Shown: in pieces, positions 1-40,824 of the stretch | Numbering within the stretch: the first letter of the stretch is position 1 | Layout: the number at the start of each line of letters is the position of its first letter | From: a virus | Taxonomy: Duplodnaviria; Heunggongvirae; Uroviricota; Caudoviricetes | Strand: one strand, 5' to 3' | DNA length: 40,824 nt | IMG/VR virus record: IMGVR_UViG_2563366969_000004 | Coordinates: 1 to 40,824 of that record | Notes under the pieces: generated by a model | Seen by the model: only the letters and a program-made list of their open reading frames with translations | Told to the model about the DNA's origin: nothing | Database searches by the model: none | Program-made: the position numbers and the translations under genes

Positions 1-516
1 ATGAAATTTAAAAAATGTCTTCTGCCTGTGGCAATGTTAGCGTCATTCACTCTGGCAGGATGCCAGTCAAATGCTGATGATCATGCCGCCGATGTTTATC
101 AAACCGATCAACTGAATACCAAACAAGAAACTAAAACCGTTAATATTATTTCCATTCTTCCCGCAAAAGTTGCCGTAGACAACGCCCAAAATAAACGGAA
201 CGCACAAGCCTTCGGCGCGCTTATTGGCGCTGTCGCTGGCGGTGTTATCGGCCACAACGTCGGGTCTGGCAGCAATTCCGGAACGACGGCAGGTGCAGTT
301 GGCGGCGGAGCTGTAGGCGCGGCAGCGGGTTCGATGGTGAATGATAAAACCTTAGTGGAAGGTGTTTCTTTAACATATAAGGAAGGCACCAAAGTGTATA
401 CCTCCACCCAGGTGGGTAAAGAGTGCCAGTTTACGACAGGTTTAGCCGTTGTTATTACCACGACGTATAACGAAACGCGTATTCAGCCAAATACCAAATG
501 TCCTGAAAAGAGCTAA
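1..516 (+). CDS. Lipoprotein with glycine-zipper segment (probable host flank gene)
   Basis: ATG at position 1; signal peptide ending in lipobox LAGC; Gly/Ala-rich zipper (GALIGAVAGGVIGHNVG...) typical of enterobacterial 17-kDa-antigen/YcfJ-like outer membrane lipoproteins. Confidence 0.6.
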   Translation: MKFKKCLLPVAMLASFTLAGCQSNADDHAADVYQTDQLNTKQETKTVNIISILPAKVAVDNAQNKRNAQAFGALIGAVAGGVIGHNVGSGSNSGTTAGAVGGGAVGAAAGSMVNDKTLVEGVSLTYKEGTKVYTSTQVGKECQFTTGLAVVITTTYNETRIQPNTKCPEKS

Positions 517-531
517 TAATCAGGAGGAGTC

Positions 532-1071
532 ATGAAGAAAGTTTTTCTTTGCGCCATCTTAGCCTCCTTAAGCTATCCGGCTATCGCCTCATCATTGCAG
601 GATCAACTCTCGGCTGTCGCAGAAGCGGAACAGCAAGGTAAAAATGAAGAGCAAAGGCAGCATGACGAATGGGTCGCGGAGCGCAACAGGGAAATCCAGC
701 AAGAGAAGCAACGTCGCGCAAACGCCCAGGCCGCGGCTAATAAAAGAGCGGCAACGGCAGCAGCGAATAAGAAAGCTCGTCAGGATAAACTGGACGCCGA
801 AGCCACTGCGGACAAAAAACGCGATCAAAGTTATGAAGATGAGCTACGTAGCTTAGAGATTCAGAAACAAAAACTGGCGCTGGCGAAAGAAGAAGCCCGC
901 GTCAAGCGCGAAAACGAATTTATCGATCAGGAACTGAAGCACAAAGCTGCGCAAACCGATGTGGTGCAATCTGAAGCTGACGCAAACAGAAATATGACTG
1001 AAGGCGGTCGCGATCTGATGAAAAGCGTGGGCAAAGCAGAAGAGAACAAATCGGACAGCTGGTTTAATTAA
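532..1071 (+). CDS. Secreted Lys/Glu/Ala-rich coiled-coil protein, unknown function (probable host flank gene)
   Basis: SD AGGAGG upstream of ATG; N-terminal signal peptide; highly charged low-complexity body; followed by bidirectional terminator. Confidence 0.55.
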   Translation: MKKVFLCAILASLSYPAIASSLQDQLSAVAEAEQQGKNEEQRQHDEWVAERNREIQQEKQRRANAQAAANKRAATAAANKKARQDKLDAEATADKKRDQSYEDELRSLEIQKQKLALAKEEARVKRENEFIDQELKHKAAQTDVVQSEADANRNMTEGGRDLMKSVGKAEENKSDSWFN

Positions 1072-1110
1072 TCGATGTAAGTAACTTCAAGCCTATAATT
1101 CTTGAAGATA

Positions 1111-1140
1111 AAAAACCCTCTGTAGTAACAGAGGGTTTTG
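1111..1140. terminator. Bidirectional rho-independent terminator
   Basis: AAAAA-CCCTCTGT-agta-ACAGAGGG-TTTTG: 8-bp stem flanked by A-run and T-run. Confidence 0.6.
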
Positions 1141-1267
1141 TTCATTCATAGTGCAGGGATCAAAATCATTCCCACTCAATTATTTACGGATACCATAAAC
1201 AATTGATTGATAACAACTTTCTGCAACATGATTTTCACCGTACCGTTTTATATACCGTCGCCGGAAA

Positions 1268-1765
1268 TCAGTGCCACGATTTTTGCTTCTTCAGTGAATC
1301 GTATTGCTGTTCGCAGGATTCTCCTGCAATCCGATACTTTTCAGCCTCAGCTGCTGTTGCGTTGTAAACTCGATTGCTTTCTTCAAGCATGTCGGCGAGC
1401 ACACCGATGACCTTGCTGGCTGGCGTGCCAGTGGGGAAAGATCCGGTATAGTGTTCGGCGAGTCGCTTGGTTTTGTCAAGCTCGGCGCGCAGGCTGTCAG
1501 CAGCGGCATTAGCATGCTCAGCATCAACACGCGCCACATCGATACGGGATTGTGCTTCACGTTCAATTTGTGTTTTCTCCTGATCACGTTGTGACCTGGC
1601 CTTATCATCAGCCTGTTTCTGATCTTCCTGTGCCTGCGCATACCCGGCATCGTACTGGCGGCTGCCGTGTATATTCCAGGCAACCACTCCGACGATGAAC
1701 AGAGCAGCAAGCATCAACACGATAAGCAGCTGTTTCCAATATGCTTTTACGAATGTCAGGATCAT
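1268..1765 (-). CDS. Rz-like i-spanin (lysis)
   Basis: N-terminal TM helix then charged coiled-coil periplasmic domain; immediately downstream of endolysin with 4-nt overlap. Confidence 0.7.
1291..1539 (-). CDS. Rz1-like o-spanin candidate embedded in alternate frame of Rz
   Basis: ATG at 1537..1539 (complement); signal peptide with lipobox LTAC followed by proline-rich mature region; wholly inside Rz gene in a different frame; start uncertain (other in-frame ATGs at 1522, 1513, 1507). Confidence 0.4.
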   Translation of the reverse strand: MWRVLMLSMLMPLLTACAPSLTKPSDSPNTIPDLSPLARQPARSSVCSPTCLKKAIEFTTQQQLRLKSIGLQENPANSNTIH

Positions 1766-2391
1766 ACCGCCAGCACCTTACTGGCATTGATGTATCGCGC
1801 GCGCCGGTCGTCGATGCCGTTCCGGCCACCATTGATAATCAGAGTTACACGTGCAATATCGCCGGTATACTTCATGCATCCTTTGCTGGCAAAGAACCAC
1901 GCCGCGCTACGAGCCGCATATTCGTCCTGCGCCAGCAGTTCAGGGCTCTCCAGCAGGTCAACCTTCAGACCGTTTCCGCAATCACGATAGTTATTCAAAC
2001 CGGTAATCTGGATAAGTCCGCGCCCTCGGTAATTCCAGCCATCACCAGGGGCATTGTTCCCCATGCGTTTGCTGTATACCAGATTTGCGATCGCGCGCTG
2101 GCGCTCAAGTGGCAATGGTGGTTCACCAGCACGGCGCCCCAGTGCATTAGCCTGCCCCTGAGTGAGACGCCCAGCCCGAACGAAGTTAGCCAGTCCGCTG
2201 ACACTGTAGTTGAAATTCTCTTGCAACCTGGTGAAGCCCCCAGACTCATGCCCGACTTGAGCAATAAACATTGCCTGATCTTCTGCTTTGCTGATACCAA
2301 ACTCTTTCATCGCAGAAGTTATATGCGAGAACCAGCGTGCGGCCAGTGCCTCGCTGATACCAGCAGCTCGCTGGAATTGTTTAATCTCCAT
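1762..2391 (-). CDS. Endolysin, glycoside hydrolase family 19 (chitinase-like lysozyme)
   Basis: Protein from [11 protein letters not shown]... with [12 protein letters not shown] and [12 protein letters not shown] motifs characteristic of GH19 phage endolysins; SD GAGGT 7 nt upstream of ATG at 2389..2391; the six-frame ORF extends further upstream without RBS. Confidence 0.8.
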
Positions 2392-2689
2392 GTTTAGACC
2401 TCGATACTTTAAAAATTTGAACGACGTTACCGCGCGTTTTAATAACCGCAGCCAGCATGACAGCGTTGATAATGACCTCAGATAAATCCACAGCCATTGG
2501 CGTACGTAACCAGATTGCATAGGCGACTCGAACAGGAATACTGGCCGCAGCAACAATCAGGAAATAAGCAAGCCATCCTCCCCACCTTCGATGTTGAGAG
2601 CCGTTACGCCGGAATGTGACAACGCGAATTGCTATGCCAGTGCAAATAACTGCATTGGTGATAAGCAAAAAAAACTCATGCGTTACCAT
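2381..2689 (-). CDS. Small membrane protein in lysis cassette (holin or antiholin candidate)
   Basis: About 3 predicted hydrophobic helices, 102 aa, overlaps holin end and endolysin start. Confidence 0.5.
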
Positions 2690-3080
2690 CGTCTTTTCTC
2701 CCCGGAATTAACTCGCGTGGATTATCGGAACGGTGATAGAGCCATATACCAATACGCACAGCGACAATTGCTGACACGAATGCGCCTGCAGAGAAAACAA
2801 TCCCTTTTTCAAAAGAGTCCTGCGTGATGGTAGGGATCAGGCTGGCTATGCCGATAAGAATTGATGCTGCTGGTTTGTAAAAGAGAAGGCCGCAAAGAAA
2901 GCTGAGCATCGACAGGAGCACCCGGCGACGGATGGGGTACTCTACTGCAGAGGTAACAAAAATTACCGCCCCAGCCAAAGCCCCTAAAGCAACCTCCGGA
3001 GGGACACCTGCAATAACCGCAGCAAGAGAACCAAAACTAAGCAACTGATTTAATTGCTCACTTGTTACTTGAGCAGACAT
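2676..3080 (-). CDS. Holin candidate
   Basis: 134 aa, multiple hydrophobic helices, charged C-terminus; SD CAGGAG upstream; first gene of lysis cassette. Confidence 0.55.
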   Translation of the reverse strand: MSAQVTSEQLNQLLSFGSLAAVIAGVPPEVALGALAGAVIFVTSAVEYPIRRRVLLSMLSFLCGLLFYKPAASILIGIASLIPTITQDSFEKGIVFSAGAFVSAIVAVRIGIWLYHRSDNPRELIPGRKDDGNA

Positions 3081-3361
3081 ACTTTCTCCTGTTTACTATC
3101 TATAAGCCAGTCAATTATTGATGACTAAACCCGCATAGTAAACCATATATGAATCATTATTGTTCCGTATCATATATCTCAATAAAAGTACTAATGATTT
3201 TACAGAACGAGCCAGCAGAGTGGGGGCAGTTGTACAGGAACCATAGACTTAATTTTGTATTTAATAATGCTATGGTGTAATAAACCTGAACATGTATTTA
3301 AAATACGTACTGATTCATGATAGAATTCAAAGATAACTTTTCACAAACTCCGTTTTTGATA

Positions 3362-3388
3362 CCCGCAAAATATTGCGGGCTTTTTTTT
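3362..3388 (+). terminator. Rho-independent terminator oriented for plus strand
   Basis: CCCGCAA-aata-TTGCGGG followed by T8; overlaps stop of tailspike gene; no annotated plus-strand gene upstream. Confidence 0.45.
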
Positions 3389-6300
3389 AACGTTCTTCCA
3401 GAGACTGAATCCGCTCTTTTATCTTATCCATTTCTCTGCGCTGCCATGCTGCCTCGATATAGAATAAGAGATCAGGTCTGACCCCCCATCTAGATCCTGC
3501 TGGCGTTATTTCAACGCGCTCAATGATGTCTTCCATTACCATCACTGGATTATCATCCTCATCAACAATGATGCTCCCGTCATTATCAGTCAGCGGCATT
3601 TCCCTTTGGCCAGTAATGACGTCATCATATACTGCGGGATAATCGTCATAGCAAAGAAAGGCATAGCGGCATGTTGTGCTTTCTTCTTCCATGAGTCCGT
3701 GAGAAATAAGAACATCACGAAGTTGCTGCGCGATTACACCATGATGTATCCTCGCCCCTTCTTCCCCCTTTATAGCGACAGCGTTCAGCCATTTATAAGC
3801 GATATACCTGACGTCACCCCAGGCATCCAGCAATGCTTCGTCAGGAGAGACCGGCTCTGTCTTTAATGTTCCGTCACTGGTAACCACAGGATTGGAGCCA
3901 AGATAAACTGTCGAGAACCTGTTTCCCGGACCACCAAGAGCATTTACATTATCAAGATAAGGTTTAACATCTCCGTTCTCAAAAAGATGTTCGAGTGCGT
4001 TATATACCGCGCGACGTGGAGTACTGCTTCCGGAACCATGCAACGTTATCATTGCACCATCTGCTGAAGACGTTGTTTCACCGCCGCTAACGATTAATCT
4101 CTGAGCGGTAACATCATCAGACGGTACTTTCTTCGCAATAATGGCGTAATTACCCTCAAGTTTGACTTCCGCGCGAACTTGTCCTGATGTACCTGCATGG
4201 ACAGTCAGTGACTGGACGGCAACATCATCTGTGAAATCAACGGGTACAGGAACCGTCCTCACGCCTGACGTCGACATAAAAGTAGGAAGCGTTCTGTTAG
4301 GAGTGGCTCCGTAGACAAAATCCCTTGAAACAAATTCTTCCTGTTTAATTTTCACCCTGAAACAATACAAATCAGCCGGGTGACCATCGTGAACATAAGG
4401 ATATTTTCTGTTGTTATCCCCTATGCTCCATGGGTTTAGAAAGTCTTCCCCACCGAAAATGTAGTACAGCCAGTTGTCTTTGATACAAACTGAACCAACA
4501 CCAACCGCAGAGTTAACTATTCCGCCCTGATAAATCTGATCAGTAACATTAACCCACTCTACATTATCCAGACTCCACTCATTGACGTTAACTCTGGTCA
4601 TAAATGTTCTTGGATAGTTTCCTGCATAACGGTTATCAGGTTCTCCTCCTTCCCACTCACCAAATGCGCGCTCACTGCCAAAAATAATCAGCTCATCGCC
4701 AACTTTGGCAAAAGGAAGGTTTGAGTGATGAACATTATTTGGGAAGCGAAGAGAATTCCATGATGTACCTAAATCAGAGCTTCTGTGCAATGAACTACCG
4801 GGTTGAGTACTTAATGTCCCCCTGGTCGTCAGATACAGAATGCCATCATAATATTTTACACATGGCTCAGATGCATTCGCCTCATATTCTGCAGGTATGC
4901 GTCTGCGAACAAAGCTACCAGGAGAACCGAAAGCATCAGAGAAATAGAGTATCCCAAGCTCGCGTGGACCAATATCACCATTATGGTAGCCAACAGCAAA
5001 ACTGTTATCGCTAATCGTCGCAAAACTGTGAATCTCAGTAACAGGAGTGCTTCCGTCAACAAAAGAAGGAATAGTTCCAAGACTGGTTTTTCTCCATGGT
5101 GACGAGTGAAATGATGTACCAAAACTCCAGTATCTACCCTCGTTATTCTGATCCACATCCTGGGTATTTTGCGTCGTAACTGTAAAAGTATTTTTATCAA
5201 TAACAGTAGTCACCGTCATATTCCCGGTAACACCTGTAACACCAGAGTTTGAGAAGTTGACAAAATCACCAGCAAATAATCCGTGATCAGTAATGCGAAT
5301 ATAAGCGACTTGCTGATTTGCTGCTTTCGTTATACCACCATAAACGCGAAGGCTGCGACTCATTGGGCGATCCCACAACTCTGCAACCTGCAGTTTATTT
5401 CCGCTCACGGTCCGCGTCTCAATTACAGCAAAAAGGCGATTTCTGACAACCCCCATACTCATGCAGTGATAGTTAACTGTGGGATAGTTTTCATGTAAAT
5501 CTGTAAGCCATTCCGGCGTTGTCCAGGTCTTCCCGTCATCTCCTGAGCGAACCCATGCAACATGGAGGTTATTTACACCATGGCGGTCTCCAGCCATAAA
5601 AGGCGCATAGATGACATTGTCATATACAAACGTTTTATCCTGCGTCCAGGCGTTGTACCACGGTGTATCTGTAATTTTAAATAACTCTCCCTGGATAAAA
5701 TCTTCAGAAGCATAAAAAAGAGGCTGGCCCGGTATTCTCTCAAATAAAAAACGAGCATTTTTAAATCGACTGACATCCGGAAGAGTTGATACTTTAAAAG
5801 TAAGCCCTAATCCGTCAATTTTATAACCTGGAGATGAGGCTTCAAGGCACGCGCTTATTGCAGTGGAATCGTCATTTATACCATCACCAACAGCTCCAAA
5901 ATCTTTGGGGCTAATAGCATCACGCATTTTATCCTGGAACGTTCGGTACACAGCCCCAGAACCATACTGAATAAACCAACCAAAACCACCAACAACCCCG
6001 GCGATTGCAGCATCGACATAATTACGCATTGAGCGATTATTTACAGCGTCCTGCTCAAATGATGGATCTGCAAGGTTAGAAATTTTGTTTTGCTTTGCAT
6101 CGTAATATTTTGCAAGCAAAGATGGTTTCATCAATGCACGTCTGAACCACCCAAAACATTGCTGGATCAGCATCGTCAGGTAGTCAAAGGCATCTTCATG
6201 CACTTCGGGGAAAAATTTTCCCTGATTGCGAAGGTCTGTCTCCTGCACTACATCAAGCACACGATCTATCGTAATTCGCCATCCAGTAGCAAGCGGAGAC

Positions 6301-6506
6301 GGAAGAACCACAGAACCGCCACTATAAGTGCCCGCCCCAGTTACCGTATAACCGGTATCCAGAACCAATTCTGTTACGTTTCCGTTCAGGTCAGACACCT
6401 GAACAACCAGGTCTGATTTTCTGAAAATTCGAAAAGTATACGGAAACGATGTCGTAACGCCGTTACCGGTGTATTCGTTGTGGTCAACTTCGGTTGAGAC
6501 CGTCAT
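3387..6506 (-). CDS. Tailspike / polysaccharide depolymerase with C-terminal intramolecular chaperone (peptidase S74-like) domain
   Basis: 1039 aa; N-terminal virion-attachment-like segment; motif DFGAVGDGINDDSTAI; two Asp-box motifs (SGDDGKTW, SSDLGTSW) as in sialidase-type propellers; C-terminal SDGTLK motif and conserved tail resembling the auto-cleaving chaperone of endosialidases; SD GGAG upstream. Confidence 0.8.
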   Translation of the reverse strand: MTVSTEVDHNEYTGNGVTTSFPYTFRIFRKSDLVVQVSDLNGNVTELVLDTGYTVTGAGTYSGGSVVLPSPLATGWRITIDRVLDVVQETDLRNQGKFFPEVHEDAFDYLTMLIQQCFGWFRRALMKPSLLAKYYDAKQNKISNLADPSFEQDAVNNRSMRNYVDAAIAGVVGGFGWFIQYGSGAVYRTFQDKMRDAISPKDFGAVGDGINDDSTAISACLEASSPGYKIDGLGLTFKVSTLPDVSRFKNARFLFERIPGQPLFYASEDFIQGELFKITDTPWYNAWTQDKTFVYDNVIYAPFMAGDRHGVNNLHVAWVRSGDDGKTWTTPEWLTDLHENYPTVNYHCMSMGVVRNRLFAVIETRTVSGNKLQVAELWDRPMSRSLRVYGGITKAANQQVAYIRITDHGLFAGDFVNFSNSGVTGVTGNMTVTTVIDKNTFTVTTQNTQDVDQNNEGRYWSFGTSFHSSPWRKTSLGTIPSFVDGSTPVTEIHSFATISDNSFAVGYHNGDIGPRELGILYFSDAFGSPGSFVRRRIPAEYEANASEPCVKYYDGILYLTTRGTLSTQPGSSLHRSSDLGTSWNSLRFPNNVHHSNLPFAKVGDELIIFGSERAFGEWEGGEPDNRYAGNYPRTFMTRVNVNEWSLDNVEWVNVTDQIYQGGIVNSAVGVGSVCIKDNWLYYIFGGEDFLNPWSIGDNNRKYPYVHDGHPADLYCFRVKIKQEEFVSRDFVYGATPNRTLPTFMSTSGVRTVPVPVDFTDDVAVQSLTVHAGTSGQVRAEVKLEGNYAIIAKKVPSDDVTAQRLIVSGGETTSSADGAMITLHGSGSSTPRRAVYNALEHLFENGDVKPYLDNVNALGGPGNRFSTVYLGSNPVVTSDGTLKTEPVSPDEALLDAWGDVRYIAYKWLNAVAIKGEEGARIHHGVIAQQLRDVLISHGLMEEESTTCRYAFLCYDDYPAVYDDVITGQREMPLTDNDGSIIVDEDDNPVMVMEDIIERVEITPAGSRWGVRPDLLFYIEAAWQRREMDKIKERIQSLEER

Positions 6507-6610
6507 GTTAAATCTCCAGATAGTCGCAGCACCCGTTGCGCCGCATATCTGGTTATTCTATTACCTGGAAAACCACATATGGATAGAAAGGCTGTAAATA
6601 CGAATAGATA

Positions 6611-6625
6611 TTACCTTTCAGGTAA
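6611..6625. promoter_or_regulatory. TTACC-N5-GGTAA palindrome (putative repressor operator), copy A
   Basis: ATTACCtttcaGGTAAT perfect inverted repeat upstream of small antirepressor-like gene. Confidence 0.5.
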
Positions 6626-6662
6626 TTTGCAAAACGTGCTGGATAGCAAACAAATTATTTGA

Positions 6663-6682
6663 TACTGTATAAATATACAGTT
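6663..6682. promoter_or_regulatory. LexA (SOS) box overlapping promoter of 6702..6959 gene
   Basis: TACTGTATAAATATACAGTT: CTGT-N8-ACAG with AT-rich spacer, near-consensus to enterobacterial SOS box TACTGTATATATATACAGTA; overlaps TATAAA -10-like hexamer. Confidence 0.65.
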
Positions 6683-6701
6683 ATTGCATGGAGAAGATAA
6701 G

Positions 6702-6959
6702 ATGCAGCAGTATCACTATCCACTGGAAGACGGATTTACCGAAAGGATTCACACGCCGGGAGGCGTCAGGTCACTGGTGGAGGGATCGCACTTGATGAAA
6801 TTACTCCGGGATCTCGATAAGGATGGATTTAATGTCGATGGCCCACTTGCCGAACTGACTGCACTGATTAACTACGTCACCAGCTCACAGATGTCTATGC
6901 AGGATCTGCAAACACATCTCGACTATTGTGCCGAACAATTACGAAAACAAACCCGGTAA
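6702..6959 (+). CDS. Small protein (85 aa) homologous to C-terminal domain of the Bro-N protein at 8108..8818; candidate SOS-inducible antirepressor
   Basis: ATG at 6702 with SD GGAG 8 nt upstream (the six-frame ORF start at 6684 is TTG); roughly 40 percent identity by eye over about 70 aa to residues about 165-236 of the Bro-N protein; LexA box on its promoter. Confidence 0.6.
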   Translation: MQQYHYPLEDGFTERIHTPGGVRSLVEGSHLMKLLRDLDKDGFNVDGPLAELTALINYVTSSQMSMQDLQTHLDYCAEQLRKQTR

Positions 6960-6965
6960 ATTTAA

Positions 6966-6983
6966 AGGCCGCAAGAGCGGCCT
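6966..6983. terminator. Hairpin between convergent genes (terminator-like)
   Basis: AGGCCGC-aaga-GCGGCCT; same stem sequence recurs at 9642..9659. Confidence 0.4.
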
Positions 6984-7710
6984 ATCGTTTCGCTTTGTGC
7001 TCGTCCCAGCACGTTTTGCACCATGCCATTAAGCCGTCCGCATTTTGATTATTAGGGTAAAAGCTGGTCCGTTTTCTGCGGACATTACAAATTGGGCACC
7101 ACTTCATATGGCGTGTATTCTTTGGGCCATCGAGACACCTTGCACACCACTTAGTCAATCCATCTGGATTTTTTGACGATTTCCGGAATTTGTCATATGG
7201 AAGGTTTATTCTGCATCGCAAACACTGCTTGCGGCCACTTGAAACTCTGTTAGCTGATTCTTCTTTTGGCGGCGATACAGAAGGTATTCTTGCTGGCTCT
7301 GATACTGCCTGAGGTGCTTTTTTAGATGACTGAGACGATATGTCATCACCAGGGAATCTTCCATGATATGCCGGACGCGTTGACACTCCAGGTGGAAGCT
7401 CAGCTGTAAACGGCTTTGGCTGAATCAGTTGCCTCTCTTTTGCTAACTCCTGCTGTTTATAATATGTCTGGATTACCGCACTATCATAAGCAGGAGGTAC
7501 GGAAATATCAGGCGCGTTACCTCCAGTTTTTTGAAAATGAGTAGATGTGTGTTCTATCACCTGTGTACGACTAATCGTTACCTCCCCATCTTCGGTCTTT
7601 ATCGTTTTGTTCTGATTAACGACCGTACGATCAGAGATCTTAGTCTTGTTCTGGTTGATAACGTAAATAATCACCGCAACCACACCAACAACTATCCAGA
7701 AAACTTCCAT
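6982..7710 (-). CDS. Membrane-anchored protein with tandem C4 zinc-ribbon repeats, unknown function
   Basis: N-terminal TM helix followed by basic residues; C-terminal two repeats of C-x2-C-x21/22-(DGL..W)C-x2-C; SD GAGGAAAA upstream of ATG. Confidence 0.6.
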   Translation of the reverse strand: MEVFWIVVGVVAVIIYVINQNKTKISDRTVVNQNKTIKTEDGEVTISRTQVIEHTSTHFQKTGGNAPDISVPPAYDSAVIQTYYKQQELAKERQLIQPKPFTAELPPGVSTRPAYHGRFPGDDISSQSSKKAPQAVSEPARIPSVSPPKEESANRVSSGRKQCLRCRINLPYDKFRKSSKNPDGLTKWCARCLDGPKNTRHMKWCPICNVRRKRTSFYPNNQNADGLMAWCKTCWDEHKAKR

Positions 7711-7730
7711 TGCTTTTCCTCACAATAACA

Positions 7731-7745
7731 TTACCTTAAAGGTAA
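7731..7745. promoter_or_regulatory. TTACC-N5-GGTAA palindrome, copy B
   Basis: ATTACCttaaaGGTAAT, 20 bp upstream of start of 6982..7710 gene in divergent region. Confidence 0.5.
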
Positions 7746-7823
7746 TATCTTGCTTTCAGGTGATCAAGCGTTAAACGCAATCAACCAAATACGGTTGATT
7801 TTAATATTTCTTCGCGTTTATCA

Positions 7824-7838
7824 TTACCTTTGCGGTAA
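7824..7838. promoter_or_regulatory. TTACC-N5-GGTAA palindrome, copy B2
   Basis: TTACCtttgcGGTAA between divergent accessory genes, upstream of structured leader. Confidence 0.5.
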
Positions 7839-7929
7839 ATTTACATCGCACTCCTCTTGTGCCATAGTAATCGGGCACTGGCAAAATCCAGTGCCGGGAT
7901 TGGCGTCCCGGGTTACTAAGTGGCGCATA

Positions 7930-7951
7930 CCACGCCAGACGTGGTTTTTTT
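7930..7951 (+). terminator. Rho-independent terminator/attenuator upstream of Bro-N gene
   Basis: CCACG-ccaga-CGTGG followed by T7; preceded by two further hairpins (7874..7895, 7895..7911). Confidence 0.5.
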
Positions 7952-8107
7952 ATGCGTTAAGCACAGCTATATCCGAATTATGGTGGGCTGGGCAGGGGTC
8001 CGAAAGGACGCCGGTACCACTTAGGCCGGTACGCCAACCTTGTCCAGTTCACCACCAGTAATTGGCGTTGCGGTGGTGATTAAAATCACTAAGTGGAGAT
8101 AACCACC

Positions 8108-8818
8108 ATGGCTAATGCTCAAACTTCCATCTTCAAATTTGAATCTGTTAACCCTATCCGTTCCATCATTATCGATGGCCAACCATGGTTTGTAGCCCAA
8201 GACGTTTGTAGTGCGCTGCGTATCCAAAACGTCACCCAAGCACTTGAAAAACTGGATGATGATGAAAGGTCTATGTTCAACATAGGGCATGAACATCGTG
8301 CAATTTTTGACAGCCGAGTAAAAGAGATCAACATCATCTCCGAGTCAGGCCTCTACACACTGATCCTCAGCTGCCGCGACGCAGTGACACCAGGCACTAT
8401 CCCCTACCGCTTTCGTAAATGGGTTACAGGTGAGGTTCTTCCTCAGATCCGCCGCACCGGAAGTTACATAAAAAACTCGCTCCCGCAAGAAGAACGCATA
8501 AAGATGGTTGCCGACCAGGTAGCCAACGCCACGGCGTCAGCAGTAATGCAGGCGATGAAGATAGAGAACAAAACCTACAGTGCCCCACTGAAGCCCGGCT
8601 ACCGCAGCCTGATTCACTCGCCGTCTGGTGTTCTCGGCCTGACGGAGAACTCACTGCTGATGAATCTGTTGAACCAGTTACAGGAAGACGGGCACGACGT
8701 ATCGGGCGCGGCGGCGGAGCTGACCACCATGTTCTGCTACATCGTCGGTGTGAGCAAATGCCTGCGTGATATCCAGACCCACGCGGAGTACATCAACGAC
8801 AAGGCAGGGTTCTTCTGA
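8108..8818 (+). CDS. Bro-N domain antirepressor-like protein (Ant-like)
   Basis: N-terminal Bro-N/KilA-N-like motif (IFKFES...IRSIIIDGQPWFVAQDVCSALRI...) ; C-terminal domain homologous to 6702..6959 product; ATG 8108 with SD GGAG (the six-frame ORF starts at GTG 8093). Confidence 0.7.
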   Translation: MANAQTSIFKFESVNPIRSIIIDGQPWFVAQDVCSALRIQNVTQALEKLDDDERSMFNIGHEHRAIFDSRVKEINIISESGLYTLILSCRDAVTPGTIPYRFRKWVTGEVLPQIRRTGSYIKNSLPQEERIKMVADQVANATASAVMQAMKIENKTYSAPLKPGYRSLIHSPSGVLGLTENSLLMNLLNQLQEDGHDVSGAAAELTTMFCYIVGVSKCLRDIQTHAEYINDKAGFF

Positions 8819-8889
8819 CGGCGGCGGCACAGGGATGTGCCTTTAAATAATTCTGTACGATTGCAGACCGGGGGGTGAATAGAGTACTA

Positions 8890-8904
8890 TTACCTTACGG
8901 GTGA
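8890..8904. promoter_or_regulatory. Imperfect TTACC-N5-GGTGA palindrome overlapping candidate promoter
   Basis: TTGCAG (8861..8866) - 17 bp - GTACTA promoter-like elements immediately upstream; site overlaps -10/+1. Confidence 0.35.
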
Positions 8905-8992
8905 TCCATAGCGATTAGGCACCGATACAGGAGGAGCCCACATGAGAAAATTTGACGAGTACGAAGGCGTTTAACATTCGGATAGTTTAATG

Positions 8993-9015
8993 ACGGGGCC
9001 ATTAGGCCCCGTTTT
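8993..9015 (+). terminator. Hairpin/attenuator in leader of 9034 gene
   Basis: ACGGGGCC-atta-GGCCCCGT followed by TTT; preceded by 10-codon mini-ORF (8942..8974) with SD AGGAGG. Confidence 0.35.
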
Positions 9016-9033
9016 CATGTCTGGAGACAGTTT

Positions 9034-9573
9034 GTGTTAAGTGAAGAAATGCAATTTGCCATGGCTGTGGCTCAAATCGTAAGTGCAGTCGCGGTTTCGC
9101 TTGGCTTGTTCATAGCTATCGCTACTATTATTTATAATGTAAATACAGCGAGAAAAGTACACACTTCAGTATTCCTTGGTGAAAGCAGGTTTGATGTAGA
9201 TTATAAGAAAGGCCTATCTACTATGCGCCGCATTCACGAGTCGAACAAATCATTCCGCTCTTATATGTATCCAAGCAATGGGCAGGCTGATCTTACGGAT
9301 GAAGAAAAGATAGAGAAGAGAGAAATAATTTACTGTCTAGGTTTCTACGAACGCATGGCTGTGAGCGTGAAGCGGAAAACTTATGATGAGACCATGATTA
9401 AGGAAGTATTTTACAGCTCCGTTGTAAATAACTATCAGATTGCGCTACCTCTTATACAAGCTATTAGAGAAAAAGAAAACATAAACACATATTTTAAAGA
9501 ATATGAATGGTTGGCCACACGATGGAAGGATTGTCCATTGAAGGATAAATCCCCGTGGTACAAGTTTTGGTAA
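9034..9573 (+). CDS. Membrane-anchored hypothetical protein (179 aa); candidate superinfection-exclusion or abortive-infection factor
   Basis: N-terminal TM helix then about 140-aa soluble domain; AT-rich by eye relative to flanking phage genes; own terminator; opposite strand to late operon; start GTG 9034 (SD GGAGACAG) or ATG 9049. Confidence 0.6.
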   Translation: MLSEEMQFAMAVAQIVSAVAVSLGLFIAIATIIYNVNTARKVHTSVFLGESRFDVDYKKGLSTMRRIHESNKSFRSYMYPSNGQADLTDEEKIEKREIIYCLGFYERMAVSVKRKTYDETMIKEVFYSSVVNNYQIALPLIQAIREKENINTYFKEYEWLATRWKDCPLKDKSPWYKFW

Positions 9574-9596
9574 GCCCGCGCTGCGGGCTTTTTTGT
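9574..9596 (+). terminator. Rho-independent terminator
   Basis: GCCCGC-gct-GCGGGC followed by T6. Confidence 0.7.
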
Positions 9597-9633
9597 GTCT
9601 GCGGATTCCCGCCCGGGTGGCGGTGGCATTCGT

Positions 9634-9659
9634 TAAAAACAAGGCCGCGAAAGCGGCCT
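9634..9659 (-). terminator. Rho-independent terminator for minus-strand small membrane gene
   Basis: AGGCCGC-gaaa-GCGGCCT with T-run on minus strand. Confidence 0.55.
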
Positions 9660-9671
9660 GTGACATGTCAC
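9660..9671. repeat. 12-bp perfect palindrome GTGACATGTCAC, copy 1
   Basis: Exact match; abuts terminator hairpin; overlaps stop codon of 9668..9964 gene. Confidence 0.7.
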
Positions 9672-9964
9672 GTCCCTTTTCTGAATGATAGCCATTCGAA
9701 AAATGATGACATTCCACCGCAGACAATAGCAAAGATGATCCCACCAAAGAAGAGAAGGCCAGCCTGCCACCACTCCCACCGCCATACATCCACAGCGCCA
9801 ACCATACCAACAATCGCTCCAACAAATGGAATATAGCTCACGATGAAAGCAATGGGGGCTGCAATTATCCAGTGCAATCCCCACCATGATTCAAGCCCAG
9901 CCATAATTGCTGCCAACTGAAAAAGACCAACGACGATATAAACAATGAATCCTATAGCTTGCAT
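9668..9964 (-). CDS. Small multi-TM membrane protein (98 aa), unknown function
   Basis: ATG 9962..9964 (complement) with SD AGGTGA; about 3-4 hydrophobic helices, Trp-rich loop. Confidence 0.5.
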   Translation of the reverse strand: MQAIGFIVYIVVGLFQLAAIMAGLESWWGLHWIIAAPIAFIVSYIPFVGAIVGMVGAVDVWRWEWWQAGLLFFGGIIFAIVCGGMSSFFEWLSFRKGT

Positions 9965-10160
9965 GTAGTCACCTAATTTACCCAGTAAAAATAAGAGGCC
10001 TCCCCTCAATAAGGCTTGCAACAAGAACTACTCCCTGCACAACAAAGATGAACCAGCAAATAGCTTGAGTCTGAGGGTTAAGAAAATATTTGTAGCGGTC
10101 AATAAATAACAATCCACCAGAAATTATCACACTCAAAATAATTAAAAACACAACACTTCC

Positions 10161-12635
10161 TTATTGCGGAGTGACATCCTGTGGTCGCCACCAGTATGTC
10201 TGGTTAAACTCTTTCTTCGAACGTTGCTCCATTTTACGCAAATAGCCTGGTGAAAAATACTCCTGCATCTGGTTAAAGATCATGTGATCGAGAGCCGCCT
10301 TCAAGTACCAGAGATTCGCACCAGGCATCAAACCTTTCCCCAGCTTCACCAGATCACCACCAGTCTGCTCACTCTTCCCTTCCACAGCATTTAACGGTAT
10401 GCCCTGAGCAATCTTCACTACGTCATCAACCAGACCAGCTACCGGGCCAAGCATCGACGCCAGCGCGCCGCTTCCGTACCTAGTGTGATCTGACAATAAA
10501 AAGTCACCGTAAAGGCCAAGACCACCACCTTTCAGTAGAGCACCAAGCCAGAATTTTGCGGCATCTTCTCCTGTCATCTCTCGAGGATTACGACCAGACG
10601 CAAGGTCGTTAAGTTGCTGCGACAAAGCGCCAAGAATGGTCGTACTGGCAATAAACGTCGCAATATATGCCGCACGCCCACCAGCAGACGGCATACCCAT
10701 AGCGCGTGACCAGTGACGCATAACAACCGAGATAGGGAACGATTTAAACAGGAAAACACTTCTCGTTAATTCACCTTTCCATGTTCCACGCTGAATACCA
10801 GAACCGGTTATCAGTTGCTCACGTGCTCCCGGTGTAATAACAGCCATATCAACTTCTTCAGTTACGGCACCGAGCAGTTTACGCATTGCCTCAAATTTCA
10901 CGCGTTCAGGCTCACCAAGATGTTTAACTGCTGAATCAGGGATACGCATAATGCTTTCCGGTGTCAGCATCGTATTATTACCGTTCCCCCAGTCCTCCTG
11001 TTTCGCCAGCTTCCATACGCTCCAGTCTGTGTCAGTAATCCCTTTGCTTTTCAGGATACGAAAATCAGAGTCATCGAGGCTACGAAGGTCTGGTGTCCGT
11101 GACACTACTTCTCCCAGGCTTCCCATCATGGTTACGCCATAGGCGCGCTTGTGCGCATCTGACCATGCTGTAAGCCCACTGGCACGCATTACCGCCGTTG
11201 CCGCCCAACGAGACACTGACGGCCCCATATTATCCATCGCCCAGCGGTTAACGCTGCCAAGTAGAGATTCCATCGCCAGACCAGCGCGGCGCGCCCGCGC
11301 AAGTTCTGTACGGTTCGTTGGGTCCATAGCTTCAAGCTGGTTGCGGAATAACTGGTTCATTGGAAGGTTGGTAACCTTCGCAGACAGATACATGGTTCCA
11401 AGATCAGAGAACGATGACAGCAACGCGGATCCGAGTCTGCTGGCAACCAGCCAGTTGCGGATATTGTCAGACCATCGCGCGATGTGCGGATTCGCTACAG
11501 GCTGTGTCTTTCCGGAAATAAAGTTGTACAGATTCTCTGTGTTGTTCGCCAGCCGCTCGACTTTACCGGTTTTACTCGGGTTAGCTGTTGCCGTTTCTGC
11601 CTTCACCTGATCAAGAAGAGAGCGGAAAACATGATCGGGGTTTGGGCCATATGTTTCCACCAGTGCAATATCTTTACTGATACCTTCCAGGTGACCGACC
11701 ATGATTTCCCATAGAGAGCGATCGCCATAAAGTTGCTGATATTGCAGATAGGAATCTGCATCTTTGAAATGTATCTGTCGTGATGCATTACCCCGGTTAG
11801 CACGTGCGCCGGAAATTCGCATTCCGGTATCAGTAAGCTTATTCAGCCCACCAGTAGCGATCGTGTTATAAGCCTCTCCAAGAAATGCAGACAACTCGGC
11901 ATCGTTCATCAGTTGTCCATCGACTCGGGTATAATATTTGCGATCCAGCTTACCTATAACATCGCTAACCCACTTATCCTTTGATACCGCCCCAACCTTT
12001 TCCATAGAATGATGTTGAGGGAGCCCCCAGTTTTCGAGATAGCCAATGTCCCCACCAGCATCATTAAACCGGCGGCGCAGTAGCTCTGTCACTTCTCTCC
12101 ACGCCTTAGCACCTTTTCTTGCTTTAGCATTGCCAGTATTTTGCCCTCGCATTTCATATACCAGGTCACGCACGCCAGCTTCATCTTCAAACAGGCCAAA
12201 AAAGCGAGGATCAACTGCTTCAAATGCCTCCTGCAATTGACTCAATGCATAATCACGAGTGGCTTTTGTTCTGGATTCAACAGAGAGGAAATTCGATTTA
12301 CCGTCTGCATTAAAAGCAATAGTACGGTTAAGAGCGCCAAGTTTCCCATCAGCCCCTTGATAGCTATTGATAAATTTATCCAATCTCTGACGTGCGGCTA
12401 TAGTGAGGGCCACACGACGTTTCTTTAATGCCGCTTCTCGCTGTAATTCTTCAGATGCCAATTGTGCTGCTCGATATAGCCGCTCTGATTCGGAAAGTTG
12501 TCGCCACGACATAGGGTCATCACGAGCAATGGAGCGCATATTTCGATAAATGCGGTCTTCAATGTTCTGTATTTCTCGCGCCGTTAACATGCGCTGCGCC
12601 GCCTGCTGAACCGCTTGTATACATTCCTGTCTCAT
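10161..12635 (-). CDS. Internal virion / DNA-ejection protein (large)
   Basis: 824 aa, last gene of structural operon, position and size as for podovirus core/ejection proteins. Confidence 0.6.
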   Translation of the reverse strand: MRQECIQAVQQAAQRMLTAREIQNIEDRIYRNMRSIARDDPMSWRQLSESERLYRAAQLASEELQREAALKKRRVALTIAARQRLDKFINSYQGADGKLGALNRTIAFNADGKSNFLSVESRTKATRDYALSQLQEAFEAVDPRFFGLFEDEAGVRDLVYEMRGQNTGNAKARKGAKAWREVTELLRRRFNDAGGDIGYLENWGLPQHHSMEKVGAVSKDKWVSDVIGKLDRKYYTRVDGQLMNDAELSAFLGEAYNTIATGGLNKLTDTGMRISGARANRGNASRQIHFKDADSYLQYQQLYGDRSLWEIMVGHLEGISKDIALVETYGPNPDHVFRSLLDQVKAETATANPSKTGKVERLANNTENLYNFISGKTQPVANPHIARWSDNIRNWLVASRLGSALLSSFSDLGTMYLSAKVTNLPMNQLFRNQLEAMDPTNRTELARARRAGLAMESLLGSVNRWAMDNMGPSVSRWAATAVMRASGLTAWSDAHKRAYGVTMMGSLGEVVSRTPDLRSLDDSDFRILKSKGITDTDWSVWKLAKQEDWGNGNNTMLTPESIMRIPDSAVKHLGEPERVKFEAMRKLLGAVTEEVDMAVITPGAREQLITGSGIQRGTWKGELTRSVFLFKSFPISVVMRHWSRAMGMPSAGGRAAYIATFIASTTILGALSQQLNDLASGRNPREMTGEDAAKFWLGALLKGGGLGLYGDFLLSDHTRYGSGALASMLGPVAGLVDDVVKIAQGIPLNAVEGKSEQTGGDLVKLGKGLMPGANLWYLKAALDHMIFNQMQEYFSPGYLRKMEQRSKKEFNQTYWWRPQDVTPQ

Positions 12636-12640
12636 TTAAT

Positions 12641-14443
12641 TTAACCTCTCAAGAAACACGCCACAGCGACATCAAACAGGCTGGAATCCTGTATTGCCTG
12701 CTCACTTTCCCTGTTCGCTTCATCCAGTGCTTCACGCGCACTGCGCGATTGTGGATTACCATCATCATCCAGCACGGTGATTATCATGTCAGGTGATTCA
12801 AGCAGCGAGTCTTCAGCTATGCGCAGATCAATATCTCCTGCCGGATCTGCCATCATTTTTTGTTCTGTCTGTTGCAATATCTTACCGGGCTCAAAAGGAG
12901 CTACTTCTTCTGGCGTCCTGACCTCTGCTGTTTTATAGAATGAAACAGCCTGAGCATTAAGTTCACTTTCTGCCTGCTGTCGTCGTGCCAGTTCTGCTCG
13001 AGCTTCAAAAAACTGACCTCCAGGCTCGTGCGGCGCCAACGCGTTACGAGAAAATTCCAGGCGTTCTTGTGCCTGCCGGATTCGTTGGTCAATATCGCGA
13101 AGTCTGGCCTGTTTATCTGATCGAGCACGAGATAAAGCCTTACCGCTACCGGTTGGCTCTTCTGCAAGAATTTGTGCGCGCTGTTCAGTGAGATTTTCAA
13201 TAATTCGTTGGCTATTAGCGATTTCAGACTGGTAAACCTTTCTATCGCCACGCGACAAAAGCTGCGCGGCCTGTTCTTCAAGCAACCGATTTTCTATAGC
13301 GCGCGCCGTTACTCCATCATCTACAGATGACAGAGCCTCATTAACTGCCTGAGACAGCAGACTCTTGCGCCCAGGAATTTCACTGAAAGATGCAGACTCA
13401 ACAATGCTGGCAACGTCTACAGGTCTCCCCTGGCTAACATCAGACATGGCTTTTCGCAGAGCCTGAATGTGCGAATTACGCGAAAGCACGTTGATCGGAA
13501 CGCCGGGAGCAATATCAATTTCAGCATGATGAGCGGCATTCGCCGCCAGTGCAGCATCAATATCAACTGGTGAAAAATTTGGTGCGCTTGTAGACTCGCC
13601 GCGAGAGTTAATAAATCTGCCGACACCACCAAACGCCACCCCAAGAACAGCATCAATAGCAATTGCCTGTCGATCCAACACATCATACTGGTTAGCCATT
13701 TCGCTATAGCCACCATCACGAAGCGTTTTTGCAGTAAGCCCACGCTGTGCCATACCGAACGCAATATTTGTACCTGCGGCATAGGCAATATCTGGCGTTG
13801 CACGTATTGCTGTTGCTGCGGCGCGTCGCACTGAACTTTCACCCGTCCGCGCAAGCTGAGCCGCCACACCTTCCGCCAGCGCACCACCAGCACGTAACCC
13901 GAGGCTCATAGGGATCAGTGTTCCGGCACCAGCAGTAATACCCTGCACTAATCCCGCTTCCTGCGCCGTCCTGAAATCAACACCCTGTGCTGTCAACCGT
14001 TCAAACTCAGAAAAACCCTGTAGAGAAGTTACCGCCGCAGCACCTCCGACCGGACCACCGAGCGTTGTACCGACAACAGCCTGCCCGCCCATATCGAACA
14101 ACCCATAAAGGACCTGCCCGGCGGTTCCGGTTGTCGCGGCATCAGGCGTCAGCCGCTTAACCTGCTGCTCTGCTAGTTTTCTCTGCTCAGCAATGTATGA
14201 AACTGAAGTGTCATTGAGCGAGGTGTTTTCGTTAACAAGCTGAGCAATCGGGGATACGATTTTATCCATCCCTGCCCATAGCAACTGATCTGGCTTTGCC
14301 ACCAGCCCGGAGTACAAACCAGACAATGCCGCTCCTACAGCATTGTCGAAAAAACCAACATCGCTGTTAAAGCCAACTGGATTTGATGCTGCTTCGTCAA
14401 GCTGCTGATTCTGGTTTACTGGATTAAGGCCAAAGTAACTCAT
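12641..14443 (-). CDS. Internal virion / ejection protein
   Basis: 600 aa, Ala/Gly-rich, translationally coupled to upstream gene. Confidence 0.55.
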   Translation of the reverse strand: MSYFGLNPVNQNQQLDEAASNPVGFNSDVGFFDNAVGAALSGLYSGLVAKPDQLLWAGMDKIVSPIAQLVNENTSLNDTSVSYIAEQRKLAEQQVKRLTPDAATTGTAGQVLYGLFDMGGQAVVGTTLGGPVGGAAAVTSLQGFSEFERLTAQGVDFRTAQEAGLVQGITAGAGTLIPMSLGLRAGGALAEGVAAQLARTGESSVRRAAATAIRATPDIAYAAGTNIAFGMAQRGLTAKTLRDGGYSEMANQYDVLDRQAIAIDAVLGVAFGGVGRFINSRGESTSAPNFSPVDIDAALAANAAHHAEIDIAPGVPINVLSRNSHIQALRKAMSDVSQGRPVDVASIVESASFSEIPGRKSLLSQAVNEALSSVDDGVTARAIENRLLEEQAAQLLSRGDRKVYQSEIANSQRIIENLTEQRAQILAEEPTGSGKALSRARSDKQARLRDIDQRIRQAQERLEFSRNALAPHEPGGQFFEARAELARRQQAESELNAQAVSFYKTAEVRTPEEVAPFEPGKILQQTEQKMMADPAGDIDLRIAEDSLLESPDMIITVLDDDGNPQSRSAREALDEANRESEQAIQDSSLFDVAVACFLRG

Positions 14444-16953
14444 TGCGGAATATCTCCGGAGAATCTCTGACGCTTCTGTGTCAGATCAAGAACAACGGGA
14501 GAACCATCATCTTTTAGCAGATAACCAGTACCAAGTTTCACCAGGTACTGACTATCGCCGTAACTTTGCAAACCATACTGACCAGGCGGTGTTTTTATCC
14601 CTGTGCCAACAACTTGTTCATTCCAAGCCTGATTAACCTGCTTATCGAATTGCTCTGCAGACATTCCCCACGGCAAAAGAACATTCCCCATTCCGTTATA
14701 GTCATGCACGCCACCTGTAGCTACGTTAACAGCCTGTTTCCAGATATCATTGTCAATTTCGCCTGATACCACGCCTTTTTTCGCCATCACACCAGCGTAA
14801 TAGTCCTTTGCGATCTCGTATGCCATTGATGCCCCCTGAGCATCACCAGCAAATGCATTCTTCACCATGTCAGAAAACTCAAGGCGAAGATCAGCATCTT
14901 TAGGCATCGGAATACCTTTCGCGTCATCAGTACCTTTACGAGCCGCCGCGCCAGCAAGAATTGTCTGCGCAGCGGTTTCTGGAGACACGGAAACATCCGG
15001 ATTAAACCAGTTTTTTTCTGCCAAAATACCACCTGGCTTATCCATCAGTATCCCGGCAACGGCAGCAGATGGAGCGTTGGCACTGATCTGCTGTAGTGCT
15101 GACATATACACCTGCCCACCACCAGTGCTCTGCCTGATGGTATCGAGATATGCTGCCTGTTGGGAAACGGGCGCATCACGAAAGAAAACACCGATCTGAT
15201 TGGCCTCGTCTTTGGAAAAGAACGTCAGTGGAGTGCCATATGACTTAGCAAGGTCACTGACCTGAGCAGCACGCAAGGCAACGCTCTGTCCAAAGTTATC
15301 CTTATTGCTCATGTCGATAGGCTTTGCCTGTCCGGCGGCAAGAGAGAACTGTACAGGATCAGCCTGTCGCTGCTTTATCACCTGACTTGCAGCCGACACA
15401 ACGTTGTCATAAAGAGCGGCTCGTGCCGCATAACCCTCCCCTGTCTCACCAGTATCCGGGCGTAATTGCTCAACATATGCTGTAATGCTGCTTGTCGGCA
15501 TGTTGCGGAAAGAGCCTATATACTGTCCGGCGATTTGCGTATTTCTGAACTCGGTATATCGCAGGTTTCCTTCTCTTACTCCATAAGCTGCAATAAAATC
15601 AGCCTCACCAGGTGGGTTAGGAAATTCAACGCCACGCATATACGCAGCTGTCGCATCGCGAACCTGGCTGTCAATCATCGTTTTATATTCAGCCTGCTGC
15701 TGCCGACGCAGTTGATCCGCCTGTCGCATAAAACTTGCCTGCGCCTCAGGAGATGCCGCATCGAATGCTGCATTACCGGTATAGCGTTTGGTGTTGGTTG
15801 GAATTGTTGATAAACCAAGTGCTGCACTGACACCAGCAGTTAACTGCTGATCACTGTATGGCTGGCTACCGTTCTCATGATGGATAATGGCTGCACAAAG
15901 CGCCTTCAGGGTATCAGGATTAGATGCATCGAGAGGCTCATCAGCAGAAACGCCAAGTTGTTCGCACACTGCTTTGATATACGACATAGTGTCATTTTTA
16001 TCAGTAGGCGGTGCCCAGCGATTAATTATCTCGCTGACGGTATCAATACCCTGCCTCTGATACGACATCAGGTTCCGCCCTAATGCACGAATCCCGTGTT
16101 CAGGTGTTTCGAATTTAGCAAATCGACCATCATCACCGGTCTGGCCTACCCACGGATTAGTTTTGCTGTATTCGAGATTTCCTGGGTTATTGTTGCGTAT
16201 GCCACGGGCACGCTCGGAAGAGTCACTATCTGCTACAGCACGGCGAGCTCCAGCAGCAGTATCACTTAACTCGCCATTACTTTGGATGAATGCGGTCGCA
16301 TTGTTTGCCGACCACTGGGACAATGCAGCATCAGCAACCTTCTCTTTAAACTCGATTTTCTTGGCCTGGATTTGCTCGTCACTCCAGCCATGTGCAATGC
16401 CGTAATCCTCAATTTGCTGGAAAGTTTGCTTATTAGCCAATACGTATGCGGCGTTGTCGCCATACAATGCTGCGGCATTTTTACCATTGTTCAGCAGCGT
16501 AGCCTGAAACTGGCCTTCTTCGTAGGCATTTATTTGCCCTATCTCGTGCCGCCCGGCCTGCGTAGTGAACTGAATGCGCTGCTGCTGCGCCTGCTGCATG
16601 AAAGCATTACGAGCCTGTTCATCCGGCAGCGACATAGCCAGTTGTTCGACCTGAGCATCAAACTGCTGCGTATACTCCTGACCTTTTCCAATAGCATTTT
16701 TCCCTTTCAGGTTAAGCAATCCTGTTTCAGGATTATTCAGCAGATCACTGCTTATCTGACTGAGGTTAAGAGATGCCTCCTGAGCCAGAGCGATATTGGC
16801 ACGCTGTTTTGCCTGACCAAAAACATCAATTGCCTCTGTCCCTGCCCGAACAAAAGCATCACCAATACCTGGCTGAGAAAACGTCTGCAAGCCTGCTGAC
16901 TGAACTCCACGGCTCTGAACCTGACGGCCGGATACTGTTGGTACGACTGGCAT
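14440..16953 (-). CDS. Internal virion protein, possibly with cell-wall-degrading segment
   Basis: ATG at 16951..16953 (complement) with SD GGAGG and TAATG coupling to upstream gene (the six-frame ORF start at 17028 overlaps the upstream gene by 75 nt); contains RNNNPGNL motif whose hydrolase assignment I cannot confirm. Confidence 0.55.
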   Translation of the reverse strand: MPVVPTVSGRQVQSRGVQSAGLQTFSQPGIGDAFVRAGTEAIDVFGQAKQRANIALAQEASLNLSQISSDLLNNPETGLLNLKGKNAIGKGQEYTQQFDAQVEQLAMSLPDEQARNAFMQQAQQQRIQFTTQAGRHEIGQINAYEEGQFQATLLNNGKNAAALYGDNAAYVLANKQTFQQIEDYGIAHGWSDEQIQAKKIEFKEKVADAALSQWSANNATAFIQSNGELSDTAAGARRAVADSDSSERARGIRNNNPGNLEYSKTNPWVGQTGDDGRFAKFETPEHGIRALGRNLMSYQRQGIDTVSEIINRWAPPTDKNDTMSYIKAVCEQLGVSADEPLDASNPDTLKALCAAIIHHENGSQPYSDQQLTAGVSAALGLSTIPTNTKRYTGNAAFDAASPEAQASFMRQADQLRRQQQAEYKTMIDSQVRDATAAYMRGVEFPNPPGEADFIAAYGVREGNLRYTEFRNTQIAGQYIGSFRNMPTSSITAYVEQLRPDTGETGEGYAARAALYDNVVSAASQVIKQRQADPVQFSLAAGQAKPIDMSNKDNFGQSVALRAAQVSDLAKSYGTPLTFFSKDEANQIGVFFRDAPVSQQAAYLDTIRQSTGGGQVYMSALQQISANAPSAAVAGILMDKPGGILAEKNWFNPDVSVSPETAAQTILAGAAARKGTDDAKGIPMPKDADLRLEFSDMVKNAFAGDAQGASMAYEIAKDYYAGVMAKKGVVSGEIDNDIWKQAVNVATGGVHDYNGMGNVLLPWGMSAEQFDKQVNQAWNEQVVGTGIKTPPGQYGLQSYGDSQYLVKLGTGYLLKDDGSPVVLDLTQKRQRFSGDIPQ

Positions 16954-17498
16954 TATAATCCTCCGGGTAATCTGGTTCCTGCTGCTGCCCCGATTGGCGC
17001 AGGAGTGCTTTGAGTAAACGGACTCCACGTCCCACCAAACATCTGGTACGCACCGTATGCCTTCAGAGGCGCAGTGAGCAATGTTGTTGCTGCTCCCACA
17101 TTCCCCTGTTTACGGGCTGAACTGGCTTCTGCTTTATAGTTGGCAGCCTGAACCTGATAACCGTAAGCCTCGCGTTGCGCGTTATTCACCGTCGTCAGAG
17201 AATCAAGAGCGCCAAACTGGGCAGTGTCGCCAAATATATCCAGCGCGTTACCTGTAGATAAATCAGCGCCGGTAGCCCCCATTGTCGCCGCCTGTGTACC
17301 AAGCCGCTGTCGGGTCTCTCTGCGCCGTTGCTCAGCTTCAGCGTTACCTCTGTTTATTGCATCATTTGCCTGAGCTGTGGCTATATCTGCGTTCGCTTCT
17401 GCAACCTTCGAGGCATACTTTCCCTGTTGGTACTGGGTGTATGCCTGAATGCCACTCATGGCGAGCATTGCGCCACCAGCAATAACCGGATCGCACAT
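16953..17498 (-). CDS. Virion protein (internal core protein candidate)
   Basis: 181 aa, Ala/Gln-rich, within structural operon. Confidence 0.5.
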   Translation of the reverse strand: MCDPVIAGGAMLAMSGIQAYTQYQQGKYASKVAEANADIATAQANDAINRGNAEAEQRRRETRQRLGTQAATMGATGADLSTGNALDIFGDTAQFGALDSLTTVNNAQREAYGYQVQAANYKAEASSARKQGNVGAATTLLTAPLKAYGAYQMFGGTWSPFTQSTPAPIGAAAGTRLPGGL

Positions 17499-17962
17499 TA
17501 TTTTCTCTCCATGTGAAATCTGTGGAAATTAAGACCAAGAGCACCATAAGGCGCGGCTTCTTCAAGCCTGAATCCAAGCCAGTGCAGCCATGCTTTGGCA
17601 ACATGGTTTCGCTCGTCGACATAGTTTTCCAGGCGCGGATAAACTGCCAGCATCTGCTGCAATACAGGGCGGCAGTGGCGAAGAAATGTCTTCTGATATT
17701 TTTCGATACGGCTGGTTCCGACCAGCCAGGGCGTACCATTGCCACCGATCATTGACGCCGGAGATACGCCAAACATGGTTACCAGTTCTCCGTTCGCAAA
17801 TCCTGACCAGGCCATAGTCGCAGTACGCAGACCAACACGCAGCGCATCTTCGGTAGTCATCAGTGATACCGCATACAGTTCGTCAATATCAGCCTGACGA
17901 ACATCCGGCAAAATCATCTGAAGATGCTCTTCGGTTGCGGGAATAATTTGAACATCTATCAT
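17498..17962 (-). CDS. Virion protein, unknown function
   Basis: 154 aa, within structural operon between tail tube gene and core proteins. Confidence 0.45.
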   Translation of the reverse strand: MIDVQIIPATEEHLQMILPDVRQADIDELYAVSLMTTEDALRVGLRTATMAWSGFANGELVTMFGVSPASMIGGNGTPWLVGTSRIEKYQKTFLRHCRPVLQQMLAVYPRLENYVDERNHVAKAWLHWLGFRLEEAAPYGALGLNFHRFHMERK

Positions 17963-20433
17963 CAGAATCCCCCAACAGTAAGGCGAGGAATAACGGCAAG
18001 AACAGACAGCGGCAACGGATCAAGCTGACGGATTTTTACACGTCCGTTTTTGCCCCAGTTACTGTCCAGTTTCACTTCTACTTTTCCGGTAGCATCATCA
18101 ACAGGATCATCGTAGAACTCGAATTCACGCTGTGGATATTCGTACCATTTACCGCCAGGCGTAGTCGCCCAGATGCCGCGGCTGGCATTCACAACCAGAG
18201 TAACGGAGGGGATCACCTGTTTTTTGTCCAGCAGCGTTTCCTGTCCGTTAATGTTGATATCCAGTGTTTCGAATTCAGCAGTTATTGGCAGGCCGATGTG
18301 CACAACAGCCCCAGGTGATTCCAGCGTGACGGCACCTCCGGAAACCACTTTCTGTGGTTCCACGTTCGCATCAGAGAGAATGTTTACGGTCTGGCCTTCA
18401 AGATGAGACAGGCCTCCAAATGTCCGGCGCGCCATCTGCCAGTTCGTGGTGGCCACATTCCTGAGGGATGGCGGGACGTTCCTGTTAGCACGAACCACTA
18501 CAGCGGTGTTGCTGGTTACAGAAATAATGTCGCAACGTAATTCTTTTGACACCTCATCGCCAGTATCAGGATCAGTTCCGGTATAAGGGAACTGTAGTTG
18601 CGCGCCGACATCACTACTGGTGAAGTACGCACCACCAGAAACACTGATTGTATATTCCGCGCGGTAATCCCATTCGCCAGAACCACCAGTGATGATCATC
18701 GTTCTGTCAGACGTATTTCTTCCATCATAGCTAAGGCCAGAATCAACAAAGAAAGCATCTTCATCGCTGGTAAATAAACGGCTGGACAGTCGCTCGATGT
18801 ATCTCACTGTTTGCCCGTTAACGGTTCGGTTAACGACGAAATACACCGCATCTTCATTGCCTTCGCTGATACTGCATGTGCTTTCATATTTTCCGGTACT
18901 GGATTGTGGTGCCCATGCAAAAACCTGCTGATCACGCAAATAGGTCATCACCAGTAATTTACCGTCATCACGAATGCAGAAGGCACTGGAGTAAGGGACA
19001 ATCGAGAAGCACCAGTCAACAATGCTGTGCTTCTGAAAAAGATGATTGGCAAGGATGGTCAGGTCGTTCCCCTGATAGCCGTCAACATCGAATGAGTAGG
19101 CCAGATCACGGACAACGCTGCCTTTCTCCTGGACGAACAGAGCAATATTCGCCACGGCAATTGGCGGGACGTTGCTTGAGCCATTTGATCCCTGAGAGCT
19201 GAATGCAAATGATGATGGGGTTAACACTTTGTTCTGGTCGCCGGTGATGACGTACTCACCTCCGGAAGTCAGTGCCACCAGCGAACCGACATCAATCAGG
19301 TGGCGGATCTCATTAACCTGACGCCCGGCATAGGTGTAGATAATTCTGTCGTCATCCTGCGTAGGATTGCTTTTGCCAAAATCCTTATAATCCCCGGTAC
19401 GGCTGGCCCAGATAGTCTGAGGAAACGCAGTCGATGCGGCGAAGTAAAGACGTTGTTGATAATAAACAACAGTGCCAGGATAACCATTAACACTGTTCCA
19501 GGCATATTTAGCCCATTTATAGCTGGCATTATCCTCGCCCACGACCTGCGAAGGGATATAGGAAATCACCTCGGCAGTTGCAGTAGTTCCATTTGCAGCA
19601 GTGATACGGGCAATGCCAAAACCACTGTGCAGATATTCCCACTCAATGCCAGTATCATCATCACCGGATCCGCCCCAGCCATCCCATGATGTGCCTTCTG
19701 TATGCGAAGGGCGCAAAGTACCTGTTTTGCCTACTGTAACGGCGCGATAGTAGTTACTGTCTGCACGGCGAATATCGCCAATCGACGTACTCTTACTGGT
19801 TTCCCATACCGGCACAGAATCCACTGCAGGCTGTTCCAGATAGAACAATTTGCCTACCTGCTCCGCGCCAAAAATAGAGGCGCTTGCCGTTAGCGTAATT
19901 GTCCCGGTGCTGGCGCTGGCATAAACCGTCACTGACTCGTCAATATTGATATCTTCAAATGGCCCGTTCTTCGTTACCACATCAACCAGTTGCCAGTTGT
20001 CATGCGCATAGCGGCGCAACTCTTTCGGCGGGTATGCCGGATGAACCAGCGTAAGCACGTCTGCGCTTTGCGTGAATTTAATTCGGAACAGATCGGCTTC
20101 AGTATATGGCGTGGCAATTTCATAAATAACATTGCTGCTGTTCAGCACCAACGCACCATCTTTGATAACGCGCATGTACTGGTGTCCAAACTCCAGAGCA
20201 TAAGTCTGAACCGTCGAGAACTGGAACGGGATCAGGCGGCATTTCCGATTTGGGTATTTGGCGGCACCGACAAAACGCGTACCAGGTCGATTCTCAACGC
20301 CGCCATACTGCCGCACGATAAAGTTATCGCACTTGCGCAATGCCACCTGGTACTTAGCCATGTCAATACGCCCGTACAACGACGGTCCAATCTCACCACC
20401 GGCAAAGCTGGGCTGGATCCAACTGATAGCCAT
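17962..20433 (-). CDS. Tail tubular protein B-like (T7 gp12-like nozzle / tail hub)
   Basis: 823 aa; N-terminal QPSFAGGEIGPS... resembles the conserved start of T7 gp12-family proteins; follows gp11-like gene. Confidence 0.6.
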   Translation of the reverse strand: MAISWIQPSFAGGEIGPSLYGRIDMAKYQVALRKCDNFIVRQYGGVENRPGTRFVGAAKYPNRKCRLIPFQFSTVQTYALEFGHQYMRVIKDGALVLNSSNVIYEIATPYTEADLFRIKFTQSADVLTLVHPAYPPKELRRYAHDNWQLVDVVTKNGPFEDINIDESVTVYASASTGTITLTASASIFGAEQVGKLFYLEQPAVDSVPVWETSKSTSIGDIRRADSNYYRAVTVGKTGTLRPSHTEGTSWDGWGGSGDDDTGIEWEYLHSGFGIARITAANGTTATAEVISYIPSQVVGEDNASYKWAKYAWNSVNGYPGTVVYYQQRLYFAASTAFPQTIWASRTGDYKDFGKSNPTQDDDRIIYTYAGRQVNEIRHLIDVGSLVALTSGGEYVITGDQNKVLTPSSFAFSSQGSNGSSNVPPIAVANIALFVQEKGSVVRDLAYSFDVDGYQGNDLTILANHLFQKHSIVDWCFSIVPYSSAFCIRDDGKLLVMTYLRDQQVFAWAPQSSTGKYESTCSISEGNEDAVYFVVNRTVNGQTVRYIERLSSRLFTSDEDAFFVDSGLSYDGRNTSDRTMIITGGSGEWDYRAEYTISVSGGAYFTSSDVGAQLQFPYTGTDPDTGDEVSKELRCDIISVTSNTAVVVRANRNVPPSLRNVATTNWQMARRTFGGLSHLEGQTVNILSDANVEPQKVVSGGAVTLESPGAVVHIGLPITAEFETLDININGQETLLDKKQVIPSVTLVVNASRGIWATTPGGKWYEYPQREFEFYDDPVDDATGKVEVKLDSNWGKNGRVKIRQLDPLPLSVLAVIPRLTVGGF

Positions 20434-21038
20434 CAGGACAACCTCGCAATGGTAAACTCATCAACCGGTGGCTGTGGTTCCTGTGATTCATTCTGGCTAT
20501 GCGAGCCAGCACTAAGAATCACGCGATTGTACATATTGAGGGCAAACGTACCGAGGTCTTCATTCCCAGTCAGCGCCATGTTAATAGCTGCCGCAAGACG
20601 CCAGGCCAACGCCTCCATAAAAATGGCATCAAACATGTTCACATCTGAAACGCGAGAGACATACTTGAGCCATGCCTGAGGCTGGTCTGTGTAGATCAAC
20701 TTTCCTGTTCCGTTGGTGTCTGCACCAACTTCGTACTGAACGCGCATTGCTGCTGTTGGATTGCGTACACCAGGAAGCATAATTTCAGTAATGCGCAGAC
20801 AATCGGACGGGTACTGATACGCATATTCCCAGTCAGGCGGTGGATTGCTCGTATCTGCAAGCGCCACGCGTTTGGTAGCAAAGTTCCAGTCAAAATCAGA
20901 AAGCACAGCATCACGGCAGGCCTCAAAGTGCAGCGAACATTCCCCCGCTTCCTTGCTGGCTTCCGTCAGGCTGTTAATGCTGCGGCTATTGCCAATATTG
21001 GACAGCGCACGATTGCAGATCTCTACTACAGAGGCCAT
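20433..21038 (-). CDS. Tail tubular protein A-like / head-tail adaptor
   Basis: 201 aa, immediately upstream of gp12-like gene; size as T7 gp11. Confidence 0.5.
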   Translation of the reverse strand: MASVVEICNRALSNIGNSRSINSLTEASKEAGECSLHFEACRDAVLSDFDWNFATKRVALADTSNPPPDWEYAYQYPSDCLRITEIMLPGVRNPTAAMRVQYEVGADTNGTGKLIYTDQPQAWLKYVSRVSDVNMFDAIFMEALAWRLAAAINMALTGNEDLGTFALNMYNRVILSAGSHSQNESQEPQPPVDEFTIARLS

Positions 21039-21361
21039 TACTCACCCCCATTGCCGTACAGGGTTTCAGCCGCTGATTTTTCTACATCCCCGGAAACAGG
21101 AGCGATCGCCATATCAGTGATCTGCAGATCGGCGCTGCGATTAACACCATCGTCAGTTTCTCTGGCAGACAGGCCTCGAATAACAGCTTTTGCAGTTATC
21201 ATCACTTCTGTTCCGACGCCCTGAGGTTGCGCCTTCAGCTTATTCAATGTGTCGTTATTAAGAGTGATGCACAGCCCCCACGGGTATTCATCGCGAGTTC
21301 TGGTTTCTCCGCTCTCATCCTGGTAGCTGTCAGTGCCGGTTTTGAGGTTTACGAGTTCCAT
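21038..21361 (-). CDS. Virion-associated hypothetical protein
   Basis: ATG 21359..21361 (complement) with SD AGGAG; 107 aa. Confidence 0.45.
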   Translation of the reverse strand: MELVNLKTGTDSYQDESGETRTRDEYPWGLCITLNNDTLNKLKAQPQGVGTEVMITAKAVIRGLSARETDDGVNRSADLQITDMAIAPVSGDVEKSAAETLYGNGGE

Positions 21362-21411
21362 ATACACTCCTGCAATAAAGGGGCCGAAGCCCCTTGTCGG
21401 ATTCGCGAGGC

Positions 21412-21747
21412 TTACACGCCTAGTTCTTTACGCTTATCTGCGATCTTCTCGCGGAGCGTTTCGGCTTTAGCGTTATGGTGTGGCTTCTCGTTAAAGAGCA
21501 ATTCGTACTCTTCACGGAGCTTATCCAGTTCACCATCATCTGACACATCGTTGATGATTTTGGTGCTGGTTGCTGCCATTGACACCTTTCCTGCAACTTT
21601 TGCTTTTGCCTGTCTGGCTGCATCGTTAACAGGTTCCAGTGCGCTACCAGGCTCACCTTCGTATTCGATTTCTGCCCCCTCCGGCCACAGAGTGTTATGG
21701 ATATGAGAGAGGCGCAGAACGCGGTATCTTGGTTTCTCACCTGACAT
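21412..21747 (-). CDS. Virion-associated hypothetical protein
   Basis: ATG 21745..21747 (complement) with SD AAGGTGA; 111 aa; followed by hairpin GGGGC-cgaa-GCCCC. Confidence 0.45.
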   Translation of the reverse strand: MSGEKPRYRVLRLSHIHNTLWPEGAEIEYEGEPGSALEPVNDAARQAKAKVAGKVSMAATSTKIINDVSDDGELDKLREEYELLFNEKPHHNAKAETLREKIADKRKELGV

Positions 21748-21757
21748 CAATATCACC

Positions 21758-22195
21758 TTAACCAGTTACTTTTGAGCGGATCGGATACGGCGTATTGGCA
21801 TCAACATCAAGATTGATACCCGCAGTGAATTTGCCAGCCGTTAGTGGGCCAGTTGCGACGGAGTAGTTAACACGCAGATATCGCTGAACACCGGCTGGCA
21901 CCTTTGCAGAAACAACTCGCTTACCTGCTGTCAGGGTGGCCTTTGCCAGTGCGCCACTATCATAAATAGTGGACCATGAGCTGTTATTCTCACTCGTCTG
22001 CAACTGGATGTTTACAGTTGCCTCACCACTTGCCGTGGCGGCTTCGTTAATCAGCACCCAAAACTCAAGCGGATAACCCACGCCGATATCGCGACGGTTT
22101 CCATCAATTGGACCGAGATCGATTACGTCAGTAGAAGCCGCGGTATTCGTAACCGCCTGAGCTTCGGAGAACATCAACAGTTTGTCGGTGATCAT
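21758..22195 (-). CDS. Capsid decoration / accessory capsid protein candidate
   Basis: 145 aa, Thr/Ser/Ala-rich beta-type composition, directly after major capsid gene with SD GGAGAAAG. Confidence 0.5.
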   Translation of the reverse strand: MITDKLLMFSEAQAVTNTAASTDVIDLGPIDGNRRDIGVGYPLEFWVLINEAATASGEATVNIQLQTSENNSSWSTIYDSGALAKATLTAGKRVVSAKVPAGVQRYLRVNYSVATGPLTAGKFTAGINLDVDANTPYPIRSKVTG

Positions 22196-22246
22196 CTTCT
22201 TTCTCCATTAGTGGGTCTGTTACGACCCACAGGTTAATAACAGGCG

Positions 22247-23239
22247 TTACACCACGCGGGCTTCTGTTTCCAGAAGCGCATCAGTTTCACGGATTGGTAC
22301 ACCACGGAATGAAGTCCACCACTCGCCTTCAGTCTCTTTTACGCTGATAGCCAGAGATGTTTTCTCCAGAGATTGCAGATCAAGAGCCTGGCCTACAGTG
22401 CGGTTCATGTAGAACACCGGGCGGCCCATGCCACGGTTTGGAATGCGATGCAGTGCCTTAACCATCAACTTGGCAATATTTGCGGCAGAGGATGGTTCTG
22501 AAAGATTGCTGACATCGATGTTTGCAATGCGAACAACATAACGCCAGTCACGCAGAGCAAGTCCGTTGTCCCATTTGTAATGGGTGCGATAACCTTCGTA
22601 CTTGCCGCCATTAGCATCTTCCAGTGTCACCTGGCCTTTATCTTCCATCTGGATGCCAGCCTTCTTCCCTTTCGGGAAGATGCCATGCACGGTGTTTTCG
22701 CCCCACACCACTAACCAGATTGAGGTGTTATCTGTACCCGTGCCACCAGCATCAATGATGTTCTGAGCATTACCTGCAGACAGGCTGGAATAGCGGGAGG
22801 ACAGTCCCATAAACTGCTGAGGGTTAACGCTGGAATCACCATAAAACAGCGTCTGCGCCATCTGCTGATTCATCGCTTCAATAAATGCGCGGTCTTCAGA
22901 CAGGCGGAATTCAGCGGTATTGCCGTTCAGATCAGCCAGTGACTTATCGACTTCAGCATAGGTTTCCAGCATGCCAACGGAATCGGTTACCTGCACTGTG
23001 GTTGATTTGCTTGGCTGTACGCCATAGTTCAGCAAACGCCAGGTAGCTGAAGGTAAACCAGAACGAATGGTGGTTCGGTGTCCGGTAGGAAGGTTCCCTT
23101 CGACAAAGGGCATATCCTGAAGGATCGGGTTAGTTTGACCGAGAAGCTCGATAATCTTATCGACTTTCCCGTTTGGATCGACGCGCTTACCCCAGTCAGC
23201 CAGCGTTAGCGCAGTTAAGCCTTTAACAGCCATTGTCAT
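22247..23239 (-). CDS. Major capsid protein
   Basis: 330 aa, between scaffold and decoration genes; position and size typical of podovirus HK97-fold coat proteins. Confidence 0.7.
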   Translation of the reverse strand: MTMAVKGLTALTLADWGKRVDPNGKVDKIIELLGQTNPILQDMPFVEGNLPTGHRTTIRSGLPSATWRLLNYGVQPSKSTTVQVTDSVGMLETYAEVDKSLADLNGNTAEFRLSEDRAFIEAMNQQMAQTLFYGDSSVNPQQFMGLSSRYSSLSAGNAQNIIDAGGTGTDNTSIWLVVWGENTVHGIFPKGKKAGIQMEDKGQVTLEDANGGKYEGYRTHYKWDNGLALRDWRYVVRIANIDVSNLSEPSSAANIAKLMVKALHRIPNRGMGRPVFYMNRTVGQALDLQSLEKTSLAISVKETEGEWWTSFRGVPIRETDALLETEARVV

Positions 23240-23247
23240 TTCCTCTC

Positions 23248-23949
23248 TTATTTGCCATAGAGCACTTCGGCCGCACTACGCTGGCCTTCATTACCACCGG
23301 TGACCATGCCATCTTCAGACATCGCCTTTCCGATTTTCACGAACGTTTTGACCAGATCAGGGTGATTACCCAGCCCGGTGGTGTTCAGATATTCTTTGAG
23401 CTCGGGTGTCCCGAACTGGTCAAGCGCACGCTGTGCGGCGCTAAGGTTAGAAATCAACTTGTCGCCACCAATTTCTTTGTCAGCTTTTACATCAGCAGCC
23501 CACTGCTCGGTTGTTTTCTGCCAGGCTTCTGCCTGGCGCTGCTGCACACCTGCCAGAATCTTCGGATAAGCATCAACCAGCTTTTGCGCTTGCTCGTTGG
23601 TCAGGTTTAGTTCTCGCGCCACCGGCTCGAATTCCTTCAACGCTTCTGTATCCAGCTCTACGCCTTCGGCAGCCTGAAACTCGTACTTCTCAGGCGCACC
23701 CTCTGGTTTATCGCCGCCCTTTTTTTCATCCTGCTTATCGTTTTCAGGCTTTTTGTCATCAGCAGGTTTATCGCCATCAGAAACAGGTTGTGGCTTATCA
23801 CCTTCCTGTTGTGATGGATCACCAACTGGAGCAGGGTTATCACCTGCAGGCGCTGACGGTTCTGACGCAGCCGGAGCTGCTCCACCATCGACTGGTTGCT
23901 CATTGCAAAGACGGCGATACAGCAAACGCTCAAATAAATTCATGATCAC
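23248..23949 (-). CDS. Scaffolding protein
   Basis: Acidic, Pro/Ala/Glu/Lys-rich low-complexity N-half, helical C-half; between portal and capsid genes. Confidence 0.6.
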   Translation of the reverse strand: MIMNLFERLLYRRLCNEQPVDGGAAPAASEPSAPAGDNPAPVGDPSQQEGDKPQPVSDGDKPADDKKPENDKQDEKKGGDKPEGAPEKYEFQAAEGVELDTEALKEFEPVARELNLTNEQAQKLVDAYPKILAGVQQRQAEAWQKTTEQWAADVKADKEIGGDKLISNLSAAQRALDQFGTPELKEYLNTTGLGNHPDLVKTFVKIGKAMSEDGMVTGGNEGQRSAAEVLYGK

Positions 23950-24242
23950 TCCTGTTCACTGGCCTCTTTGGCCATCTTCAAATACTGTTCAGGGCAATGC
24001 GCCATAACGCGCTGAAACAGTTCCAGCGCCAGATTGCGTTGCCCCTCATTAAATGCCATTGCCATAGCATCCATCGGAGAGATAGCGGAAAACACCCGGC
24101 CTTTCTCCAGCACCGACCAGACAACGCGACGCCCCTGTTCACTGCTCATGACAAAGCGAATGTCATCAATTTCACGCTGTGCCATGTCACGTTGCTTACG
24201 GGCGTTTTCTTCTTTCAGTTGATCGTCTTCGTAATCTGTCAT
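23946..24242 (-). CDS. Hypothetical protein in head module
   Basis: 98 aa, acidic, translationally coupled between portal and scaffold. Confidence 0.5.
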   Translation of the reverse strand: MTDYEDDQLKEENARKQRDMAQREIDDIRFVMSSEQGRRVVWSVLEKGRVFSAISPMDAMAMAFNEGQRNLALELFQRVMAHCPEQYLKMAKEASEQE

Positions 24243-25918
24243 TGTGATTGCCCACCCTGACCACTAACTGCATTCGCCATAGCTGACAAAACACTCGGAT
24301 CCGAAGTTTTAGCTTCGCTTAGCGTCTTGGCACCCTGTGCCGCCGCCATCCCCATCGCCATCATTTGTTGCTGCTGTTGTTGCTGTGCCCGTTGCTGGCG
24401 AGCCTGCTCAACCTGTTCCTGCGGAACAATGACGGTTGGAGACACTCCGGACATATCAGCGAATGCATCGATCGCCTGATCAACGTTGAGTTTGTCGAGA
24501 GCTTCTGGTTTCGCTTGCGCAAGTTGACCAATGAAGTTAACCGTGGACGCCAGACTGGACAGGCCGATAGACTTCTGCGCCTGAGCCATGACGGAAATGT
24601 ATTCGACCTTCAGGGGCATACCTTCCATCACGTCTGGCGGTGGCGGCAGCATGTTTTTACGCACCATCATCGAGAAAGAGCGGTCAATGAGAGGATTAAG
24701 ACATTCGTCGTTCAGGCGCTCCAGAACCGGCCCCAACATCAGAAGTTTTTCTTCTTTCATTTCGATCACCGCTTCCACAGGCATCGAGCGGGTATTGATG
24801 TTCTGCAACATCATGAACAGATCGACAAAGTAGGCGCTGTTAATGATTTGACGAGTGTCCTGAATGTCTGCCACCAAATCTGCTGTACTGGGGTTAACCA
24901 GATAAGCAGGCCTGAAACCATCCTGACCAGTAATCTGATCGATATACGTGATGTCGCCAGGAAGAAGGGAGGCGCGCTGATTCTTGAGGGAAGTCGGAGC
25001 AACCATCGGCGGATTGGTGGCTTTATCAATCAACTGCGACTTGCGCTTCTGGAGAAGCTGCAATGCCTTAACAGGTCCAAGCGCCAGCATACCCGGGCAT
25101 GATGATCCATAAACATCTTCGCCGTTAACTTCCCAGCGCGGAGCCATAATTGGAAACTCATCGAATCCGGACTCACGCAACAACTTGTCGTTATCGCCAC
25201 CAACCTCGTAATAAACCGATTTGAATGGCTTGTTCTTGCTATCCAGCTTCGATGTATCGCGGTCAATGTTCGGGTAAACCGAATGCATCACTTCAATCCA
25301 CTTCTCGTAGGTGCCGCTTTCCCACATGCTTTTTACGGATTCGCTGACGTTATTTAGCCCGAACTCCTGAACAAGCTGACGAACAGTCATAGAGAACTTG
25401 CGAAAACAGGTGTCCACACTGCCACGAGGTGAGTTAGCCAGGTAGTAACTGCCTATCGGGAATGGCATTGTGCGAATGATGTCCTCGTCATCCTCCAGCA
25501 CCGCCATTGCACCAGTGCTGTATGTGCCGAGGCTTCCGTATAACTGCGGAAGAGACTGGTAGAGATTCGACTTATTGAACATATCGTTCATGCGGTTCTG
25601 CACCGCCTCGAGCCACAACTTAACAGGACCATAATCCATCATTTCAGGATCTGGCGTAGCCAGGCGAAACCACGGACGCGCAGGGCTTGTGATGCCTGAC
25701 ATCATGCCGCTGGCGAGAGTGCGCGCCGCCATAGTCCCGGTCGAATCAATAATGCGTGTATTGCGTCGATCGTTACGGTTGACTTCAGAAGTCAGAAAGC
25801 GGGAACCACGCGGGTTGATGTAATCACTCAACTCGCGCCAGTGCGGCTCGAACGACTGACGCTCGCTTTCAAGTTGTGCGAACTGTTTGTTCAATCGCTC
25901 TTTAGTTGTTTCCGCCAT
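24239..25918 (-). CDS. Portal protein (podovirus head-to-tail connector type)
   Basis: 559 aa downstream of large terminase; poly-Gln/Ala C-terminal tail; size and position typical. Confidence 0.8.
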   Translation of the reverse strand: MAETTKERLNKQFAQLESERQSFEPHWRELSDYINPRGSRFLTSEVNRNDRRNTRIIDSTGTMAARTLASGMMSGITSPARPWFRLATPDPEMMDYGPVKLWLEAVQNRMNDMFNKSNLYQSLPQLYGSLGTYSTGAMAVLEDDEDIIRTMPFPIGSYYLANSPRGSVDTCFRKFSMTVRQLVQEFGLNNVSESVKSMWESGTYEKWIEVMHSVYPNIDRDTSKLDSKNKPFKSVYYEVGGDNDKLLRESGFDEFPIMAPRWEVNGEDVYGSSCPGMLALGPVKALQLLQKRKSQLIDKATNPPMVAPTSLKNQRASLLPGDITYIDQITGQDGFRPAYLVNPSTADLVADIQDTRQIINSAYFVDLFMMLQNINTRSMPVEAVIEMKEEKLLMLGPVLERLNDECLNPLIDRSFSMMVRKNMLPPPPDVMEGMPLKVEYISVMAQAQKSIGLSSLASTVNFIGQLAQAKPEALDKLNVDQAIDAFADMSGVSPTVIVPQEQVEQARQQRAQQQQQQQMMAMGMAAAQGAKTLSEAKTSDPSVLSAMANAVSGQGGQSQ

Positions 25919-25932
25919 TTCAATGACTCCGG

Positions 25933-26139
25933 TTACTGACCAAGCAGCGTTTTACCGCTGGTATTAGCGGTTGATGTGTCGCCCTGAGAACCGGTAAGCA
26001 GCGTAGAACTACGACCAGCAGCAGCGCGACGGCGACGTGTTTCTTCGTCGCGGGCATCAACAACGGCGGCATCCTGCTCCTGTGGTGCTGCCTGAACTTC
26101 TGGTGTTGCAGGCACTGATGGTGAGCTACCCATGCACAT
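25933..26139 (-). CDS. Small hypothetical protein upstream of portal
   Basis: 68 aa, SD GGAG 9 nt upstream of ATG; low complexity. Confidence 0.35.
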   Translation of the reverse strand: MCMGSSPSVPATPEVQAAPQEQDAAVVDARDEETRRRRAAAGRSSTLLTGSQGDTSTANTSGKTLLGQ

Positions 26140-26229
26140 ATCAATGACTCCGTACGCAATTAAATTATTACCAATTTAACCACATATGATTTATTTATCG
26201 TAGAAGGTTGACATTTAACGCGTTAATTA

Positions 26230-26244
26230 TTACCTTTCAGGTAA
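26230..26244. promoter_or_regulatory. TTACC-N5-GGTAA palindrome, copy C
   Basis: ATTACCtttcaGGTAAC; TTGACA hexamer at 26208..26213 just upstream; about 320 bp upstream of tRNA. Confidence 0.5.
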
Positions 26245-26566
26245 CCAAAGGGCTCATTCTGGTTACTAACCTGACTGGCTTGTCGTTAAATTAAACAGGT
26301 GGAGTGAGCTTTTATTTTGAGCAGTACGGCGTATGGCACATGCGCCGATAGCGGTCTGGATACGTTTAAGGGGCACCCTCCCTGGCTGTGGCAAACGAAC
26401 CAGGTAGCCGGAATGTGCAAGTCGAGCGGTTTTATTCCGCGCACGGGGATTCACCATCCCGGCGATTCGGTGTGACGCCTCGGAAGAGACGAGGGTACAA
26501 CGATGAGAGCATTTATGGAGCCGCGACAAAGTGTGGCGCCTTAACAGGCTAAGTGCTCTCAGCGTT

Positions 26567-26643
26567 GTGGCATTAGCTCAGTTGGACAGAGCAACCGCCT
26601 TCTAAGCGGTTGGTCGCAGGTTCGAATCCTGCATGCCACGCCA
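26567..26643 (+). tRNA. tRNA-Arg (anticodon UCU), phage-encoded
   Basis: Cloverleaf folded by hand: acceptor GTGGCAT/ATGCCAC, D-arm GCTC/GAGC, anticodon stem ACCGC/GCGGT with loop CTTCTAA, T-arm GCAGG-TTCGAAT-CCTGC, discriminator G and encoded CCA. Confidence 0.9.
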
Positions 26644-26686
26644 GAATCACGCCTAAGGACCGTGATGCCAGAAGTTCCAGGTGCTT

Positions 26687-26728
26687 GGCGGTGATGGTTT
26701 CCCTTGAAGGACTATCACCGCCCTTTTT
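26687..26728 (+). terminator. Long-loop hairpin with T-run downstream of tRNA
   Basis: GGCGGTGAT ... ATCACCGCC (9-bp stem, 18-nt loop) followed by CTTTTT. Confidence 0.4.
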
Positions 26729-26806
26729 ACAGCAGGACGCCATTGCGATGACTTCATGCTGTAAACCAGTACAGCCACGGAAGGCATAACTCATTGCTTC
26801 CAGTTC

Positions 26807-26829
26807 GCCCGGTTCGCCGGGCATTTTTT
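26807..26829 (+). terminator. Rho-independent terminator
   Basis: GCCCGG-ttcg-CCGGGC followed by ATTTTTT. Confidence 0.6.
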
Positions 26830-26840
26830 AAGGTGAGATC

Positions 26841-27263
26841 ATGAAGACAATTGATATGTTGGCTAAGTATCTAAATGAATGGCCATTAAAATATTCTCGT
26901 ATCGTTCAGGCTGAAGACTGCATTTTTTATGGCGTTTTTGCTGGTAATGAAATGCATTACGAAGTAATTCAGAGTGAGGGACTGGCCGGGTTAACTCTTA
27001 GCGAAGACCATGGTACTAGCGTTACGTACCATGACTGGATTTCAGCGCAGAAAACTGAAATGGAAAAAGGCAATGTGTTTGATATTTCTCGCGCTGTATA
27101 CGCCAAAGAAAAAAGTGATGATGATTACATGCGCGAAAACTTATACAACATGAAGTTACAATGCCTGGCTGAAGTGCTTAGTAAAAGATCTTTACTTGAT
27201 GTGGTTGGTGCTGAGCAGGACGCCAAGGCAATCAACGCCGCATTCGATAAAATAACCTTCTAA
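26841..27263 (+). CDS. Hypothetical protein (140 aa), moron between terminase and portal
   Basis: SD AAGGTGAG upstream of ATG; AT-rich by eye; opposite strand to flanking late genes; own terminator. Confidence 0.6.
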   Translation: MKTIDMLAKYLNEWPLKYSRIVQAEDCIFYGVFAGNEMHYEVIQSEGLAGLTLSEDHGTSVTYHDWISAQKTEMEKGNVFDISRAVYAKEKSDDDYMRENLYNMKLQCLAEVLSKRSLLDVVGAEQDAKAINAAFDKITF

Positions 27264-27267
27264 CGCC

Positions 27268-27279
27268 GTGACATGTCAC
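27268..27279. repeat. 12-bp perfect palindrome GTGACATGTCAC, copy 2
   Basis: Exact match 5 nt after stop of 26841..27263 gene and 5 nt before terminator hairpin. Confidence 0.7.
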
Positions 27280-27284
27280 AATCA

Positions 27285-27308
27285 GCCCGCCGATTCGCGG
27301 GCTTTTTT
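27285..27308 (+). terminator. Rho-independent terminator
   Basis: GCCCGC-cgattc-GCGGGC followed by T6; overlaps stop of large terminase gene. Confidence 0.65.
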
Positions 27309-28782
27309 ATGCAAAAGGATCATAGTCTGTGATGGCTTTGCCTTGCTGGTTCTGCTGCCCGGGAATTCGCAGACGCTTCGACACAGGGAACGCAAACGTC
27401 AGCAGTAGCGCATCGCCTTTACCAGGAGAACGCCCAAGTCGCTCTTTGATATCTTCCTTCGGTTCGATAACGATTTTACCGTCCACGCGAACTTTGTACT
27501 CTGCCGTCGACAGGTCGTCCGCTGTTTCCTGGTCATCCAGCATGCCGCCGAGCCTCAGCCATGTCTTGCATGAGTTGAACATCTCCCCACGCTTGTTGAG
27601 CATCTGCGGGTCAGTAGACGCGCCACCGAACGGAACAAGTTGCCATGTACGACCCCAGCCGTCACCGATTGACTTCAAACCGGTTCCGTAACCGAAGTCG
27701 ATGAACACCGCGTCAGCCTGATACTGGTCTTCAAAGTCAGCGATACGCTTCGCCATAATCAGATCGTCGGTAGTCTTGTTGCCAGTCCACAGCACCTTAC
27801 TGTGTAGCCCCTGCCGCAGGTATATCACCGCGTCATCAACGCCGGAGTATGCCGGGTCAACGCCGATTATCACCGGAGCATGTGCCACCTGCGCAGCGGT
27901 TACCACCCGTTTCATTGCCTCGTCAGTAAGACCGGTAGGGATAAACTGCAATTCAGATGCATCAGGGAATATGCCGCGCACACGGATTTTAACGAAGTCG
28001 CTGTCTTCCCCGTAGTCATCAACCCATTTCTGCAACTGCTGTTTGTTAGTGCCTTCCACCGTTCGGCTGTCAATCTGCGCAGTTTTCCAGCGGTGTTTAT
28101 ATTTGCGGAAACATTCGCGGAAACGTCCGGTATTACGCGTCGGGTTTCCGAACGCCACCCAGATAATCTCAGTGTCTTCGTCCGTTAGTGCACCCTCGGC
28201 AACTTCCCACACCAGATCCGCAATGTTCGACGCTTCATCGAATACCACGATGATGCGTTTGCGCTCGTTGTGTAGTCCGGCGAATGCCTCAGTGTTGTGC
28301 TCAGACCAGGGGATTGCGTCAGCTCGCCACCGCTTGTCGTGTCCAGGATCATTGCTGTACATCGCGGTAGCGGTACAGGTAAACCAGTCTTTCGTGATAG
28401 CAAGGTTCGACCACTTGATAATTTCCGGCCAGGTCTTCGTTCGTAGCTGGTTGTCGGTGTTGGCGGTCACCACAACCTTACAATCCTCGCAAGTGGACAT
28501 GCCCCAGTTGATCAGCATTGAGATGAATGCGGATTTACCAATACCGTGACCAGAAGCGCGTGCCAGCATAAGCGGCTGATAACGCGTCTCTGGATTCTGC
28601 AGGTGATCACGTATCTCTCGGAACGCATCGGCCTGCCACTGACGTGGACCGGTAGCATGTGCCAGTTCAGTCCCCTCTTCCCCCCAAGGGAACGCATAGA
28701 GGGCATAGCCAAGCGGATCGTGAGTGAACCCTGCAATATCTTCGATTAACTGCTCTTCAGGAGATAACGCTGCATCTGTCAC
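27307..28782 (-). CDS. Terminase large subunit
   Basis: 491 aa; Walker A-like GHGIGKS; C-terminal nuclease-type acidic motifs (VDPAYSGVDDAVI); directly downstream of small terminase. Confidence 0.85.
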   Translation of the reverse strand: MTDAALSPEEQLIEDIAGFTHDPLGYALYAFPWGEEGTELAHATGPRQWQADAFREIRDHLQNPETRYQPLMLARASGHGIGKSAFISMLINWGMSTCEDCKVVVTANTDNQLRTKTWPEIIKWSNLAITKDWFTCTATAMYSNDPGHDKRWRADAIPWSEHNTEAFAGLHNERKRIIVVFDEASNIADLVWEVAEGALTDEDTEIIWVAFGNPTRNTGRFRECFRKYKHRWKTAQIDSRTVEGTNKQQLQKWVDDYGEDSDFVKIRVRGIFPDASELQFIPTGLTDEAMKRVVTAAQVAHAPVIIGVDPAYSGVDDAVIYLRQGLHSKVLWTGNKTTDDLIMAKRIADFEDQYQADAVFIDFGYGTGLKSIGDGWGRTWQLVPFGGASTDPQMLNKRGEMFNSCKTWLRLGGMLDDQETADDLSTAEYKVRVDGKIVIEPKEDIKERLGRSPGKGDALLLTFAFPVSKRLRIPGQQNQQGKAITDYDPFA

Positions 28783-29384
28783 TGATTGCCATCCTGACGT
28801 TCTTTCAGTCTCTTCCTGGCTGCCGCTATGCGATCAGCAATTGTCACATTCACATTAACATCCAGGCGTTCTTTGAATGCATTGACATCGACGTGCTTAC
28901 CAATCAGTTCGAGGTTCTTCACCTTGTCAGGCCATTTAATTTTTTTGAGGATTGTCTCTATCGAATCCTCGTCCATGTTCATGATGGTCGATGACAGATC
29001 AAAGCCGCTAAGCGTAGTGCGCCAGATTTTCGGCCACTCGCGGATTGGCTTAAGGCTCCCATCGTCGTTGAGGATATCAATCACGTCCATCTGGTCGATC
29101 TCCACCAGGCGCATGAGAACGTAATCAGCACTGACGCGCATTCGTTTGTTGCGCTCCTCCATCAACTCGGCAATCCGTTTCTGAATGCGTTCATCGCGCA
29201 TCATGACACTGGCTTTAACTGCCGCTGTATTTGGGGAGAATCCTGCATTAATCGCAGCCTGAGTCTGATTTTCAGGCGTTTTGATGTATGACTGGCAATA
29301 AGCCTCCTGCATTGCTGTTAGTGGCTTAAATTGCGTTGATTTGCGTTTATAGGTTTTAGGTTCAGCAGGCATCATAACCACCAT
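28779..29384 (-). CDS. Terminase small subunit (Terminase_2-like)
   Basis: LTAMQEAYCQSYIKTPENQTQAAINAGFSPNTA matches conserved N-terminal HTH of the small-terminase family; start uncertain (in-frame ATGs at 29384, 29375, 29372; the six-frame ORF starts at TTG 29453). Confidence 0.65.
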   Translation of the reverse strand: MVVMMPAEPKTYKRKSTQFKPLTAMQEAYCQSYIKTPENQTQAAINAGFSPNTAAVKASVMMRDERIQKRIAELMEERNKRMRVSADYVLMRLVEIDQMDVIDILNDDGSLKPIREWPKIWRTTLSGFDLSSTIMNMDEDSIETILKKIKWPDKVKNLELIGKHVDVNAFKERLDVNVNVTIADRIAAARKRLKERQDGNQ

Positions 29385-29449
29385 GGTAATAGTTACCGTT
29401 GTGGTAATAGTACCATGCAAAATAAAGCCGCCATAGTTGGCGGCAGTAT

Positions 29450-29662
29450 TCAAAGTCCATCAAATTCATCGTAAAAACTCTCGTCAAGATACCCTTCCCA
29501 TTTACCGCGAATGAAAATTACATCCTCGCCGCAAGGGTGCTGACTGTCGATAACTATATCCCTCCTGGCGCAACCATACTTATGCATGAGAAATTTAACC
29601 TCTTTCGGAAAATTTGCTGAGTTATCTCTCATATCTTCAAGGTCGTAGCGTATTTTTGGCAT
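29450..29662 (-). CDS. Small hypothetical protein (70 aa)
   Basis: ATG at 29660..29662 (complement) with SD GAAGGTG; palindrome copy 3 lies just upstream. Confidence 0.4.
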   Translation of the reverse strand: MPKIRYDLEDMRDNSANFPKEVKFLMHKYGCARRDIVIDSQHPCGEDVIFIRGKWEGYLDESFYDEFDGL

Positions 29663-29671
29663 AACACCTTC

Positions 29672-29683
29672 GTGACATGTCAC
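29672..29683. repeat. 12-bp perfect palindrome GTGACATGTCAC, copy 3
   Basis: Exact match immediately upstream of the SD of 29450..29662 gene and overlapping the end of 29680..30021 gene. Confidence 0.7.
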
Positions 29684-30021
29684 ACTATTAATTTCGTTTC
29701 ATGCCAGCCTTTAGTCACCCAGCATTGCGAGTCACCATTACACGGGCATGAATTAACGGGAACTCTCTCGCCGCACTTACCGCAAAGTTTTCTGCTGATC
29801 GATTTTATACGCCCGCGCACACGTGCATCATCCTGGCGGATCAGCAGCGCGATGTACTCGGCCATTTCATAGGGATCGTGACCAGGGCGCCGGGCGGCGC
29901 AGTTCCGCGCCAGCATTTCCTGCTCCTGCTTATCCAGCACCAGTTCAATTTTGCGCTCACCGGCGGCGGACTGCCGAGCGCGCTGCGCGGCTTTGCGCTC
30001 TGCTGCTGATTTAGCCATCAA
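29680..30021 (-). CDS. Hypothetical protein with C-terminal zinc ribbon; possible regulator
   Basis: 113 aa; basic N-terminus, C-terminal CGKCG...CPC cysteine cluster; last small gene before terminase genes. Confidence 0.45.
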   Translation of the reverse strand: MMAKSAAERKAAQRARQSAAGERKIELVLDKQEQEMLARNCAARRPGHDPYEMAEYIALLIRQDDARVRGRIKSISRKLCGKCGERVPVNSCPCNGDSQCWVTKGWHETKLIV

Positions 30022-30292
30022 TATTCACCTTTATAGCGAACACCTTTACCGGTTTATCGCCGAAGTGCGGATGTGTGATTGTCTTGATTTCATATCCGTC
30101 ATACGGGACGTCAATTCTGCGGCTGGAATCGTCGCGCTTCGGATATCCCTTTGTGATAATCAGGCGGTCATACTCGCGGAACATAATTCGCTTATTCCAG
30201 TAGTCATTGCACAGGCGATACTCTTCCGTTTTCTCTCCGCGAATCATGGCATCGAAGTATTCACCTTTAACGGCAAGTTGCAGGTTAGCCAC
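30011..30292 (-). CDS. ASCH/DUF3850-like small protein
   Basis: 93 aa; MANLQLAVKGEYFDAMIRGEKTEEYR resembles N-terminal pattern of ASCH-fold phage proteins; assignment from memory. Confidence 0.4.
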   Translation of the reverse strand: MANLQLAVKGEYFDAMIRGEKTEEYRLCNDYWNKRIMFREYDRLIITKGYPKRDDSSRRIDVPYDGYEIKTITHPHFGDKPVKVFAIKVNIDG

Positions 30293-30572
30293 GACCTTCC
30301 TCCTTTGGCTTGTGAATTTGTATCGTCATGCCGCTTTGAGTGGTGACTACAACGACAGAACCAGGCTGAAGACTGTTAAGATTGAATGCTTCGTAAAACG
30401 AAGCCAAGGCCAGCGCTTTTTTATTCTTTCGGTTCCACCAACGCCATCCATTGCTACAGGCTACACTGACAATCCACTGTCCACTCCTGTAAGCCATATA
30501 AAACCAGATGAGCAAAACCTGAATGAATGCTATCCAGTCAATAATCGTATATTTCGCGAAGGAGACCATCAA
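30285..30572 (-). CDS. Small membrane protein, unknown function
   Basis: 95 aa with N-terminal hydrophobic helix, Trp-rich. Confidence 0.4.
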   Translation of the reverse strand: MMVSFAKYTIIDWIAFIQVLLIWFYMAYRSGQWIVSVACSNGWRWWNRKNKKALALASFYEAFNLNSLQPGSVVVVTTQSGMTIQIHKPKEEGRG

Positions 30573-31294
30573 TTAACCTCCTGCGGCGGTTCCGGTAGAG
30601 GCATCCAGTACAAGGCGTTCCCTAACCACGATAAAGTGCCGTCGCTCAACTCCACGTATTCCCCTTGTACCTGTCCTGCCATATACTCGCCGTGCTTTGA
30701 ATAAATTAAAATCCAATCATCTTGAGCGGGCATTCGCTCACTACAGCTTATCCAACCATCCGGAGTTACCGGATAGTTGCCAGCCTGAACAGTAGGCATA
30801 TCAGGACCTTTGCGAATCGCCCTGGCAAGATCGATTGGGTCGTCGTACAACCAGTCACCTGTTTGCGGATGATTGGCTTCTGCCAATTGTGCAGCCCACT
30901 CCAGGCCGTCTTTGTGTCCTTGCAGATAGTCCAGCGGTAACTCATCACTATTACTTACAGGTTCGGCTTCCAGTTCTGCAATGCGCTTCTCTGCAGCTTC
31001 CAGCTCAACACGCAGCTTCTCAAGCGTTAGAGCCATCTCCATGTTCTCTTCCAGCAGTTCAATCACATCAGGATCGCTATCATCAACTACTGTTATGCGC
31101 GATTTTTTGTAATGCTCGTCAGCATAAGTTCGTCCAGTTTTGAAGCATCCGTCGTCCTCCATGCCGGAACAGGCATAAACAACATGTGATCCAGATATGC
31201 GCTGCATTGACATTTCCTCGCCACAAACAGAGCATTTAGGCGCTGGTTTCGGTGAAAAACGTTCACGTAACGTCTGATAGTAAAGCTCGCTCAC
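30569..31294 (-). CDS. Ea22-like protein with N-terminal zinc ribbon and C-terminal DUF551-like domain
   Basis: GTG start at 31292..31294 (complement) preceded by perfect SD AAGGAGG and overlapping upstream stop (GTGA); CSVCG...C..C ribbon; coiled coil; C-terminal ...YWMPLPEPP typical of DUF551. Confidence 0.55.
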   Translation of the reverse strand: MSELYYQTLRERFSPKPAPKCSVCGEEMSMQRISGSHVVYACSGMEDDGCFKTGRTYADEHYKKSRITVVDDSDPDVIELLEENMEMALTLEKLRVELEAAEKRIAELEAEPVSNSDELPLDYLQGHKDGLEWAAQLAEANHPQTGDWLYDDPIDLARAIRKGPDMPTVQAGNYPVTPDGWISCSERMPAQDDWILIYSKHGEYMAGQVQGEYVELSDGTLSWLGNALYWMPLPEPPQEVN

Positions 31295-31839
31295 TGGCTG
31301 CCTCCTTTGCGAATCTGTTCCGCCCATTCTTCAAGGGATTTCTCCGCATATTCACCGGACAGGCCATCAATCGGGTGCGGTTCATTAGCCAACTCTTCTT
31401 TCGCTGACAGAATCATGCGTGTAACGTCGAAAACTTCACGTAAAGACTTATTGATAAATCCGTGGTTGAAAGCAGCAGCAAGACGGCTTGCGGTATAGTT
31501 AATCCCCTCGTTGCGAGCCTCCGCACGAATTTCAGCCAGAAAAGCATCGGTGGCTGGAGTTTCGCTGTGGTGCAGGGCATCGTTGATAATCATTGCAGCA
31601 ACTCCGGCCTGCCCTGCATCCGTGACCGACACATGCTCAAGAGTTACAGCCATTGCATGTTTCAGCCCCGCATTCTCCACAGCCAGCGCATTAGCACGCA
31701 CCAGTTGCACTTCCAGTTGCGTTGCCAAATCGCTGATCAGCTTTGCCACACTGCGCATATCAACGGCACCACATTCTGCTTTCAGTTCCGAAGCCATCTC
31801 ATGCCCGGCGGCAACTAACCCTTTGATATTACTTTCCAT
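31291..31839 (-). CDS. Hypothetical protein (nin-like region)
   Basis: 182 aa, acidic helical protein. Confidence 0.45.
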   Translation of the reverse strand: MESNIKGLVAAGHEMASELKAECGAVDMRSVAKLISDLATQLEVQLVRANALAVENAGLKHAMAVTLEHVSVTDAGQAGVAAMIINDALHHSETPATDAFLAEIRAEARNEGINYTASRLAAAFNHGFINKSLREVFDVTRMILSAKEELANEPHPIDGLSGEYAEKSLEEWAEQIRKGGSQ

Positions 31840-31900
31840 CTTTACCCTCGCTTATCCACATAACTTATTGATTACATTGATAACTAAAAAGATCGTCGAT

Positions 31901-32248
31901 TCAGAACTCTTCGATGTTCCAGCCACCACCTGCTTTCTTTGGTTTAACCGTTACCCCGATGATTCGGAACGGATACTGATCTGCGGCGACTTTGGTTTTC
32001 ACCCTGGCGTCGTCGGTCCAGAATCCCCCTTTCACTTCGTGCAGCTCCATCTCGCCGGTGGCGAGCATCACAGCAAAATCGGGCGTATAGAACGTGTTGT
32101 CAGCTAACCGCAGCTTGATACCCTCAAATCGATACCAGACGATTTCTCCTGCACGTTTACGCATCTCAAGGTGCTGGCAATACGCAGATTCTGTTTTGTT
32201 CATCTGGCCTGTTTTGAGTCGACCAAGAGCCTGTATCTGTTTTCTCAT
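31901..32248 (-). CDS. DUF1064-like phage protein
   Basis: 115 aa; pattern ...YTPDF...E.HEVKG...K.K resembles DUF1064 family; assignment from memory. Confidence 0.45.
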   Translation of the reverse strand: MRKQIQALGRLKTGQMNKTESAYCQHLEMRKRAGEIVWYRFEGIKLRLADNTFYTPDFAVMLATGEMELHEVKGGFWTDDARVKTKVAADQYPFRIIGVTVKPKKAGGGWNIEEF

Positions 32249-32251
32249 GAT

Positions 32252-32266
32252 TTACCTCTGAGGTAA
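32252..32266. promoter_or_regulatory. TTACC-N5-GGTAA palindrome, copy D
   Basis: TTACCtctgaGGTAA immediately upstream of DUF1064 gene start. Confidence 0.5.
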
Positions 32267-32313
32267 TTAAAAACCACATAAGACACGAAATCAATAGAGT
32301 TTAGAATATTTTG

Positions 32314-32328
32314 TTACCCAACAGGTAA
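32314..32328. promoter_or_regulatory. TTACC-N5-GGTAA palindrome, copy E
   Basis: TTACCcaacaGGTAA between P-like gene stop and DUF1064 gene. Confidence 0.5.
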
Positions 32329-32365
32329 CTATCAAGACATAAAAAAATGCGCTATCGCGCTGGTA

Positions 32366-33142
32366 TTACTTGATAAATCCTGCCGCCTTTCCCCGCCTGT
32401 ATTCCTCCATCAGCCACTGCGCCGGTGTTATTCCCCCCAGGGTGGCGGCGTTAGGCATGCACCCGAAACTTCGCCCTAGCGGGTGGTAAACGTCTCTCCC
32501 TGTGTCCGGAGGCGTACTCATGGGTTCTGGCTTTGCCTGTATGCTGATCACCGGATCGGGTATCTGCTGTCCGGAAGCCACCTTTTTCGCCCAATCATCG
32601 AGCAGCCTGCGCGCGTGTTTCTCAACCTCAATCTCGCTAAGCTGGCGCTGATACATTGCACGGCGGGTATCACATACGACCCAGTACATAACCGGATGCC
32701 GCCACGGGAATCTTTCGGGACCACCAGGATATAAACTTTTTTCCTTGCTGTACCGGTGAAACTCCGCCATCACATCGTCAATGGTGACGCCAAGAACCAT
32801 CTTGCTGTCTTTACACCACTTGATGAATTGCCCTGGCGACGGCCAGAACGGAGACTCACTGGCGCGGGCGTGGCGCATACCAGCGTTAACCTGTTCCATT
32901 GTAGTGATCCCATTCTCCAGAAACGCAAGCATCCATTGCTTACGGAATTCATTAAGTTTGTTCTGCTCCCTTATGGTCGAAACGCTTGCAGGAAATGCAG
33001 CCTGTAACTGGACAAATAGTTCATTGAAAATTCTAGCGACCTGCTCCTTTTTGCCATTGCTGTCACGCCGCTCTTCATGCACAGCAACACCATACTCACG
33101 TAAGCGATCGTACTCATTGAGAAGTTCTGGAGTTGATTTCAT
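32366..33142 (-). CDS. Replication protein P-like (helicase loader)
   Basis: Segments FLENGITTMEQVNAGMRHAR and FWPSPGQFIKWC closely resemble the conserved core of lambda P family as I recall it. Confidence 0.75.
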   Translation of the reverse strand: MKSTPELLNEYDRLREYGVAVHEERRDSNGKKEQVARIFNELFVQLQAAFPASVSTIREQNKLNEFRKQWMLAFLENGITTMEQVNAGMRHARASESPFWPSPGQFIKWCKDSKMVLGVTIDDVMAEFHRYSKEKSLYPGGPERFPWRHPVMYWVVCDTRRAMYQRQLSEIEVEKHARRLLDDWAKKVASGQQIPDPVISIQAKPEPMSTPPDTGRDVYHPLGRSFGCMPNAATLGGITPAQWLMEEYRRGKAAGFIK

Positions 33143-33944
33143 CCCACACCCCTTCTATCCAGTCAGTGTTATTCCAGTCAAGCTCATCGCTTTTCCCGAC
33201 GTTTTTTGATTTTCCCCTGATATGATTTACGTGCCTGGCGAATTTTTGTTCCCACTGAACCTGCGTGAACACTTTGCCCTCAGCCATCCAGTAATCCCGG
33301 AATGCAGCAAGTTCAGCAGGTGTAAATTCCGGTTCCGGCAGGGCCGTTCCCCACAGCGCAGCACGCCGTCGAAAATCCGGCGACGGATGCCAGCCATCGG
33401 TCATCGGAAATTTCCCAATAGGTTCACTCAGGCCATCCAGAAATGCAGGTTCTGCCACCTGCAACGGCGTACCGTTCGCTTCACTGGTCGGAGCACCCTC
33501 GCGCACGTGCGCTATGTGTGGGGTTTTATATATATCTTCCTCTTCCTCTTCCTCTGGTAACTCCTTTTGTAACGCTGTTGGCGTTACTTTTTGCGTTACT
33601 CGTTTTCGATGCTCTGCCACTCTTCTATTCGTAAGTGCACGTTTTTTCGATGATTCTCCATTATGTCGCTCAAAGTTTGGAAGAATTAGTTTGCCGTCAT
33701 GATAAGCAAGCCATCCGACGCTAATGAGGGCGTCAGCAAATCCTGTAATAAAAGCGAGTCTATCAAGTACTCCTTTTGTAACGCTGCCAGCGTTACCGTC
33801 TATTGTTTGCTGGTCAGCCCATGCCCATATACGAACCAGCTTTCCAAGAACAGCATCTGGATCAATACCCAGAATTTCTGCTATCTGAAAAATTTCAGGT
33901 TTATCAGGAGTGATAACTTCAACCTTAATCCAGCTGCTTGCCAT
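33114..33944 (-). CDS. Replication initiator / replisome organizer (lambda O-like role) with DnaT-like C-terminal region
   Basis: ATG 33942..33944 (complement) with SD GAGGGG; acidic EEEEEE linker; iteron-like DNA repeats inside the gene; immediately upstream of P-like gene. Confidence 0.6.
   Translation of the reverse strand: MASSWIKVEVITPDKPEIFQIAEILGIDPDAVLGKLVRIWAWADQQTIDGNAGSVTKGVLDRLAFITGFADALISVGWLAYHDGKLILPNFERHNGESSKKRALTNRRVAEHRKRVTQKVTPTALQKELPEEEEEEDIYKTPHIAHVREGAPTSEANGTPLQVAEPAFLDGLSEPIGKFPMTDGWHPSPDFRRRAALWGTALPEPEFTPAELAAFRDYWMAEGKVFTQVQWEQKFARHVNHIRGKSKNVGKSDELDWNNTDWIEGVWDEINSRTSQ
33560..33599. repeat. Iteron-like repeat 1 inside initiator gene (putative origin)
   Basis: ACTCCTTTTGTAACGCTG-ttg-GCGTTAC plus extra GCGTTAC half site; palindromic arms GTAACGC/GCGTTAC. 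Confidence 0.5.
33769..33796. repeat. Iteron-like repeat 2 inside initiator gene (putative origin)
   Basis: ACTCCTTTTGTAACGCTG-cca-GCGTTAC; same 18-nt core as repeat 1 but read in a different codon frame. Confidence 0.5.
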
Positions 33945-34137
33945 AGGTTTCCCCTCTTGCACTCTTTAGTGCACAAGCAAATTCATTACGATGGCGGTTG
34001 GCGCTATTCATTGCACATTCAACACATGTTCCGTTCAGAACATACCTTTCAGAGAGATGGCCGTGACGGCACCGCTTTCCTGTGAAATAGCGATTTAACC
34101 CGGCTTTTGCGGCCTCCATTCTGGTTACTATCTTCAA
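33925..34137 (-). CDS. Small Cys/His-rich hypothetical protein
   Basis: 70 aa from TTG start with SD AGGGG (ATG alternative at 34117..34119); CRHGH...CVEC motif. Confidence 0.4.
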   Translation of the reverse strand: MKIVTRMEAAKAGLNRYFTGKRCRHGHLSERYVLNGTCVECAMNSANRHRNEFACALKSARGETYGKQLD

Positions 34138-34215
34138 TTTTTCCGCCCCTTTTTGTTATTGATATTGGCTATTTTGCACAATTGGAAAATTTGATCAACC
34201 AGATTTGGTTTTTTA

Positions 34216-34230
34216 TTACCTTTGAGGTAC
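34216..34230. promoter_or_regulatory. Imperfect TTACC-N5-GGTAC palindrome
   Basis: ATTACCtttgaGGTAC just downstream of the terminator that follows the Cro-like gene. Confidence 0.35.
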
Positions 34231-34240
34231 GAATAGATAT

Positions 34241-34263
34241 GAAAAGACCGCCGGGTGGCGGTC
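34241..34263 (-). terminator. Rho-independent terminator after Cro-like gene (tR1-like position)
   Basis: On minus strand GACCGCC-accc-GGCGGTC followed by TTTTC. Confidence 0.55.
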
Positions 34264-34285
34264 TACAGAGGGTTGTAGCTGGATA

Positions 34286-34516
34286 TCATGAGTAGAAGAA
34301 GTATGCCAGTTCTGCTTTTGAGCGCAGCCATTGTCTTGTTTTACAGGCTTTAAAAAGCCCATTCATCAATACCTTACCTGGCATTTTGCGCTTGCCTGTT
34401 AAGTGAGTCTGGATATAGTGACTCGTCGTTCCGGCTTCCTGTGCGAAGGCTTCACGCTCATCCGGAGTAAGTGCAAGCCAGTGCTTTTTGAAATCGAAAT
34501 GTCCGTTATCGCTCAT
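34286..34516 (-). CDS. Cro-like HTH regulator
   Basis: 76 aa; HTH-like segment EAFAQEAGTTSHYIQTHLTGKRKMP; divergent from CI-like gene across operator-rich 154-bp region. Confidence 0.6.
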   Translation of the reverse strand: MSDNGHFDFKKHWLALTPDEREAFAQEAGTTSHYIQTHLTGKRKMPGKVLMNGLFKACKTRQWLRSKAELAYFFYS

Positions 34517-34583
34517 AGCTATTGCCTGATATTTATTTCAGATAATAAATATTCACCCATAAGGTAACAAAAATCAAGGATGG

Positions 34584-34598
34584 TTACCTATGAGGTGC
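34584..34598. promoter_or_regulatory. Imperfect TTACC-N5-GGTGC palindrome (OR-like region)
   Basis: TTACCtatgaGGTGC, 2 bp from next copy. Confidence 0.35.
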
Positions 34599-34600
34599 AT

Positions 34601-34615
34601 TTACCTGTTGGGTAA
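34601..34615. promoter_or_regulatory. TTACC-N5-GGTAA palindrome (OR-like region)
   Basis: TTACCtgttgGGTAA between divergent Cro-like and CI-like genes. Confidence 0.55.
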
Positions 34616-34670
34616 TATTGCTTTAAATTGAATCATCTACTGATTCATATATGAGGCGATTTTCCAGAAA

Positions 34671-35255
34671 ATGAAAAGTATCCAGGACGTCCGCAGGCAA
34701 AATCTCAACGACTTGATCGACCGTGAATTCAATGGTGTTCAGACGCGGATGGCAGAAAAACTTGGAACTCAGGCAAATCTGGTAAACCGCTGGGCTCTTG
34801 GCAAGAAGGTTATCGGCGACCAGGTTGCGCGAAAAATTGAAGCTGCCGCCAATAAACCCCGTAACTGGCTTGATATCGATCGCTCGCTTTCTCAGGAAGG
34901 TTTTCAGCCTGTCGGCCCAAGCGACATTGGTCAGCTGGCGGCTCACAACCTGGAACGCTGGATGAGCGAAAGCCGCGACCTTTCAACACAGGGAAAACTT
35001 CACCGCGCATCCGGCGTCGCCCAGGTGACAATCAGCCGCCTGTTAAACAATGAGGTCAGCGTTTCCATTTCCACCCTGGAGAATGTTGCATCCGCATTCG
35101 GGCGTCACGGATATGAACTACTGATTCACCCGCACGACCCTGCGACTATCAACTATGACCGCTCACGCTACGCATTGTTACCCGAAACCGAGAAAGCAAA
35201 GATCGAAAGTTACATTGAATTTGTCATCAACCAGAACGAAAAAAGCAAACAATAA
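34671..35255 (+). CDS. CI-like prophage repressor with two HTH (XRE-type) segments, no S24 peptidase domain
   Basis: 194 aa; HTH-like QTRMAEKLGTQANLVNRWALGKK and SGVAQVTISRLLNNEVSVSISTLENVA; no Ser-Lys autocleavage module recognisable; no SD within 10 nt of ATG; strong terminator follows. Confidence 0.6.
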   Translation: MKSIQDVRRQNLNDLIDREFNGVQTRMAEKLGTQANLVNRWALGKKVIGDQVARKIEAAANKPRNWLDIDRSLSQEGFQPVGPSDIGQLAAHNLERWMSESRDLSTQGKLHRASGVAQVTISRLLNNEVSVSISTLENVASAFGRHGYELLIHPHDPATINYDRSRYALLPETEKAKIESYIEFVINQNEKSKQ

Positions 35256-35275
35256 AACTATATTTTTCAGTAAGT

Positions 35276-35299
35276 AAGCCGCCTCATGGCGGCTTTTTT
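35276..35299 (+). terminator. Rho-independent terminator after repressor gene
   Basis: AAGCCGCC-tcat-GGCGGCTT followed by T6. Confidence 0.65.
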
Positions 35300-35312
35300 A
35301 TTGCCATCAAGA

Positions 35313-35327
35313 TTACCTTATGGGTAA
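35313..35327. promoter_or_regulatory. TTACC-N5-GGTAA palindrome (OL-like region)
   Basis: TTACCttatgGGTAA. Confidence 0.55.
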
Positions 35328-35374
35328 TTTTTTTAACTCATATCTATTGACATCAAACCAAATACGCATAATCA

Positions 35375-35389
35375 TTACCTCAACGGTAA
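35375..35389. promoter_or_regulatory. TTACC-N5-GGTAA palindrome (OL-like region)
   Basis: TTACCtcaacGGTAA about 20 bp upstream of small ORF start. Confidence 0.55.
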
Positions 35390-35408
35390 CAAGCCGAGGT
35401 AACAAGTT

Positions 35409-35561
35409 ATGCAGTGGAAAATCATCAACGGTTGGTACTGCGTTACTGCATGCGGATTCATGAGCTGGAAGTTCCGCACCTTACAGGAAGGCATCAAGTG
35501 GGCTTTCGTCAGCAAAGAAGCTCGCGATGTGGCAAACGATAACGAGATATGGGAGGGCTGA
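35409..35561 (+). CDS. Small ORF (50 aa), first gene of early-left operon
   Basis: ATG with SD GAGGT; not in supplied ORF track (below size cut-off); hand translated to a TGA stop at 35559..35561. Confidence 0.35.
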   Translation: MQWKIINGWYCVTACGFMSWKFRTLQEGIKWAFVSKEARDVANDNEIWEG

Positions 35562-35563
35562 TA

Positions 35564-35863
35564 ATGAACGTTAATCAGCAGAAAAATCTTCAAAAAATCA
35601 TGCTGGCATTCGACAAGGACTACCGCCTGTCAGAACAGCTATATGACCGACAAGTTGAACTGATTGAGAGCATCCGACTTCATCAACTGTCCTCAACTTT
35701 CGACGTTGTAACAGGCAAAGGCGTTCGTCAGGAAGTGCTGGAGGCTGCTAAAGACAGCCCTGAGTTCGAAGAACTGATGGATGCCTACCGGCGCGAGGCA
35801 ATGGCAATTATCGCCCGCTGGGATCTGGCGGATCAGCTTGATGGACAGAGGGACGCGGCATGA
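35564..35863 (+). CDS. Hypothetical early protein
   Basis: ATG 35564 with SD GGGAGGG; stop overlaps start of exonuclease gene (ATGA). Confidence 0.5.
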   Translation: MNVNQQKNLQKIMLAFDKDYRLSEQLYDRQVELIESIRLHQLSSTFDVVTGKGVRQEVLEAAKDSPEFEELMDAYRREAMAIIARWDLADQLDGQRDAA

Positions 35864-36681
35864 ATCCGGGAATTTATTTCGATATCAGCAACGAAGACTA
35901 CCACGCCGGTGACGGCGTGAGTAAGTCGCAACTGGACATGGTTGCCAAGAATCCGGCGCTTCTTAAATGGGTTCAGGCAGCACCAGAAGACGAAGAGAAA
36001 AAGTCTGCACTGGATATGGGAACCGCATTGCACTGTCTGCTTCTGGAGCCTGGAGAGTTCGACAAACGCTTCATTGTTTCACCGAAATTCGATCGTCGGA
36101 CGAAACAAGGTAAAGCTGACGAAGAGGCATTTCTTCGTGATGTGGCGGATATGGGGATTACGGTACTTGATGCCGAGCAGTGGCGGAAACTGGAGCTGAT
36201 GCGTGATAGCGCAATGGCTCACCCGGCGGCACGCTGGATGTTGGAAGCACCTGGTTACTGCGAAGCGTCAATGTACTGGAACGATGAAGAAACGGGTGAG
36301 TTGTGCCGAATTCGTCCAGACAAATGGCTGAACGAGCACAACGTGATCATCGACGTGAAAAAGGTTGCAGATATGGACCGTTTTGCACGTCACATCGAGG
36401 AATTCCGCTACCACGTGCAGGACGCAATGTACCGCGAAGGCGCAATGAGGGTTACTGGTCAGCCGCATGGTTTTTTCTTTCTTGCCGTGAGCGAAAGCAT
36501 TGATTGTGGTCGGTATCCGGTACGCGTGTTCGAGCTGGATGCGCCGGATGTCGATGCCGGGCACGCTCTGTTCCGCCGGGATCTGAATACCTATCACGAA
36601 TGCCGCATCAACGATGAGTGGGGCGGAGTGGAAATTATTAAACGCCCTGACTGGGCACGTAAACAGGATATGTACGTATGA
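35860..36681 (+). CDS. PD-(D/E)XK exonuclease (RecE-like short form), partner of RecT-like protein
   Basis: 273 aa; acidic/Lys motif region ...RIRPDKW...IIDVKKV...; translationally coupled (ATGA) to downstream annealing protein gene. Confidence 0.65.
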   Translation: MNPGIYFDISNEDYHAGDGVSKSQLDMVAKNPALLKWVQAAPEDEEKKSALDMGTALHCLLLEPGEFDKRFIVSPKFDRRTKQGKADEEAFLRDVADMGITVLDAEQWRKLELMRDSAMAHPAARWMLEAPGYCEASMYWNDEETGELCRIRPDKWLNEHNVIIDVKKVADMDRFARHIEEFRYHVQDAMYREGAMRVTGQPHGFFFLAVSESIDCGRYPVRVFELDAPDVDAGHALFRRDLNTYHECRINDEWGGVEIIKRPDWARKQDMYV

Positions 36682-37559
36682 GCAATGATATCGCAATCAC
36701 ATCACAACCAGGCGCAACTGTAGGCACTGCTGCGGCAATCTTCAGCCCCGAGGGAATGAATCAACTGGTGCGTTTCGCTGAGTTGATGTCACAAAGCAAA
36801 GCGACTGTACCGAAACATCTTGAAGGCAAACCTGCCGATTGCCTGGCGGTGACCATGCAGGCGGCACAGTGGGGAATGAACCCTTTCGCCGTGGCGCAGA
36901 AAACGCATGTGGTAAACGGAACGTTAGGCTACGAAGCACAGTTGGTAAACGCGGTCGTATCCTCGTCAAGCCTGCTGGCGACACGCCTGAATTATCGCTG
37001 GAGCGGTGACTGGTCGAATGTTAACGGCAAAACAGATAAATCACCGAATCTGACGGTAACTGTGTCAGCAGTTCTTAAAGGAGAAGCAGAACCACGTGAG
37101 CTTACCATCAGTATGGCGCAAGCCGGAGTGCGTAACTCTCCATTGTGGGAACAGGATCCTCGCCAGCAGCTTGCCTATCTTTGCACGAAACGATGGGCTC
37201 GCCTGCACGCTCCTGATGTACTTCTCGGTGTTTACACCCCTGACGAATTACAGGAAACGGCACCGCGCGTTGAACGAGACATTACTCCGCAAACAACTAC
37301 TGCTGCGGGAATGAACAGTCTGATCAACGCTAAACCAGTGAAAAAGCCTGATGAGCAAACGCGTAAAGCGGATAGCCGTGATCCAGAAGAAATGCTGATG
37401 GCCTTTACCAGCGCAGCGATGAATTACAGCACTGTCTCCGAACTGGATAAGGCTTACAAATACATTGCACAAAAACTTTCAGATGATGACGAACTGCTGG
37501 CAAAAGCAACCGACGTTTACAGCGTTCGTCGGGAAGAATTAAACGAAACATCTATGTAA
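36678..37559 (+). CDS. RecT-like single-strand annealing protein
   Basis: 293 aa; central region CLAVTMQAAQWGMNPFA resembles RecT family core; gene order exonuclease then annealing protein. Confidence 0.6.
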   Translation: MSNDIAITSQPGATVGTAAAIFSPEGMNQLVRFAELMSQSKATVPKHLEGKPADCLAVTMQAAQWGMNPFAVAQKTHVVNGTLGYEAQLVNAVVSSSSLLATRLNYRWSGDWSNVNGKTDKSPNLTVTVSAVLKGEAEPRELTISMAQAGVRNSPLWEQDPRQQLAYLCTKRWARLHAPDVLLGVYTPDELQETAPRVERDITPQTTTAAGMNSLINAKPVKKPDEQTRKADSRDPEEMLMAFTSAAMNYSTVSELDKAYKYIAQKLSDDDELLAKATDVYSVRREELNETSM

Positions 37560-37608
37560 CCACCACCGCGGCGCCACACGCGCCGCACTGCAACCAAGAG
37601 AGGTATTT

Positions 37609-37857
37609 ATGAAAGGTGCATTAGGTAAGAAGGAACTCCTGGCGGTGGTGCCACTGTCATGGAGCACTATCGACCGTATGGAGCGCGCAGGGGAATTTCC
37701 TAAACGCTGGTATATCACTGACAAACGCTGCGCATGGAACCGTGACGAAGTTGAGCGTTGGCTTGATGAACGTCAGGCAGCAAGTCCGGCAGAGTTCCAG
37801 GGTAAAAAACCTCCTGTTCAGCAACGTGTATATCGTCCCGTGAGCAACGCTGCATGA
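37609..37857 (+). CDS. AlpA-family HTH regulator / excisionase candidate
   Basis: LSWSTIDRMERAGEFPKRWYI...WNRDEVERWL matches AlpA pattern; SD GAGG. Confidence 0.75.
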   Translation: MKGALGKKELLAVVPLSWSTIDRMERAGEFPKRWYITDKRCAWNRDEVERWLDERQAASPAEFQGKKPPVQQRVYRPVSNAA

Positions 37858-37966
37858 GTGCGCTGCTAAGGCACTGGAGCAAATGGTCAGGATGGTACTT
37901 ATTCCTGGCCTCTGTTTCAGCATGGCTTTATCTGCTGGCATTAATTTTCAGAGAGGGTTGGATTAA

Positions 37967-38266
37967 GTGAGAAAGTTAAGCCGACTTGAAAAATATCACA
38001 TGAATAAGGTTTCAATGCGTAGTCCGTCAAAGATTGTCGCCGTTACTCCTGCGGCGATAGAGATCGAAAAACGCGCGATTGAAAGAGAAAAAAAAGGGCA
38101 GTTCCGCATTGCCGCTCACCTTTGGCTTCAGTGTATGGATGTTGCTTCTGGTGATGTTGAGCGAGCAAGGATTGCGGTTCGCAGGGACCAATGTATCACA
38201 AAAGGTAACGGCCTTCGCCGTGGCGACTATAGCGGCATAGGATGTTGTGGGGTGGTTTATGACTAA
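37967..38266 (+). CDS. Small hypothetical protein (possible small regulator)
   Basis: GTG start with SD GAGAGGG; 99 aa; overlaps methyltransferase start by 8 nt. Confidence 0.4.
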   Translation: MRKLSRLEKYHMNKVSMRSPSKIVAVTPAAIEIEKRAIEREKKGQFRIAAHLWLQCMDVASGDVERARIAVRRDQCITKGNGLRRGDYSGIGCCGVVYD

Positions 38267-38909
38267 GAAATACACACTAATCTATGCAGATCCACCCTGG
38301 GTATACCGGGACAAAGCCGCAGATGGTAATCGCGGTGCCGGTTTTAAATATCCGGTTATGAGTGTGCTTGATATCTGCCGCCTTCCTGTGTGGGATTTGG
38401 CCGATGAAAACTGTCTGTTGGCCATGTGGTGGGTGCCAACACAACCACTCGAAGCACTAAAAGTTGTTGAAGCCTGGGGATTCCGTCTGATGACCATGAA
38501 GGGCTTCACGTGGATAAAATGTGGTAGTCGACAACAAGATAAACTGGTTATGGGTATGGGTCACATGACTCGCGCCAATAGTGAAGATTGCCTGTTTGCA
38601 GTAAAGGGAAAACTACCTCCGCGCATTAATGCAGGGATCGTTCAGTCATTTACCGCACCGCGGCTTGAGCATTCAAGAAAACCAGATGTCGTTCGTGAAA
38701 AACTTGTGCAATTGTTAGGCGATGTTTCTCGCATTGAACTGTTCGCCCGCCAGTCGTCTCATGGCTTCGATGTTTGGGGTAATCAGTGCGAAGACCCGGC
38801 AGTGCAACTACACCCTGGATACGCGTTGGCTATTGGCGGATTAACAAATGCATTCAGCAATGCTCCGCTGTCACCAACAGACAACCAGGGGCGGGAGCGT
38901 TCAGCATGA
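38259..38909 (+). CDS. DNA N6-adenine methyltransferase, MT-A70 family (orphan)
   Basis: N-terminal IYADPPW motif; no adjacent restriction endonuclease gene. Confidence 0.8.
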
Positions 38910-39565
38910 ACCTATATCAACGCATCAATGGCGCTGACTGGTGCAATATCTTCGTCGTCGGCGATCTGCATGGGTGCTACACGCTGCTGATGAACGAACT
39001 CGACAAAGTTTCATTCGACCCGGCGCGCGATTTGCTTATTTCCGTTGGTGACCTTGTTGACCGCGGCGCTGAAAACGTCGAATGCCTGGATTTGATTACT
39101 ATGCCGTGGTTCCGAGCTGTTCGTGGCAACCATGAGCAGATGATGCTGGATGCACTGGTCAACGGCGGAAGTTTCGGACATTGGATGTCAAACGGCGGTG
39201 GATGGTGGCGCCAACTTGATTCTGAGCAGGATGTGCAACTCAAATACCTTCTGCCAAAGGTTACCAACCTCCCGATGATTATCGAACTGGTTACCGGCAA
39301 TAAGAAGGTCGTCATCTGCCACGCAGACTACCCCCACAACGAATACGCATTCGATAAGCCAGTACCGGAAGAAATGGTGATATGGAATCGTGAGCGGGTT
39401 AGCGACGCGCAGGACGGTATTGTCTCGGAGATAACCGGTGCCGATTTGTTCATCTTCGGTCATACGCCAGCACATCACCCACTAGTGTATGCAAACCAGA
39501 TGTACATCGACACCGGCGCAGTGTTCTGCGGAAATCTGACGCTTACCAAAGTCCAGGAAGGATAG
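38906..39565 (+). CDS. Ser/Thr protein phosphatase, lambda-type metallophosphatase
   Basis: GDLHG, GDLVDRG and GNHE motifs; ATG 38906 overlaps methyltransferase stop (ATGA) with SD GGGAG. Confidence 0.85.
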
Positions 39566-39567
39566 AA

Positions 39568-40824
39568 TTATTTATTACTGTCTTCCATCCACTTCTCAAA
39601 CTTCGACGGGGAGAACGGAATCAGATCCGTATGCTCCCCGTTAATCCAGGAATCAATCATATCGGCCCACTGCTGCAACATGTAGGCGCGCTGTCTGGCG
39701 TATTCCGCTTTGTTATATACGGCGCGCACACCTTTCTGCTCATGTGCCAGAGCCTTTTCAATCCAGTCTGAAGGATAACCAGCCTCATGCAACAACGTAC
39801 TGGCTGTACGGCGCATATCATGTACAGTGAAGTCCTGAATATACTCACCATCTTCATTTATTATTTTCACCGTTCTGTCGATCAGAGAGTTCAGTGCGGC
39901 ATTAGATAATGGCTTCCGGAAATTGTAACGACCAGGAACCAGATATTCACTTCCACCAGCGCACATCTGCAACCCAACCAATATATCCTGTGCCTGTTTT
40001 GGCAGGTAAATAACGTGCGCCCGGCTTCCCTTCATGCGGTCTGAAGGAATTGTCCATGTCCATTTTTTAAAATCTATTTCGTCCCACGTTGCATTGGTGA
40101 ATTCGCCTTTACGAACCATAGTGATAAGCACCAGTTTTAAAGCCATTTTCATAGTGCCCATAGCACCAATGGCATCCAGCGTGCGGAAGAAAAGACCAAT
40201 TTCTTCTGGTGTCAGCGTTCGCTCTCGTGGTTTAAATATGGCGATAGACGAAGGCTTAATATCAGCCGCAGGATTAAACAAACCATGACCGCGGTCATTG
40301 GCGTGACGGTATACGCTGCTGATGATCTCCCTGGCCTGCACTGCTGTTGCCCGGCCACCGCGTTCGACAATCCGGTCACACAAATCACGAACCATCGATG
40401 TGGTAATTTCAGCCATCATTTTGTTGCCAAGAACCGGAAGTATGTCACGGTCGATCACCGCCTGCTTCATTGCGCGGGTACTGTCAGCCAGGATGACGTG
40501 TTTCATATAACTGTCGGTATGTACCGCAAACGTCTCGGCACCACGAATCTTTTTGATACCGTCACGTTTAGCCGCAGCCGGCGACTGGCCTGCTTTAAGC
40601 AACTTCTTTGCAGCAATCAGTTCTTCCCGCGCTTCTGCCAGGCTGATACCGTCACGCCCATACTGCCCGATTACCAGTGTTTCGCGGCGACCGTTGATAC
40701 GGTAGTCATAGCGAAACGAGACCGTACCTGACGTAAGCACAGCTACATACAGCCCGTCACGATCGGAGACCTTGTACAGTTTGTCCTGCGGCTTGAGGTT
40801 TTTTAATTTTGTATCGGTAAGCAC
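39568..40824 (-). CDS. int: Tyrosine integrase; GTG start codon at 40822..40824, flush with window edge, so true N-terminus may lie beyond
   Basis: N-terminal arm-binding-type domain; C-terminal catalytic region with HxxR and terminal Tyr segment (HDMRRTASTLL...RAVYNKAEY). Confidence 0.85.
   Translation of the reverse strand: MLTDTKLKNLKPQDKLYKVSDRDGLYVAVLTSGTVSFRYDYRINGRRETLVIGQYGRDGISLAEAREELIAAKKLLKAGQSPAAAKRDGIKKIRGAETFAVHTDSYMKHVILADSTRAMKQAVIDRDILPVLGNKMMAEITTSMVRDLCDRIVERGGRATAVQAREIISSVYRHANDRGHGLFNPAADIKPSSIAIFKPRERTLTPEEIGLFFRTLDAIGAMGTMKMALKLVLITMVRKGEFTNATWDEIDFKKWTWTIPSDRMKGSRAHVIYLPKQAQDILVGLQMCAGGSEYLVPGRYNFRKPLSNAALNSLIDRTVKIINEDGEYIQDFTVHDMRRTASTLLHEAGYPSDWIEKALAHEQKGVRAVYNKAEYARQRAYMLQQWADMIDSWINGEHTDLIPFSPSKFEKWMEDSNK

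Follow-up and report, generated by a model that had tools for sequence, protein, structure and literature searches.

The structure and catalysis of endosialidases, their autocleaving chaperone and the modular swapping of their N-termini have been established on the spikes of K1F, K1E, phi92 and CUS-3. The best comparison is EndoNF (gp17; structures 1v0e, 3gvl and 3gw6) of K1F, a lytic autographivirus whose spike has a T7-type N-terminal domain. The K1F catalytic residues are H350, R549, E581, R596 and R647, and the beta-barrel is one of three polysialic-acid binding sites described for EndoNF (PMC12632334). The GH58 propeller has two Asp boxes, one in blade 1 and one in blade 4 (PMC2716378), and a Ser/Lys dyad acts in chaperone autocleavage, with N912 and G956 reported as essential in K1F (PMC3742443). 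The phi92 homologue EndoN92 (gp143; 4hiz) belongs to a myovirus with multiple spikes. CUS-3, a P22-like prophage of E. coli K1 RS218, encodes the 981-aa spike SiaK1 (ABQ88383.1), which has a P22-type head-binding N-terminal domain and an adjacent neuO O-acetyltransferase gene; its record gives endo-alpha-sialidase activity with experimental evidence (IDA, PMID 16689790). For ORF7 of phage vB_EcoP_ZX5 (MW722083, QTH80017.1), named merely "tail fiber domain-containing protein" in GenBank, the authors list three parts: a tail-fibre domain at the N-terminus, an endosialidase in the centre and an intramolecular chaperone at the C-terminus (PMC9782041).

We analyzed a window of 40,824 nucleotides (the whole stretch of DNA under study) that contains a tailspike gene on the minus strand at 3387..6506. 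The open reading frame list and translation give one uninterrupted frame of 1039 aa, from an ATG at the 6506 end to a TAA stop codon at the 3387 end, corresponding to a precursor of 115.6 kDa. The first-pass annotation had called a single 1039-aa tailspike at this position, and all the motifs that it quoted were found where it had placed them. A terminator scan and inspection of the sequence revealed a GC-rich hairpin at 3362..3379 (no strand assigned), directly after the stop codon and with an A/T run on the gene-facing side; judging from this position, the candidate is likely to be a transcription terminator between the tailspike gene and the lysis cassette.

The gene is 99.9% identical at the DNA level to ZX5 ORF7. 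ORF7 and RefSeq WP_000218907.1, the protein named in the two RefSeq records inspected, represent the same protein (99.9-100% identity over 1039 aa), and ZX5 shares the Uetakevirus genome context; we find no difference of substance between ORF7 and the tailspike. RefSeq genes annotated as endosialidase are 99.9-100% identical among the matches listed, and 72 complete E. coli genomes carry the full gene. The protein is thus already known from GenBank, RefSeq and one paper, and nothing conceptually new comes from the gene. We estimate a probability of about 95% that its product is the tailspike of an epsilon15/phiV10-like temperate podophage, predicted to be a GH58 endo-alpha-2,8-sialidase with the K1 polysialic-acid capsule as its specific substrate. 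Part of this best explanation is that the prophage, a Uetakevirus, is integrated beside yfgI in the chromosome of an extraintestinal pathogenic E. coli.

Along most of its length, the prophage shares 97-99% identity with phiV10-like phages, and its structural genes show it to be a complete Uetakevirus-like element (97-99% identity to phiV10, phiv142-3, HEMP4 and ZX5). It is very unlikely that the tailspike gene is a decaying, disused relic in a defective prophage. Copies interrupted by an IS or truncated do occur in some genomes (H146, H163, H170-H172), but the ORF studied here is intact, and the prophage has complete lysis, tail, head, terminase, replication and integrase genes. The full-length gene is present at at least 99.9% identity in the best 20 of the 72 carrier genomes, and ZX5, whose gene is 99.9% identical, is a temperate isolate that forms lysogens (PMC9782041).

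The analysis directly established the domain architecture, the homology, the conservation of residues, the identity to enzymes already characterised and the mosaic boundaries. Four endosialidase Pfam domains and Peptidase_S74 all exceed their gathering scores. The catalytic six-bladed beta-propeller (PF12217) occupies 4344..5693 on the minus strand (aa 272-721) and matches the full model, positions 1-367, with 774.9 bits against a cutoff of 24 (E=1.4e-233). A beta-barrel is inserted into the propeller (PF12195; 5112..5360, minus strand, aa 383-465; E=3.2e-46, 155.7 bits), the N-terminal extension (PF12218; 5694..5894, minus strand, aa 205-271; E=5.9e-32, 109.6 bits) precedes it, and the stalk or tailspike domain (PF12219; 3879..4343, minus strand, aa 722-876; E=8.4e-78, 260.4 bits) follows; all three accessory domains of the GH58 architecture are full-length and above cutoff. 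Among PDB sequences, EndoNF structures 1v0e and 3gvl match aa 205-876 at E=0, with the PF12218 region aligned to residues 2-62 of 1v0e, and the phi92 structure matches at 1.7e-271. Identity to EndoNF, which shares this architecture, is approximately 62% across aa 196-1039; the K1F propeller lacks a 7-residue insert (FVDGSTP) present in the tailspike. EndoN92 has homologous catalytic and chaperone domains (approximately 58-59% identity). A non-sialidase fold, named at the outset as an outcome that would count against the sialidase reading, is not what these comparisons return; identity to a crystal structure is approximately 62% across 670 residues.

All five published catalytic residues of K1F are conserved, H350, R549, E581, R596 and R647 corresponding to H309, R515, E547, R562 and R613 of the tailspike. 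The propeller is 70% identical to that of K1F and 100% identical in amino acid sequence to that of CUS-3 SiaK1. These observations make it extremely unlikely that the spike is catalytically dead, a lectin-like receptor-binding protein that binds polysialic acid and has no depolymerase activity: all five residues are kept, and the identical CUS-3 enzyme is recorded as active. Binding-competent, inactive endosialidase variants do serve as reagents (review PMC5380687). Two peripheral residues also differ from K1F (K410 to Gly and Q853 to Met), but both substitutions are common to CUS-3. Q853 is a stalk binding-site residue. K410 was proposed in vitro as a gateway residue of K1F but was dispensable in a deep mutational scan (PMC12632334).

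Two Asp boxes were found by motif scan, SGDDGKTW at aa 321-328 (window 5523-5546, minus strand) and SSDLGTSW at aa 576-583 (window 4758-4781, minus strand). When the sequence is shuffled with its composition preserved, 0.0017 matches to the strict pattern S.D.G.[TS]W are expected per shuffle, and none of 20,000 such shuffles contained two or more matches, so the two boxes are not due to chance. They align with the boxes SGDDGQTW and SRDIGQTW of EndoNF, so that the tailspike has exactly two, at the blade 1 and blade 4 positions of K1F. The first-pass annotation had reported both boxes and read them as sialidase-type; the relation to sialidases stood, but the protein is predicted from its sequence to be an endo-acting GH58 endo-N-acetylneuraminidase (endosialidase), not a GH33 exo-sialidase. 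Its broader proposal, that the spike degrades the capsule and may act on polymers of sialic acid, agrees with the Pfam, PDB and catalytic-residue evidence.

It is exceedingly improbable that the tailspike is a classical exo-sialidase (GH33), or that it acts on another sialic-acid polymer (K92, with alternating alpha-2,8 and alpha-2,9 linkages, or a sialylated O-antigen) instead of K1. Asp boxes are also found in GH33 sialidases, and according to its annotation the phi92 homologue (58% identity) cleaves K92 polymer in addition to K1. Against this, the tailspike has the complete GH58 architecture with beta-barrel insert and stalk, and its catalytic module shows no difference from that of the K1-specific CUS-3 spike. 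A motif scan of the tailspike ORF for a FRIP-like motif ([FYW]R[IVL]P) found none, and BNR_2 scored 17.2 bits against a cutoff of 31.4; a GH33 assignment was rejected. A side activity of the tailspike on the alpha-2,8 bonds of K92 is possible.

The C-terminal region at 3390..3878 on the minus strand (aa 877-1039, 18.7 kDa) is an intramolecular chaperone or autoprotease domain (Peptidase_S74), as had been proposed earlier. PF13884 matches with 41.4-45.3 bits against a cutoff of 22, and the EndoNF chaperone structure 3gw6 matches aa 757-1038 (E=1.3e-93). The motif SDGTLK lies at aa 877-882 (window 3861-3878, minus strand), with Ser877 encoded at 3876-3878 and Lys882 at 3861-3863. By itself an SD...K pattern is weak evidence, being expected 0.18 times per shuffle; it is significant here because it aligns with S911/K916 of EndoNF, right after the ...GSNP(V/I)VT that ends the mature K1F protein. 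The assignment of SDGTLK as the S74 Ser/Lys dyad on the basis of its spacing was therefore correct, and S877 and K882 are invariant in a four-way alignment, where the mature stalk ends immediately before the Ser. Stalk alignment stops at ...GSNPVVT, which is both the C-terminus of crystallised mature EndoNF and the mat_peptide boundary of the K1F record. In the K1F and phi92 records, the annotated boundary between mature protein and C-terminal domain falls on T876|S877 in the alignment; in EndoN92 it lies at the equivalent Thr|Ser. T876 is accordingly the predicted C-terminus of the mature spike, and the predicted products are 97.0 and 18.7 kDa. G956 of K1F is conserved as G923. N912 corresponds to D878, and Asp is also found at this position in CUS-3, phi92 and MYRF (D579). 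The K410, Q853 and N912 substitutions provide no argument against tailspike function.

The N-terminal particle-binding (tail-attachment) module at 5913..6506 on the minus strand (aa 1-198) is, by homology, of the epsilon15/phiV10-like (Uetakevirus) type. It is nearly identical to the N-termini of the phiv142-3 (Orf6) and EC.W1-9 ("eliminase") tailspikes, and approximately 200 aa of this kind are common to spikes of the genus, with a syntenic genome. The module matches aa 1-214 of the solved Dpo31 and Dpo36 tailspikes (28lx, 8ck1; E approximately 1e-36), and, at 22% identity, it bears no relation to the P22-type domain for head binding in the CUS-3 spike. The T7 tail-fibre domain PF03906 reached 16.1 bits against a cutoff of 25.2, in aa 135-161 only, and identity to the K1F N-terminus is approximately 20%; a distant kinship with the T7-type N-terminal domain is possible on these sequence matches. 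The ZX5 paper terms this N-terminus T7-like (PMC9782041).

Downstream lies a junction segment at 5808..5912 on the minus strand (aa 199-233), which contains DFGAVGDGINDDSTAI and forms the start of the endosialidase N-terminal extension. It carries DFGAVGDG (aa 202-209, window 5880-5903, minus strand) and DDSTAI (aa 212-217, window 5856-5873, minus strand), both located by motif scan at the boundary of the particle-binding and receptor-binding modules. Its protein sequence aligns with End_N_terminal of K1F, phi92 and CUS-3. At the identical position, the G-x-GDG-x-x-DD motif also stands at the start of the beta-helix domain in the spikes of phiv142-3 and EC.W1-9, whose receptor-binding parts are unrelated, of beta-helix type (709 and 624 aa), and lack endosialidase and S74 domains. 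There is a negligible chance that the DFGAVGDG...DDSTAI motif denotes a pectate-lyase-type right-handed beta-helix depolymerase: it weakly matches an initial stretch of approximately 25-50 residues in several proteins with a beta-helix (beta-1,3-glucanase 5m5z at 9e-5, the Sf6 tailspike, phi29 gp12 and mannuronan epimerases) and PF12708 at E=0.035, but the match spans just 21-50 residues or so, the endosialidase propeller lies downstream, and K1F, phi92 and CUS-3 endosialidases have the same motif in their N-terminal extensions. Of the earlier label "pectate-lyase-like", the resemblance of the motif holds and the lyase domain does not. PF12708 was rejected at 14.3 bits against a cutoff of 27, in aa 201-221 only (21 residues), inside the endosialidase N-terminal extension, with the resemblance limited to an N-terminal cap motif.

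Most of the rest of the endosialidase gene is shared with CUS-3. By blastn and mafft, the shared block extends over 3416..5808 on the minus strand (2393 nt), with 10 differences (99.6% identity) and sharp boundaries on both sides; it encodes aa 234-1030. Beyond the identical propeller, the stalk is 98.7% and the chaperone 99.3% identical to SiaK1 (to aa 1024), and the predicted cleavage site is the same. By contrast, the tailspike has the epsilon15-type N-terminus, its last approximately 10 residues differ, and the prophage has no neuO: neither the acetyltransferase gene nor its heptanucleotide phase-variation repeat was found in the window by tblastx and tandem-repeat search. The sequence comparison indicates that the tailspike is a mosaic, in which an epsilon15/phiV10-type N-terminal module is fused to the CUS-3 catalytic module.

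Both prophage types can reside in one host. APEC O1 carries them approximately 167 kb apart. Among 5426 complete genomes, 153 have the CUS-3-type junction and 72 the full epsilon15-type gene, while at most 194 have any match to the module; simple counting therefore gives at least approximately 31 genomes with both prophage types. Module carriers include genomes labelled K1 (O1:K1:H7) and cerebrospinal-fluid isolates, and many K1 strains, APEC O1 among them, carry both types. We tentatively propose, at slightly below even odds, that the endosialidase module moved between two unrelated lineages of temperate podophages, the P22-like CUS-3 and the epsilon15-like Uetakevirus, when they recombined in K1 strains lysogenic for both, with the upstream crossover at or next to the conserved G-x-GDG-x-x-DD cap motif as a general tailspike splice point. 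The motif opens both endosialidase and beta-helix receptor-binding domains and would for this reason be a general splice point for module exchange. A blastn "distant" search across the junction segment returned only the ZX5 and Phi05 records, and the phage collection searched contained no source of this segment or of the 3' flank beyond the ZX5/Phi05 lineage. That these 35 codons have no DNA match elsewhere hints at a third parent or at an event further back in time.

By homology, the spike is assigned an enzymatic activity, cleavage of itself, assembly into a trimer and docking onto the tail, and it would work as follows. It would be synthesized as the 115.6-kDa precursor, in which the chaperone domain (aa 877-1039) would nucleate trimerisation and folding of the stalk (aa 722-876). 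After folding, Ser877, activated by Lys882, would cut the T876-S877 bond and release the 18.7-kDa fragment from the 97.0-kDa mature spike. The N-terminal 198 residues would attach the trimer to the phage tail. The propeller (aa 272-721; E547, R562, R613, H309 and R515) would then cut polysialic acid internally while the beta-barrel and the stalk hold the polymer, and the virion would thereby digest its way across the capsule and reach the outer membrane.

Taken together, the first-pass interpretation is essentially right, and the gene encodes an ordinary, previously described spike, predicted to digest the K1 capsule (polysialic acid) of E. coli and to carry a C-terminal folding domain that would remove itself. 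The mosaicism is the sole mildly interesting point of the tailspike, and its added value is modest: a clean case of one catalytic module on two temperate phage chassis that are often co-resident in K1 strains. For pathogenic E. coli of the neonatal-meningitis, urinary and avian types, the K1 capsule is a major virulence factor. The gene marks this polysialic-acid capsule as the receptor of the prophage, and identification of the receptor helps with annotation, with phage typing and with the sourcing of enzymes.

The tailspike gene is a single open reading frame on the minus strand (window 3387-6506, ATG to TAA in the ORF list), and its translation gives a protein of 1039 aa. Every motif quoted in the first-pass annotation was found in its place in this ORF by motif scan: the Asp boxes SGDDGKTW (aa 321-328; window 5523-5546, minus strand) and SSDLGTSW (aa 576-583; window 4758-4781, minus strand), DFGAVGDG (aa 202-209), DDSTAI (aa 212-217), and SDGTLK (aa 877-882; window 3861-3878, minus strand). 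Two strict Asp boxes are far above chance level, with 0.0017 boxes expected per shuffle and two boxes in 0 of 20,000 shuffles. The SD...K pattern alone (0.18 expected per shuffle) is not significant; it gains significance from its alignment with S911 and K916 of the K1F endosialidase, directly past the end of the mature chain.

Pfam called five consecutive domains, each over its own gathering score: End_N_terminal (aa 205-271, E=5.9e-32), End_beta_propel (aa 272-721, E=1.4e-233), End_beta_barrel inserted in the propeller (aa 383-465, E=3.2e-46), End_tail_spike (aa 722-876, E=8.4e-78), and Peptidase_S74 (aa 877-937, 41.4 bits against a cutoff of 22). In a PDB sequence search, the K1F endosialidase EndoNF (1v0e, 3gvl, 3gvj, and 3gvk) matched across aa 205-876 with E=0, the phi92 endosialidase (4hiz) with 1.7e-271, and the EndoNF C-terminal intramolecular chaperone domain (3gw6) over aa 757-1038 with 1.3e-93. 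According to a survey (PMC2716378), the six-bladed K1F propeller, of family GH58, has just two Asp boxes, one in blade 1 and one in blade 4; the two tailspike boxes line up with these. In a four-way alignment with CUS-3 (a P22-like prophage of E. coli K1), K1F, and phi92, the K1F catalytic residues H350, R549, E581, R596, and R647 (PMC12632334) are all kept, as H309, R515, E547, R562, and R613. As far as sequence can tell, the tailspike shows every testable defining feature of GH58 endosialidases; the GH58 domains, the EndoNF match, and the conserved catalytic residues support the earlier proposal of a capsule-degrading spike, possibly one acting on a sialic-acid polymer. Classification as a GH33 exo-sialidase was rejected, as the protein fails the GH33 tests.

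Mature K1F ends in GSNPIVT and its released C-terminal domain starts at S911, as indicated by the mat_peptide annotation and the end of the crystallised chain. The aligned tailspike counterpart is GSNPVVT876 followed by S877-D-G-T-L-K882, with S877, K882, and G923 corresponding to K1F S911, K916, and G956. Autocleavage is catalysed by a Ser/Lys dyad, and N912 and G956 were reported to be essential (PMC3742443). The N912 position is occupied by Asp in the tailspike, and likewise in CUS-3, phi92, and MYRF. The protein shows every defining feature of an S74 chaperone/autoprotease domain that sequence can test; the alignment with S911/K916 and the Peptidase_S74 score over cutoff argue that SDGTLK was correctly read as the S74 dyad.

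By homology, the chain would be made as a precursor of 115.6 kDa, whose C-terminal domain would promote trimerisation and folding of the stalk. Ser877/Lys882 would next cut at T876/S877, so that the mature chain would weigh 97.0 kDa and the released fragment 18.7 kDa (masses computed from sequence). The N-terminal module would attach the trimer to the tail. With the polymer gripped by the barrel and stalk sites, the propeller would make internal cuts in alpha-2,8 polysialic acid, allowing the virion to pass through the K1 capsule. For K1F, three binding sites and release of the C-terminal domain have been described (PMC12632334).

The exact tailspike sequence is already known. At the DNA level, its gene shares 99.9% identity with ORF7 of the isolated temperate Uetakevirus-like phage vB_EcoP_ZX5 (ZX5) and with two Phi05 prophage records. 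Of 5426 complete E. coli genomes, 72 contain a match (99.9-100% identity among the matches listed), annotated as 'endosialidase catalytic beta-propeller domain-containing protein' (RefSeq WP_000218907.1 in two records examined). ZX5 ORF7 has already been described (PMC9782041) as comprising a tail-fibre domain at the N-terminus, an endosialidase in the centre, and an endosialidase chaperone at the C-terminus. The CUS-3 spike gene siaK1 shares 99.6% DNA identity with gene nt 699-3091 (aa 234-1030; window 3416-5808): the two differ at just 10 sites, and ~1.7 kb is free of mismatches. At the protein level, identity is 100% in the propeller, 98.7% in the stalk, and 99.3% in the chaperone domain to aa 1024. 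The CUS-3 record carries endo-alpha-sialidase activity with direct-assay evidence.

By contrast, the P22-type head-binding domain of CUS-3 has no meaningful similarity to aa 1-198, whereas the tailspikes of the relatives phiv142-3 and EC.W1-9 have nearly identical N-termini and are otherwise unrelated. Sequence comparison therefore assigns aa 1-198 to the Uetakevirus chassis, as its particle-binding adaptor. N-terminal domain swaps among endosialidase spikes (CUS-3 versus K1F) are already textbook material (PMC5380687). Directly after this module, all three Uetakevirus-type spikes carry (R/K)DFGA-x-GDG-x-x-DD-x-x-AI; the GDG...DD motif begins a different receptor-binding domain in phiv142-3 and EC.W1-9, but the endosialidase N-terminal extension in K1F, phi92, CUS-3, and this tailspike. 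Its ~25 residues weakly match the opening strand in many right-handed beta-helix proteins, which accounts for the 'pectate-lyase-like' impression: DFGAVGDG...DDSTAI is present, but PF12708 reached just 14.3 bits over 21 residues, and there is therefore no lyase domain. Between the Uetakevirus-type and CUS-3-type blocks, aa 199-233 (35 codons, window 5808-5912) had no DNA match in the phage collection beyond the ZX5/Phi05 lineage, nor had the last ~10 codons and 3' flank. Being confined to this lineage, the 35-codon junction may reflect an earlier recombination or the contribution of a third parent.

By Pfam, the first two ORFs of the window (1-1071) are host yfgH (glycine-zipper 2TM) and yfgI (DUF5384), with 99.6% identity to the flank in APEC O1; the window is therefore a prophage cut out of an ExPEC chromosome. 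In PHROGs, yfgH is labelled 'DNA methyltransferase', apparently because genes flanking prophages have contaminated that PHROG. A lysis cassette (Rz-like spanin, GH19 endolysin, and two holins; 1268-3080) is followed by the tailspike, anti-repressor and moron genes, tail, head and terminase genes, the replication/immunity region, and the integrase (39568-40824). The epsilon15-like podophages phiV10, phiv142-3, HEMP4, and ZX5 (Uetakevirus) are 97-99% identical to most of the window. In the 306-bp gap between tailspike gene and lysis cassette, a GC-rich hairpin, CCCGCAAAATATTGCGGG (3362-3379), lies 8 nt past the tailspike stop codon, with its T-run in the plus strand and, toward the tailspike gene, an A-run; it may be a terminator. 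Adjoining the tailspike gene is a ~860-bp insertion relative to ZX5 (6954-7817). Its ORF (6982-7710, minus strand) encodes 242 aa, with a transmembrane helix near the N-terminus and, toward the C-terminus, two zinc-ribbon-like CxxC repeats. It matches phrog_6762 (no assigned function) and, weakly and below threshold, endonuclease VII, Lar-like, and Stc1 families, and looks like a moron. The small 91-aa ORF beside the tailspike gene (6684-6959, phrog_450) repeats the C-terminal domain of the Ant/BRO-N-type anti-repressor at 8093-8818. A tRNA-Arg (anticodon TCT; 26567-26643) lies between the portal and terminase regions, and the FDAARGOS_1300 prophage has one at the same site.

CUS-3 carries the polysialic-acid O-acetyltransferase gene neuO, and phiV10-type relatives carry an O-antigen acetyltransferase. 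In contrast, tblastx of the whole window detected no neuO homologue, and a tandem-repeat search of the window found no AAGACTC heptanucleotide array; this prophage therefore seems to have no receptor-modifying gene.

The 2.4-kb endosialidase module was present at ≥95% identity in 194 of the 5426 genomes (≥99% in 189), on the chromosome in every case. Since 153 genomes have the CUS-3-type junction and 72 the full Uetakevirus-type gene, counting implies that at least ~31 carry both. In APEC O1, the CUS-3-type spike with its adjoining acetyltransferase lies at 2.57 Mb (within 2570422-2579642) and the Uetakevirus-type spike, as in the window, at 2.74 Mb (within 2737041-2749160), in two different prophages ~167 kb apart. 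Such co-residence would offer an obvious opportunity for module transfer. The sole point worth stating is that one K1-specific module rides on two temperate phage chassis that are frequently co-resident.

Follow-up and report, generated by a model that had tools for sequence, protein, structure and literature searches.

How might a temperate phage whose repressor carries no recognisable self-cleavage domain sense damage to the DNA of its host? The question is raised by a short divergent intergenic region in a 40,824-nt stretch of viral DNA (Caudoviricetes; IMG/VR record IMGVR_UViG_2563366969_000004, positions 1 to 40,824; hereafter the window), where a first-pass annotation made from the letters alone had placed a near-consensus LexA (SOS) box on the promoter of a gene for 85 amino acids and proposed its product as a LexA-repressed antirepressor directed against a non-cleavable repressor. 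In nucleotide searches the DNA of 6400..9000 is 91-98% identical in the E. coli phages TL-2011b, HEMP4, ZX5 and phiV10 and ~77% identical in the epsilon15-like phages of Salmonella, all the relatives so found being Uetakevirus podoviruses. The gene order agrees: read leftwards from the right end, it passes from the integrase through rep and the early genes to the minus-strand terminase, head and injection-protein genes, then to the tailspike gene, which here encodes an endosialidase, and the lysis genes. The window is thus essentially one epsilon15-like (Uetakevirus) prophage of E. coli. The locus itself is common, in that a 453-bp segment with the promoter and the gene is found in 531 of 5426 complete E. 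coli genomes, matching at 100% in strain MS8345 and at 99.8% in the K1 strains IHE3034 and APEC O18. The features on which the argument turns are collected in Table 1.

Table 1. Positions of the features discussed in the text, counted from the first nucleotide of the window.
Feature	Position	Strand	Basis and remarks
Tailspike gene	3387..6506	minus	Divergent from ant
17-bp palindrome ATTACCTTTCAGGTAAT, very likely a Rep operator	6610..6626		Motif match; half-sites invariant in 9/9 phages
Candidate ant promoter	6640..6668	+	-35-like TGGATA 6640..6645, 17-nt spacer, TG 6660..6661, TACTGT 6663..6668
LexA (SOS) box TACTGTATAAATATACAGTT	6663..6682		18/20 consensus match, half-sites conserved, sole match in window
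Shine-Dalgarno sequence GGAGAAG of ant	6690..6696	+	Direct sequence reading; conserved in alignment
ant, 85-aa antirepressor (by homology)	6702..6959	+	Orthologue of SPC32H Ant and epsilon15 gp19
GC-rich hairpin AGGCCGCTCTTGCGGCCT	6966..6983		Terminator scan; 3' of ant
isrK RNA	7875..7951		Rfam 67.7 bits vs gathering score 50
C4 antisense RNA	7976..8059		Rfam 66 bits vs gathering score 45
Bro-N protein gene	8108..8818		N-terminal Bro-N (Pfam), Ant-like C-terminal domain
Predicted Rep operator	34600..34616		Between rep and a cro-like gene (34286..34516, minus); one mismatch to motif
rep, 194-aa prophage repressor	34671..35255	+	Two HTH-type domains, conserved C-terminal tail, no S24
Predicted Rep operator pair, 35312..35328 and 35374..35390	35312..35390		Spaced at 62 bp, on either side of a TTGACA-N17-AATCAT promoter downstream of rep

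The box is real. TACTGTATAAATATACAGTT departs from the SOS consensus TACTGTATATATATACAGTA at two of its 20 nt with CTGT-N8-ACAG intact, it is the sole match to that consensus in the whole window when up to three mismatches are allowed, and 100 dinucleotide-preserving shuffles of the window produced none. The bare CTGT-N8-ACAG pattern occurs three times against 0.47 expected, the two other strings having GC-rich spacers and the spacer of the box at 6663..6682 consisting of A and T only. We further aligned the tailspike-ant intergenic region of nine phages of E. coli, Salmonella, Enterobacter and Klebsiella, the columns of which have a mean identity of 75%. Both half-sites, CTGT and ACAG, are invariant across six phage lineages and in seven of the nine phages (all those of E. 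coli, Salmonella and Enterobacter), and they stand at a fixed distance from the ant start codon; the two Klebsiella phages read ATGT-N8-ACAG instead. The box of the Salmonella phage SPC32H aligns with that of the window gap-free and with equal spacing to the ATG. A scan of IMG/VR returned 80 loci with Ant proteins 99-100% identical, a set that shows retention of the box and adds little diversity, and among the 73 of these loci with a recognisable ant leader CTGT-N8-ACAG is kept in 70, the variants differing in the spacer only.

A palindromic box in the divergent region between 6506 and 6702 might equally be thought to control the tailspike gene and not ant. It ends, however, 19 nt from the ATG of ant and starts 157 nt from that of the tailspike gene, and across the aligned phages the spacing on the ant side is invariant whereas the tailspike side carries indels. 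A natural mutant bears on the same point: over the 1049 nt compared around ant, SPC32H and its clear-plaque sibling SPC32N differ at two bases, one of them a C-to-A change that turns the right half-site of the box from ACAG to AAAG, the other in the tailspike gene. The two genomes reportedly differ by two nucleotides in total, and Kim and Ryu are said to have found in 2013 that the mutation in the box renders Ant constitutive and SPC32N lytic. The database sequences match that account, the base change itself being confirmed in them. Control of the tailspike gene is thus a highly improbable reading of the box, and we take it as belonging to ant.

Which promoter the box would cover is a finer question. 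It had been suggested that a TATAAA hexamer overlapping the box is the -10 element; the string is indeed present at 6668..6673, but the orthologous promoters read TATGTT, TATATT, TATAAG or TACATA at that place, a lack of conservation that led us to discard the hexamer as the likely -10. Invariant in the nine-phage alignment, and constantly spaced, are TnCTGGAnA (6637..6646) and TG-n-TA (6660..6664), and TGGATA-N17-TACTGT with its upstream TG, an extended -10, would accordingly make a better candidate for the ant promoter than TATAAA. In a scan with consensus promoters, neither the ant promoter nor the box received a sigma-70 call. Given an extended -10 of the form TG-n-TACTGT, both the -10 and the transcription start would fall inside the LexA box. 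Directly downstream, as first proposed, lies the 85-aa reading frame, preceded by the Shine-Dalgarno sequence GGAGAAG and opening with an ATG 19 nt past the box; it is the sole open reading frame between the box and the GC-rich hairpin. The unit is monocistronic and runs away from the tailspike gene, on the opposite strand. The epsilon15 record annotates a rho-independent terminator at the place equivalent to this hairpin, which is likely a bidirectional terminator closing the monocistronic ant unit. In other epsilon15-like genomes, those of SPC32H and of epsilon15 itself, ant has the same position, a monocistronic gene pointing away from that for the tailspike.

The encoded protein is 88% identical over residues 2-84 (tblastn) to the product of the SPC32H gene annotated 'ant: anti-repressor protein', and the SPC32N gene was matched likewise. 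Searched by tblastn against 50,697 phage records, it hit 35, all of them epsilon15-like phages apart from a few Klebsiella prophage records. Against the PDB (phmmer) it matched one sequence, chain E of entry 5D50, named 'Anti-repressor protein' (E 4.1e-47), and its best match among the PHROGs is phrog_450 (E 9e-48), which is listed as function unknown. Pfam gave nothing above cut-off, only a sub-threshold chance match to DUF724 (17.6 bits vs a cut-off of 38.4), and neither NCBIfam nor PADLOC gave a match. The want of a Pfam, NCBIfam or PADLOC match, together with the status of phrog_450, accounts for the label 'hypothetical protein' that the gene bears in genome records, among them ten of ten E. 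coli records among the matches listed. By homology, the 85-aa protein is a small antirepressor of the SPC32H type, that is, Ant, the protein of 5D50 chain E and a member of phrog_450.

An antirepressor calls for a repressor, and the first-pass annotation had pointed to a CI-like one without the S24 peptidase module. Pfam agrees, assigning Rep to HTH families only (HTH_3 and a YdaS-type HTH) and finding no Peptidase_S24 domain in it, and on this ground a lambda CI- or LexA-type autocleavable repressor, which would carry a C-terminal S24 Ser-Lys module, was rejected as a description of Rep. A cleavable S24-type repressor hidden elsewhere in the window was rejected as well, none having been found by domain search or by tblastn: ten further early-region proteins lack the S24 domain, and LexA and lambda CI as queries gave only noise against the whole window (E at least 2.8). 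Rep matches chain A of PDB entry 5D50, 'Repressor', over its full length (E 3.5e-42) and 5D4Z over residues 89-190, and its SPC32H counterpart is annotated 'rep: repressor'. The identity to SPC32H Rep is 43% overall; it is highest in the N-terminal HTH (53%), falls to 34% in the middle domain and rises again to 50% in the C-terminal tail. In an alignment of Rep from six phages, no variation is seen in the NLVNRW (recognition) helix or at 13 positions of the tail (160-189). PMC9986798 describes the C-terminal tetramerisation domain of Rep as the domain that Ant binds. Because Rep is only 43% identical to its SPC32H homologue, it is from the conservation of the C-terminal tail that we infer binding of Ant to Rep in this prophage.

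Rep would act through a family of sites, and one of these stands close to the LexA box. The operator-like palindrome noted upstream of the box at 6611..6625 is real and slightly longer than claimed, covering 6610..6626, and it conforms to the motif ATTACC-N5-GGTAAT, of which the window holds 15 occurrences at up to two mismatches against 1.16 expected. These are mostly intergenic, on both sides of rep and before the replication, terminase/head, Bro-N and DUF4760 genes. SPC32H has the same 17-bp motif in the same places, clustering round rep, and in the GenBank record of epsilon15 eight such sites carry the label 'repressor; lysogeny', one of them adjoining gp19, the ant orthologue. Since the motif is over-represented, common to SPC32H and annotated in epsilon15, the palindrome is very likely an operator for Rep. 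Several operators are paired at a spacing of 62 bp, among them the two beyond rep and those at 32251/32313, and SPC32H shows this spacing too; a second operator 62 bp from the 6610 site was looked for and none was found, that position being occupied by the LexA box. The palindrome is thus single, centred on 6618 and ~54 bp upstream of the centre of the box.

Belonging to the Rep operator family and sitting upstream of the box between divergent genes, the palindrome makes it possible that ant takes a dual input from LexA and Rep, as had been suggested. The competing account, in which the palindrome has no part in regulating ant but serves as operator for the divergent tailspike/lysis unit or as an anchor for Rep looping, leaving ant to LexA only, is a strong contender that we place slightly short of even odds. 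It draws on the position of the operator, which stops 14 bp short of the -35-like element and would leave the candidate ant promoter uncovered; on a conserved minus-strand -10-like TAGAAT at 6555..6560, closer to the tailspike start; and on the habit of the operators elsewhere, which are paired at 62 bp with one over a promoter, where here the LexA box lies 62 bp downstream. On the other side, the spacing from operator to LexA box is constant in the seven phages of E. coli, Salmonella and Enterobacter, whereas that from operator to tailspike gene carries indels, and a tetrameric repressor can still repress from an upstream operator.

Together, these observations point to the region as the part of the lysis-lysogeny switch that takes in the SOS signal, orthologous to that formed by Ant and Rep of SPC32H, a reading to which we give a probability of roughly 0.9. 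The SPC32H papers (the 2013 work of Kim and Ryu and that of Kim and colleagues in 2016) reportedly describe LexA control, a Rep that is not cleaved and an Ant-Rep complex. Orthology of Ant, Rep and the box to their SPC32H counterparts supports the original proposal of a LexA-repressed small antirepressor working against a non-cleavable repressor. Carried over to this prophage, the switch would operate as follows. In the lysogen, host LexA would sit on the box, overlap the ant promoter and keep the monocistronic ant gene silent, while Rep, bound to its 17-bp ATTACC-N5-GGTAAT operators, would hold the phage transcription units off. DNA damage would activate RecA and lead to self-cleavage of LexA, whereupon ant would be transcribed; Ant would then bind the conserved C-terminal domain of Rep and break up the DNA-binding Rep tetramer, so that Rep, uncleaved, would be titrated off its operators and the lytic genes expressed. 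This order of events agrees with the review PMC7380047, in which Ant is made after self-cleavage of LexA and the repressor is inactivated.

Set against known systems, the prophage resembles SPC32H most closely: both are Uetakevirus, with ant divergent from the tailspike gene, Ant proteins alike to 88% and of lengths within one residue of each other, the same distance from box to ATG, the same 17-bp operator motif and a full-length Rep homologue without S24. They differ in that the two Rep proteins are only 43% identical, and in that the window prophage has an E. coli host, an endosialidase tailspike and ~3 kb of extra genes, absent from SPC32H, that separate ant from the injection-protein genes; one of them is a second gene with an Ant domain, placed behind isrK and C4 RNAs. 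The authors of the SPC32H work are said to regard its Ant class as structurally distinct from earlier antirepressors. As judged from these likenesses, the SPC32H class is the best-fitting family for the ant system.

Two further systems, 186 Tum and the Gifsy antirepressors, had been offered as precedents, and here the analogy holds for function and fails for family. Tum of coliphage 186 resembles what we propose for Ant in being a small protein, expressed from a LexA-repressed promoter, that binds and inactivates a non-cleavable immunity repressor (U32222 annotation; PMC3121763); coliphage 186 differs from the window prophage in phage type and repressor family. Tum has 146 aa and a DinI-like second half (PMC3121763), whereas Ant has neither a DinI nor any other Pfam match above cut-off, and a relationship of Ant to Tum was rejected, BLASTP against Tum (U32222 29082..29522) giving 16.5 bits and E 0.061 in a single comparison. 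The Gifsy proteins GfoA, GfhA and GftA are likewise small, LexA-controlled and encoded outside the immunity region, and their repressors are uncleaved (PMC3121763); they can, moreover, act on diverged repressors (Lemire et al. 2011, PMC3121763). Their genes, however, belong to LexA-controlled operons in which a dinI homologue comes before the antirepressor (PMC3121763), an arrangement that is missing here, where ant is monocistronic, and they form A2B2 complexes (PMC3121763), which does not apply to Ant; it is by such descriptions that the Gifsy set was told apart.

A second, putative antirepressor module is found at 7711..8818, among the extra genes, and both SPC32H and epsilon15 are without it; PADLOC found no defence-system match among these neighbouring extra genes. 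The module comprises an isrK RNA, a C4 antisense RNA and a gene for a Bro-N protein whose C-terminal 74 residues resemble Ant (42% identity, E 9e-16); the protein also matches phrog_450 (E 4e-36). Rep operators are predicted upstream of the Bro-N gene at 7730 and 7823, and the isrK/C4 stretch lies at most 1.5 kb from ant in 59 of 64 related loci. The C4 RNA is complementary over 8 nt to each of two places, 8072..8079 and 8089..8096, and the second of these overlaps the Shine-Dalgarno sequence of the Bro-N gene; a single complementary match of at least 8 nt arose in 35 of 1000 shuffles. In the immI region of P1, a c4 antisense RNA is found with ant. The module resembles immI of P1/P7 and isrK-orf45-anrP of Gifsy-1 (PMC4825925) in its isrK-like RNA with a terminator, its C4-like RNA and its Bro-N antirepressor-like gene, and it shares with the P1/Gifsy type a C4 RNA complementary to the ribosome-binding region of that gene. 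It departs from both in that the C-terminal domain of the Bro-N protein is a homologue of Ant of the SPC32H type and in that Rep operators lie upstream.

This neighbour raises the alternative that Ant is one of two antirepressors acting on Rep and that the Bro-N protein, controlled by the isrK/C4 RNAs and the Rep operators, may supply much of the antirepression, either as a feed-forward lock once SOS has set in or in anti-immunity upon infection. The Ant-like C terminus (42%, phrog_450), the isrK/C4 pair directly upstream with its complementarity over the Shine-Dalgarno sequence, the operators at 7730 and 7823 and the recurrence of isrK/C4 near ant in the 59 of 64 loci all speak for it, but SPC32H and epsilon15 use Ant without this module and the window scan found no LexA box near the Bro-N gene, and on balance we consider it unlikely. 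Were there two antirepressors, deletion of 6702..6959 alone would give a partial phenotype only; the second Ant-domain protein could make the small Ant partly redundant. The two might also be arranged in series, in a two-stage circuit in which Ant would strike Rep first, upon SOS induction, and the loss of Rep from 7730/7823, and perhaps from 6610, would unlock the Bro-N protein, which ends in a diverged Ant copy and which the isrK/C4 RNA leader would otherwise keep off, a scheme we consider doubtful. The reading we prefer for the region at large is still the one in which Ant, under LexA, provides the SOS input to Rep.

The switch described here is, on present evidence, an E. coli copy of the LexA-Ant-Rep switch of SPC32H, and its mechanism is already known and not new, having reportedly been established genetically in 2013 by Kim and Ryu and structurally in 2016 by Kim and colleagues for an orthologue 88% identical to the present Ant. 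Since the SPC32H switch is already understood as far as a crystal structure, the finding, though correct, is an ordinary one. Its value lies in annotation: with a name for the ant family, an SOS-inducible prophage whose repressor is non-cleavable could be recognised in ~10% of E. coli genomes. Experiments might be worth while only on the second, RNA-controlled gene with an Ant domain next to ant. If the two-stage circuit were true, it would convert a graded SOS signal into irreversible commitment or provide an anti-immunity weapon on superinfection, and it would join RNA control of the immI type, as in P1 and Gifsy, with LexA control of the SPC32H type on the same Rep-binding fold.

The LexA half-site ACAG ahead of ant, the 85-aa antirepressor gene, is intact in the window. 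Direct comparison of two sibling Salmonella phages, SPC32H (the source of the characterized Ant/Rep switch) and SPC32N, over 1049 nt around ant (KC911856/KC911857, record coordinates about 19960) yields two differences: one, G to A, lies within the tailspike gene, and the other, C to A, converts the equivalent LexA half-site from ACAG to AAAG. The ant locus (window 6702..6959) is matched in 531 E. coli genomes, and the gene bears the label 'hypothetical protein' in all ten of the E. coli records listed as well as in most phage records; neither Pfam nor NCBIfam holds a model for the Ant family, and its PHROGs family, phrog_450, carries the label 'unknown function'. This is an annotation gap, given that the gene is orthologous to an antirepressor of solved structure.

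Downstream, the window carries what its sequence features mark as a second, putative antirepressor module (7875..8818, plus strand), in which the isrK and C4 RNAs precede a gene for a Bro-N protein; over its last 74 residues this protein shares 42% identity with the small Ant. Two 8-nt complementarities to the C4 region are found at 8072..8079 and 8089..8096, the latter overlapping the Shine-Dalgarno of the Bro-N gene. SPC32H and the related Salmonella phage epsilon15 lack the module. Of 64 related loci in IMG/VR, 59 have the isrK/C4 stretch within 1.5 kb of ant. Inserted between ant and this module is what looks like an accessory gene (moron), a 242-aa ORF present in only 18 of the 64 loci; its product is hydrophobic at the N-terminus, carries two Cys-rich repeats at the C-terminus, belongs to phrog_6762 (unknown function), matches the Stc1, endonuclease VII and Lar-like zinc-finger families weakly, and has no match in PADLOC. 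The DUF4760 protein, with a single N-terminal hydrophobic stretch, is likewise without a PADLOC match, and an operator-like site for the repressor Rep (8889..8905) lies 130 bp upstream of its gene.

On the other side of ant, the MS8345 record labels the tailspike 'endosialidase catalytic beta-propeller domain-containing protein', and the K1 strains IHE3034 and APEC O18 are among the closest genome matches; the prophage is epsilon15-like with a predicted K1-capsule-specific tailspike. Between the tailspike start and the Rep operator, conserved blocks (6555..6585, minus strand) may represent the tailspike promoter together with an activator or IHF site, and an IHF site is annotated at the equivalent place in epsilon15. 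Elsewhere in the prophage, a tRNA gene occupies the position at which SPC32H and MS8345 annotate tRNA-Arg.

Coordinates of features in the window
Feature	Position	Strand	Remark
TAGAAT	6555..6560	-	conserved block
ATTACC operator half-site	6560..6565		conserved block
AACC-N2-ATATG-N-AT	within 6555..6585		conserved block
Tailspike, 1039 aa	3387..6506	-	annotation in 100%-matching E. coli MS8345 record
ORF, 242 aa	6982..7710	-	convergent with ant
isrK RNA	7875..7951	+	Rfam, score above gathering
C4 antisense RNA	7976..8059	+	Rfam, score above gathering
Bro-N protein, 236 aa	8108..8818	+	3' of isrK and C4
DUF4760 protein, 179 aa	9034..9573	+	opposite in direction to late genes
tRNA gene	26567..26640	+	inside prophage; Rfam tRNA, 73.3 bits
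ATTACC-N5-GGTAAT sites	7730..7746, 7823..7839, 8889..8905, 26229..26245		palindrome
ATTACC-N5-GGTAAT sites	29374..29408, 32251..32329, 34600..34616, 35312..35390		palindrome

The 17-bp ATTACC-N5-GGTAAT palindrome family, presumably bound by Rep, counts 15 sites across the whole window against 1.16 expected (at most two mismatches); nearly all transcription-unit boundaries carry it, and several pairs are spaced by exactly 62 bp. The motif of SPC32H is identical to that of the window although the two Rep proteins are only 43% identical. Since the recognition helix of the repressor, NLVNRW, is invariant, the E. coli and Salmonella phages that share this motif might be homoimmune.

Follow-up and report, generated by a model that had tools for sequence, protein, structure and literature searches.

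Candidate operators of the repressor Rep at early, late and accessory promoters of an epsilon15/phiV10-like phage of Escherichia coli

The palindrome TTACC-N5-GGTAA recurs in the 40,824-nucleotide stretch of viral DNA analysed here (the window), which comes from a Uetakevirus (epsilon15/phiV10-like) E. coli phage, and its copies are candidate operators that very probably serve Rep, the non-cleavable tetrameric repressor of Uetakevirus, in repressing linked promoters until release via the antirepressor Ant. Rep (34671–35255) is by far the best candidate binder because of its homology with the Rep of phage SPC32H, the annotation of such sites in epsilon15 and its invariant NLVNRW helix; this assignment, an argument from sequence, is well supported and not new, and neither is the core claim of a Rep operator set in epsilon15/phiV10-type phages. 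The present analysis established the existence, positions and conservation of the sites as well as the homologies, while the function of Rep, the binding of its tetramer to palindromic sites and the action of Ant come from earlier work.

A motif scan of the window gave 10 perfect copies (starting at 6611, 7731, 7824, 26230, 29393, 32252, 32314, 34601, 35313 and 35375) against 0.01 expected from the shuffle mean, a number reached by none of 100 shuffled windows, which bears out the view of a preliminary description that this is a real site family. Its nine perfect positions were correct, but 29393 had been missed; among its imperfect copies, 8890 and 34216 carry one mismatch and 34584 carries two, and 29375 and 34553, each with one mismatch, are additional. 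With the four one-mismatch copies, 14 sites were found against 0.70 expected, and all 14 fall in the non-coding 7.9% of the window (chance ~4e-16). The copy at 34584 (TTACCTATGAGGTGC) is the sole two-mismatch match within non-coding DNA. The flanking A/T of the 17-bp form ATTACC-N5-GGTAAT accompanies ~60% of copies. Most copies overlap or abut the −10 element of predicted sigma-70-like promoters, these promoters being consensus matches from a scan that yielded no more than in shuffled sequence. Two pairs of operators, each 62 bp apart, bracket predicted promoters, and a spacing of 61–63 bp is found twice per genome in related genomes.

The repressor gene, on the plus strand, encodes 194 amino acids that match the SPC32H repressor (PDB 5D50_A) across residues 1–190 (E 3.5e-42), with an N-terminal DNA-binding domain, a middle HTH_3-like domain and a C-terminal tetramerisation domain. 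Pfam gave HTH families only (HTH_3 at residues 106–147 and a weak YdaS/Cro-type HTH at 21–61), the S24 peptidase domain of the lambda-type self-cleaving CI being absent from Rep. The protein is 99.5% identical to the ORF21 repressor of phage ZX5, whose overexpression abolishes free phage and which lowers holin and endolysin mRNA by 99.97–99.99% (PMC9782041). According to PMC9638917, SPC32H-type Rep binds palindromic DNA as a tetramer; PMC9986798 likens the C-terminal domain to DNA-looping tetramerisation domains and calls repression by tetrameric Rep not extensively characterised.

Copies of the palindrome flank rep on both sides, three upstream in the 154-bp region that separates it from a divergent cro-like gene and two after its terminator (35276–35295), in agreement with the OR/OL-like layout described earlier. 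The perfect operator nearest rep (34601–34615) is identical in 80 of 80 close relatives; the middle operator (34584–34598), despite its two mismatches, has a perfect counterpart at the aligned position in epsilon15, SPC32H and BUCT711; and the one-mismatch operator at 34553–34567 occupies the spacer of a predicted rightward cro promoter, between its −10 and a −35 (TTGATT) that is invariant in 7 genomes. The Cro-like gene (34286–34516, minus strand; 76 amino acids) is the first of the replication/early operon, and its product, a homologue of epsilon15 gp39, belongs to the phrog_35 ‘transcriptional repressor’ family (E 5.6e-13), with no Pfam HTH detected in it. After the cro terminator comes an imperfect operator (34216–34230; one mismatch), separated by 17 bp from the downstream −35 of a predicted replication-gene promoter (TTGATC-16-CAAAAT). 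This operator is kept with one mismatch in 53 close relatives and is also present in ZX5, phiV10, BUCT554 and BUCT711. On the other side of rep, a predicted early promoter of leftward type (TTGACA-17-AATCAT, 35347–35389, plus strand; scan score 10/12) points to the gp37/RecE/RecT operon and keeps its layout in 7 genomes: the proximal operator (35375–35389) abuts its −10, and the distal operator (35313–35327) lies 19 bp upstream of its −35, with invariant half-sites and 21 variants of N5 among 79 close relatives.

The same architecture is seen at a second operator-bracketed promoter (32252–32328, minus strand; distal operator 32314–32328 and proximal operator 32252–32266, 62 bp apart), which precedes the DUF1064 gene (31901–32248; Pfam), where copies had been reported before and were confirmed. 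The order of elements, namely terminator, operator, 19 bp, −35 cTATTGA, 17 bp, −10 ending in AT and then TACC, is kept in 7 genomes. Another promoter match across operator 32314, TTGATA-16-CAAAAT, was dropped as its −35 is not conserved, whereas cTATTGA-17-TTTAAT is. Before the small terminase gene (28779–29372), the preliminary description had overlooked two operators 18 bp apart (29375–29407, minus strand; 29393 perfect and 29375 with one mismatch in the motif scan), directly downstream of an extended −10 (TGgTACTAT) and a terminator; their epsilon15 counterpart (12–27) is annotated as a repressor site. So is the counterpart (2931–2947) of operator 26230–26244, which here contains the −10 of a predicted promoter (TTGACA-17-TACCTT, 26208–26244, plus strand) directed at tRNA-Arg (26567–26643) and an Sf6-gp66-like gene (26841–27263). 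The −35 of this promoter (GTCAA on the aligned strand) is invariant in 8 genomes, and the 320-nt stretch between operator and tRNA matched no Rfam family.

Late-region copies are located, as first described, before the antirepressor gene, the 242-aa zinc-ribbon gene, the Bro-N leader, the 179-aa DUF4760 gene and tRNA-Arg. What had been called an ‘antirepressor-like’ accessory gene is, however, the true LexA-controlled antirepressor of Rep, the small protein Ant (6702–6959, plus strand; match to the SPC32H antirepressor, PDB 5D50_E, E 5.4e-47), preceded by a LexA box, TACTGTATAAATATACAGT (6665–6683), that is conserved in 8 genomes. The perfect operator between ant and the tail-fibre gene (6611–6625) either precedes a possible ant −35 by ~16 bp or falls within the spacer of a weak promoter (TTGCAA-16-TATCTA) that points to the tail-fibre gene, and its epsilon15 counterpart (19895–19911) is also annotated as a repressor site. 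The 242-aa membrane/zinc-ribbon gene (6982–7710) is preceded by a predicted promoter (TTGATC-17-TACCTT, 7731–7767, minus strand) that has its −10 within operator 7731–7745, 93 bp from operator 7824; the gene and the operator pair 93 bp apart are both present in TL-2011b, and upstream of a Yersinia phage homologue of the gene there is no such operator site.

In the other direction, the promoter scan gave TTGATT-18-TATCAT (7795–7838, plus strand), whose −10 is abutted by operator 7824–7838 and which precedes an isrK RNA (7875–7951; Rfam, 67.7 bits), a C4 RNA (7976–8059; 66 bits for a gathering score of 45) and, directly after C4, an antirepressor-type gene with a Bro-N domain (8093–8818; Pfam, E 1.7e-19). 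Judged by these sequence features, the Bro-N unit is an antirepressor operon like immI of phage P1, with isrK and C4 RNAs, instead of the moron previously proposed. ORF4 of ZX5, 80% identical to the Bro-N gene product over the aligned stretch, lowers lysogeny when overexpressed (PMC9782041). Beyond Bro-N, a ‘cargo slot’ promoter (TTGCAG-18-TACTAT, 8861–8904, plus strand), with the one-mismatch operator 8890–8904 abutting its −10, precedes the DUF4760 gene (9034–9573, 179 aa; E 1.6e-30), and this operator is imperfect in every relative with DUF4760. Among 79 viral contigs, the cargo-slot promoter and operator after Bro-N precede at least nine different cargo clusters. The suggested control of moron promoters thus holds in part: the zinc-ribbon, DUF4760 and tRNA-Arg/Sf6-gp66-like cassettes have an operator at the predicted −10, but some of the units are core regulatory or lytic ones.

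Conservation of the motif at matching positions in related phages, previously set as a check, was found by landmark mapping in eight genomes, with operators at matching places in ZX5, phiV10, epsilon15, TL-2011b, BUCT554, SPC32H and BUCT711; the motif is also present in prophages of six enterobacterial species. Across all of these the half-sites are invariant and the central N5 drifts; in 76 perfect sites from the eight genomes the five central bases vary, with a middle base that is ~98% A/T. For six immunity-region operators in 79 near-identical prophages, diversity is 0–0.05 in half-sites versus up to 0.25 in N5. The putative recognition helix NLVNRW is invariant among Reps that are just 42–76% identical overall, and this helix is unchanged wherever the motif is kept, homologues of the N-terminal domain with other helices being devoid of the motif. 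In the Pseudomonas phage PseuP_224, a homologue of this domain is flanked by TTACC-N4-GGTAA sites. Motif copies are absent for the distant homologues of Paraburkholderia, Hydrogenovibrio and Thiomicrospira, and the Paraburkholderia locus has a TACAACC repeat, the one candidate for an own operator among distant homologues; the C-terminal regions of PseuP_224 CI and Mcat9 are much longer and different. These comparisons are suggestive of covariation between helix and motif. When the Rep alignment was used to scan viral contigs, every repressor found was 99–100% identical, which suited a test of polymorphism but not of covariation, and the alignment of the N-terminal domain was too divergent for genome scanning; 267 pattern-matched stretches of the viral collection encode a relative of Rep.

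In the mechanism that we propose, one N-terminal helix-turn-helix domain would read each half-site, (A)TTACC, leaving the central five bases unread except for a preference for A or T at the middle. In the lysogen, Rep on operators at −10/+1 of sigma-70-type promoters would block the start of RNA polymerase at the two early promoters beside rep, the DUF1064 promoter and the terminase (late operon) promoter, and at four accessory promoters (242-aa gene, isrK/C4/Bro-N, DUF4760 and tRNA-Arg). Where a second operator stands 62 bp upstream (about six helical turns), as predicted for two promoters, a single Rep tetramer with its two DNA-binding pairs could hold both operators and form a promoter loop. 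Following DNA damage, the LexA-controlled ant gene would be derepressed and Ant would dismantle the Rep tetramer, with joint release of the promoters. That the individual sites are occupied, that their promoters are repressed and that loops form is what we infer.

Simple occlusion fails for operators 6611 and 34216 because both are upstream of a −35 and not on the promoter; their centres fall at about −55 to −60 relative to the closest predicted promoters. Like the distal operator of each 62-bp pair, these two may be loop anchors, UP-element blockers or even activators, and the imperfect operator 8890 may confer partial repression only, its cargo still being made in lysogens; we regard it as rather doubtful, both readings taken jointly, that some copies are not plain off-switches. 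The imperfection of site 8890 wherever relatives carry DUF4760 would fit, as would one copy in phiV10, epsilon15 and SPC32H that lies between the lysis genes and the adjoining genes for O-antigen conversion; lysogens express these conversion genes, and not every copy need mean silence. Four accessory promoters, in contrast, have the operator directly on the predicted −10/+1, normally a repressing position.

As to the binder, the Cro-like protein may occupy the same palindromes, alongside Rep or as the main reader of dispersed copies, although this seems unlikely. Operators are shared by Cro and CI in lambda, the Cro-like gene diverges from rep across three operators, and its product, besides its phrog_35 membership, is 76–80% conserved in three phages that retain the motif (epsilon15, SPC32H and BUCT554); yet PseuP_224, with the same TTACC half-site and a homologous repressor N-terminal domain, has an unrelated Cro without similarity to the protein encoded at 34286–34516, the epsilon15 record credits the sites to the repressor, and Pfam detected no HTH in the Cro-like protein. 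Sharing of the sites would in any case leave the role of Rep standing. It is very improbable that the palindrome is an RNA hairpin or terminator, or a target of a restriction-modification enzyme or phage methyltransferase. The bipartite form does recall the sites recognised by type I enzymes, and DNA methyltransferase genes are present in the phage, but such a target would not be limited to 7.9% of the DNA. The 17-mers fold to weak hairpins of −3.5 to −4.5 kcal/mol, but the arms are fixed in sequence and compensating changes are never seen, the sites lie on promoters before transcription starts and not at gene ends, and the actual terminators are distinct hairpins rich in GC; the weak folds and fixed arms led to rejection of the hairpin/terminator reading.

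Gating of swappable cargo by Rep, through the operator-bearing slot promoter and through cassettes with operators of their own (the 242-aa gene and the tRNA-Arg unit), is conceivable but falls somewhat short of probable. Slot cargo belongs to at least nine unrelated modules, among them YafO-type toxins, DUF4760 and membrane proteins; PADLOC assigned no defence system to the accessory genes of the window or the slot cargo proteins tested, its sole match being a negligible Cas8b (E 0.009). If Rep truly silences the cassettes, these ‘morons’ would be made on induction or infection only and not in the lysogen, and a Rep-gated cargo slot would tie accessory genes to induction rather than lysogeny, and their function (defence, host takeover, toxin) would then have to be read differently. 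The 62-bp pairs could then be one-tetramer promoter loops moving as a portable silencing module. With a complete predicted operator/promoter map of an E. coli prophage type that is very common, specific sites become available at which repression by tetrameric Rep can be tested.

The layout has precedents. The epsilon15 genome was reportedly described by Kropinski et al. in 2007, and its record (NC_004775.2 / AY150271) marks ATTACC-N5-GGTAAT sites, seven of them as ‘protein_bind, repressor, lysogeny’, which may be predictions only. Positions shared with the window are upstream of the small terminase gene, of gp3 and of the gene following the replication genes, downstream of the repressor gene, and in the interval from ant (gp19) to the tail-fibre gene; the copies of the rep/cro region and the proximal copy at 35969 are left unmarked. 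The preliminary description had called repressor control of moron promoters unusual, but the dispersed layout was already annotated in epsilon15, and phage P1 is a classical case of accessory genes under repressor control. The epsilon15 repressor is 42–43% identical overall to Rep, with a conserved N-terminal domain, and epsilon15 lacks the operator-linked 242-aa gene, isrK/C4/Bro-N and DUF4760 units found here. SPC32H (PDB 5D50, 5D4Z), whose Rep/Ant lytic switch is said to have been treated by Kim and Ryu in 2013 and Kim et al. in 2016, encodes homologues of both Rep and Ant; its ant gene likewise follows a LexA box, and its genome carries this operator motif at the corresponding positions. 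As described at second hand (PMC9638917, PMC9986798), the published work on SPC32H concerns protein structure and disassembly by Ant; the mapping of operators over the whole genome and the recognition of 62-bp pairs are a reading made here. The motif is not described in the paper on ZX5, the closest phage (PMC9782041), and full-text literature searches on the motif and on operators of Uetakevirus returned nothing relevant.

Phage P1 has one primary repressor, C1, with many operators scattered over accessory and regulatory units, and its immI (c4 RNA, icd, ant) is a C1-controlled antirepressor operon with a C4 antisense RNA. The phage studied here shares with P1 the scattered operators of one repressor and a C4 RNA (Rfam) upstream of an antirepressor-type gene, but this gene has a Bro-N domain, in contrast to immI, and C1 is unrelated in sequence and has an asymmetric 17-bp site, whereas Rep has a palindrome and is a tetramer. 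The position of the repressor gene between operator clusters on two divergent early promoters resembles OL/OR of lambda CI, and cooperative or looped binding of Rep, as in lambda, is likely; unlike CI, Rep has no S24 self-cleavage domain and induction goes through an antirepressor, and operators are also found on late and accessory promoters distant from the immunity region. The stoperators of mycobacteriophage L5 gp71 are many, genome-wide and asymmetric, stand in one orientation within transcribed regions and block elongation. Dispersed asymmetric operators are likewise mentioned for the L5-related phage L1 (PMC1934351). Here too repressor sites are spread through the genome, but, unlike stoperators, the copies with at most one mismatch are palindromic, non-coding and beside promoters.

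The palindrome TTACC-N5-GGTAA, in which two arms (half-sites) flank five central bases (N5), constitutes a real site family in the window. Exact search of the whole window recovered 10 copies versus 0.01 in shuffled sequence, and 14 copies versus 0.70 expected were found when up to one mismatch was allowed. A gene map derived from open reading frames and annotated relatives assigns 92.1% of the window to coding and 7.9% to non-coding DNA, and 14 of the 14 copies with at most one mismatch fall in the non-coding fraction (chance ~4e-16), in agreement with the preliminary description, which held that the sites do not arise by chance. All nine copies reported there as perfect are correct, but a perfect copy at 29393 and one-mismatch copies at 29375 and 34553 had been missed (operators are named by their start coordinate). 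The copy at 34584, reported as imperfect, carries two mismatches, yet it is the sole two-mismatch match outside coding DNA in the window and aligns to a perfect copy in epsilon15, SPC32H and BUCT711.

The window belongs to Uetakevirus and represents an epsilon15/phiV10-like short-tailed temperate E. coli phage, its regulatory half being 98.6% identical to vB_EcoP_ZX5. The 194-aa product of the repressor gene (34671–35255) matches the SPC32H repressor Rep (PDB 5D50 chain A, E 3.5e-42), and the small gene at 6702–6959, previously counted among the accessory genes, is ant itself, since its product matches the SPC32H antirepressor (5D50 chain E, E 5.4e-47). At 6665–6683, 5′ of ant, there is a perfect LexA box (TACTGTATAAATATACAGT) that is kept in eight genomes. 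In work attributed to Kim and Ryu (2013) and Kim et al. (2016), DNA damage reportedly causes no cleavage of Rep; LexA frees ant, and Ant dismantles the Rep tetramer. According to PMC9638917 and PMC9986798, palindromic DNA is bound by the Rep tetramer, which is disassembled by tetrameric Ant. Overexpression of the 99.5% identical ZX5 repressor abolished free phage and lowered holin and endolysin mRNA by 99.97–99.99% (PMC9782041).

Landmark genes and motif copies were mapped in seven relatives (ZX5, phiV10, epsilon15, TL-2011b, BUCT554, SPC32H and BUCT711). Each contains 8–11 perfect copies at matching positions, and the same operator layout occurs in prophages of six enterobacterial species; the motif is conserved at orthologous positions. 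When every 5-bp palindrome in BUCT711 was counted blindly, TTACC-N5 ranked top with 9 copies versus 4 for the runner-up. Moreover, the epsilon15 reference record holds seven features designated ‘protein_bind, repressor, lysogeny’, with sequences ATTACC-N5-GGTAAT, located ahead of the small terminase gene, ahead of gp3, between gp19 (ant) and the tail-fibre gene, past the repressor gene (three) and past the replication genes (one), the same places as the operators of the window. Because this record marks matching sites, the dispersed operator set is a recorded feature of the genus and no discovery. Judged from sequence, the palindromes are a known operator family, consistent with the regulation of P1 and similar phages, and the arrangement earlier called unusual is already annotated and in line with P1-type phages. 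A one-mismatch operator (ATTACCTTAAAGGTATA) also lies within a larger inverted repeat, 57 bp ahead of the integrase gene, in all complete relatives (at 8026, 26870, 26882 and 135 in compared loci L001, L002, L003 and L004, respectively); the corresponding copy is cut off here because the window ends (40824) at the integrase start codon.

Over 76 perfect sites N5 is variable, with A or T as the centre base in ~98%. Among 79 prophages with 99–100% identical Rep, nucleotide diversity in the half-sites of six immunity-region operators is 0–0.05, and in N5 of the distal operator 35313 it reaches up to 0.25, with 21 variants, versus a regional mean of 0.046. Fixed arms with a drifting N5 are what one would expect if a protein recognises the arms but not the central bases. 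If the palindromes acted as RNA hairpins, paired changes would be tolerated, which does not fit the conservation pattern, and the predicted folds are weak (−3.5 to −4.5 kcal/mol). The half-sites at 35313 are unchanged among the 79 near-identical prophages, but the 7–8 bases immediately preceding this distal operator (35304–35311) and its N5 (35318–35322) vary far more than the DNA around them (diversity 0.25–0.5, mean 0.046); distal operator 32314 behaves likewise. Lack of constraint, a mutation hotspot and affinity tuning are candidate causes of this excess variability at distal operators.

All promoters discussed here are consensus matches, and since the scanner count was no higher than in shuffled sequence, the calls were weighted by conservation and not by the scan. 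Two operator pairs with 62-bp spacing, 35313/35375 and 32314/32252, display an identical architecture kept in seven genomes, in which distal and proximal operators bracket one predicted promoter in the order terminator, distal operator, 19 bp, cTATTGA −35, 17 bp, −10 and proximal operator, the last T of the −10 being the first T of the proximal TTACC core. Spacings of 61–63 bp occur twice per genome in every genome examined, and 62 bp corresponds to about six helical turns. PMC9986798 describes two DNA-binding pairs ~100 angstroms apart in Rep and compares its tetramerisation domain with domains that loop DNA; one Rep tetramer would accordingly be predicted to loop each bracketed promoter. At operators 7824 (TTGATT-18-TATCAT), 8890 (TTGCAG-18-TACTAT) and 29393 (extended −10 TGgTACTAT), the predicted −10 ends in AT and is followed by TACC. 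Operators 26230 (+ strand) and 7731 (− strand) include a −10, TACCTT, 17 bp past TTGACA and TTGATC, respectively, and the −35 at 26208 is invariant in eight genomes, while operator 34553 fills the spacer of the predicted promoter of the Cro-like gene (34286–34516), divergent from rep. Simple occlusion does not fit operators 6611 and 34216, situated 16–17 bp upstream of a candidate −35, where they occupy the ‘distal’ position but lack a proximal operator. The right halves of operators 32252–32266 and 29375–29389 double as part of the ribosome-binding sites of DUF1064 (GAGGTAAatcATG) and the small terminase (GGTGGTTATGATG), respectively, and transcripts starting inside these operators would have very short leaders. 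Neither ZX5 nor TL-2011b has the ~200 additional bases (29450–29690), containing a 77-aa ORF, that lie here between the terminase promoter and the gene of the gp49-like regulator.

The preliminary description proposed Rep as the protein acting on these sites. NLVNRW is invariant in the N-terminal domain of Reps that are 42–76% identical overall, and the half-site is unchanged in them. In the Pseudomonas phage PseuP_224, CI has an N-terminal domain homologous to that of Rep (39% identity, E 2e-13) and a much longer, different C-terminal region, and four TTACC-N4-GGTAA sites (10906, 10932, 11768 and 11807 in locus L089) lie on either side of its gene, with none elsewhere. Reading of the TTACC half-site appears older than the dispersed operator layout. 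By analogy with lambda, the Cro-like protein may share the operators of Rep; no similarity was found between it and the divergent Cro of PseuP_224. No TTACC motif was found near more remote N-terminal homologues whose helices differ (Paraburkholderia, Hydrogenovibrio and Thiomicrospira). A Rep-type N-terminal domain is thus what all users of TTACC share, an association that is suggestive but short of proof; overall, the attribution of the sites to Rep is well supported and is judged correct.

The idea that the operators sit on moron promoters fits three units that look like cassettes: a 242-aa membrane/zinc-ribbon gene with its own predicted promoter, operator and terminator, a unit of tRNA-Arg and an Sf6-gp66-like gene, encoded within the late region but on the other strand, and a DUF4760 gene. 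Ant, the Bro-N unit and the late operon, which operators 29375 and 29393 are predicted to guard, are not usual morons. The Bro-N leader contains an isrK-type Hfq-binding RNA (7875–7951, + strand, 67.7 bits) and a C4 antisense RNA (7976–8059, + strand, 66 bits), both above the Rfam gathering score. This layout is like that of immI in P1, an antirepressor operon under the control of the P1 primary repressor, and the unit would accordingly be a second antirepressor module in addition to Ant. Overexpression of the ZX5 Bro-N protein made lysogeny a thousand-fold lower (PMC9782041). Some 320 GC-rich nt with no obvious gene (26245–26566, + strand) separate the operator-covered promoter from tRNA-Arg; an Rfam search of this stretch gave no match, and it could represent a leader or an RNA not yet described.

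The window and TL-2011b share the promoter and operator past Bro-N but carry different genes behind them. Scanning viral contigs with this pattern gave 104 matches, and clustering of the first 600 bp downstream, for the 79 with enough downstream DNA, yielded nine clusters, that is, at least nine alternative gene sets. Two of the nine encode YafO-type toxins, and no known family was found in the remaining clusters. The promoter and operator past Bro-N (8861–9040; loci L101–L180) mark the upstream border of this putative cargo slot, and in six of the eight clusters listed a conserved gene for a small secreted protein (MKKAFAALFVLL...) marks its downstream border. No comparable operator stands upstream of the homologue of the 242-aa gene in a Yersinia phage; hence, the operator is tied to the regulatory context of the phage group rather than to the gene. 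In every relative carrying DUF4760 the 8890 site is imperfect, and repression there may be leaky. A putative operator-linked slot for swappable cargo goes beyond the epsilon15 annotation and is what survives of the moron idea; the analysis adds the full predicted operator/promoter map, the 62-bp bracket architecture and this predicted Rep-operated slot.

In phiV10, epsilon15 and SPC32H, the lysis cassette is separated from the O-antigen conversion genes by a region that contains an operator copy. Across relatives with O-antigen modification genes, this copy is in the divergent region (24692, 24704, 24782 and 21929 in loci L002, L003, L006 and L005, respectively). Where O-antigen genes stand between the tail fibre and lysis genes, it is ~120 bp ahead of the lysis cassette; in phiV10, oac starts ~40 bp away from it. 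The O-antigen conversion genes of these three phages are active in lysogens, so adjacency of an operator is no proof of gene silence; given the position of the copy, Rep may influence them in some way.

A second box, CATATGTGGTT (0–1 mismatch), is found on the − strand at 26178–26188, 6571–6581, 3141–3151 and 32272–32282 and is almost invariant across eight genomes. It precedes by 7 nt a −10-like hexamer ahead of gp3, the tail-fibre gene and the lysis genes, adjoins the −10 at the DUF1064 promoter, and may be a late-promoter or activator box, e.g. for the gp49-like regulator (29680–30021).

Follow-up and report, generated by a model that had tools for sequence, protein, structure and literature searches.

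Antirepression by the Ant-Rep pair of the Salmonella phage SPC32H was reportedly described by Kim and Ryu (J Virol, 2013) and by Kim et al. (PNAS, 2016). For the C4 antisense RNA Citron and Schuster are said to have found in 1990 that its recognition words differ between the phages P1 and P7, and Iyer, Koonin and Aravind reportedly described in 2002 a Bro-N/KilA-N "Bro network" of domain-shuffled phage regulators. Structures of the SPC32H Ant-Rep system are available as PDB entries 5D50 and 5D4Z, and passages in two reports describe Ant to bind the C-terminal CAD domain of Rep as a tetramer and to break the Rep tetramer (PMC9986798, PMC9638917). Two antirepressors within one phage were likewise reported: P1 possesses Coi in addition to the C4-controlled Ant1/2, whereby its immI operon is repressed by both C1 and C4 RNA (PMC8198154), and Gifsy-1 possesses the LexA-controlled GfoA in addition to the IsrK-controlled AnrP (PMC3121763, PMC4825925).

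The DNA analysed here, referred to as the window (the whole stretch of 40,824 nucleotides), is that of a temperate E. coli phage of the phiV10/ZX5-like epsilon15-type (Uetakevirus). One domain of the repressor-binding type is present twice in it, i.e., as a small DNA-damage-controlled protein and as part of a Bro-N fusion under antisense-RNA control (Table 1), and the phage probably possesses two separate routes to turn off its own repressor. The individual parts are of known kinds, but no earlier description appears to exist of their pairing as paralogues or of the domain assignment.

Table 1. Features of the two antirepressor loci and of the repressor gene, given as positions of the window.
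Feature	Position	Strand	Description
Candidate Rep operator, perfect palindrome ATTACCTTTCAGGTAAT	6610..6626		upstream of the ant promoter region
LexA (SOS) box TACTGTATAAATATACAGTT	6663..6682	+	core CTGT-N8-ACAG, 6665-6680
ant	6702..6959	+	85-aa stand-alone antirepressor, SPC32H Ant orthologue by sequence; 5D50_E match, PHROG 450 match
GC-rich hairpin, likely terminator	6966..6983		between ant and the convergent 242-aa gene
242-aa gene	6982..7710	-	PHROG 6762; weak EndoVII/HNH matches
Second candidate Rep operator ATTACCTTAAAGGTAAT	7730..7746		motif search
Third candidate Rep operator ATTACCTTTGCGGTAAA	7823..7839		directly adjoins the -35 hexamer of the isrK/C4/Bro-N operon
Promoter-like site	7840..7868	+	TTTACA, 17 nt spacer, TG-CATAGT; kept in five phages
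isrK-like RNA	7875..7951	+	Rfam RF01394, 67.7 bits vs gathering 50
C4-type antisense RNA	7976..8059	+	Rfam RF01695, 66 bits vs gathering 45
C4 target in the Bro-N translation-initiation region	8062..8098	+	exact complementarity to the C4 words
236-aa fusion antirepressor	8108..8818	+	Bro-N and Ant-like domain
rep	34671..35255	+	194-aa repressor, SPC32H Rep type

Comparison of the 85-aa protein with the 236-aa Bro-N protein (BLASTP) revealed 31 identities within 74 aligned residues (42%, no gaps, E = 9e-16), so that the similarity of the small protein to the C-terminal domain of the Bro-N protein, as originally predicted, is significant. The predicted span of about residues 165-236 was found to be inaccurate, as residues 2-75 of the small protein align with residues 155-228 of the Bro-N protein and the match hence starts some ten residues earlier. 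Both proteins match the same solved chain, 5D50_E ("Anti-repressor protein"), which aligns with the small protein over residues 2-84 of 85 (E = 4.1e-47) and the Bro-N protein over residues 155-231 (E = 1.2e-13). By sequence and predicted fold, the C-terminal domain of the Bro-N protein is a paralogue of small Ant; it is referred to as a paralogous domain and not as a member of the strict small-Ant family because it is fused to Bro-N and possesses, instead of a LexA site, an isrK/C4 leader. Searches of the whole window with either domain (tblastn) identified no third copy, the next best match having an E-value of at least 0.2. The Ant-like domain is covered by no Pfam or NCBIfam model, and PHROG 450 is annotated as "unknown function". 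As word-indexed searches, run with queries of 85 and 87 aa, yielded hardly any long proteins and gave a skewed picture of the architectures, the domain architectures reported here were taken from an exhaustive profile search followed by Pfam scans.

The small protein is 88% identical to that encoded by SPC32H ant (tblastn) and is, judged from this, the orthologue of SPC32H Ant, whereby the homologues favour ATG 6702 as start codon over TTG 6684. The SOS box predicted for the small gene was confirmed: one of the three CTGT-N8-ACAG sites within the window (CTGTATAAATATACAG, 6665-6680) is located 22 nt 5' of the ant ATG, and its SPC32H counterpart, tACTGTATGTTTATACAGTg, is found at the same distance to the ant ATG of that phage. 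A consensus scan of the plus strand near the LexA box gave no ant promoter, and inspection by eye revealed no convincing candidate either. Downstream of ant, the GC-rich hairpin was called terminator-like solely for the minus strand, on which the convergent 242-aa gene is encoded; as it is positioned 7 nt beyond the ant stop codon, it may also end ant on the plus strand. The product of the 242-aa gene has a hydrophobic segment near its N-terminus as well as two Zn-ribbon/endonuclease-VII-like motifs, and the gene is missing in relatives in which C4 follows ant after ~0.47 kb as compared to 1.3 kb here. The gene has been inserted between ant and the isrK/C4 operon and does not belong to the switch.

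Rep is presumed to be the common target of both antirepressors. The rep product matches chain 5D50_A ("Repressor") over its full length (E = 3.5e-42), and hence the repressor, originally predicted to be CI-like, turned out to be of the non-cleavable SPC32H Rep type. Its identity amounts to ~43% with SPC32H Rep and to 99.5% with ZX5 Rep, and Rep and ant were found together in every phage record that contains ant. The palindrome ATTACC-N5-GGTAAT occurs 15 times in the window when up to two mismatches are allowed, with 1.16 occurrences being expected. SPC32H possesses the same palindrome at the same place upstream of ant, and further operator-like palindromes are located around rep (34600, 35312 and 35374). 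Within the one next to the -35 hexamer of the isrK/C4 operon, the half-sites are invariant among five phages with the central five nucleotides being variable. This enrichment and the position at promoters of the immunity region suggest that the palindromes bind Rep.

For the Bro-N gene a structured leader had been predicted, which was identified as an isrK-like RNA followed by a C4 antisense RNA, both scoring above the Rfam gathering thresholds; the fold of the leader has a z-score of -5.3 as compared to shuffled sequences. The transcription start predicted for the promoter-like site (~7875) is the first base of the isrK match, and an intrinsic terminator of isrK is formed by positions 7929-7945 and a T run. 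C4 possesses two recognition words, CCACTTAG (8017-8024, within a hairpin loop) and ACGCCAA (8031-8037), and exact complements of both are present in the Bro-N ribosome-binding region (a', TTGGCGT, 8062-8068; b', CTAAGTGG, 8089-8096) and once more in isrK (TTGGCGT, 7900-7906; CTAAGTGG, 7916-7923), whereby b' overlaps the Shine-Dalgarno sequence GGAG at 8095-8098. Three-way covariation of the C4, isrK and target words was observed in four phages, the C4 words elsewhere being CCTTTTAG in TL-2011b/ZX5, CCGTTTAG in a Klebsiella phage, and CCTTTGTAG and AGACCAA in Tyrion. No ORF of at least 40 aa ends at the Bro-N start; by eye, a 20-codon ORF with a TTG start (8040-8102) was found to stop 5 nt before the Bro-N ATG, and the ZX5 annotation contains a 38-aa ORF at the corresponding position. 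Between 6681 and 22216 no CTGT-N8-ACAG site was found which could be assigned to the fusion gene, and the predicted separation of controls holds true with a LexA box at the small gene and an isrK/C4 antisense-RNA leader at the fusion gene.

Besides the window, five related phages have an isrK/C4 pair that exceeds the Rfam gathering thresholds, and SPC32H possesses neither this pair nor the fusion gene. A domain of the second type is also present in 72 of the 80 IMG/VR loci whose small Ant is at least 99% identical, and four classes of C4 words were found among these 80 related loci, the complement of each class being present in the initiation region that follows. The anchor search for C4 left ten loci without a C4 call; when four of them were rechecked, Rfam identified C4/isrK in two, and of all ten, four were found by tblastn to possess the second copy of the domain. 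The fusion gene is dispensable: SPC32H and epsilon15 do not possess it, the type phage phiV10 has a frameshifted version, and 6 of the 78 related loci that were informative lack it. Homologues favour ATG 8108 as its start codon over GTG 8093. The encoded protein consists of Bro-N (PF02498, residues 17-112, nt 8156-8443, E = 1.6e-19, 70.7 bits vs gathering 25.6), which is the sole domain found by Pfam scan, a linker predicted with low confidence (about residues 118-166), and the Ant-like domain (residues 155-231, nt 8570-8800). Among the relatives its N-terminal half has been exchanged, so that a nearly identical Ant-like domain is preceded either by one of at least four alleles of Bro-N or by an AntA domain, and in three loci the N-terminal part is replaced by an unrelated separate gene. 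A swapped N-terminus next to a constant Ant-like domain is what would be expected if the latter were matched to the Rep of the phage.

Functional data come from ZX5 ORF4, which is identical to the fusion over residues 91-236. When overexpressed as a GST-fusion, i.e., with both domains tested together, it lowered the number of lysogens from 10^9 to 10^6 per mL (~1000-fold) and repressor transcripts by 75% (PMC9782041). ZX5 ORF4 hence acted like an antirepressor on overexpression, the phenotype being as expected for one, and the antirepressor activity ascribed to the fusion would be that seen in this near-identical protein only.

Considering this, a model is suggested in which two antirepressors employ one Rep-binding module, one of them being SOS-driven and the other of the P1 immI type; we assign a probability of roughly 70% to this explanation as a whole. 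In the lysogen, LexA would occupy the box at 6665-6680 and DNA damage would lead to the synthesis of small Ant, which would thus serve as the SOS trigger. Small Ant would then bind to the C-terminal tetramerisation/Ant-binding domain of the non-cleavable Rep and take the Rep tetramers off their operators, a mechanism reported for SPC32H and assumed here because of the 88% identity to SPC32H Ant, the retained LexA box and the Rep homologue encoded by the phage. The Bro-N::Ant fusion would be the second antirepressor. Transcription of its operon would start from the promoter next to the Rep-operator-like palindrome and proceed through the isrK-like attenuator and the C4 RNA, which would pair via its two short words with the Bro-N initiation region, thus keeping the fusion untranslated in the lysogen. 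As both target words are also contained in the isrK-like transcript, this RNA could compete for C4 like Gifsy-1 IsrK, and as a consequence of C4/isrK control the fusion protein is expected to be made independently of SOS. This would be the case upon new transcription of the operon without a matching C4, i.e., early in infection or after removal of Rep, and the fusion would in this situation add to the inactivation of Rep, or else allow the phage to neutralise the Rep of a relative that is already resident and belongs to another C4 class. We infer direct Rep binding by the fusion, Rep control of its promoter and the timing from the features described above; as a point against the model, full repression of the isrK/C4 promoter by Rep would leave the lysogen with little C4 RNA. 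Among phages that agree in Rep and small Ant, at least four classes of C4 specificity are found. It is tentatively proposed, as an idea that may well turn out to be wrong, that the isrK/C4/N-terminal cassette forms a second, RNA-based immunity layer as does immI in P1/P7, whereby a C4-mismatched superinfecting phage could translate Bro-N::Ant, neutralise the resident Rep by means of the shared Ant-like domain, escape immunity and induce the resident prophage. The SPC32H-Ant fold would then be a portable repressor-binding "warhead", which has repeatedly been coupled to Bro-N, AntA, Rha and ORF6N.

The original prediction had left two options side by side, namely two antirepressors sharing one fold and a dominant-negative pair; the first is backed by the SPC32H Ant orthology, the paralogy of the domains and ZX5 ORF4, and the second gained no support. 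According to the latter, the fusion would co-assemble with small Ant, and mixed oligomers might poison, buffer or redirect small Ant, thereby setting an induction threshold instead of providing a second antirepressor. A passage in PMC9638917 reports Ant to be tetrameric, 15 positions are invariant in both Ant subfamilies, and a natural chimera of the two (P0137) documents their halves to be structurally compatible. A pair of this kind is nevertheless distinctly unlikely, as overexpression of the near-identical ZX5 protein shifted the outcome towards lysis and not towards lysogeny (PMC9782041), as the two subfamilies, being ~40% identical, remain separate in phages of E. coli, Klebsiella and Enterobacter, and as the fusion is subject to C4, i.e., to a classical anti-immunity circuit. 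It was further considered that the fused domain kept the fold but binds another target, either a heteroimmune epsilon15-like Rep or a different host or phage protein, and hence serves prophage cross-talk only. Since the paralogues are only 42% identical, the Rep-binding interface of the fused domain could have diverged, and a precedent is given by FsoA of Fels-1, which is controlled by the Fels-1 repressor and not by LexA, attacks foreign repressors and has no part in the induction of its own prophage (PMC3121763). Stand-alone copies of the second subfamily, which were found outside complete Uetakevirus genomes and adjoin AlpA and HicAB in Klebsiella, fit with this idea as well. Such a change of target is judged unlikely, given that ORF4 acted on the lysogeny of ZX5 itself, whose Rep is almost that of the window, and that the fused domain is nearly invariant in phages with the same Rep, with its surroundings being swapped.

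The least probable of the alternatives, and indeed a very improbable one, assumes that the Bro-N protein acts mainly through its Bro-N domain, as a DNA-binding regulator or a factor for host takeover, and that its Ant-like tail is only an oligomerisation module without a role towards the repressor. The Bro-N domain was modelled with confidence and is similar to the DNA-binding Dachshund/SKI domain, and most BRO-family proteins are without established function; however, it is the N-terminus that is interchangeable (four Bro-N alleles, AntA or an unrelated gene) and the Ant-like domain that is constant, and an antirepressor would be expected to cause just the phenotype seen in ZX5.

With two antirepressors acting on one Rep, thousands of enterobacterial entries named "BRO-like protein" or "anti-repressor" could be assigned at the level of mechanism, the 80 residues at their C-terminus, so far unannotated, being a paralogue of the one small antirepressor for which the complex with its repressor has been solved. 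It is predicted that one surface of Rep, its C-terminal tetramerisation domain, is hit by two proteins which report different signals, i.e., DNA damage and RNA-based immunity, and this dual-input logic of the lysis switch is directly testable in small tractable phages (ZX5, phiV10 and relatives). The N-terminal swaps on a constant effector domain offer a clean route to the contribution of Bro-N and AntA, which is a long-standing question, and if the "warhead" reading were true, these enigmatic N-terminal domains would gain a testable accessory role. As STEC and APEC E. coli are lysogenised by phages of this type, which are considered for biocontrol or reporter use, their induction and superinfection matter practically.

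Compared with the described systems, the claim that no example of this arrangement was known appears to hold for the homologous effector domain shared by both proteins but not for dual antirepressors under separate control, for which P1 and Gifsy-1 are precedents. SPC32H is of the same phage genus and shares the neighbourhood (the tailspike gene on the opposite strand followed by ant), the small Ant, the position of the LexA box, the palindrome upstream of ant and a non-cleavable Rep homologue. Unlike the window phage, SPC32H possesses small Ant only; its interval from ant to the membrane-protein gene contains neither isrK/C4 nor a Bro-N fusion, and its Rep is the distant one of ~43% identity. 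With the immI operon of P1/P7 the window shares a C4 antisense RNA in the leader of an antirepressor operon, which directs two short words against a ribosome-binding region, and C4 words that vary between otherwise homoimmune relatives; as in P1, a second small antirepressor is encoded elsewhere in the genome. The operator of the main repressor at the immI promoter would have its counterpart in the candidate palindrome ATTACCTTTGCGGTAAA. In contrast to immI, there is no clear icd-like coupled ORF here and C4 is aimed at the antirepressor's own ribosome-binding site, the domain make-up is that of Bro-N with an SPC32H-Ant-like domain instead of Ant1/2, and, unlike for Coi and Ant, the small partner is under LexA control and is a paralogue of the large protein. 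The isrK-orf45-anrP locus of Gifsy-1 is similar in that isrK with a leaky terminator precedes an antirepressor-like gene and in that the same prophage encodes a separate SOS-controlled small antirepressor, but the window phage is devoid of an ATGA-coupled orf45, and BLASTP found no similarity between AnrP (STM2616) and the Bro-N protein of the window (E = 23). The Gifsy-1 antirepressors were also considered as a paralogous pair, which was rejected (AnrP vs GfoA, E = 8.2). The locus finally corresponds to the Bro network in that a C-terminal module, which varies, is joined to Bro-N, AntA, Rha or ORF6N at the N-terminus and in placing immunity RNAs (C4, isrK) in the same zone (PMC10111431). It differs in that the C-terminal module does not belong to the partners catalogued in Pfam, examples of which are ANT/KilAC and P22_AR_C, and in that, unlike for most partners, the stand-alone form of this module has been solved in complex with its target.

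The 85-aa product of 6702..6959 (small Ant, gene ant) had been aligned by eye with the C-terminus of the 236-aa Bro-N protein (8108..8818), and BLASTP bears out this homology, aligning 74 residues without gaps at 42% identity (E = 9e-16) and placing it at residues 155-228 of the Bro-N protein instead of roughly residues 165-236 as originally predicted. Small Ant has a single match among solved structures, PDB 5D50 chain E ("Anti-repressor protein", E = 4.1e-47, full length), and residues 155-231 of the Bro-N protein match the same chain (E = 1.2e-13); a third copy of this Ant-like domain was not found in the window. The chain is the Ant of Salmonella phage SPC32H, whose gene annotated ant shows 88% identity to the window's small Ant, which makes it an ordinary member of the family of SPC32H Ant. 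For SPC32H, Kim & Ryu reportedly described in 2013 a repressor, Rep, which is uncleaved in the SOS response and becomes inactivated by the small Ant, and the ant promoter is said to overlap a LexA site. According to PMC9986798, it is the C-terminal "CAD" tetramerisation domain of Rep that touches Ant. Within the window, a predicted LexA box (CTGTATAAATATACAG) is located 22 nt 5' of the ant ATG, where SPC32H has ACTGTATGTTTATACAGT, the 194-aa product of 34671..35255 matches 5D50_A (E = 3.5e-42), and rep was found in every ant-carrying record of the phage collection. These findings identify the repressor as being of SPC32H Rep type and not CI-like as assumed before, and, judged by sequence, the whole SPC32H-type system of ant, LexA box and Rep homologue is kept.

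Over 6.5-9.0 kb, the region compared, the window is 92-98% identical to E. coli epsilon15-like podophages (genus Uetakevirus), among them TL-2011b, HEMP4, vB_EcoP_ZX5 and phiV10, and appears to be a single, nearly complete phage of this kind. Annotation of the relatives gives the order tailspike (minus strand), small "hypothetical protein", unannotated stretch and Bro-N "anti-repressor" or "anti-immunity protein". The 242-aa gene following ant encodes an N-terminal hydrophobic segment and two Zn-ribbon motifs, with weak EndoVII/HNH/Stc1 matches, and is present or absent among relatives, C4 lying about 1.3 kb or about 0.47 kb past ant, respectively. An operator-like palindrome (8889-8905) precedes the DUF4760 gene, in the place of which TL-2011b carries a YafO-type toxin module.

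Within the Bro-N protein, a BRO family member, the Bro-N domain comprises residues 17-112 (Pfam, E = 1.6e-19) and is confident in the full-length structure model, whereas residues 118-166 show pLDDT < 50 and are probably a flexible linker. The Ant-like domain itself is covered by no Pfam or NCBIfam model and matches PHROGs 450 and 15539, both labelled "unknown function". Of 1.84 billion cluster representatives, only 67 matched its profile with E of 0.001 or better, which defines a narrow enterobacterial family. Its members either stand alone (80-130 aa) or locate C-terminally behind Bro-N, AntA, Phage_pRha or ORF6N, a kind of domain shuffling described for the "Bro network" (PMC10111431). One 84-aa metagenome homologue (P0137) matches the small-Ant subfamily with its N-terminal half and the Bro-N-tail subfamily with its C-terminal half, and this natural chimera suggests recombination between the two paralogues. 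Stand-alone Bro-N-tail copies of 95-97 aa also occur away from the ant locus, in Klebsiella genomes (L007-L009, 3001-3288) and in E. coli (L010, 3001-3294). One Klebsiella copy adjoins a HicAB pair and a gene resembling AlpA, not far from a THF dehydrogenase/cyclohydrolase gene (folD according to Pfam domains), and this locus may be a satellite or remnant. In an E. coli prophage beside a GMP-synthase-like gene (guaA according to Pfam domains), the copy has an MT-A70 methylase on one side and the integrase on the other.

The structured leader proposed for the Bro-N gene was substantiated by Rfam, which identified isrK (7875-7951) and a C4 antisense RNA (7976-8059), both above gathering scores; the leader belongs to the C4/isrK class of immunity RNAs. 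Both words targeted by C4 are repeated within isrK (7900-7906 and 7916-7923). The corresponding word pair is CCTTTTAG and CTAAAAGG in TL-2011b and ZX5; a Klebsiella phage pairs CCGTTTAG with CTAAACGG in isrK and, including one G-U pair, with CTAAGCGG at the ribosome-binding site, and Enterobacter phage Tyrion pairs CCTTTGTAG with CTACAAAGG as well as AGACCAA with TTGGTCT. This three-way covariation among relatives is strong sequence evidence that the C4 pairing is real. The pairing corresponds to the mechanism known for P1/P7 c4, where C4 RNA blocks Ant synthesis and C1 also represses the operon (PMC8198154), and resembles that of P4 CI with seqA/seqC (PMC10111431). The short IsrK RNA of Gifsy-1 targets in trans the region downstream of isrK and so turns on translation of the antirepressor-like AnrP (PMC4825925); by analogy, the isrK of the window, which shares its words with the ribosome-binding site, could titrate C4. 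A 20-codon TTG-initiated ORF (8040..8102) covers the C4 3' end, its stop lying 5 nt from the Bro-N ATG; as an upstream ORF it may serve translational coupling, or it may be meaningless. At the same place, the annotation of ZX5 shows a 38-aa 'ash family' ORF, and Gifsy-1 has orf45.

Coordinates of predicted regulatory elements and neighbouring genes in the window
Feature	Position	Strand	Remark
Promoter-like site TTTACA, 17 nt, TG-CATAGT	ends 7868		transcription would start at first isrK base
Intrinsic terminator	7929-7945		end of isrK
C4 word CCACTTAG	8017-8024		hairpin loop
C4 word ACGCCAA	8031-8037		just past the CCACTTAG hairpin-loop word
C4 target TTGGCGT	8062-8068		5' of Bro-N ATG; exact complement of ACGCCAA
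C4 target CTAAGTGG	8089-8096		exact complement of CCACTTAG; overlaps Bro-N Shine-Dalgarno GGAG
Palindrome sites	6610, 7730, 7823, 8889, 26229, 29374, 29392, 32251, 32313, 34215, 34600, 35312, 35374
242-aa gene	6982..7710	-	PHROG 6762 (unknown function); between ant and isrK/C4 operon
DUF4760 gene	9034..9573		Pfam E = 1.6e-30; after Bro-N gene
tRNA-Arg (anticodon tct)	26567..26643		intergenic, mid-window

A second layer of control is suggested by the palindrome ATTACC-N5-GGTAAT, of which the window holds 15 sites of 17 nt, up to 2 mismatches being allowed, as compared to 1.16 expected (13-fold over-represented). Copies occupy the interval separating rep from the divergent cro-like gene, and two further ones flank a TTGACA/CATAAT promoter immediately downstream of rep. 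The palindrome at 6610 lies upstream of ant and is matched in position in SPC32H, where the same palindrome occurs despite a Rep only 43% identical to that of the window. In the isrK/C4 operon, the -35 is abutted by the palindrome at 7823, where five phages share invariant half-sites with variable central five bases. The palindrome is thus probably the Rep operator, and if this is right, the fusion operon would, similarly to P1 immI, be controlled by Rep as well as by C4. By eye, the Rep alignment shows a short stretch, (Q/A)NLVNRW, common to the window and SPC32H, which may be the DNA-recognition helix.

In an IMG/VR scan, 80 loci encoded a small Ant with an identity of 99% or higher to that of the window, and a LexA box is present wherever the upstream sequence exists. 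The second domain type was identified by tblastn in 72 of them; small Ant is alone within 4 kb downstream in six, and two are not long enough for a decision. The C4 word, detected by way of the complementary word in the initiation region downstream of it, falls into four classes, CCTTTGTAG (34 loci), CCACTTAG (18), CCTTTTAG (13) and CTACTAG (3). The protein following C4 carries one of at least four Bro-N alleles (228, 230, 231 and 236 aa) or an AntA domain (216-218 aa), and all become near-identical from about "YSAPLKPGYRS" on, the exact start of the small-Ant homology. In the CTACTAG class (L013, L027, L060; about 4340-5790), C4 is followed by an unrelated 168-aa gene with no Pfam match, and about 450 nt beyond it, an ORF of its own encodes the Ant-like domain. 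Hence, C4 region and N-terminal domain act like an exchangeable cassette and the Ant-like domain is the constant part, as expected if this domain is matched to the phage's Rep. The isrK/C4/fusion module is wholly missing from the Salmonella members SPC32H, SPN1S and epsilon15, and in the type phage phiV10 (L002, 3773-4452) the fusion 'anti-immunity' gene is frameshifted within the Ant-like domain and annotated as p23 (194 aa) and p22 (29 aa), so that the second antirepressor is accessory; by its sequence, the best-known member of the group is probably without a working one. TL-2011b combines three antirepressor systems, namely small Ant, the C4-controlled fusion and an arc-ant-sar immI module of P22 type (L001/L011, 31060-32244 of the record) with its sar RNA (L001 7425-7492; Rfam sar, 44.8 bits). 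For the Ant domain, tblastn gave a third match in both TL-2011b and HEMP4.

Functional data come from ZX5, whose ORF4, an annotated Bro-N anti-repressor, is 81% identical to the window's protein overall and 100% over residues 91-236, its Rep being 99.5% identical to that of the window. Overexpression of ORF4 during infection lowered lysogens from 10^9 to 10^6 per mL and repressor transcripts by 75% (PMC9782041). Neither SPC32H nor the small ORF is brought up in this paper, so that the paralogy went unnoticed there. Of the two possibilities raised by the original prediction, two antirepressors sharing one fold is best supported, with a probability of roughly 0.7: a LexA-gated Ant and a C4-gated fusion would act through one Rep-binding module. 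Small Ant would then serve SOS induction, and the fusion, gated by C4 RNA and probably also by Rep, would act independently of SOS, early in infection, after derepression, or where the C4 of a resident prophage mismatches, which is the anti-immunity logic of P1/P7.

The ZX5 phenotype and the pattern of constant tail and variable head likewise bear on what else the pair might do. Neither favours the other possibility raised originally, a dominant-negative hetero-oligomer of small Ant and fusion, which is quite improbable. Both also speak against a diverged target of the fused domain, an unlikely option, and against a function centred on Bro-N with the tail as oligomerisation module only, which is hardly to be expected.

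In the databases and literature searched, outside of which the two primary SPC32H papers may already list fused homologues, three features appear undescribed: the C-terminal module of Bro-N/AntA/Rha/ORF6N proteins as a paralogue of SPC32H Ant, the presence of both versions in one phage under LexA and C4 control, respectively, and the shuffling of C4 classes and N-terminal domains on a constant effector. Two separately controlled antirepressors as such have precedents, namely Coi and Ant of P1 and GfoA and AnrP of Gifsy-1, whereby the latter two are mutually unrelated and AnrP is unrelated to the Bro-N protein of the window.

Follow-up and report, generated by a model that had tools for sequence, protein, structure and literature searches.

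A predicted C4-type antisense RNA and its IsrK-like leader upstream of a putative anti-repressor gene in an Escherichia coli prophage

Phages P1 and P7 have an immI operon (c4, icd, ant1/ant2). In the plasmid prophage P1 it carries, on one strand, a repressor operator, a sigma-70 promoter, hairpin 1, hairpin 2 with the target site a1, and then the target site b1. A hairpin resembling a terminator follows, then the C4 RNA with its a′ and b′ elements, the site a2, and the site b2 over the ribosome-binding site of the gene that opens the anti-repressor operon. P1 features are taken from its GenBank annotation, in which the C1 operator Op51 precedes the c4 promoters. In the lambdoid Salmonella prophage Gifsy-1, IsrK occurs as a discrete sRNA and also, when transcription reads through, forms the leader of an anti-repressor mRNA (Hershko-Shalev et al. 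2016, PMC4825925). Supplied in trans, IsrK raised translation of anrP more than 100-fold; an RNA of ∼80 nt is processed from the read-through transcript, and the authors propose activation via translation of an upstream frame, orf45, coupled to anrP (PMC4825925). The downstream RNA is not named as C4 in that publication, which cites seqA of phage P4 as a structural homologue of IsrK (PMC4825925). IsrK and c4 are given as separate RNAs in a 2025 review and in an APSE phage paper, and we found no statement linking IsrK to C4 in the open-access literature.

Here we compare with these systems an intergenic region ahead of a Bro-N gene in a Caudoviricetes sequence of 40,824 nt (IMG/VR record IMGVR_UViG_2563366969_000004; the whole of this stretch is referred to as the window). 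The segment is probably the first part of an antisense-RNA immunity operon of the P1/P7 immI type in an epsilon15/phiV10-like E. coli prophage, and we hold the identity of its parts (an IsrK-like leader, a C4 RNA and the C4 target sites) with very high confidence. The order of elements on the one strand is that of P1 immI, from the repressor operator through to the anti-repressor gene.

Operators, promoter and leader RNA

Two operator-like palindromes are present at the start of the region. The first, the perfect palindrome ATTACCTTAAAGGTAAT (7730–7746), lies just upstream of a divergent 242-aa gene (6982–7710, minus strand), and the second, ATTACCTTTGCGGTAAA (7823–7839), directly abuts the −35 element of the leader promoter. 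A preliminary description of this DNA had reported the pair; the palindromes exist, but each lies one base below the position given there. The motif ATTACCN5GGTAAT has 15 matches in the window with at most two mismatches, against 1.2 expected, and repressor operators are scattered over the genome, as are those of C1 in P1. A 194-aa double-HTH protein (34671–35255) is a candidate for the repressor. The juxtaposition of operator and −35 element is kept in the epsilon15/phiV10-like subset of related units. It differs from the arrangement in P1, where the operator overlaps an extra upstream promoter.

The family alignment places a conserved sigma-70 promoter on the plus strand at 7840–7868, comprising a −35 element TTTACA (7840–7845), a 17-bp spacer, a TG at 7860–7861 and a −10 element CATAGT (7863–7868). 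Its consensus, TTGACa-17-TATAgT, keeps a constant spacing to hairpin 1 across 95 distinct related units, and its position corresponds to that of P1 P1c4/P51b. Transcription is predicted to start at about G7875, which is position 1 of the Rfam isrK model. The preliminary description had instead pointed to a TTGATT element with a 17-bp spacer. This element does exist at 7795–7800, within a weak promoter-like site on the plus strand (TTGATT-18-TATCAT, 7795–7824), but the spacer is 18 bp, only 9 of 12 consensus positions match, and the site is not the conserved promoter. We rejected it as the leader promoter because the stretch differs among otherwise near-identical relatives, and the family alignment leads to 7840–7868.

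The predicted transcript begins with a leader, or terminated small RNA of ∼77 nt, on the plus strand at 7875–7951, identified by Rfam and by its fold as an IsrK homologue and as the a1/b1 module of a C4 system. It matches RF01394 (isrK) across model positions 1–77 with 67.7 bits (cut-off 50; E=1e-13), and 7862–7914 matches RF03163 (c4-a1b1) with 44.1 bits, slightly below the curated cut-off of 46.7. Rfam already models the a1/b1 element within the C4 clan (CL00128). The two hairpins and intrinsic terminator noticed earlier are present where they had been placed, with one adjustment: hairpin 1 (GCACUGG/CCAGUGC, loop CAAAAU; 7875–7894) has 7 bp, since the 8-bp version first drawn takes in C7895, which belongs to hairpin 2. 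Hairpin 2 (CGGGA/UCCCG, loop UUGGCG; 7895–7910) presents a1 (UUGGCGU, 7900–7906), with an unpaired probability of 1.0 for the loop bases. The Rho-independent terminator (ACCACG-CCAGA-CGUGGU then U7; 7929–7951) rests on sequence, conservation and folding, and its stem forms with a probability of 0.83–0.85 in the folded leader. The segment contains no coding ORF, in line with the earlier remark that no ORF with an RBS is present; the sole AUG noted, at 7980, opens a frame of 14 codons inside the C4 gene described below.

Covariation across related prophages, proposed earlier as a check, was found for hairpin 1: in 78 sequences, 97.4% of cells are paired and 6 of the 7 pairs show compensatory, both-side changes, whereas controls slid along the alignment are 22–45% paired. 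The invariant hairpin 1 loop and hairpin 2 are partly forced in this sample by the search pattern and were not counted as evidence. The terminator was found in all 77 distinct leaders, with 25 different stems; the MAFFT alignment of this region was out of register between sequences, and terminators were therefore scored one sequence at a time. That the hairpins and U-run are chance intergenic features is a reading to which we give practically no weight. The folding energy of the 85-nt leader by itself (−33.7 kcal/mol) is only modestly unusual (z=−2.5; 4 of 200 shuffles fold as well), which speaks for such a reading. The Rfam E-value, the compensatory changes in hairpin 1, the universal terminator and the covariation that ties the segment to both C4 and the Bro-N mRNA leader (below) already refute a chance origin. 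For the entire 258-nt unit, z=−5.4 and 0 of 200 shuffles fold as well.

P1 immI matches the same three Rfam models (isrK, C4 and c4-a1b1). Its leader scores 35 bits against isrK, compared with 67.7 for the window; only the latter passes the cut-off because the window terminator is much stronger, with a 5-nt loop and U7, whereas that of P1 has a loop of 12 nt and a U-run that is interrupted. Immediately after the terminator, at 7952–7959 on the plus strand, lies AUGCGUUA, which in the minimum free energy fold of the long transcript is the 3′ arm of an outer clamp, pairing with UGGCGCAU (7921–7928) around the terminator. The clamp would be able to form in read-through transcripts only. At least six clamp pairs are found in 68% of related units, compared with 35% for non-cognate pairings, a modest level of covariation support.

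The C4 RNA gene and its target sites

A C4 antisense RNA gene lies on the plus strand just downstream of the leader, with a predicted mature length of 75 nt (7982–8056; ends from alignment with the annotated P1 C4 RNA). The full-length RF01695 (C4) model matches 7976–8059 with 66.0 bits (cut-off 45), similar to the 68.8 bits of P1 C4. The RNA is predicted to fold into a long closing stem that encloses a hairpin, GUCC-GAAA-GGAC, and a second hairpin with b′ (CCACUUAG, 8017–8024) unpaired in its loop; a′ (ACGCCAA, 8031–8037) is predicted to be single-stranded. The 3′ end is tRNA-like, with the stem starting from G7982–C8053 and followed by A8054 and then C8055-C8056-A8057. The P1 and window RNAs have the same fold and tRNA-like end, and in both it is the b element that varies and determines specificity. 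The gene falls just beyond the segment originally delimited (7746–7951).

Each C4 element has two exact complements on the same strand. The a′ element is complementary over 7 nt to a1 and to a2 (UUGGCGU, 8062–8068), the latter in the Bro-N mRNA leader at the same position as the annotated P1 a2. The b′ element is complementary over 8 nt to b1 (CUAAGUGG, 7916–7923), which lies between hairpin 2 and the terminator, and to an identical b2 (8089–8096) that overlaps the Shine–Dalgarno sequence GGAG (8095–8098) of the Bro-N gene. Computed for the local duplexes only, the energy is about −15 kcal/mol when b′ pairs with either b site and about −12 kcal/mol when a′ pairs with either a site. We used these local values, as duplex and cofold energies calculated on whole molecules, for C4 and its target or for C4 and the small RNA, either ignore intramolecular structure or are swamped by it, and were uninformative. 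The a element is UUGGCGU in the window and UUGACAG in P1. The window also has no icd-like first gene, so that b2 covers the ribosome-binding site of the Bro-N gene itself, whereas in P1 it covers that of icd.

To judge from its sequence, the leader is not the repressor; it bears copies (a1/b1) of the C4 target sites. The preliminary reading of a structured leader or small RNA thus holds in that the segment is non-coding, terminator-ended, on the plus strand and part of the control of the Bro-N gene, but it missed the central regulator, C4.

The same architecture is found in 102 distinct IMG/VR units, and the leader is followed by C4 in all 102. The b′ loop occurs among them in 49 different forms, and changes in b′ are accompanied by changes in b1 and b2. 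Covariation of such specificity elements underlies the heteroimmunity of P1 and P7. Cognate b′–b1 matches of at least 6 nt occur in 82% of the 49 loop types, compared with 2% of non-cognate pairings, and the corresponding values for b′–b2 are 96% and 6.7%. The rare variants of the a element (UUGGCAG, UUGGCCU, UUGGCAU and the UUGACAG of P1) change jointly in a1, a′ and a2. These data bear on the proposal that the leader has no connection with the downstream RNA and is either an sRNA in its own right, dependent on Hfq and acting in trans on host mRNAs, or a stand-alone signal-sensing attenuator. This proposal, close to the first alternative in the preliminary description, is in keeping with the Rfam label of isrK ('Hfq binding RNA') and with the invariant CAAAAU loop of hairpin 1, to which we assigned no partner. 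We nevertheless regard it as very unlikely: the action of IsrK is Hfq-independent (PMC4825925), C4 always follows the leader, and the two exposed elements of the leader co-vary with the C4 loops, the covariation showing a1/b1–a′/b′ pairing.

The P22 immI region had been suggested as a loose analogue of the locus, and the two are alike in that a small RNA limits (in the window, is proposed to limit) translation of an anti-repressor, ant in P22, in a secondary immunity region. Transcription of the P22 regulator, sar, uses the opposite strand and crosses the arc–ant junction and the ant ribosome-binding site; sar is fully complementary to its target. In the window, the regulator is predicted to be a same-strand, trans-acting, processed RNA that contacts its target through two short loops, with a second copy of the target module upstream. 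There is no match to Rfam sar up to E=10, and no minus-strand promoter-like sites were reported across 7512–9200, a span that includes the ribosome-binding site region (8060–8110). We rejected a sar-type regulator on the grounds of strand and the Rfam result; the analogy is not borne out, and the right analogue is P1/P7 immI c4.

Proposed control of Bro-N translation

The gene downstream of b2 (8108–8818, plus strand) encodes a Bro-N domain protein of 236 aa (Pfam PF02498, E=1.6e-19), a putative anti-repressor. In the Uetakevirus vB_EcoP_ZX5, over-expression of the Bro-N protein ORF4, encoded at the equivalent position, lowered lysogeny ∼1000-fold; the homology of this anti-repressor to its counterparts in other Uetakeviruses is reported as only 39% (PMC9782041).

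We propose the following scheme. A prophage-repressor operator (7823–7839) abuts the sigma-70 promoter (7840–7868), from which transcription would start at ∼7875. By analogy with P1 and Gifsy-1, most transcripts would end at 7951 and yield an IsrK-like RNA of ∼77 nt, and those that read through would carry C4 and the Bro-N mRNA. C4 would then be cut from the read-through transcript. The 5′ end of C4 is made by RNase P in P1, and the same enzyme would produce the end at G7982, with the tRNA-like stem and CCA as its guide. Accumulated C4 would pair with a2/b2 and block ribosome binding, so that no anti-repressor is made and lysogeny is kept. The leader RNA, a perfect target mimic, would compete for C4 as an anti-antisense RNA, and Bro-N translation would be switched on once the ratio of leader RNA to C4 increases. 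The variable b element would set the specificity of immunity between related phages. For the prophage, we infer the short RNA, the read-through, the processing of C4 and the repression all by homology. Repression of Bro-N translation by C4 through a2/b2 is a likely step; action of the short leader RNA in trans as a decoy is slightly favoured. Read-through transcripts all carry a1/b1 as well, and a decoy mechanism therefore needs C4 to outlive the leader.

The main competitor to a decoy acting in trans is a leader that works in cis only, with a1/b1 pairing with a′/b′ of the C4 embedded in the same transcript and either guiding the folding and processing of the precursor or holding the nascent C4 inactive. 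The terminator would then merely attenuate, and the short terminated RNA would be a by-product without activity in trans. In Gifsy-1, the a1:a′ helix in cis (structure A) was demonstrated by compensatory mutations and native gels, and the wild-type long RNA is almost wholly in structure A (PMC4825925). The presence of a1/b1 and c4 on one transcript in P1, and a conserved outer clamp that forms in read-through RNA only, are also in agreement with a leader that acts in cis. Such a role by itself is an unlikely account, however, given that the more than 100-fold activation of anrP translation was obtained with IsrK expressed in trans and was lost in point mutants of the short RNA (PMC4825925), and that a strong terminator in 77 of 77 leaders suggests selection on the short species itself.

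A different role for C4 is suggested by the P4 CI RNA. As proposed for C4 in the window, CI is a small RNA that is processed out of its own operon's leader, and complementary sites lie upstream (seqA) and downstream (seqC) of it in the same transcript; the likeness is one of described layout. CI acts by premature transcription termination of replication genes and not by covering the ribosome-binding site of an anti-repressor (PMC4825925). By this model, C4 would bind a1/b1 on the nascent leader and raise termination at 7951, giving negative feedback on transcription of c4 and the Bro-N gene. The end of b1 is 5 nt short of the terminator stem, blocking a1 and b1 in silico lifts the stem probability from ∼0.83 to ∼0.99, and the IsrK authors raised this possibility for STnc1160, the C4 equivalent of Gifsy-1 (PMC4825925). 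Since the free leader already forms the terminator, the effect to be expected is small, and no conserved anti-terminator was seen: the GUGG/CCAC pairing of the window is, by eye, without a counterpart in phiV10 or Gifsy-1. A termination mechanism would also leave unexplained the b2 element that lies over the ribosome-binding site in 96% of loop types, and we consider it improbable. The candidate anti-terminator itself, b1 GUGG paired with terminator CCAC, was not adopted, having only a small effect on terminator probability and being unconserved in relatives.

The preferred scheme, repression by C4 with the leader RNA as decoy, has to be read beside two points from the IsrK work. Activation was explained there by coupling to orf45, a frame with no counterpart in the window (below). 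Constitutive STnc1160 also strengthened, and did not weaken, IsrK-dependent growth arrest (PMC4825925); a simple scheme in which C4 represses and IsrK relieves does not predict a stronger arrest under these conditions.

Relation to Gifsy-1 IsrK and distribution of the locus

A consensus isrK query of the phage collection did not retrieve Gifsy-1, and we obtained its sequence by accession. Gifsy-1 IsrK scores 79.3 bits against the isrK model; Gifsy-1 and the window both match the full model, and their a1 and a′ elements are identical. The layouts also agree, with a promoter, a terminated RNA of ∼77 nt, read-through into the C4-type STnc1160 (∼80 nt), and an anti-repressor gene with b2 over its ribosome-binding site. 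In our mapping, a1 and a′ are the precise sites of the compensatory mutations published for Gifsy-1 (G28A/C162U and G31A/C159U), such that the experimentally proven pairs G28–C162 and G31–C159 of Gifsy-1 correspond to G7902–C8035 and G7905–C8032 in the window. The b specificity differs (UCACCG in Gifsy-1, CUAAGUGG in the window), as does the setting, which is beside antQ in a lambdoid prophage in the former and beside the tailspike region in a Uetakevirus-like, podovirus-type integrated prophage in the latter.

The two loci differ too in the frame thought to couple translation. In Gifsy-1, a 45-codon frame runs through C4 into anrP, whereas no orf45-like coupled frame was found in the window, where the frame of AUG 7980 already stops within C4, at 8022–8024, and thereby 84 nt short of the Bro-N start codon (ATG, 8108). 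The orf45 feature is probably specific to Gifsy-1, or a product of how the published locus was read, rather than a defining property of the RNA family.

The mapping of the window onto Gifsy-1 shows, as far as sequence goes, that a single device underlies both the IsrK locus and the c4 system of P1, which would simplify the published mechanism of IsrK. Whether IsrK-type sRNAs in general are terminated a1/b1 leaders of C4 systems that act as anti-antisense decoys is a proposal on which we are evenly balanced. If it is true, orf45 of Gifsy-1 would consist of the C4 gene together with a2/b2, the AUG that opens orf45 would be the conserved AUGG at the 5′ end of C4, and the pairs G28–C162 and G31–C159 would be a1:a′. 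The ratio of leader RNA to processed C4, and not an upstream ORF, would then set anti-repressor translation and SOS-independent prophage induction.

The locus in the window is an unannotated copy of the known P1-style C4 switch and not a new kind of system. Its value for annotation is that a blank intergenic region is predicted to hold two RNA genes and the control point of a prophage anti-repressor. The variable b element predicts which related prophages would be hetero-immune at this second level of immunity, and swaps of b′ and b2 would offer a simple handle for engineering induction. The b element of phiV10 is CUAAAAGG.

A scan of genome contigs (596 Gb) with a 17-base pattern returned 120 loci, where ∼70 are expected by chance, and the full architecture (T-run and C4-like a′) was present in only 44 of the 120. 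Matching locus identifiers to titles, for the 80 of 120 loci whose titles were shown, assigned them mostly to Gammaproteobacteria. Neither the E. coli genomes of RefSeq nor the records of Uetakevirus phages annotate the intergenic region. One E. coli strain with this prophage is CUVET20-PYO2 (NZ_CP115386). Among 5,426 complete E. coli genomes, 472 contain at least part of the region at megablast sensitivity; 119 contain 80% or more of it, and ∼117 match at 95% identity or more.

Leader hairpins, terminator and promoter

The leader, an IsrK-like segment, occupies positions 7875–7951 of the plus strand. Reading of 7200–8700, with coordinates verified by script, revealed two plus-strand hairpins, hairpin 1 (GCACUGG-CAAAAU-CCAGUGC, 7875–7894) and hairpin 2 (CGGGA-UUGGCG-UCCCG, 7895–7910), followed on the same strand by an intrinsic terminator (ACCACG-CCAGA-CGUGGU then seven U, 7929–7951) that a terminator scan also picked up. 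These elements confirm the preliminary description and are exactly the three hairpins in the predicted fold of the 85-nt leader (−33.7 kcal/mol, z = −2.5), and the 258-nt stretch reaching from the leader to the Bro-N start folds far better than shuffles (z = −5.4, 0/200). The promoter had been mis-assigned to TTGATT near 7794; family alignment places conserved −35 (TTTACA, 7840–7845) and −10 (CATAGT, 7863–7868) elements on the plus strand, with the consensus TTGACa-17-TATAgT at a fixed spacing from hairpin 1 in related units. From its position, the transcript would start at ~G7875, where the isrK model begins (position 1).

The isrK and c4-a1b1 consensus sequences of Rfam strongly conserve the hairpin 1 loop, CAAAAU at 7882–7887 (GCAAAAUC including the closing pair), which reads CAAAUU in P1; neither C4 nor the mRNA leader contains a stretch complementary to it. 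An outer clamp helix (UGGCGCAU/AUGCGUUA, 7921–7928 with 7952–7959) encloses the terminator with the U-run bulged out, and is able to form in read-through RNA only. Relatives and P1 also have the clamp, with at least six pairs in 68% of related units versus 35% for non-cognate pairings and some compensatory change; possible roles are a processing site and an insulator ahead of C4.

A C4 antisense RNA gene and its target sites

An Rfam scan of 6400–9200, redone over the whole window at curated cut-offs, matched isrK (RF01394) at 7875–7951 (67.7 bits, cut-off 50) and C4 antisense RNA (RF01695) at 7976–8059 (66 bits, cut-off 45), with c4-a1b1 (RF03163) at 7862–7914 falling below its cut-off (44.1 against 46.7 bits). 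Together, the three matches place the leader at the front of a larger RNA device whose main component is C4. The earlier interpretation of a non-coding leader or small RNA gating the Bro-N gene was right in spirit but missed C4, which lies just past the right-hand end of the segment it described. The C4 closing stem begins at G7982–C8053; A8054 and C-C-A (8055–8057) come after it and make the end tRNA-like. Aligned with the annotated P1 C4 RNA, mature C4 would span 7982–8056 (75 nt).

Two C4 elements, named after the P1 annotation, are predicted to be unpaired: b' (CCACUUAG, 8017–8024) in a hairpin loop and a' (ACGCCAA, 8031–8037) in a single-stranded junction. Exact complements of a' occur in the hairpin 2 loop of the leader (a1, UUGGCGU, 7900–7906) and ahead of the Bro-N gene (a2, 8062–8068), as do those of b' in the leader (b1, CUAAGUGG, 7916–7923) and ahead of the gene (b2, 8089–8096). 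The b pairings have local duplex energies of ~−15 kcal/mol, the a pairings of ~−12 kcal/mol. Site b2 overlaps the Shine–Dalgarno GGAG (8095–8098), with the Bro-N ATG at 8108.

Covariation among related units

A leader-derived pattern recovered 120 IMG/VR loci, representing 102 distinct units with an identical order of parts. In these relatives 97.4% of hairpin 1 cells are paired (22–45% in slid controls) and both sides change in six of the seven pairs, while hairpin 2 is nearly invariant, which the search pattern partly imposes. A terminator, defined as a perfect stem of at least 5 bp abutting at least five T, is present in 77/77 distinct leaders with 25 different stems.

What the sequences show directly is the set of parts, how these complement each other and how they evolve together. 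Among 49 different b' loops, a perfect complement of at least 6 nt lies in the cognate leader for 82% of loop types (non-cognate, 2%) and in the cognate mRNA leader for 96% (non-cognate, 6.7%), and a1, a' and a2 change jointly across four a-type variants, P1's among them. Close relatives sharing hairpin 1 carry different b sequences, CUAAGUGG in the window, CUAAAAGG in phiV10 and CUAGUAGG, CUACAAAGG or CUAAACGG in others; a determinant of immunity specificity would be expected to vary in this way, P1 versus P7 being the example. One IMG/VR contig (L028) has two complete leader–C4 units (3965–3988 and 7227–7250) with differing b' loops (UUUCCGUAC and AUGUUUCGA), which suggests two independent antisense immunity cassettes within one element.

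Scanning genome contigs with the leader pattern gave the full leader–terminator–C4 architecture in 44 of 120 loci (L125–L244); those that could be matched to a record title include Pseudomonas, Xanthomonas, Aeromonas, Serratia, Klebsiella, Pectobacterium, Cobetia and a Methylococcaceae MAG. The other matches are about as numerous as chance predicts for a 17-base pattern. One locus comes from a genome bearing the label Vagococcus (Firmicutes), where contamination is possible.

Related systems, regulation and genomic setting

The order of parts matches the P1 c4 immI system; P22 immI, to which a loose analogy was drawn earlier, is the wrong analogue. GenBank annotates P1 with Op51 (a C1 operator), promoters P51a and P51b, a1, b1, a 77-nt C4 RNA, a2, b2, icd and ant1/ant2, in that order. 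Its leader likewise has the two hairpins, the second of which holds a1 in its loop, a terminator-like hairpin and U-run separate b1 from c4, and C4 starts with AUGGUGGG in both. P1 b2 covers the icd ribosome site and is annotated as repressing icd-ant translation; P1 matches all three Rfam models (C4, 68.8 bits; c4-a1b1, 51 bits; isrK, 35 bits).

In Gifsy-1, isrK (79.3 bits), C4 (69 bits) and an anti-repressor gene come in that order. There, short IsrK RNA stops at its own terminator, and read-through enters 'orf45' and the anti-repressor gene anrP, yielding a long, translationally silent isrK-orf45-anrP RNA from which the ~80-nt STnc1160 is processed; the authors likened the system to P4 CI/seqA and did not name C4 (PMC4825925). 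Numbered from the 5' end of IsrK, a1 (UUGGCGU, 26–32) includes G28 and G31, and a' (ACGCCAA, 158–164) includes C159 and C162, so the published compensatory pairs (G28/C162 and G31/C159) are a1:a' pairs, equivalent to G7902–C8035 and G7905–C8032 here. A107 is the first base of the conserved AUGG found at the 5' end of C4; this AUG is the first of orf45, and 'orf45' thus corresponds to the C4 gene plus a2/b2 (NC_010392 34076–34316, minus strand). Since the device belongs to known, curated families, it is already known; its value here is for annotation and for linking IsrK with the C4 system. We found no statement in the open-access literature identifying IsrK as the a1/b1 leader of such a system.

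By analogy with P1 and Gifsy-1, transcription from 7840–7868 would mostly halt at 7951, giving a ~77-nt RNA, and read-through would yield C4, which would be excised and pair with a2/b2, blocking ribosome access to the Bro-N message. Such an antisense block of Bro-N translation is probable. The short RNA, with its identical sites, would compete for C4, and we lean slightly towards this decoy role; in Gifsy-1, IsrK supplied in trans raised anrP translation >100-fold, independently of Hfq (PMC4825925), and it is unlikely that a1/b1 act in cis only. C4-dependent termination at 7951, as in P4, is less likely still, as blocking a1/b1 in silico lifts the terminator probability only from 0.83 to 0.99. 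Against a simple scheme in which C4 represses and IsrK relieves stand the published orf45-coupling model and the reported enhancement of IsrK toxicity by constitutive STnc1160 (PMC4825925). In the window, the frame from the equivalent AUG (7980) ends after 14 codons, inside C4, so orf45-type coupling cannot operate.

The gene downstream of leader and C4 (8108–8818, plus strand) encodes a Bro-N domain. Over-expression of the Bro-N ORF4 at the same position in the related Uetakevirus vB_EcoP_ZX5, termed an anti-repressor, cut prophage titre from 1e9 to 1e6, in a paper that does not mention the RNAs (PMC9782041). The pair of operator-like palindromes noted earlier is present at 7730–7746 (ATTACCTTAAAGGTAAT, perfect) and 7823–7839. 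ATTACCN5GGTAAT with up to two mismatches occurs at 15 sites in the window (1.2 expected), the 17-bp sites starting at 2721, 6610, 7730, 7823, 8889, 16955, 26229, 29374, 29392, 32251, 32313, 34215, 34600, 35312 and 35374. This scatter resembles the dispersed C1 operators of P1, and several copies flank a 194-aa double-HTH repressor candidate (34671–35255). In the phiV10-like subset an operator abuts the leader −35 in every case, and BLAST matches in most phages start at 7818 or 7834, i.e. at this operator, so that the stretch from operator through promoter, leader and C4 to the 5' end of the anti-repressor gene behaves as one mosaic cassette. Of 5,426 complete E. coli genomes, 472 carry part or all of the region at megablast sensitivity; it is at least 80% present in 119, with ~117 matching at ≥95% identity. 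One RefSeq record inspected (NZ_CP115386) has no RNA feature annotated, and none is named under the match among the ten matches listed.

Divergent from the leader, 6982–7710 (minus strand) encodes a 242-aa protein with an N-terminal hydrophobic segment, a Cys-rich C-terminal region and a weak, sub-threshold Stc1 match; most related phages lack this gene, BLAST homology beginning only at 7818. A DUF4760 protein (9034–9573, plus strand; E = 1.6e-30) follows the Bro-N gene, and a 1039-aa tailspike (3387–6506, minus strand) lies upstream, its RefSeq relatives annotated with an endosialidase catalytic beta-propeller domain. A tRNA gene at 26567–26640 (plus strand; Rfam, 73 bits), near the operator-like site at 26229, could represent the integration site or a tRNA carried by the phage.

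Follow-up and report, generated by a model that had tools for sequence, protein, structure and literature searches.

T4 Imm and HK97 gp15 are small inner-membrane proteins with which phages block DNA entry, and the HK97 gp15 gene is a moron within the late structural operon. In phage P22, the sieA gene has the last ejection-protein gene on one side and the ant/tailspike region on the other, and encodes an inner-membrane protein with 3 predicted transmembrane (TM) helices, which blocks DNA delivery and is escaped through mutations in the ejection proteins gp16 and gp20 (PMC10883804). The gene is served by a promoter of its own and converges on gene 16, and SieA is found in 22 of 66 P22-like phages (PMC10883804). 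Here, we analysed a small membrane gene, p98, in IMG/VR record IMGVR_UViG_2563366969_000004; the window, meaning the whole stretch of 40,824 nucleotides that was analysed, is by its sequence an epsilon15/phiV10-like (Uetakevirus) prophage of E. coli K1. The p98 ORF comprises 98 codons on the minus strand (9668..9964), and we describe its product, on the basis of the ORF list, a homologue alignment, a structural model, and dN/dS, as an integral membrane protein of the family phrog_3075.

The P22 layout of ejection genes, small membrane genes, a Bro-N/Ant gene, and a tailspike gene is shared by the window. Like sieA, p98 is located between the last ejection gene (IVP-D, 10161-12635) and the tailspike gene (3387-6506), and like SieA its product is a small inner-membrane protein of a temperate podovirus with about 3 to 4 predicted helices. 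Both are accessory, p98 occurring in about 2/3 of the E. coli prophages of this type. They differ in size, 162 to 164 aa for SieA versus 98 aa for p98, and in arrangement, since sieA is encoded on the opposite strand with its own promoter whereas p98 appears to be the last cistron of the ejection operon. Homology to SieA (types A to C) was considered and rejected, as BLASTP gave E = 20, hhalign gave a probability of 0.25%, and the FxRYPxEAxxFNK motif is absent. Like T4 Imm and HK97 gp15, p98 is a small phage inner-membrane protein, and like that of HK97 gp15 its gene lies in a late operon; the PADLOC, Pfam, and PHROG scans of p98 returned no match to proteins of this type.

On the minus strand, the genes run from a T7_gp14-family protein (181 aa, 16953..17498) through a gp15-like protein of 862 aa and a gp16-like protein of 600 aa, these upstream internal-virion protein genes of the p98 operon together spanning 12641..17498, to an 824-aa IVP-D-like protein (10161..12635) that is homologous to epsilon15 gp17 and matches phrog_684, "virion structural protein"; a 57-aa gene, p98, and a terminator follow. 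Published work places epsilon15 gp17 in the IVP-D (T7 gp16) class of internal virion/ejection proteins (PMC4819975), and the IVP-D segment of the window is 100% identical to that of E. coli IAI39. The gaps are short, with 9 nt between the IVP-D stop and the start of the 57-aa gene and 13 nt between the latter and p98. A crude consensus scan found no sigma-70-like promoter on the minus strand from 9965 to 11500 (1.5 kb upstream of p98), and a candidate internal terminator at 10008..9992, inside the 57-aa gene, which would isolate p98, was rejected because its hairpin (−6.2 kcal/mol, z = 0.38) folds no better than shuffled sequence. Given the tight gaps, the lack of a detected sigma-70-like site, and the poor internal hairpin, p98 is best read as the final cistron of the ejection-protein operon rather than as a free-standing gene of an accessory island, the setting assumed in the initial annotation.

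Beyond the p98 terminator lie a convergent DUF4760 gene, a Bro-N/Ant antirepressor, a 242-aa gene, an endosialidase tailspike, and a lysis cassette. The tailspike (3387-6506, minus strand, 1039 aa) is a complete endosialidase with End_N_terminal, beta-propeller, beta-barrel, End_tail_spike, and Peptidase_S74 chaperone domains, and the prophage is therefore K1-capsule specific. The gene for the 242-aa protein (6982-7710, minus strand, phrog_6762) separates the antirepressor gene from the tailspike gene. Its product combines an N-terminal TM helix with a Cys-rich C-terminal region, for which Pfam gave Stc1 and PHROG gave endonuclease VII, HNH, and Lar-like families, and may be anchored in the membrane and of a zinc-ribbon or nuclease-like type.

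This arrangement bears on an alternative that we consider unlikely, namely that p98 is expressed late and assists the phage in its own cycle, in which case it would condition the inner membrane of the producer cell rather than defend the lysogen. Such a helper could shield the membrane from premature insertion of membrane-active internal virion proteins, or it could tune membrane energisation or the timing of lysis. The co-orientation and tight packing of p98 with the ejection genes, the single terminator, and the absence of a detected promoter of its own are consistent with this role. The base composition is also consistent with it, as the GC content of p98 (46.5%, GC3 44%) is like that of the structural operon (about 50%) and unlike the low GC of the 57-aa gene (36.8%) and the DUF4760 gene (39.1%).

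The gene itself is well delimited. Met1 is invariant across 27 aligned homologues (down to 48% identity, lengths about 94 to 103 aa), and because these proteins are all close to 98 aa, the ATG at 9964 is taken as the true start. A 118-aa version beginning at a TTG and reaching 10024 is merely the longest mechanical ORF and is contradicted by the alignment with its invariant Met1. A Shine-Dalgarno sequence, AGGTGA, can be read 4 nt before the ATG (9969..9974, minus strand). At the 3′ end, a Rho-independent terminator that closes the ejection-protein operon (9642..9659, minus strand) begins 9 nt past the stop codon and consists of GGCCGC-TTTC-GCGGCC followed by the T-run TTGTTTTT. Its hairpin folds with −14.3 kcal/mol (z = −3.1), a value that 0 of 200 shuffles equalled, and the segment is common to phiV10 although phiV10 lacks p98. 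The ORF, its Shine-Dalgarno sequence, and its own terminator, all proposed in the initial annotation, are thus borne out by sequence, alignment, and folding against shuffles, as is the convergent arrangement with a 179-aa gene that has a terminator of its own on the plus strand (9572..9590, from the hairpin scan).

Comparison with the copies in Klebsiella phage BUCT711 and K. pneumoniae ATCC 13883 gave pS values of 0.66 to 0.69 and pN values of 0.035 to 0.05, and hence a dN/dS of 0.02 to 0.03 with synonymous sites near saturation; between the 2 Klebsiella copies dN/dS was 0.05. The ORF is 98 aa long in 76 of 80 IMG/VR loci, the others being 96 aa (2 loci), 90 aa, and 108 aa, and in all 216 of the 216 p98-carrying E. 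coli genomes the match covers at least 80% of the gene. These results demonstrate that p98 is a genuine protein under strong purifying selection (dN/dS 0.02 to 0.05).

The p98 protein contains 8 Trp and 13 Gly residues and has hydrophobic segments at residues 1-25, 28-61, and 66-90, with the motif WRWEWW at residues 61-66. An AlphaFold2 model built from the 27-sequence alignment (pLDDT 89.7, pTM 0.71) has helices at residues 2-28, 32-44, 46-60, and 65-97. The 3 to 4 hydrophobic helices with a Trp-rich WRWEWW loop that had been noticed at the outset therefore correspond to 3 hydrophobic stretches modelled as 4 helices, and both the hydrophobicity and the model support a genuine small multi-pass membrane protein. 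Among 76 diverse relatives, Pro46 and Gly49 are invariant, and Gln16, Ala19, Gly53, Ala57, Trp61, Trp63, and Phe72 are kept in at least 90%, giving the family signature Q16, P46, G49, G53, A57, W61-x-W63, LLFF. On average, a sequence has 0.64 Lys plus Arg residues at the N-terminus and 2.37 in the C-tail; throughout the family, the N-terminus and the C-tail have a net positive charge and the two loops a net acidic one, and positions 43-47 are uncharged. Some homologues are fused to soluble N-terminal domains without a signal peptide (MORN repeats, basic regions). From the model, the conservation, the charge pattern, and these soluble N-terminal fusions, we infer a topology in which both termini would be cytoplasmic (N-in/C-in). 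The membrane would be crossed by helices 1 and 4, helices 2 and 3 would fold into a buried, uncharged hairpin hinged around the invariant Pro46/Gly49, and the acidic, Trp-rich loops LESWWG and DVWRWEWW would be placed at the periplasmic face.

The size, the several TM helices, the Gly-rich sequence, and the short basic C-tail of p98 recall class I/II holins, which share with it a small size and Gly-rich helices, and there is a weak match to Pfam Phage_holin_5_2 (E = 0.027). That p98 is a holin, an antiholin, or a toxin-like pore former is nevertheless very improbable, and the initial suggestion of a holin-like toxin is not supported. The Phage_holin_5_2 score of 15.2 bits falls short of the gathering cut-off of 29.2 bits and the match is seen in just 1 of 76 family members; p98 has neither a dual-start motif nor a long charged C-terminal domain; and the gene is intact in hundreds of lysogens. 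It also lies outside the complete lysis cassette at 1268..3080, about 6.6 kb away in another operon, where family matches identify 2 holin-family genes (Phage_holin_8 and Phage_holin_3_7), a GH19 endolysin, and a DUF2514/Rz-like gene.

Between IVP-D and p98, the window contains the 57-aa gene, p57 (9978..10151, minus strand, GTG start), which encodes a protein with 2 TM helices. It is unannotated in phiv142-3 and BUCT711 yet conserved, the BUCT711 copy being 77% identical with a pN/pS of 0.26, and it was found in 64 of 80 IMG/VR loci. Epsilon15 gp18 and phiV10 p21 resemble p98 in being small hydrophobic proteins encoded directly after gp17/IVP-D and before the shared terminator; they are unlike p98 in having 46 to 64 aa and 2 TM helices, with no sequence resemblance. 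Their positional counterpart in the window is p57, which occupies the same place and is unrelated to either in sequence, and p98 is an additional gene. A small hairpin membrane protein 3′ of gp17 thus looks like a general feature of epsilon15-like phages. Other envelope proteins occupy this slot in relatives: in phage ZX5 it also holds a 126-aa lipoprotein with the lipobox LLVGC (locus L014, 133-513), and in Logan contig L108 a YecR-like lipoprotein of 108 aa (5661-5987) directly precedes the p98 homologue. This is a pattern typical of exclusion or conversion morons.

The convergent neighbour is a 179-aa DUF4760 protein (9034..9573, plus strand, phrog_2284) with an N-terminal TM anchor, encoded in a variable moron slot. 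The closest phages, phiv142-3 and HEMP4, cease to be homologous to the window at about position 9598, between the 2 terminators. A full-length DUF4760 gene is present in 41 E. coli genomes, 28 of which also have p98 adjacent; this fraction (28/41, 68%) equals the background carriage of p98 (216/318, 68%). Conversely, 188 of the 216 p98-carrying E. coli genomes lack DUF4760, and only 7 of 80 IMG/VR p98 loci have it; in relatives its place is taken by a 53-aa secreted protein, HicAB, a YafO toxin, or DUF2335. The pairing of p98 with the 179-aa gene that had been raised as a possibility is therefore not upheld, as co-occurrence stands at background and homology breaks between the terminators. Nor do the 2 genes form a module, since only 28 of 216 genomes and 7 of 80 viral contigs have both. 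The p98 and DUF4760 genes are independent. The refuting condition named at the outset, loss of p98 from most related prophages that keep the neighbouring gene, is therefore uninformative, as p98 is retained at its background frequency. The DUF4760 protein is a candidate defence or abortive-infection moron, and a literature search on DUF4760 returned nothing relevant. In most relatives with both genes (H25/H26, L030/L031), an extra segment of about 190 bp lies between them and encodes a 53-aa secreted "transmembrane anchored protein"; the window (9574-9667), like locus L053, lacks this insert, so that the DUF4760 and p98 terminators abut.

The position of p98 behind the ejection genes is conserved well beyond the window. 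In 79 of 80 IMG/VR loci, p98 is preceded on its own strand by a homologue of the IVP-D C-terminus, and the one exception has just 225 nt of sequence upstream of p98. In Klebsiella phage BUCT711 (p98 identity 92% to 94%), p98 is placed 3′ of an 824-aa IVP-D-like protein; in Cronobacter prophages (61%) it follows an 849-aa protein after a 1-nt gap; and in a different Salmonella podovirus prophage (52% to 55%) it lies 35 nt behind an 833-aa protein. In Yersinia kristensenii (58%), it stands behind an 1130-aa protein with a reversed secreted-protein gene in between, and Logan contig L108 (58%) has the order IVP-D, YecR-like lipoprotein, p98. Two further loci (L106 and L107) have a 64%-identical copy 360 nt behind an 872-aa SLT protein (L106 3023-6312), whose N-terminus is 47% identical to the gp15-like protein of the window. 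That element also carries primase, SSB, AlpA, integrase, and defence genes (Abi_2, SocA_Panacea, kinase/phosphatase), and may be a satellite or a degraded prophage retaining one ejection-protein gene. In loci L011 to L013, a 48%-identical copy adjoins an integrase and there are no ejection genes.

Sequence conservation of p98 is not matched by that of its neighbour. Diverged prophages have p98 proteins that are 55% to 60% identical where the adjacent IVP-D is only 26% to 29% identical, and several IMG/VR contigs have a p98 that is 94% to 100% identical beside an IVP-D of just about 27% identity. The near identity of p98 beside such distant IVP-D types indicates that its place is kept without co-evolution with the ejection proteins.

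This IVP-D occurs in 318 of 5,426 complete E. coli genomes and p98 in 216 (216/318, 68%). Only 7 Uetakevirus-type records among 50,697 deposited phage genomes contain p98. Epsilon15, phiV10, PAS61, and ZX5 lack p98 and have a 46- to 64-aa 2-TM protein at that place. The accessory status assumed for p98 from the start thus holds, as the gene is missing from epsilon15 and phiV10 and occurs in a part of the E. coli prophages of this type (about 216 of 318). Its absence from epsilon15, phiV10, PAS61, and ZX5 implies that it is not needed for assembly or infection, and these data show that p98 is dispensable for the epsilon15-like phage type. For a helper of the phage's own late cycle, the maintenance of the post-ejection-gene position across lineages is a point in favour. 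Its absence from those 4 phages and from about a third of the E. coli prophages of this type, the opposite-strand gene that splits p98 from IVP-D in Yersinia, the integrase-linked copies without ejection genes (L011 to L013), and the lack of co-variation with IVP-D all weigh against it.

Searches for relatives placed p98 in a wide but uncharacterised family. It is a full-length member of PHROG phrog_3075 (E = 1.6e-54, 183.7 bits, residues 1-98 on profile positions 1-98 of 98), a family without an assigned function and hence uninformative on mechanism. No Pfam or NCBIfam family matched above threshold, PADLOC-DB 2.0 gave no match at E ≤ 1 for p98, p57, the DUF4760 protein, or the 242-aa protein, a PDB sequence search with p98 gave no relative, and a fold search with the p98 model gave no informative match. 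Every p98 homologue is named "hypothetical protein" in its source. A profile search against 1.84 billion cluster representatives (50% clustering) recovered 747 relatives at E ≤ 1e-3, 320 of them at E ≤ 1e-10, most being stand-alone proteins of about 100 aa. Their genomes include Microvirga, a Thermoflexus metagenome-assembled genome (MAG), and Buttiauxella, and the superfamily extends to Alphaproteobacteria. Fusion or adjacent partners include DUF805, RDD, MORN, zinc-ribbon, and DUF6804 proteins; as clues to function, the fusion partners (DUF805, RDD, MORN, zinc ribbons) were all uninformative.

Outside phages, members of the family often form a 2-gene unit with another small membrane protein. 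At locus L110 (6001-6666), a member is paired with DUF805 across a 4-nt gap, DUF805 being also the fusion partner in 3 proteins, and in the alphaproteobacterial loci L022 (6308-6646) and L024 (6304-6594) the partner is DUF6804. At L025 (4146-6285) and L109 (6001-9417), members with 39% to 41% identity are co-oriented beside umuD/umuC, with SRAP also present at L109. The adjacency of these distant relatives to umuDC/SRAP could hint at SOS-linked expression, and as a link of the family at large it was dropped because it was not repeated in 3 further contexts (L110, L112, and L114).

The breadth of this superfamily raises a second alternative, to which we give a low probability, that p98 is a generic small membrane module and serves host fitness (lysogenic conversion) in a way that has nothing to do with phage entry, acting for instance as an oligomeric channel, a modulator of membrane potential or stress, or an anchoring subunit. 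The 747 representatives reaching Alphaproteobacteria and the Thermoflexus MAG, 320 of them with strong scores, speak for it, as do the DUF805, RDD, MORN, zinc-ribbon, and DUF6804 partners and the 2 contexts beside umuDC/SRAP, and the very strong constraint on p98 fits a conserved host-side activity. On the other hand, almost every close homologue examined (at least 50% identity) comes from a podovirus prophage, where the gene has a single fixed place, and no functional annotation anywhere in the family supports a specific activity.

Taking position and protein type together, by analogy with SieA, we propose tentatively, at a probability of about 0.3, that p98 acts from the inner membrane as an accessory factor hindering the entry of phage DNA in a SieA- or Imm-like manner. 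An exclusion or immunity role, one of those suggested for it initially, is the most plausible guess. Besides position and slot contents, the strong selection on p98 and its charge pattern are taken to be in line with this proposal. The protein would sit in the inner membrane of the lysogen or infected cell and would interfere with a conserved DNA-entry step of incoming phages. The step targeted might be the assembly or membrane insertion of the ejection-protein conduit, or else a host factor that the conduit uses. Its mode of action would thus be like that of P22 SieA or T4 Imm, while the protein is unrelated to either.

Several observations count against a role in DNA entry. The lack of homology to SieA, the absence of a PADLOC match, the late-operon position in an orientation opposite to that of sieA, and the failure to find a promoter are real counter-evidence; P22 sieA has its own promoter. 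In the phiv142-3 paper, orf12, which is identical to p98, is not among the prophage genes listed as serum-induced. Because p98 is far more conserved than the ejection proteins, a co-evolving partner among these proteins is also argued against, and the occurrence of the 747-representative superfamily in non-phage contexts and fusions suggests that the core activity is probably generic.

As it stands, p98 is an ordinary prophage-borne small membrane protein of an already catalogued but uncharacterised family, and the main practical gains are a corrected start codon for p98, the unannotated p57 gene, and the absence of a link to DUF4760. A bolder reading, which we regard as improbable, is that the p98 family represents an unrecognised class of inner-membrane factors, linked to the ejection-protein operon of temperate podoviruses, that gate a conserved host-side step in the translocation of podovirus DNA, either by excluding rivals or by aiding the phage's own entry or exit. 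Gating of a host-side step would explain why p98 keeps its place beside the ejection genes while these diverge beyond recognition. More broadly, since some bacterial copies adjoin umuDC/SRAP, the 747-cluster superfamily would be a damage- or induction-linked membrane modulator. Should p98 indeed act on DNA entry, it would provide a second handle, unrelated to SieA, on the inner-membrane channel of short-tailed phages, and its conservation across E. coli, Klebsiella, Cronobacter, Yersinia, and Salmonella would suggest that these hosts have the target in common. K1 and APEC strains are among the roughly 4% of complete E. coli genomes that contain the gene, and under the same premise its carriage could matter for the host range of therapeutic podoviruses.
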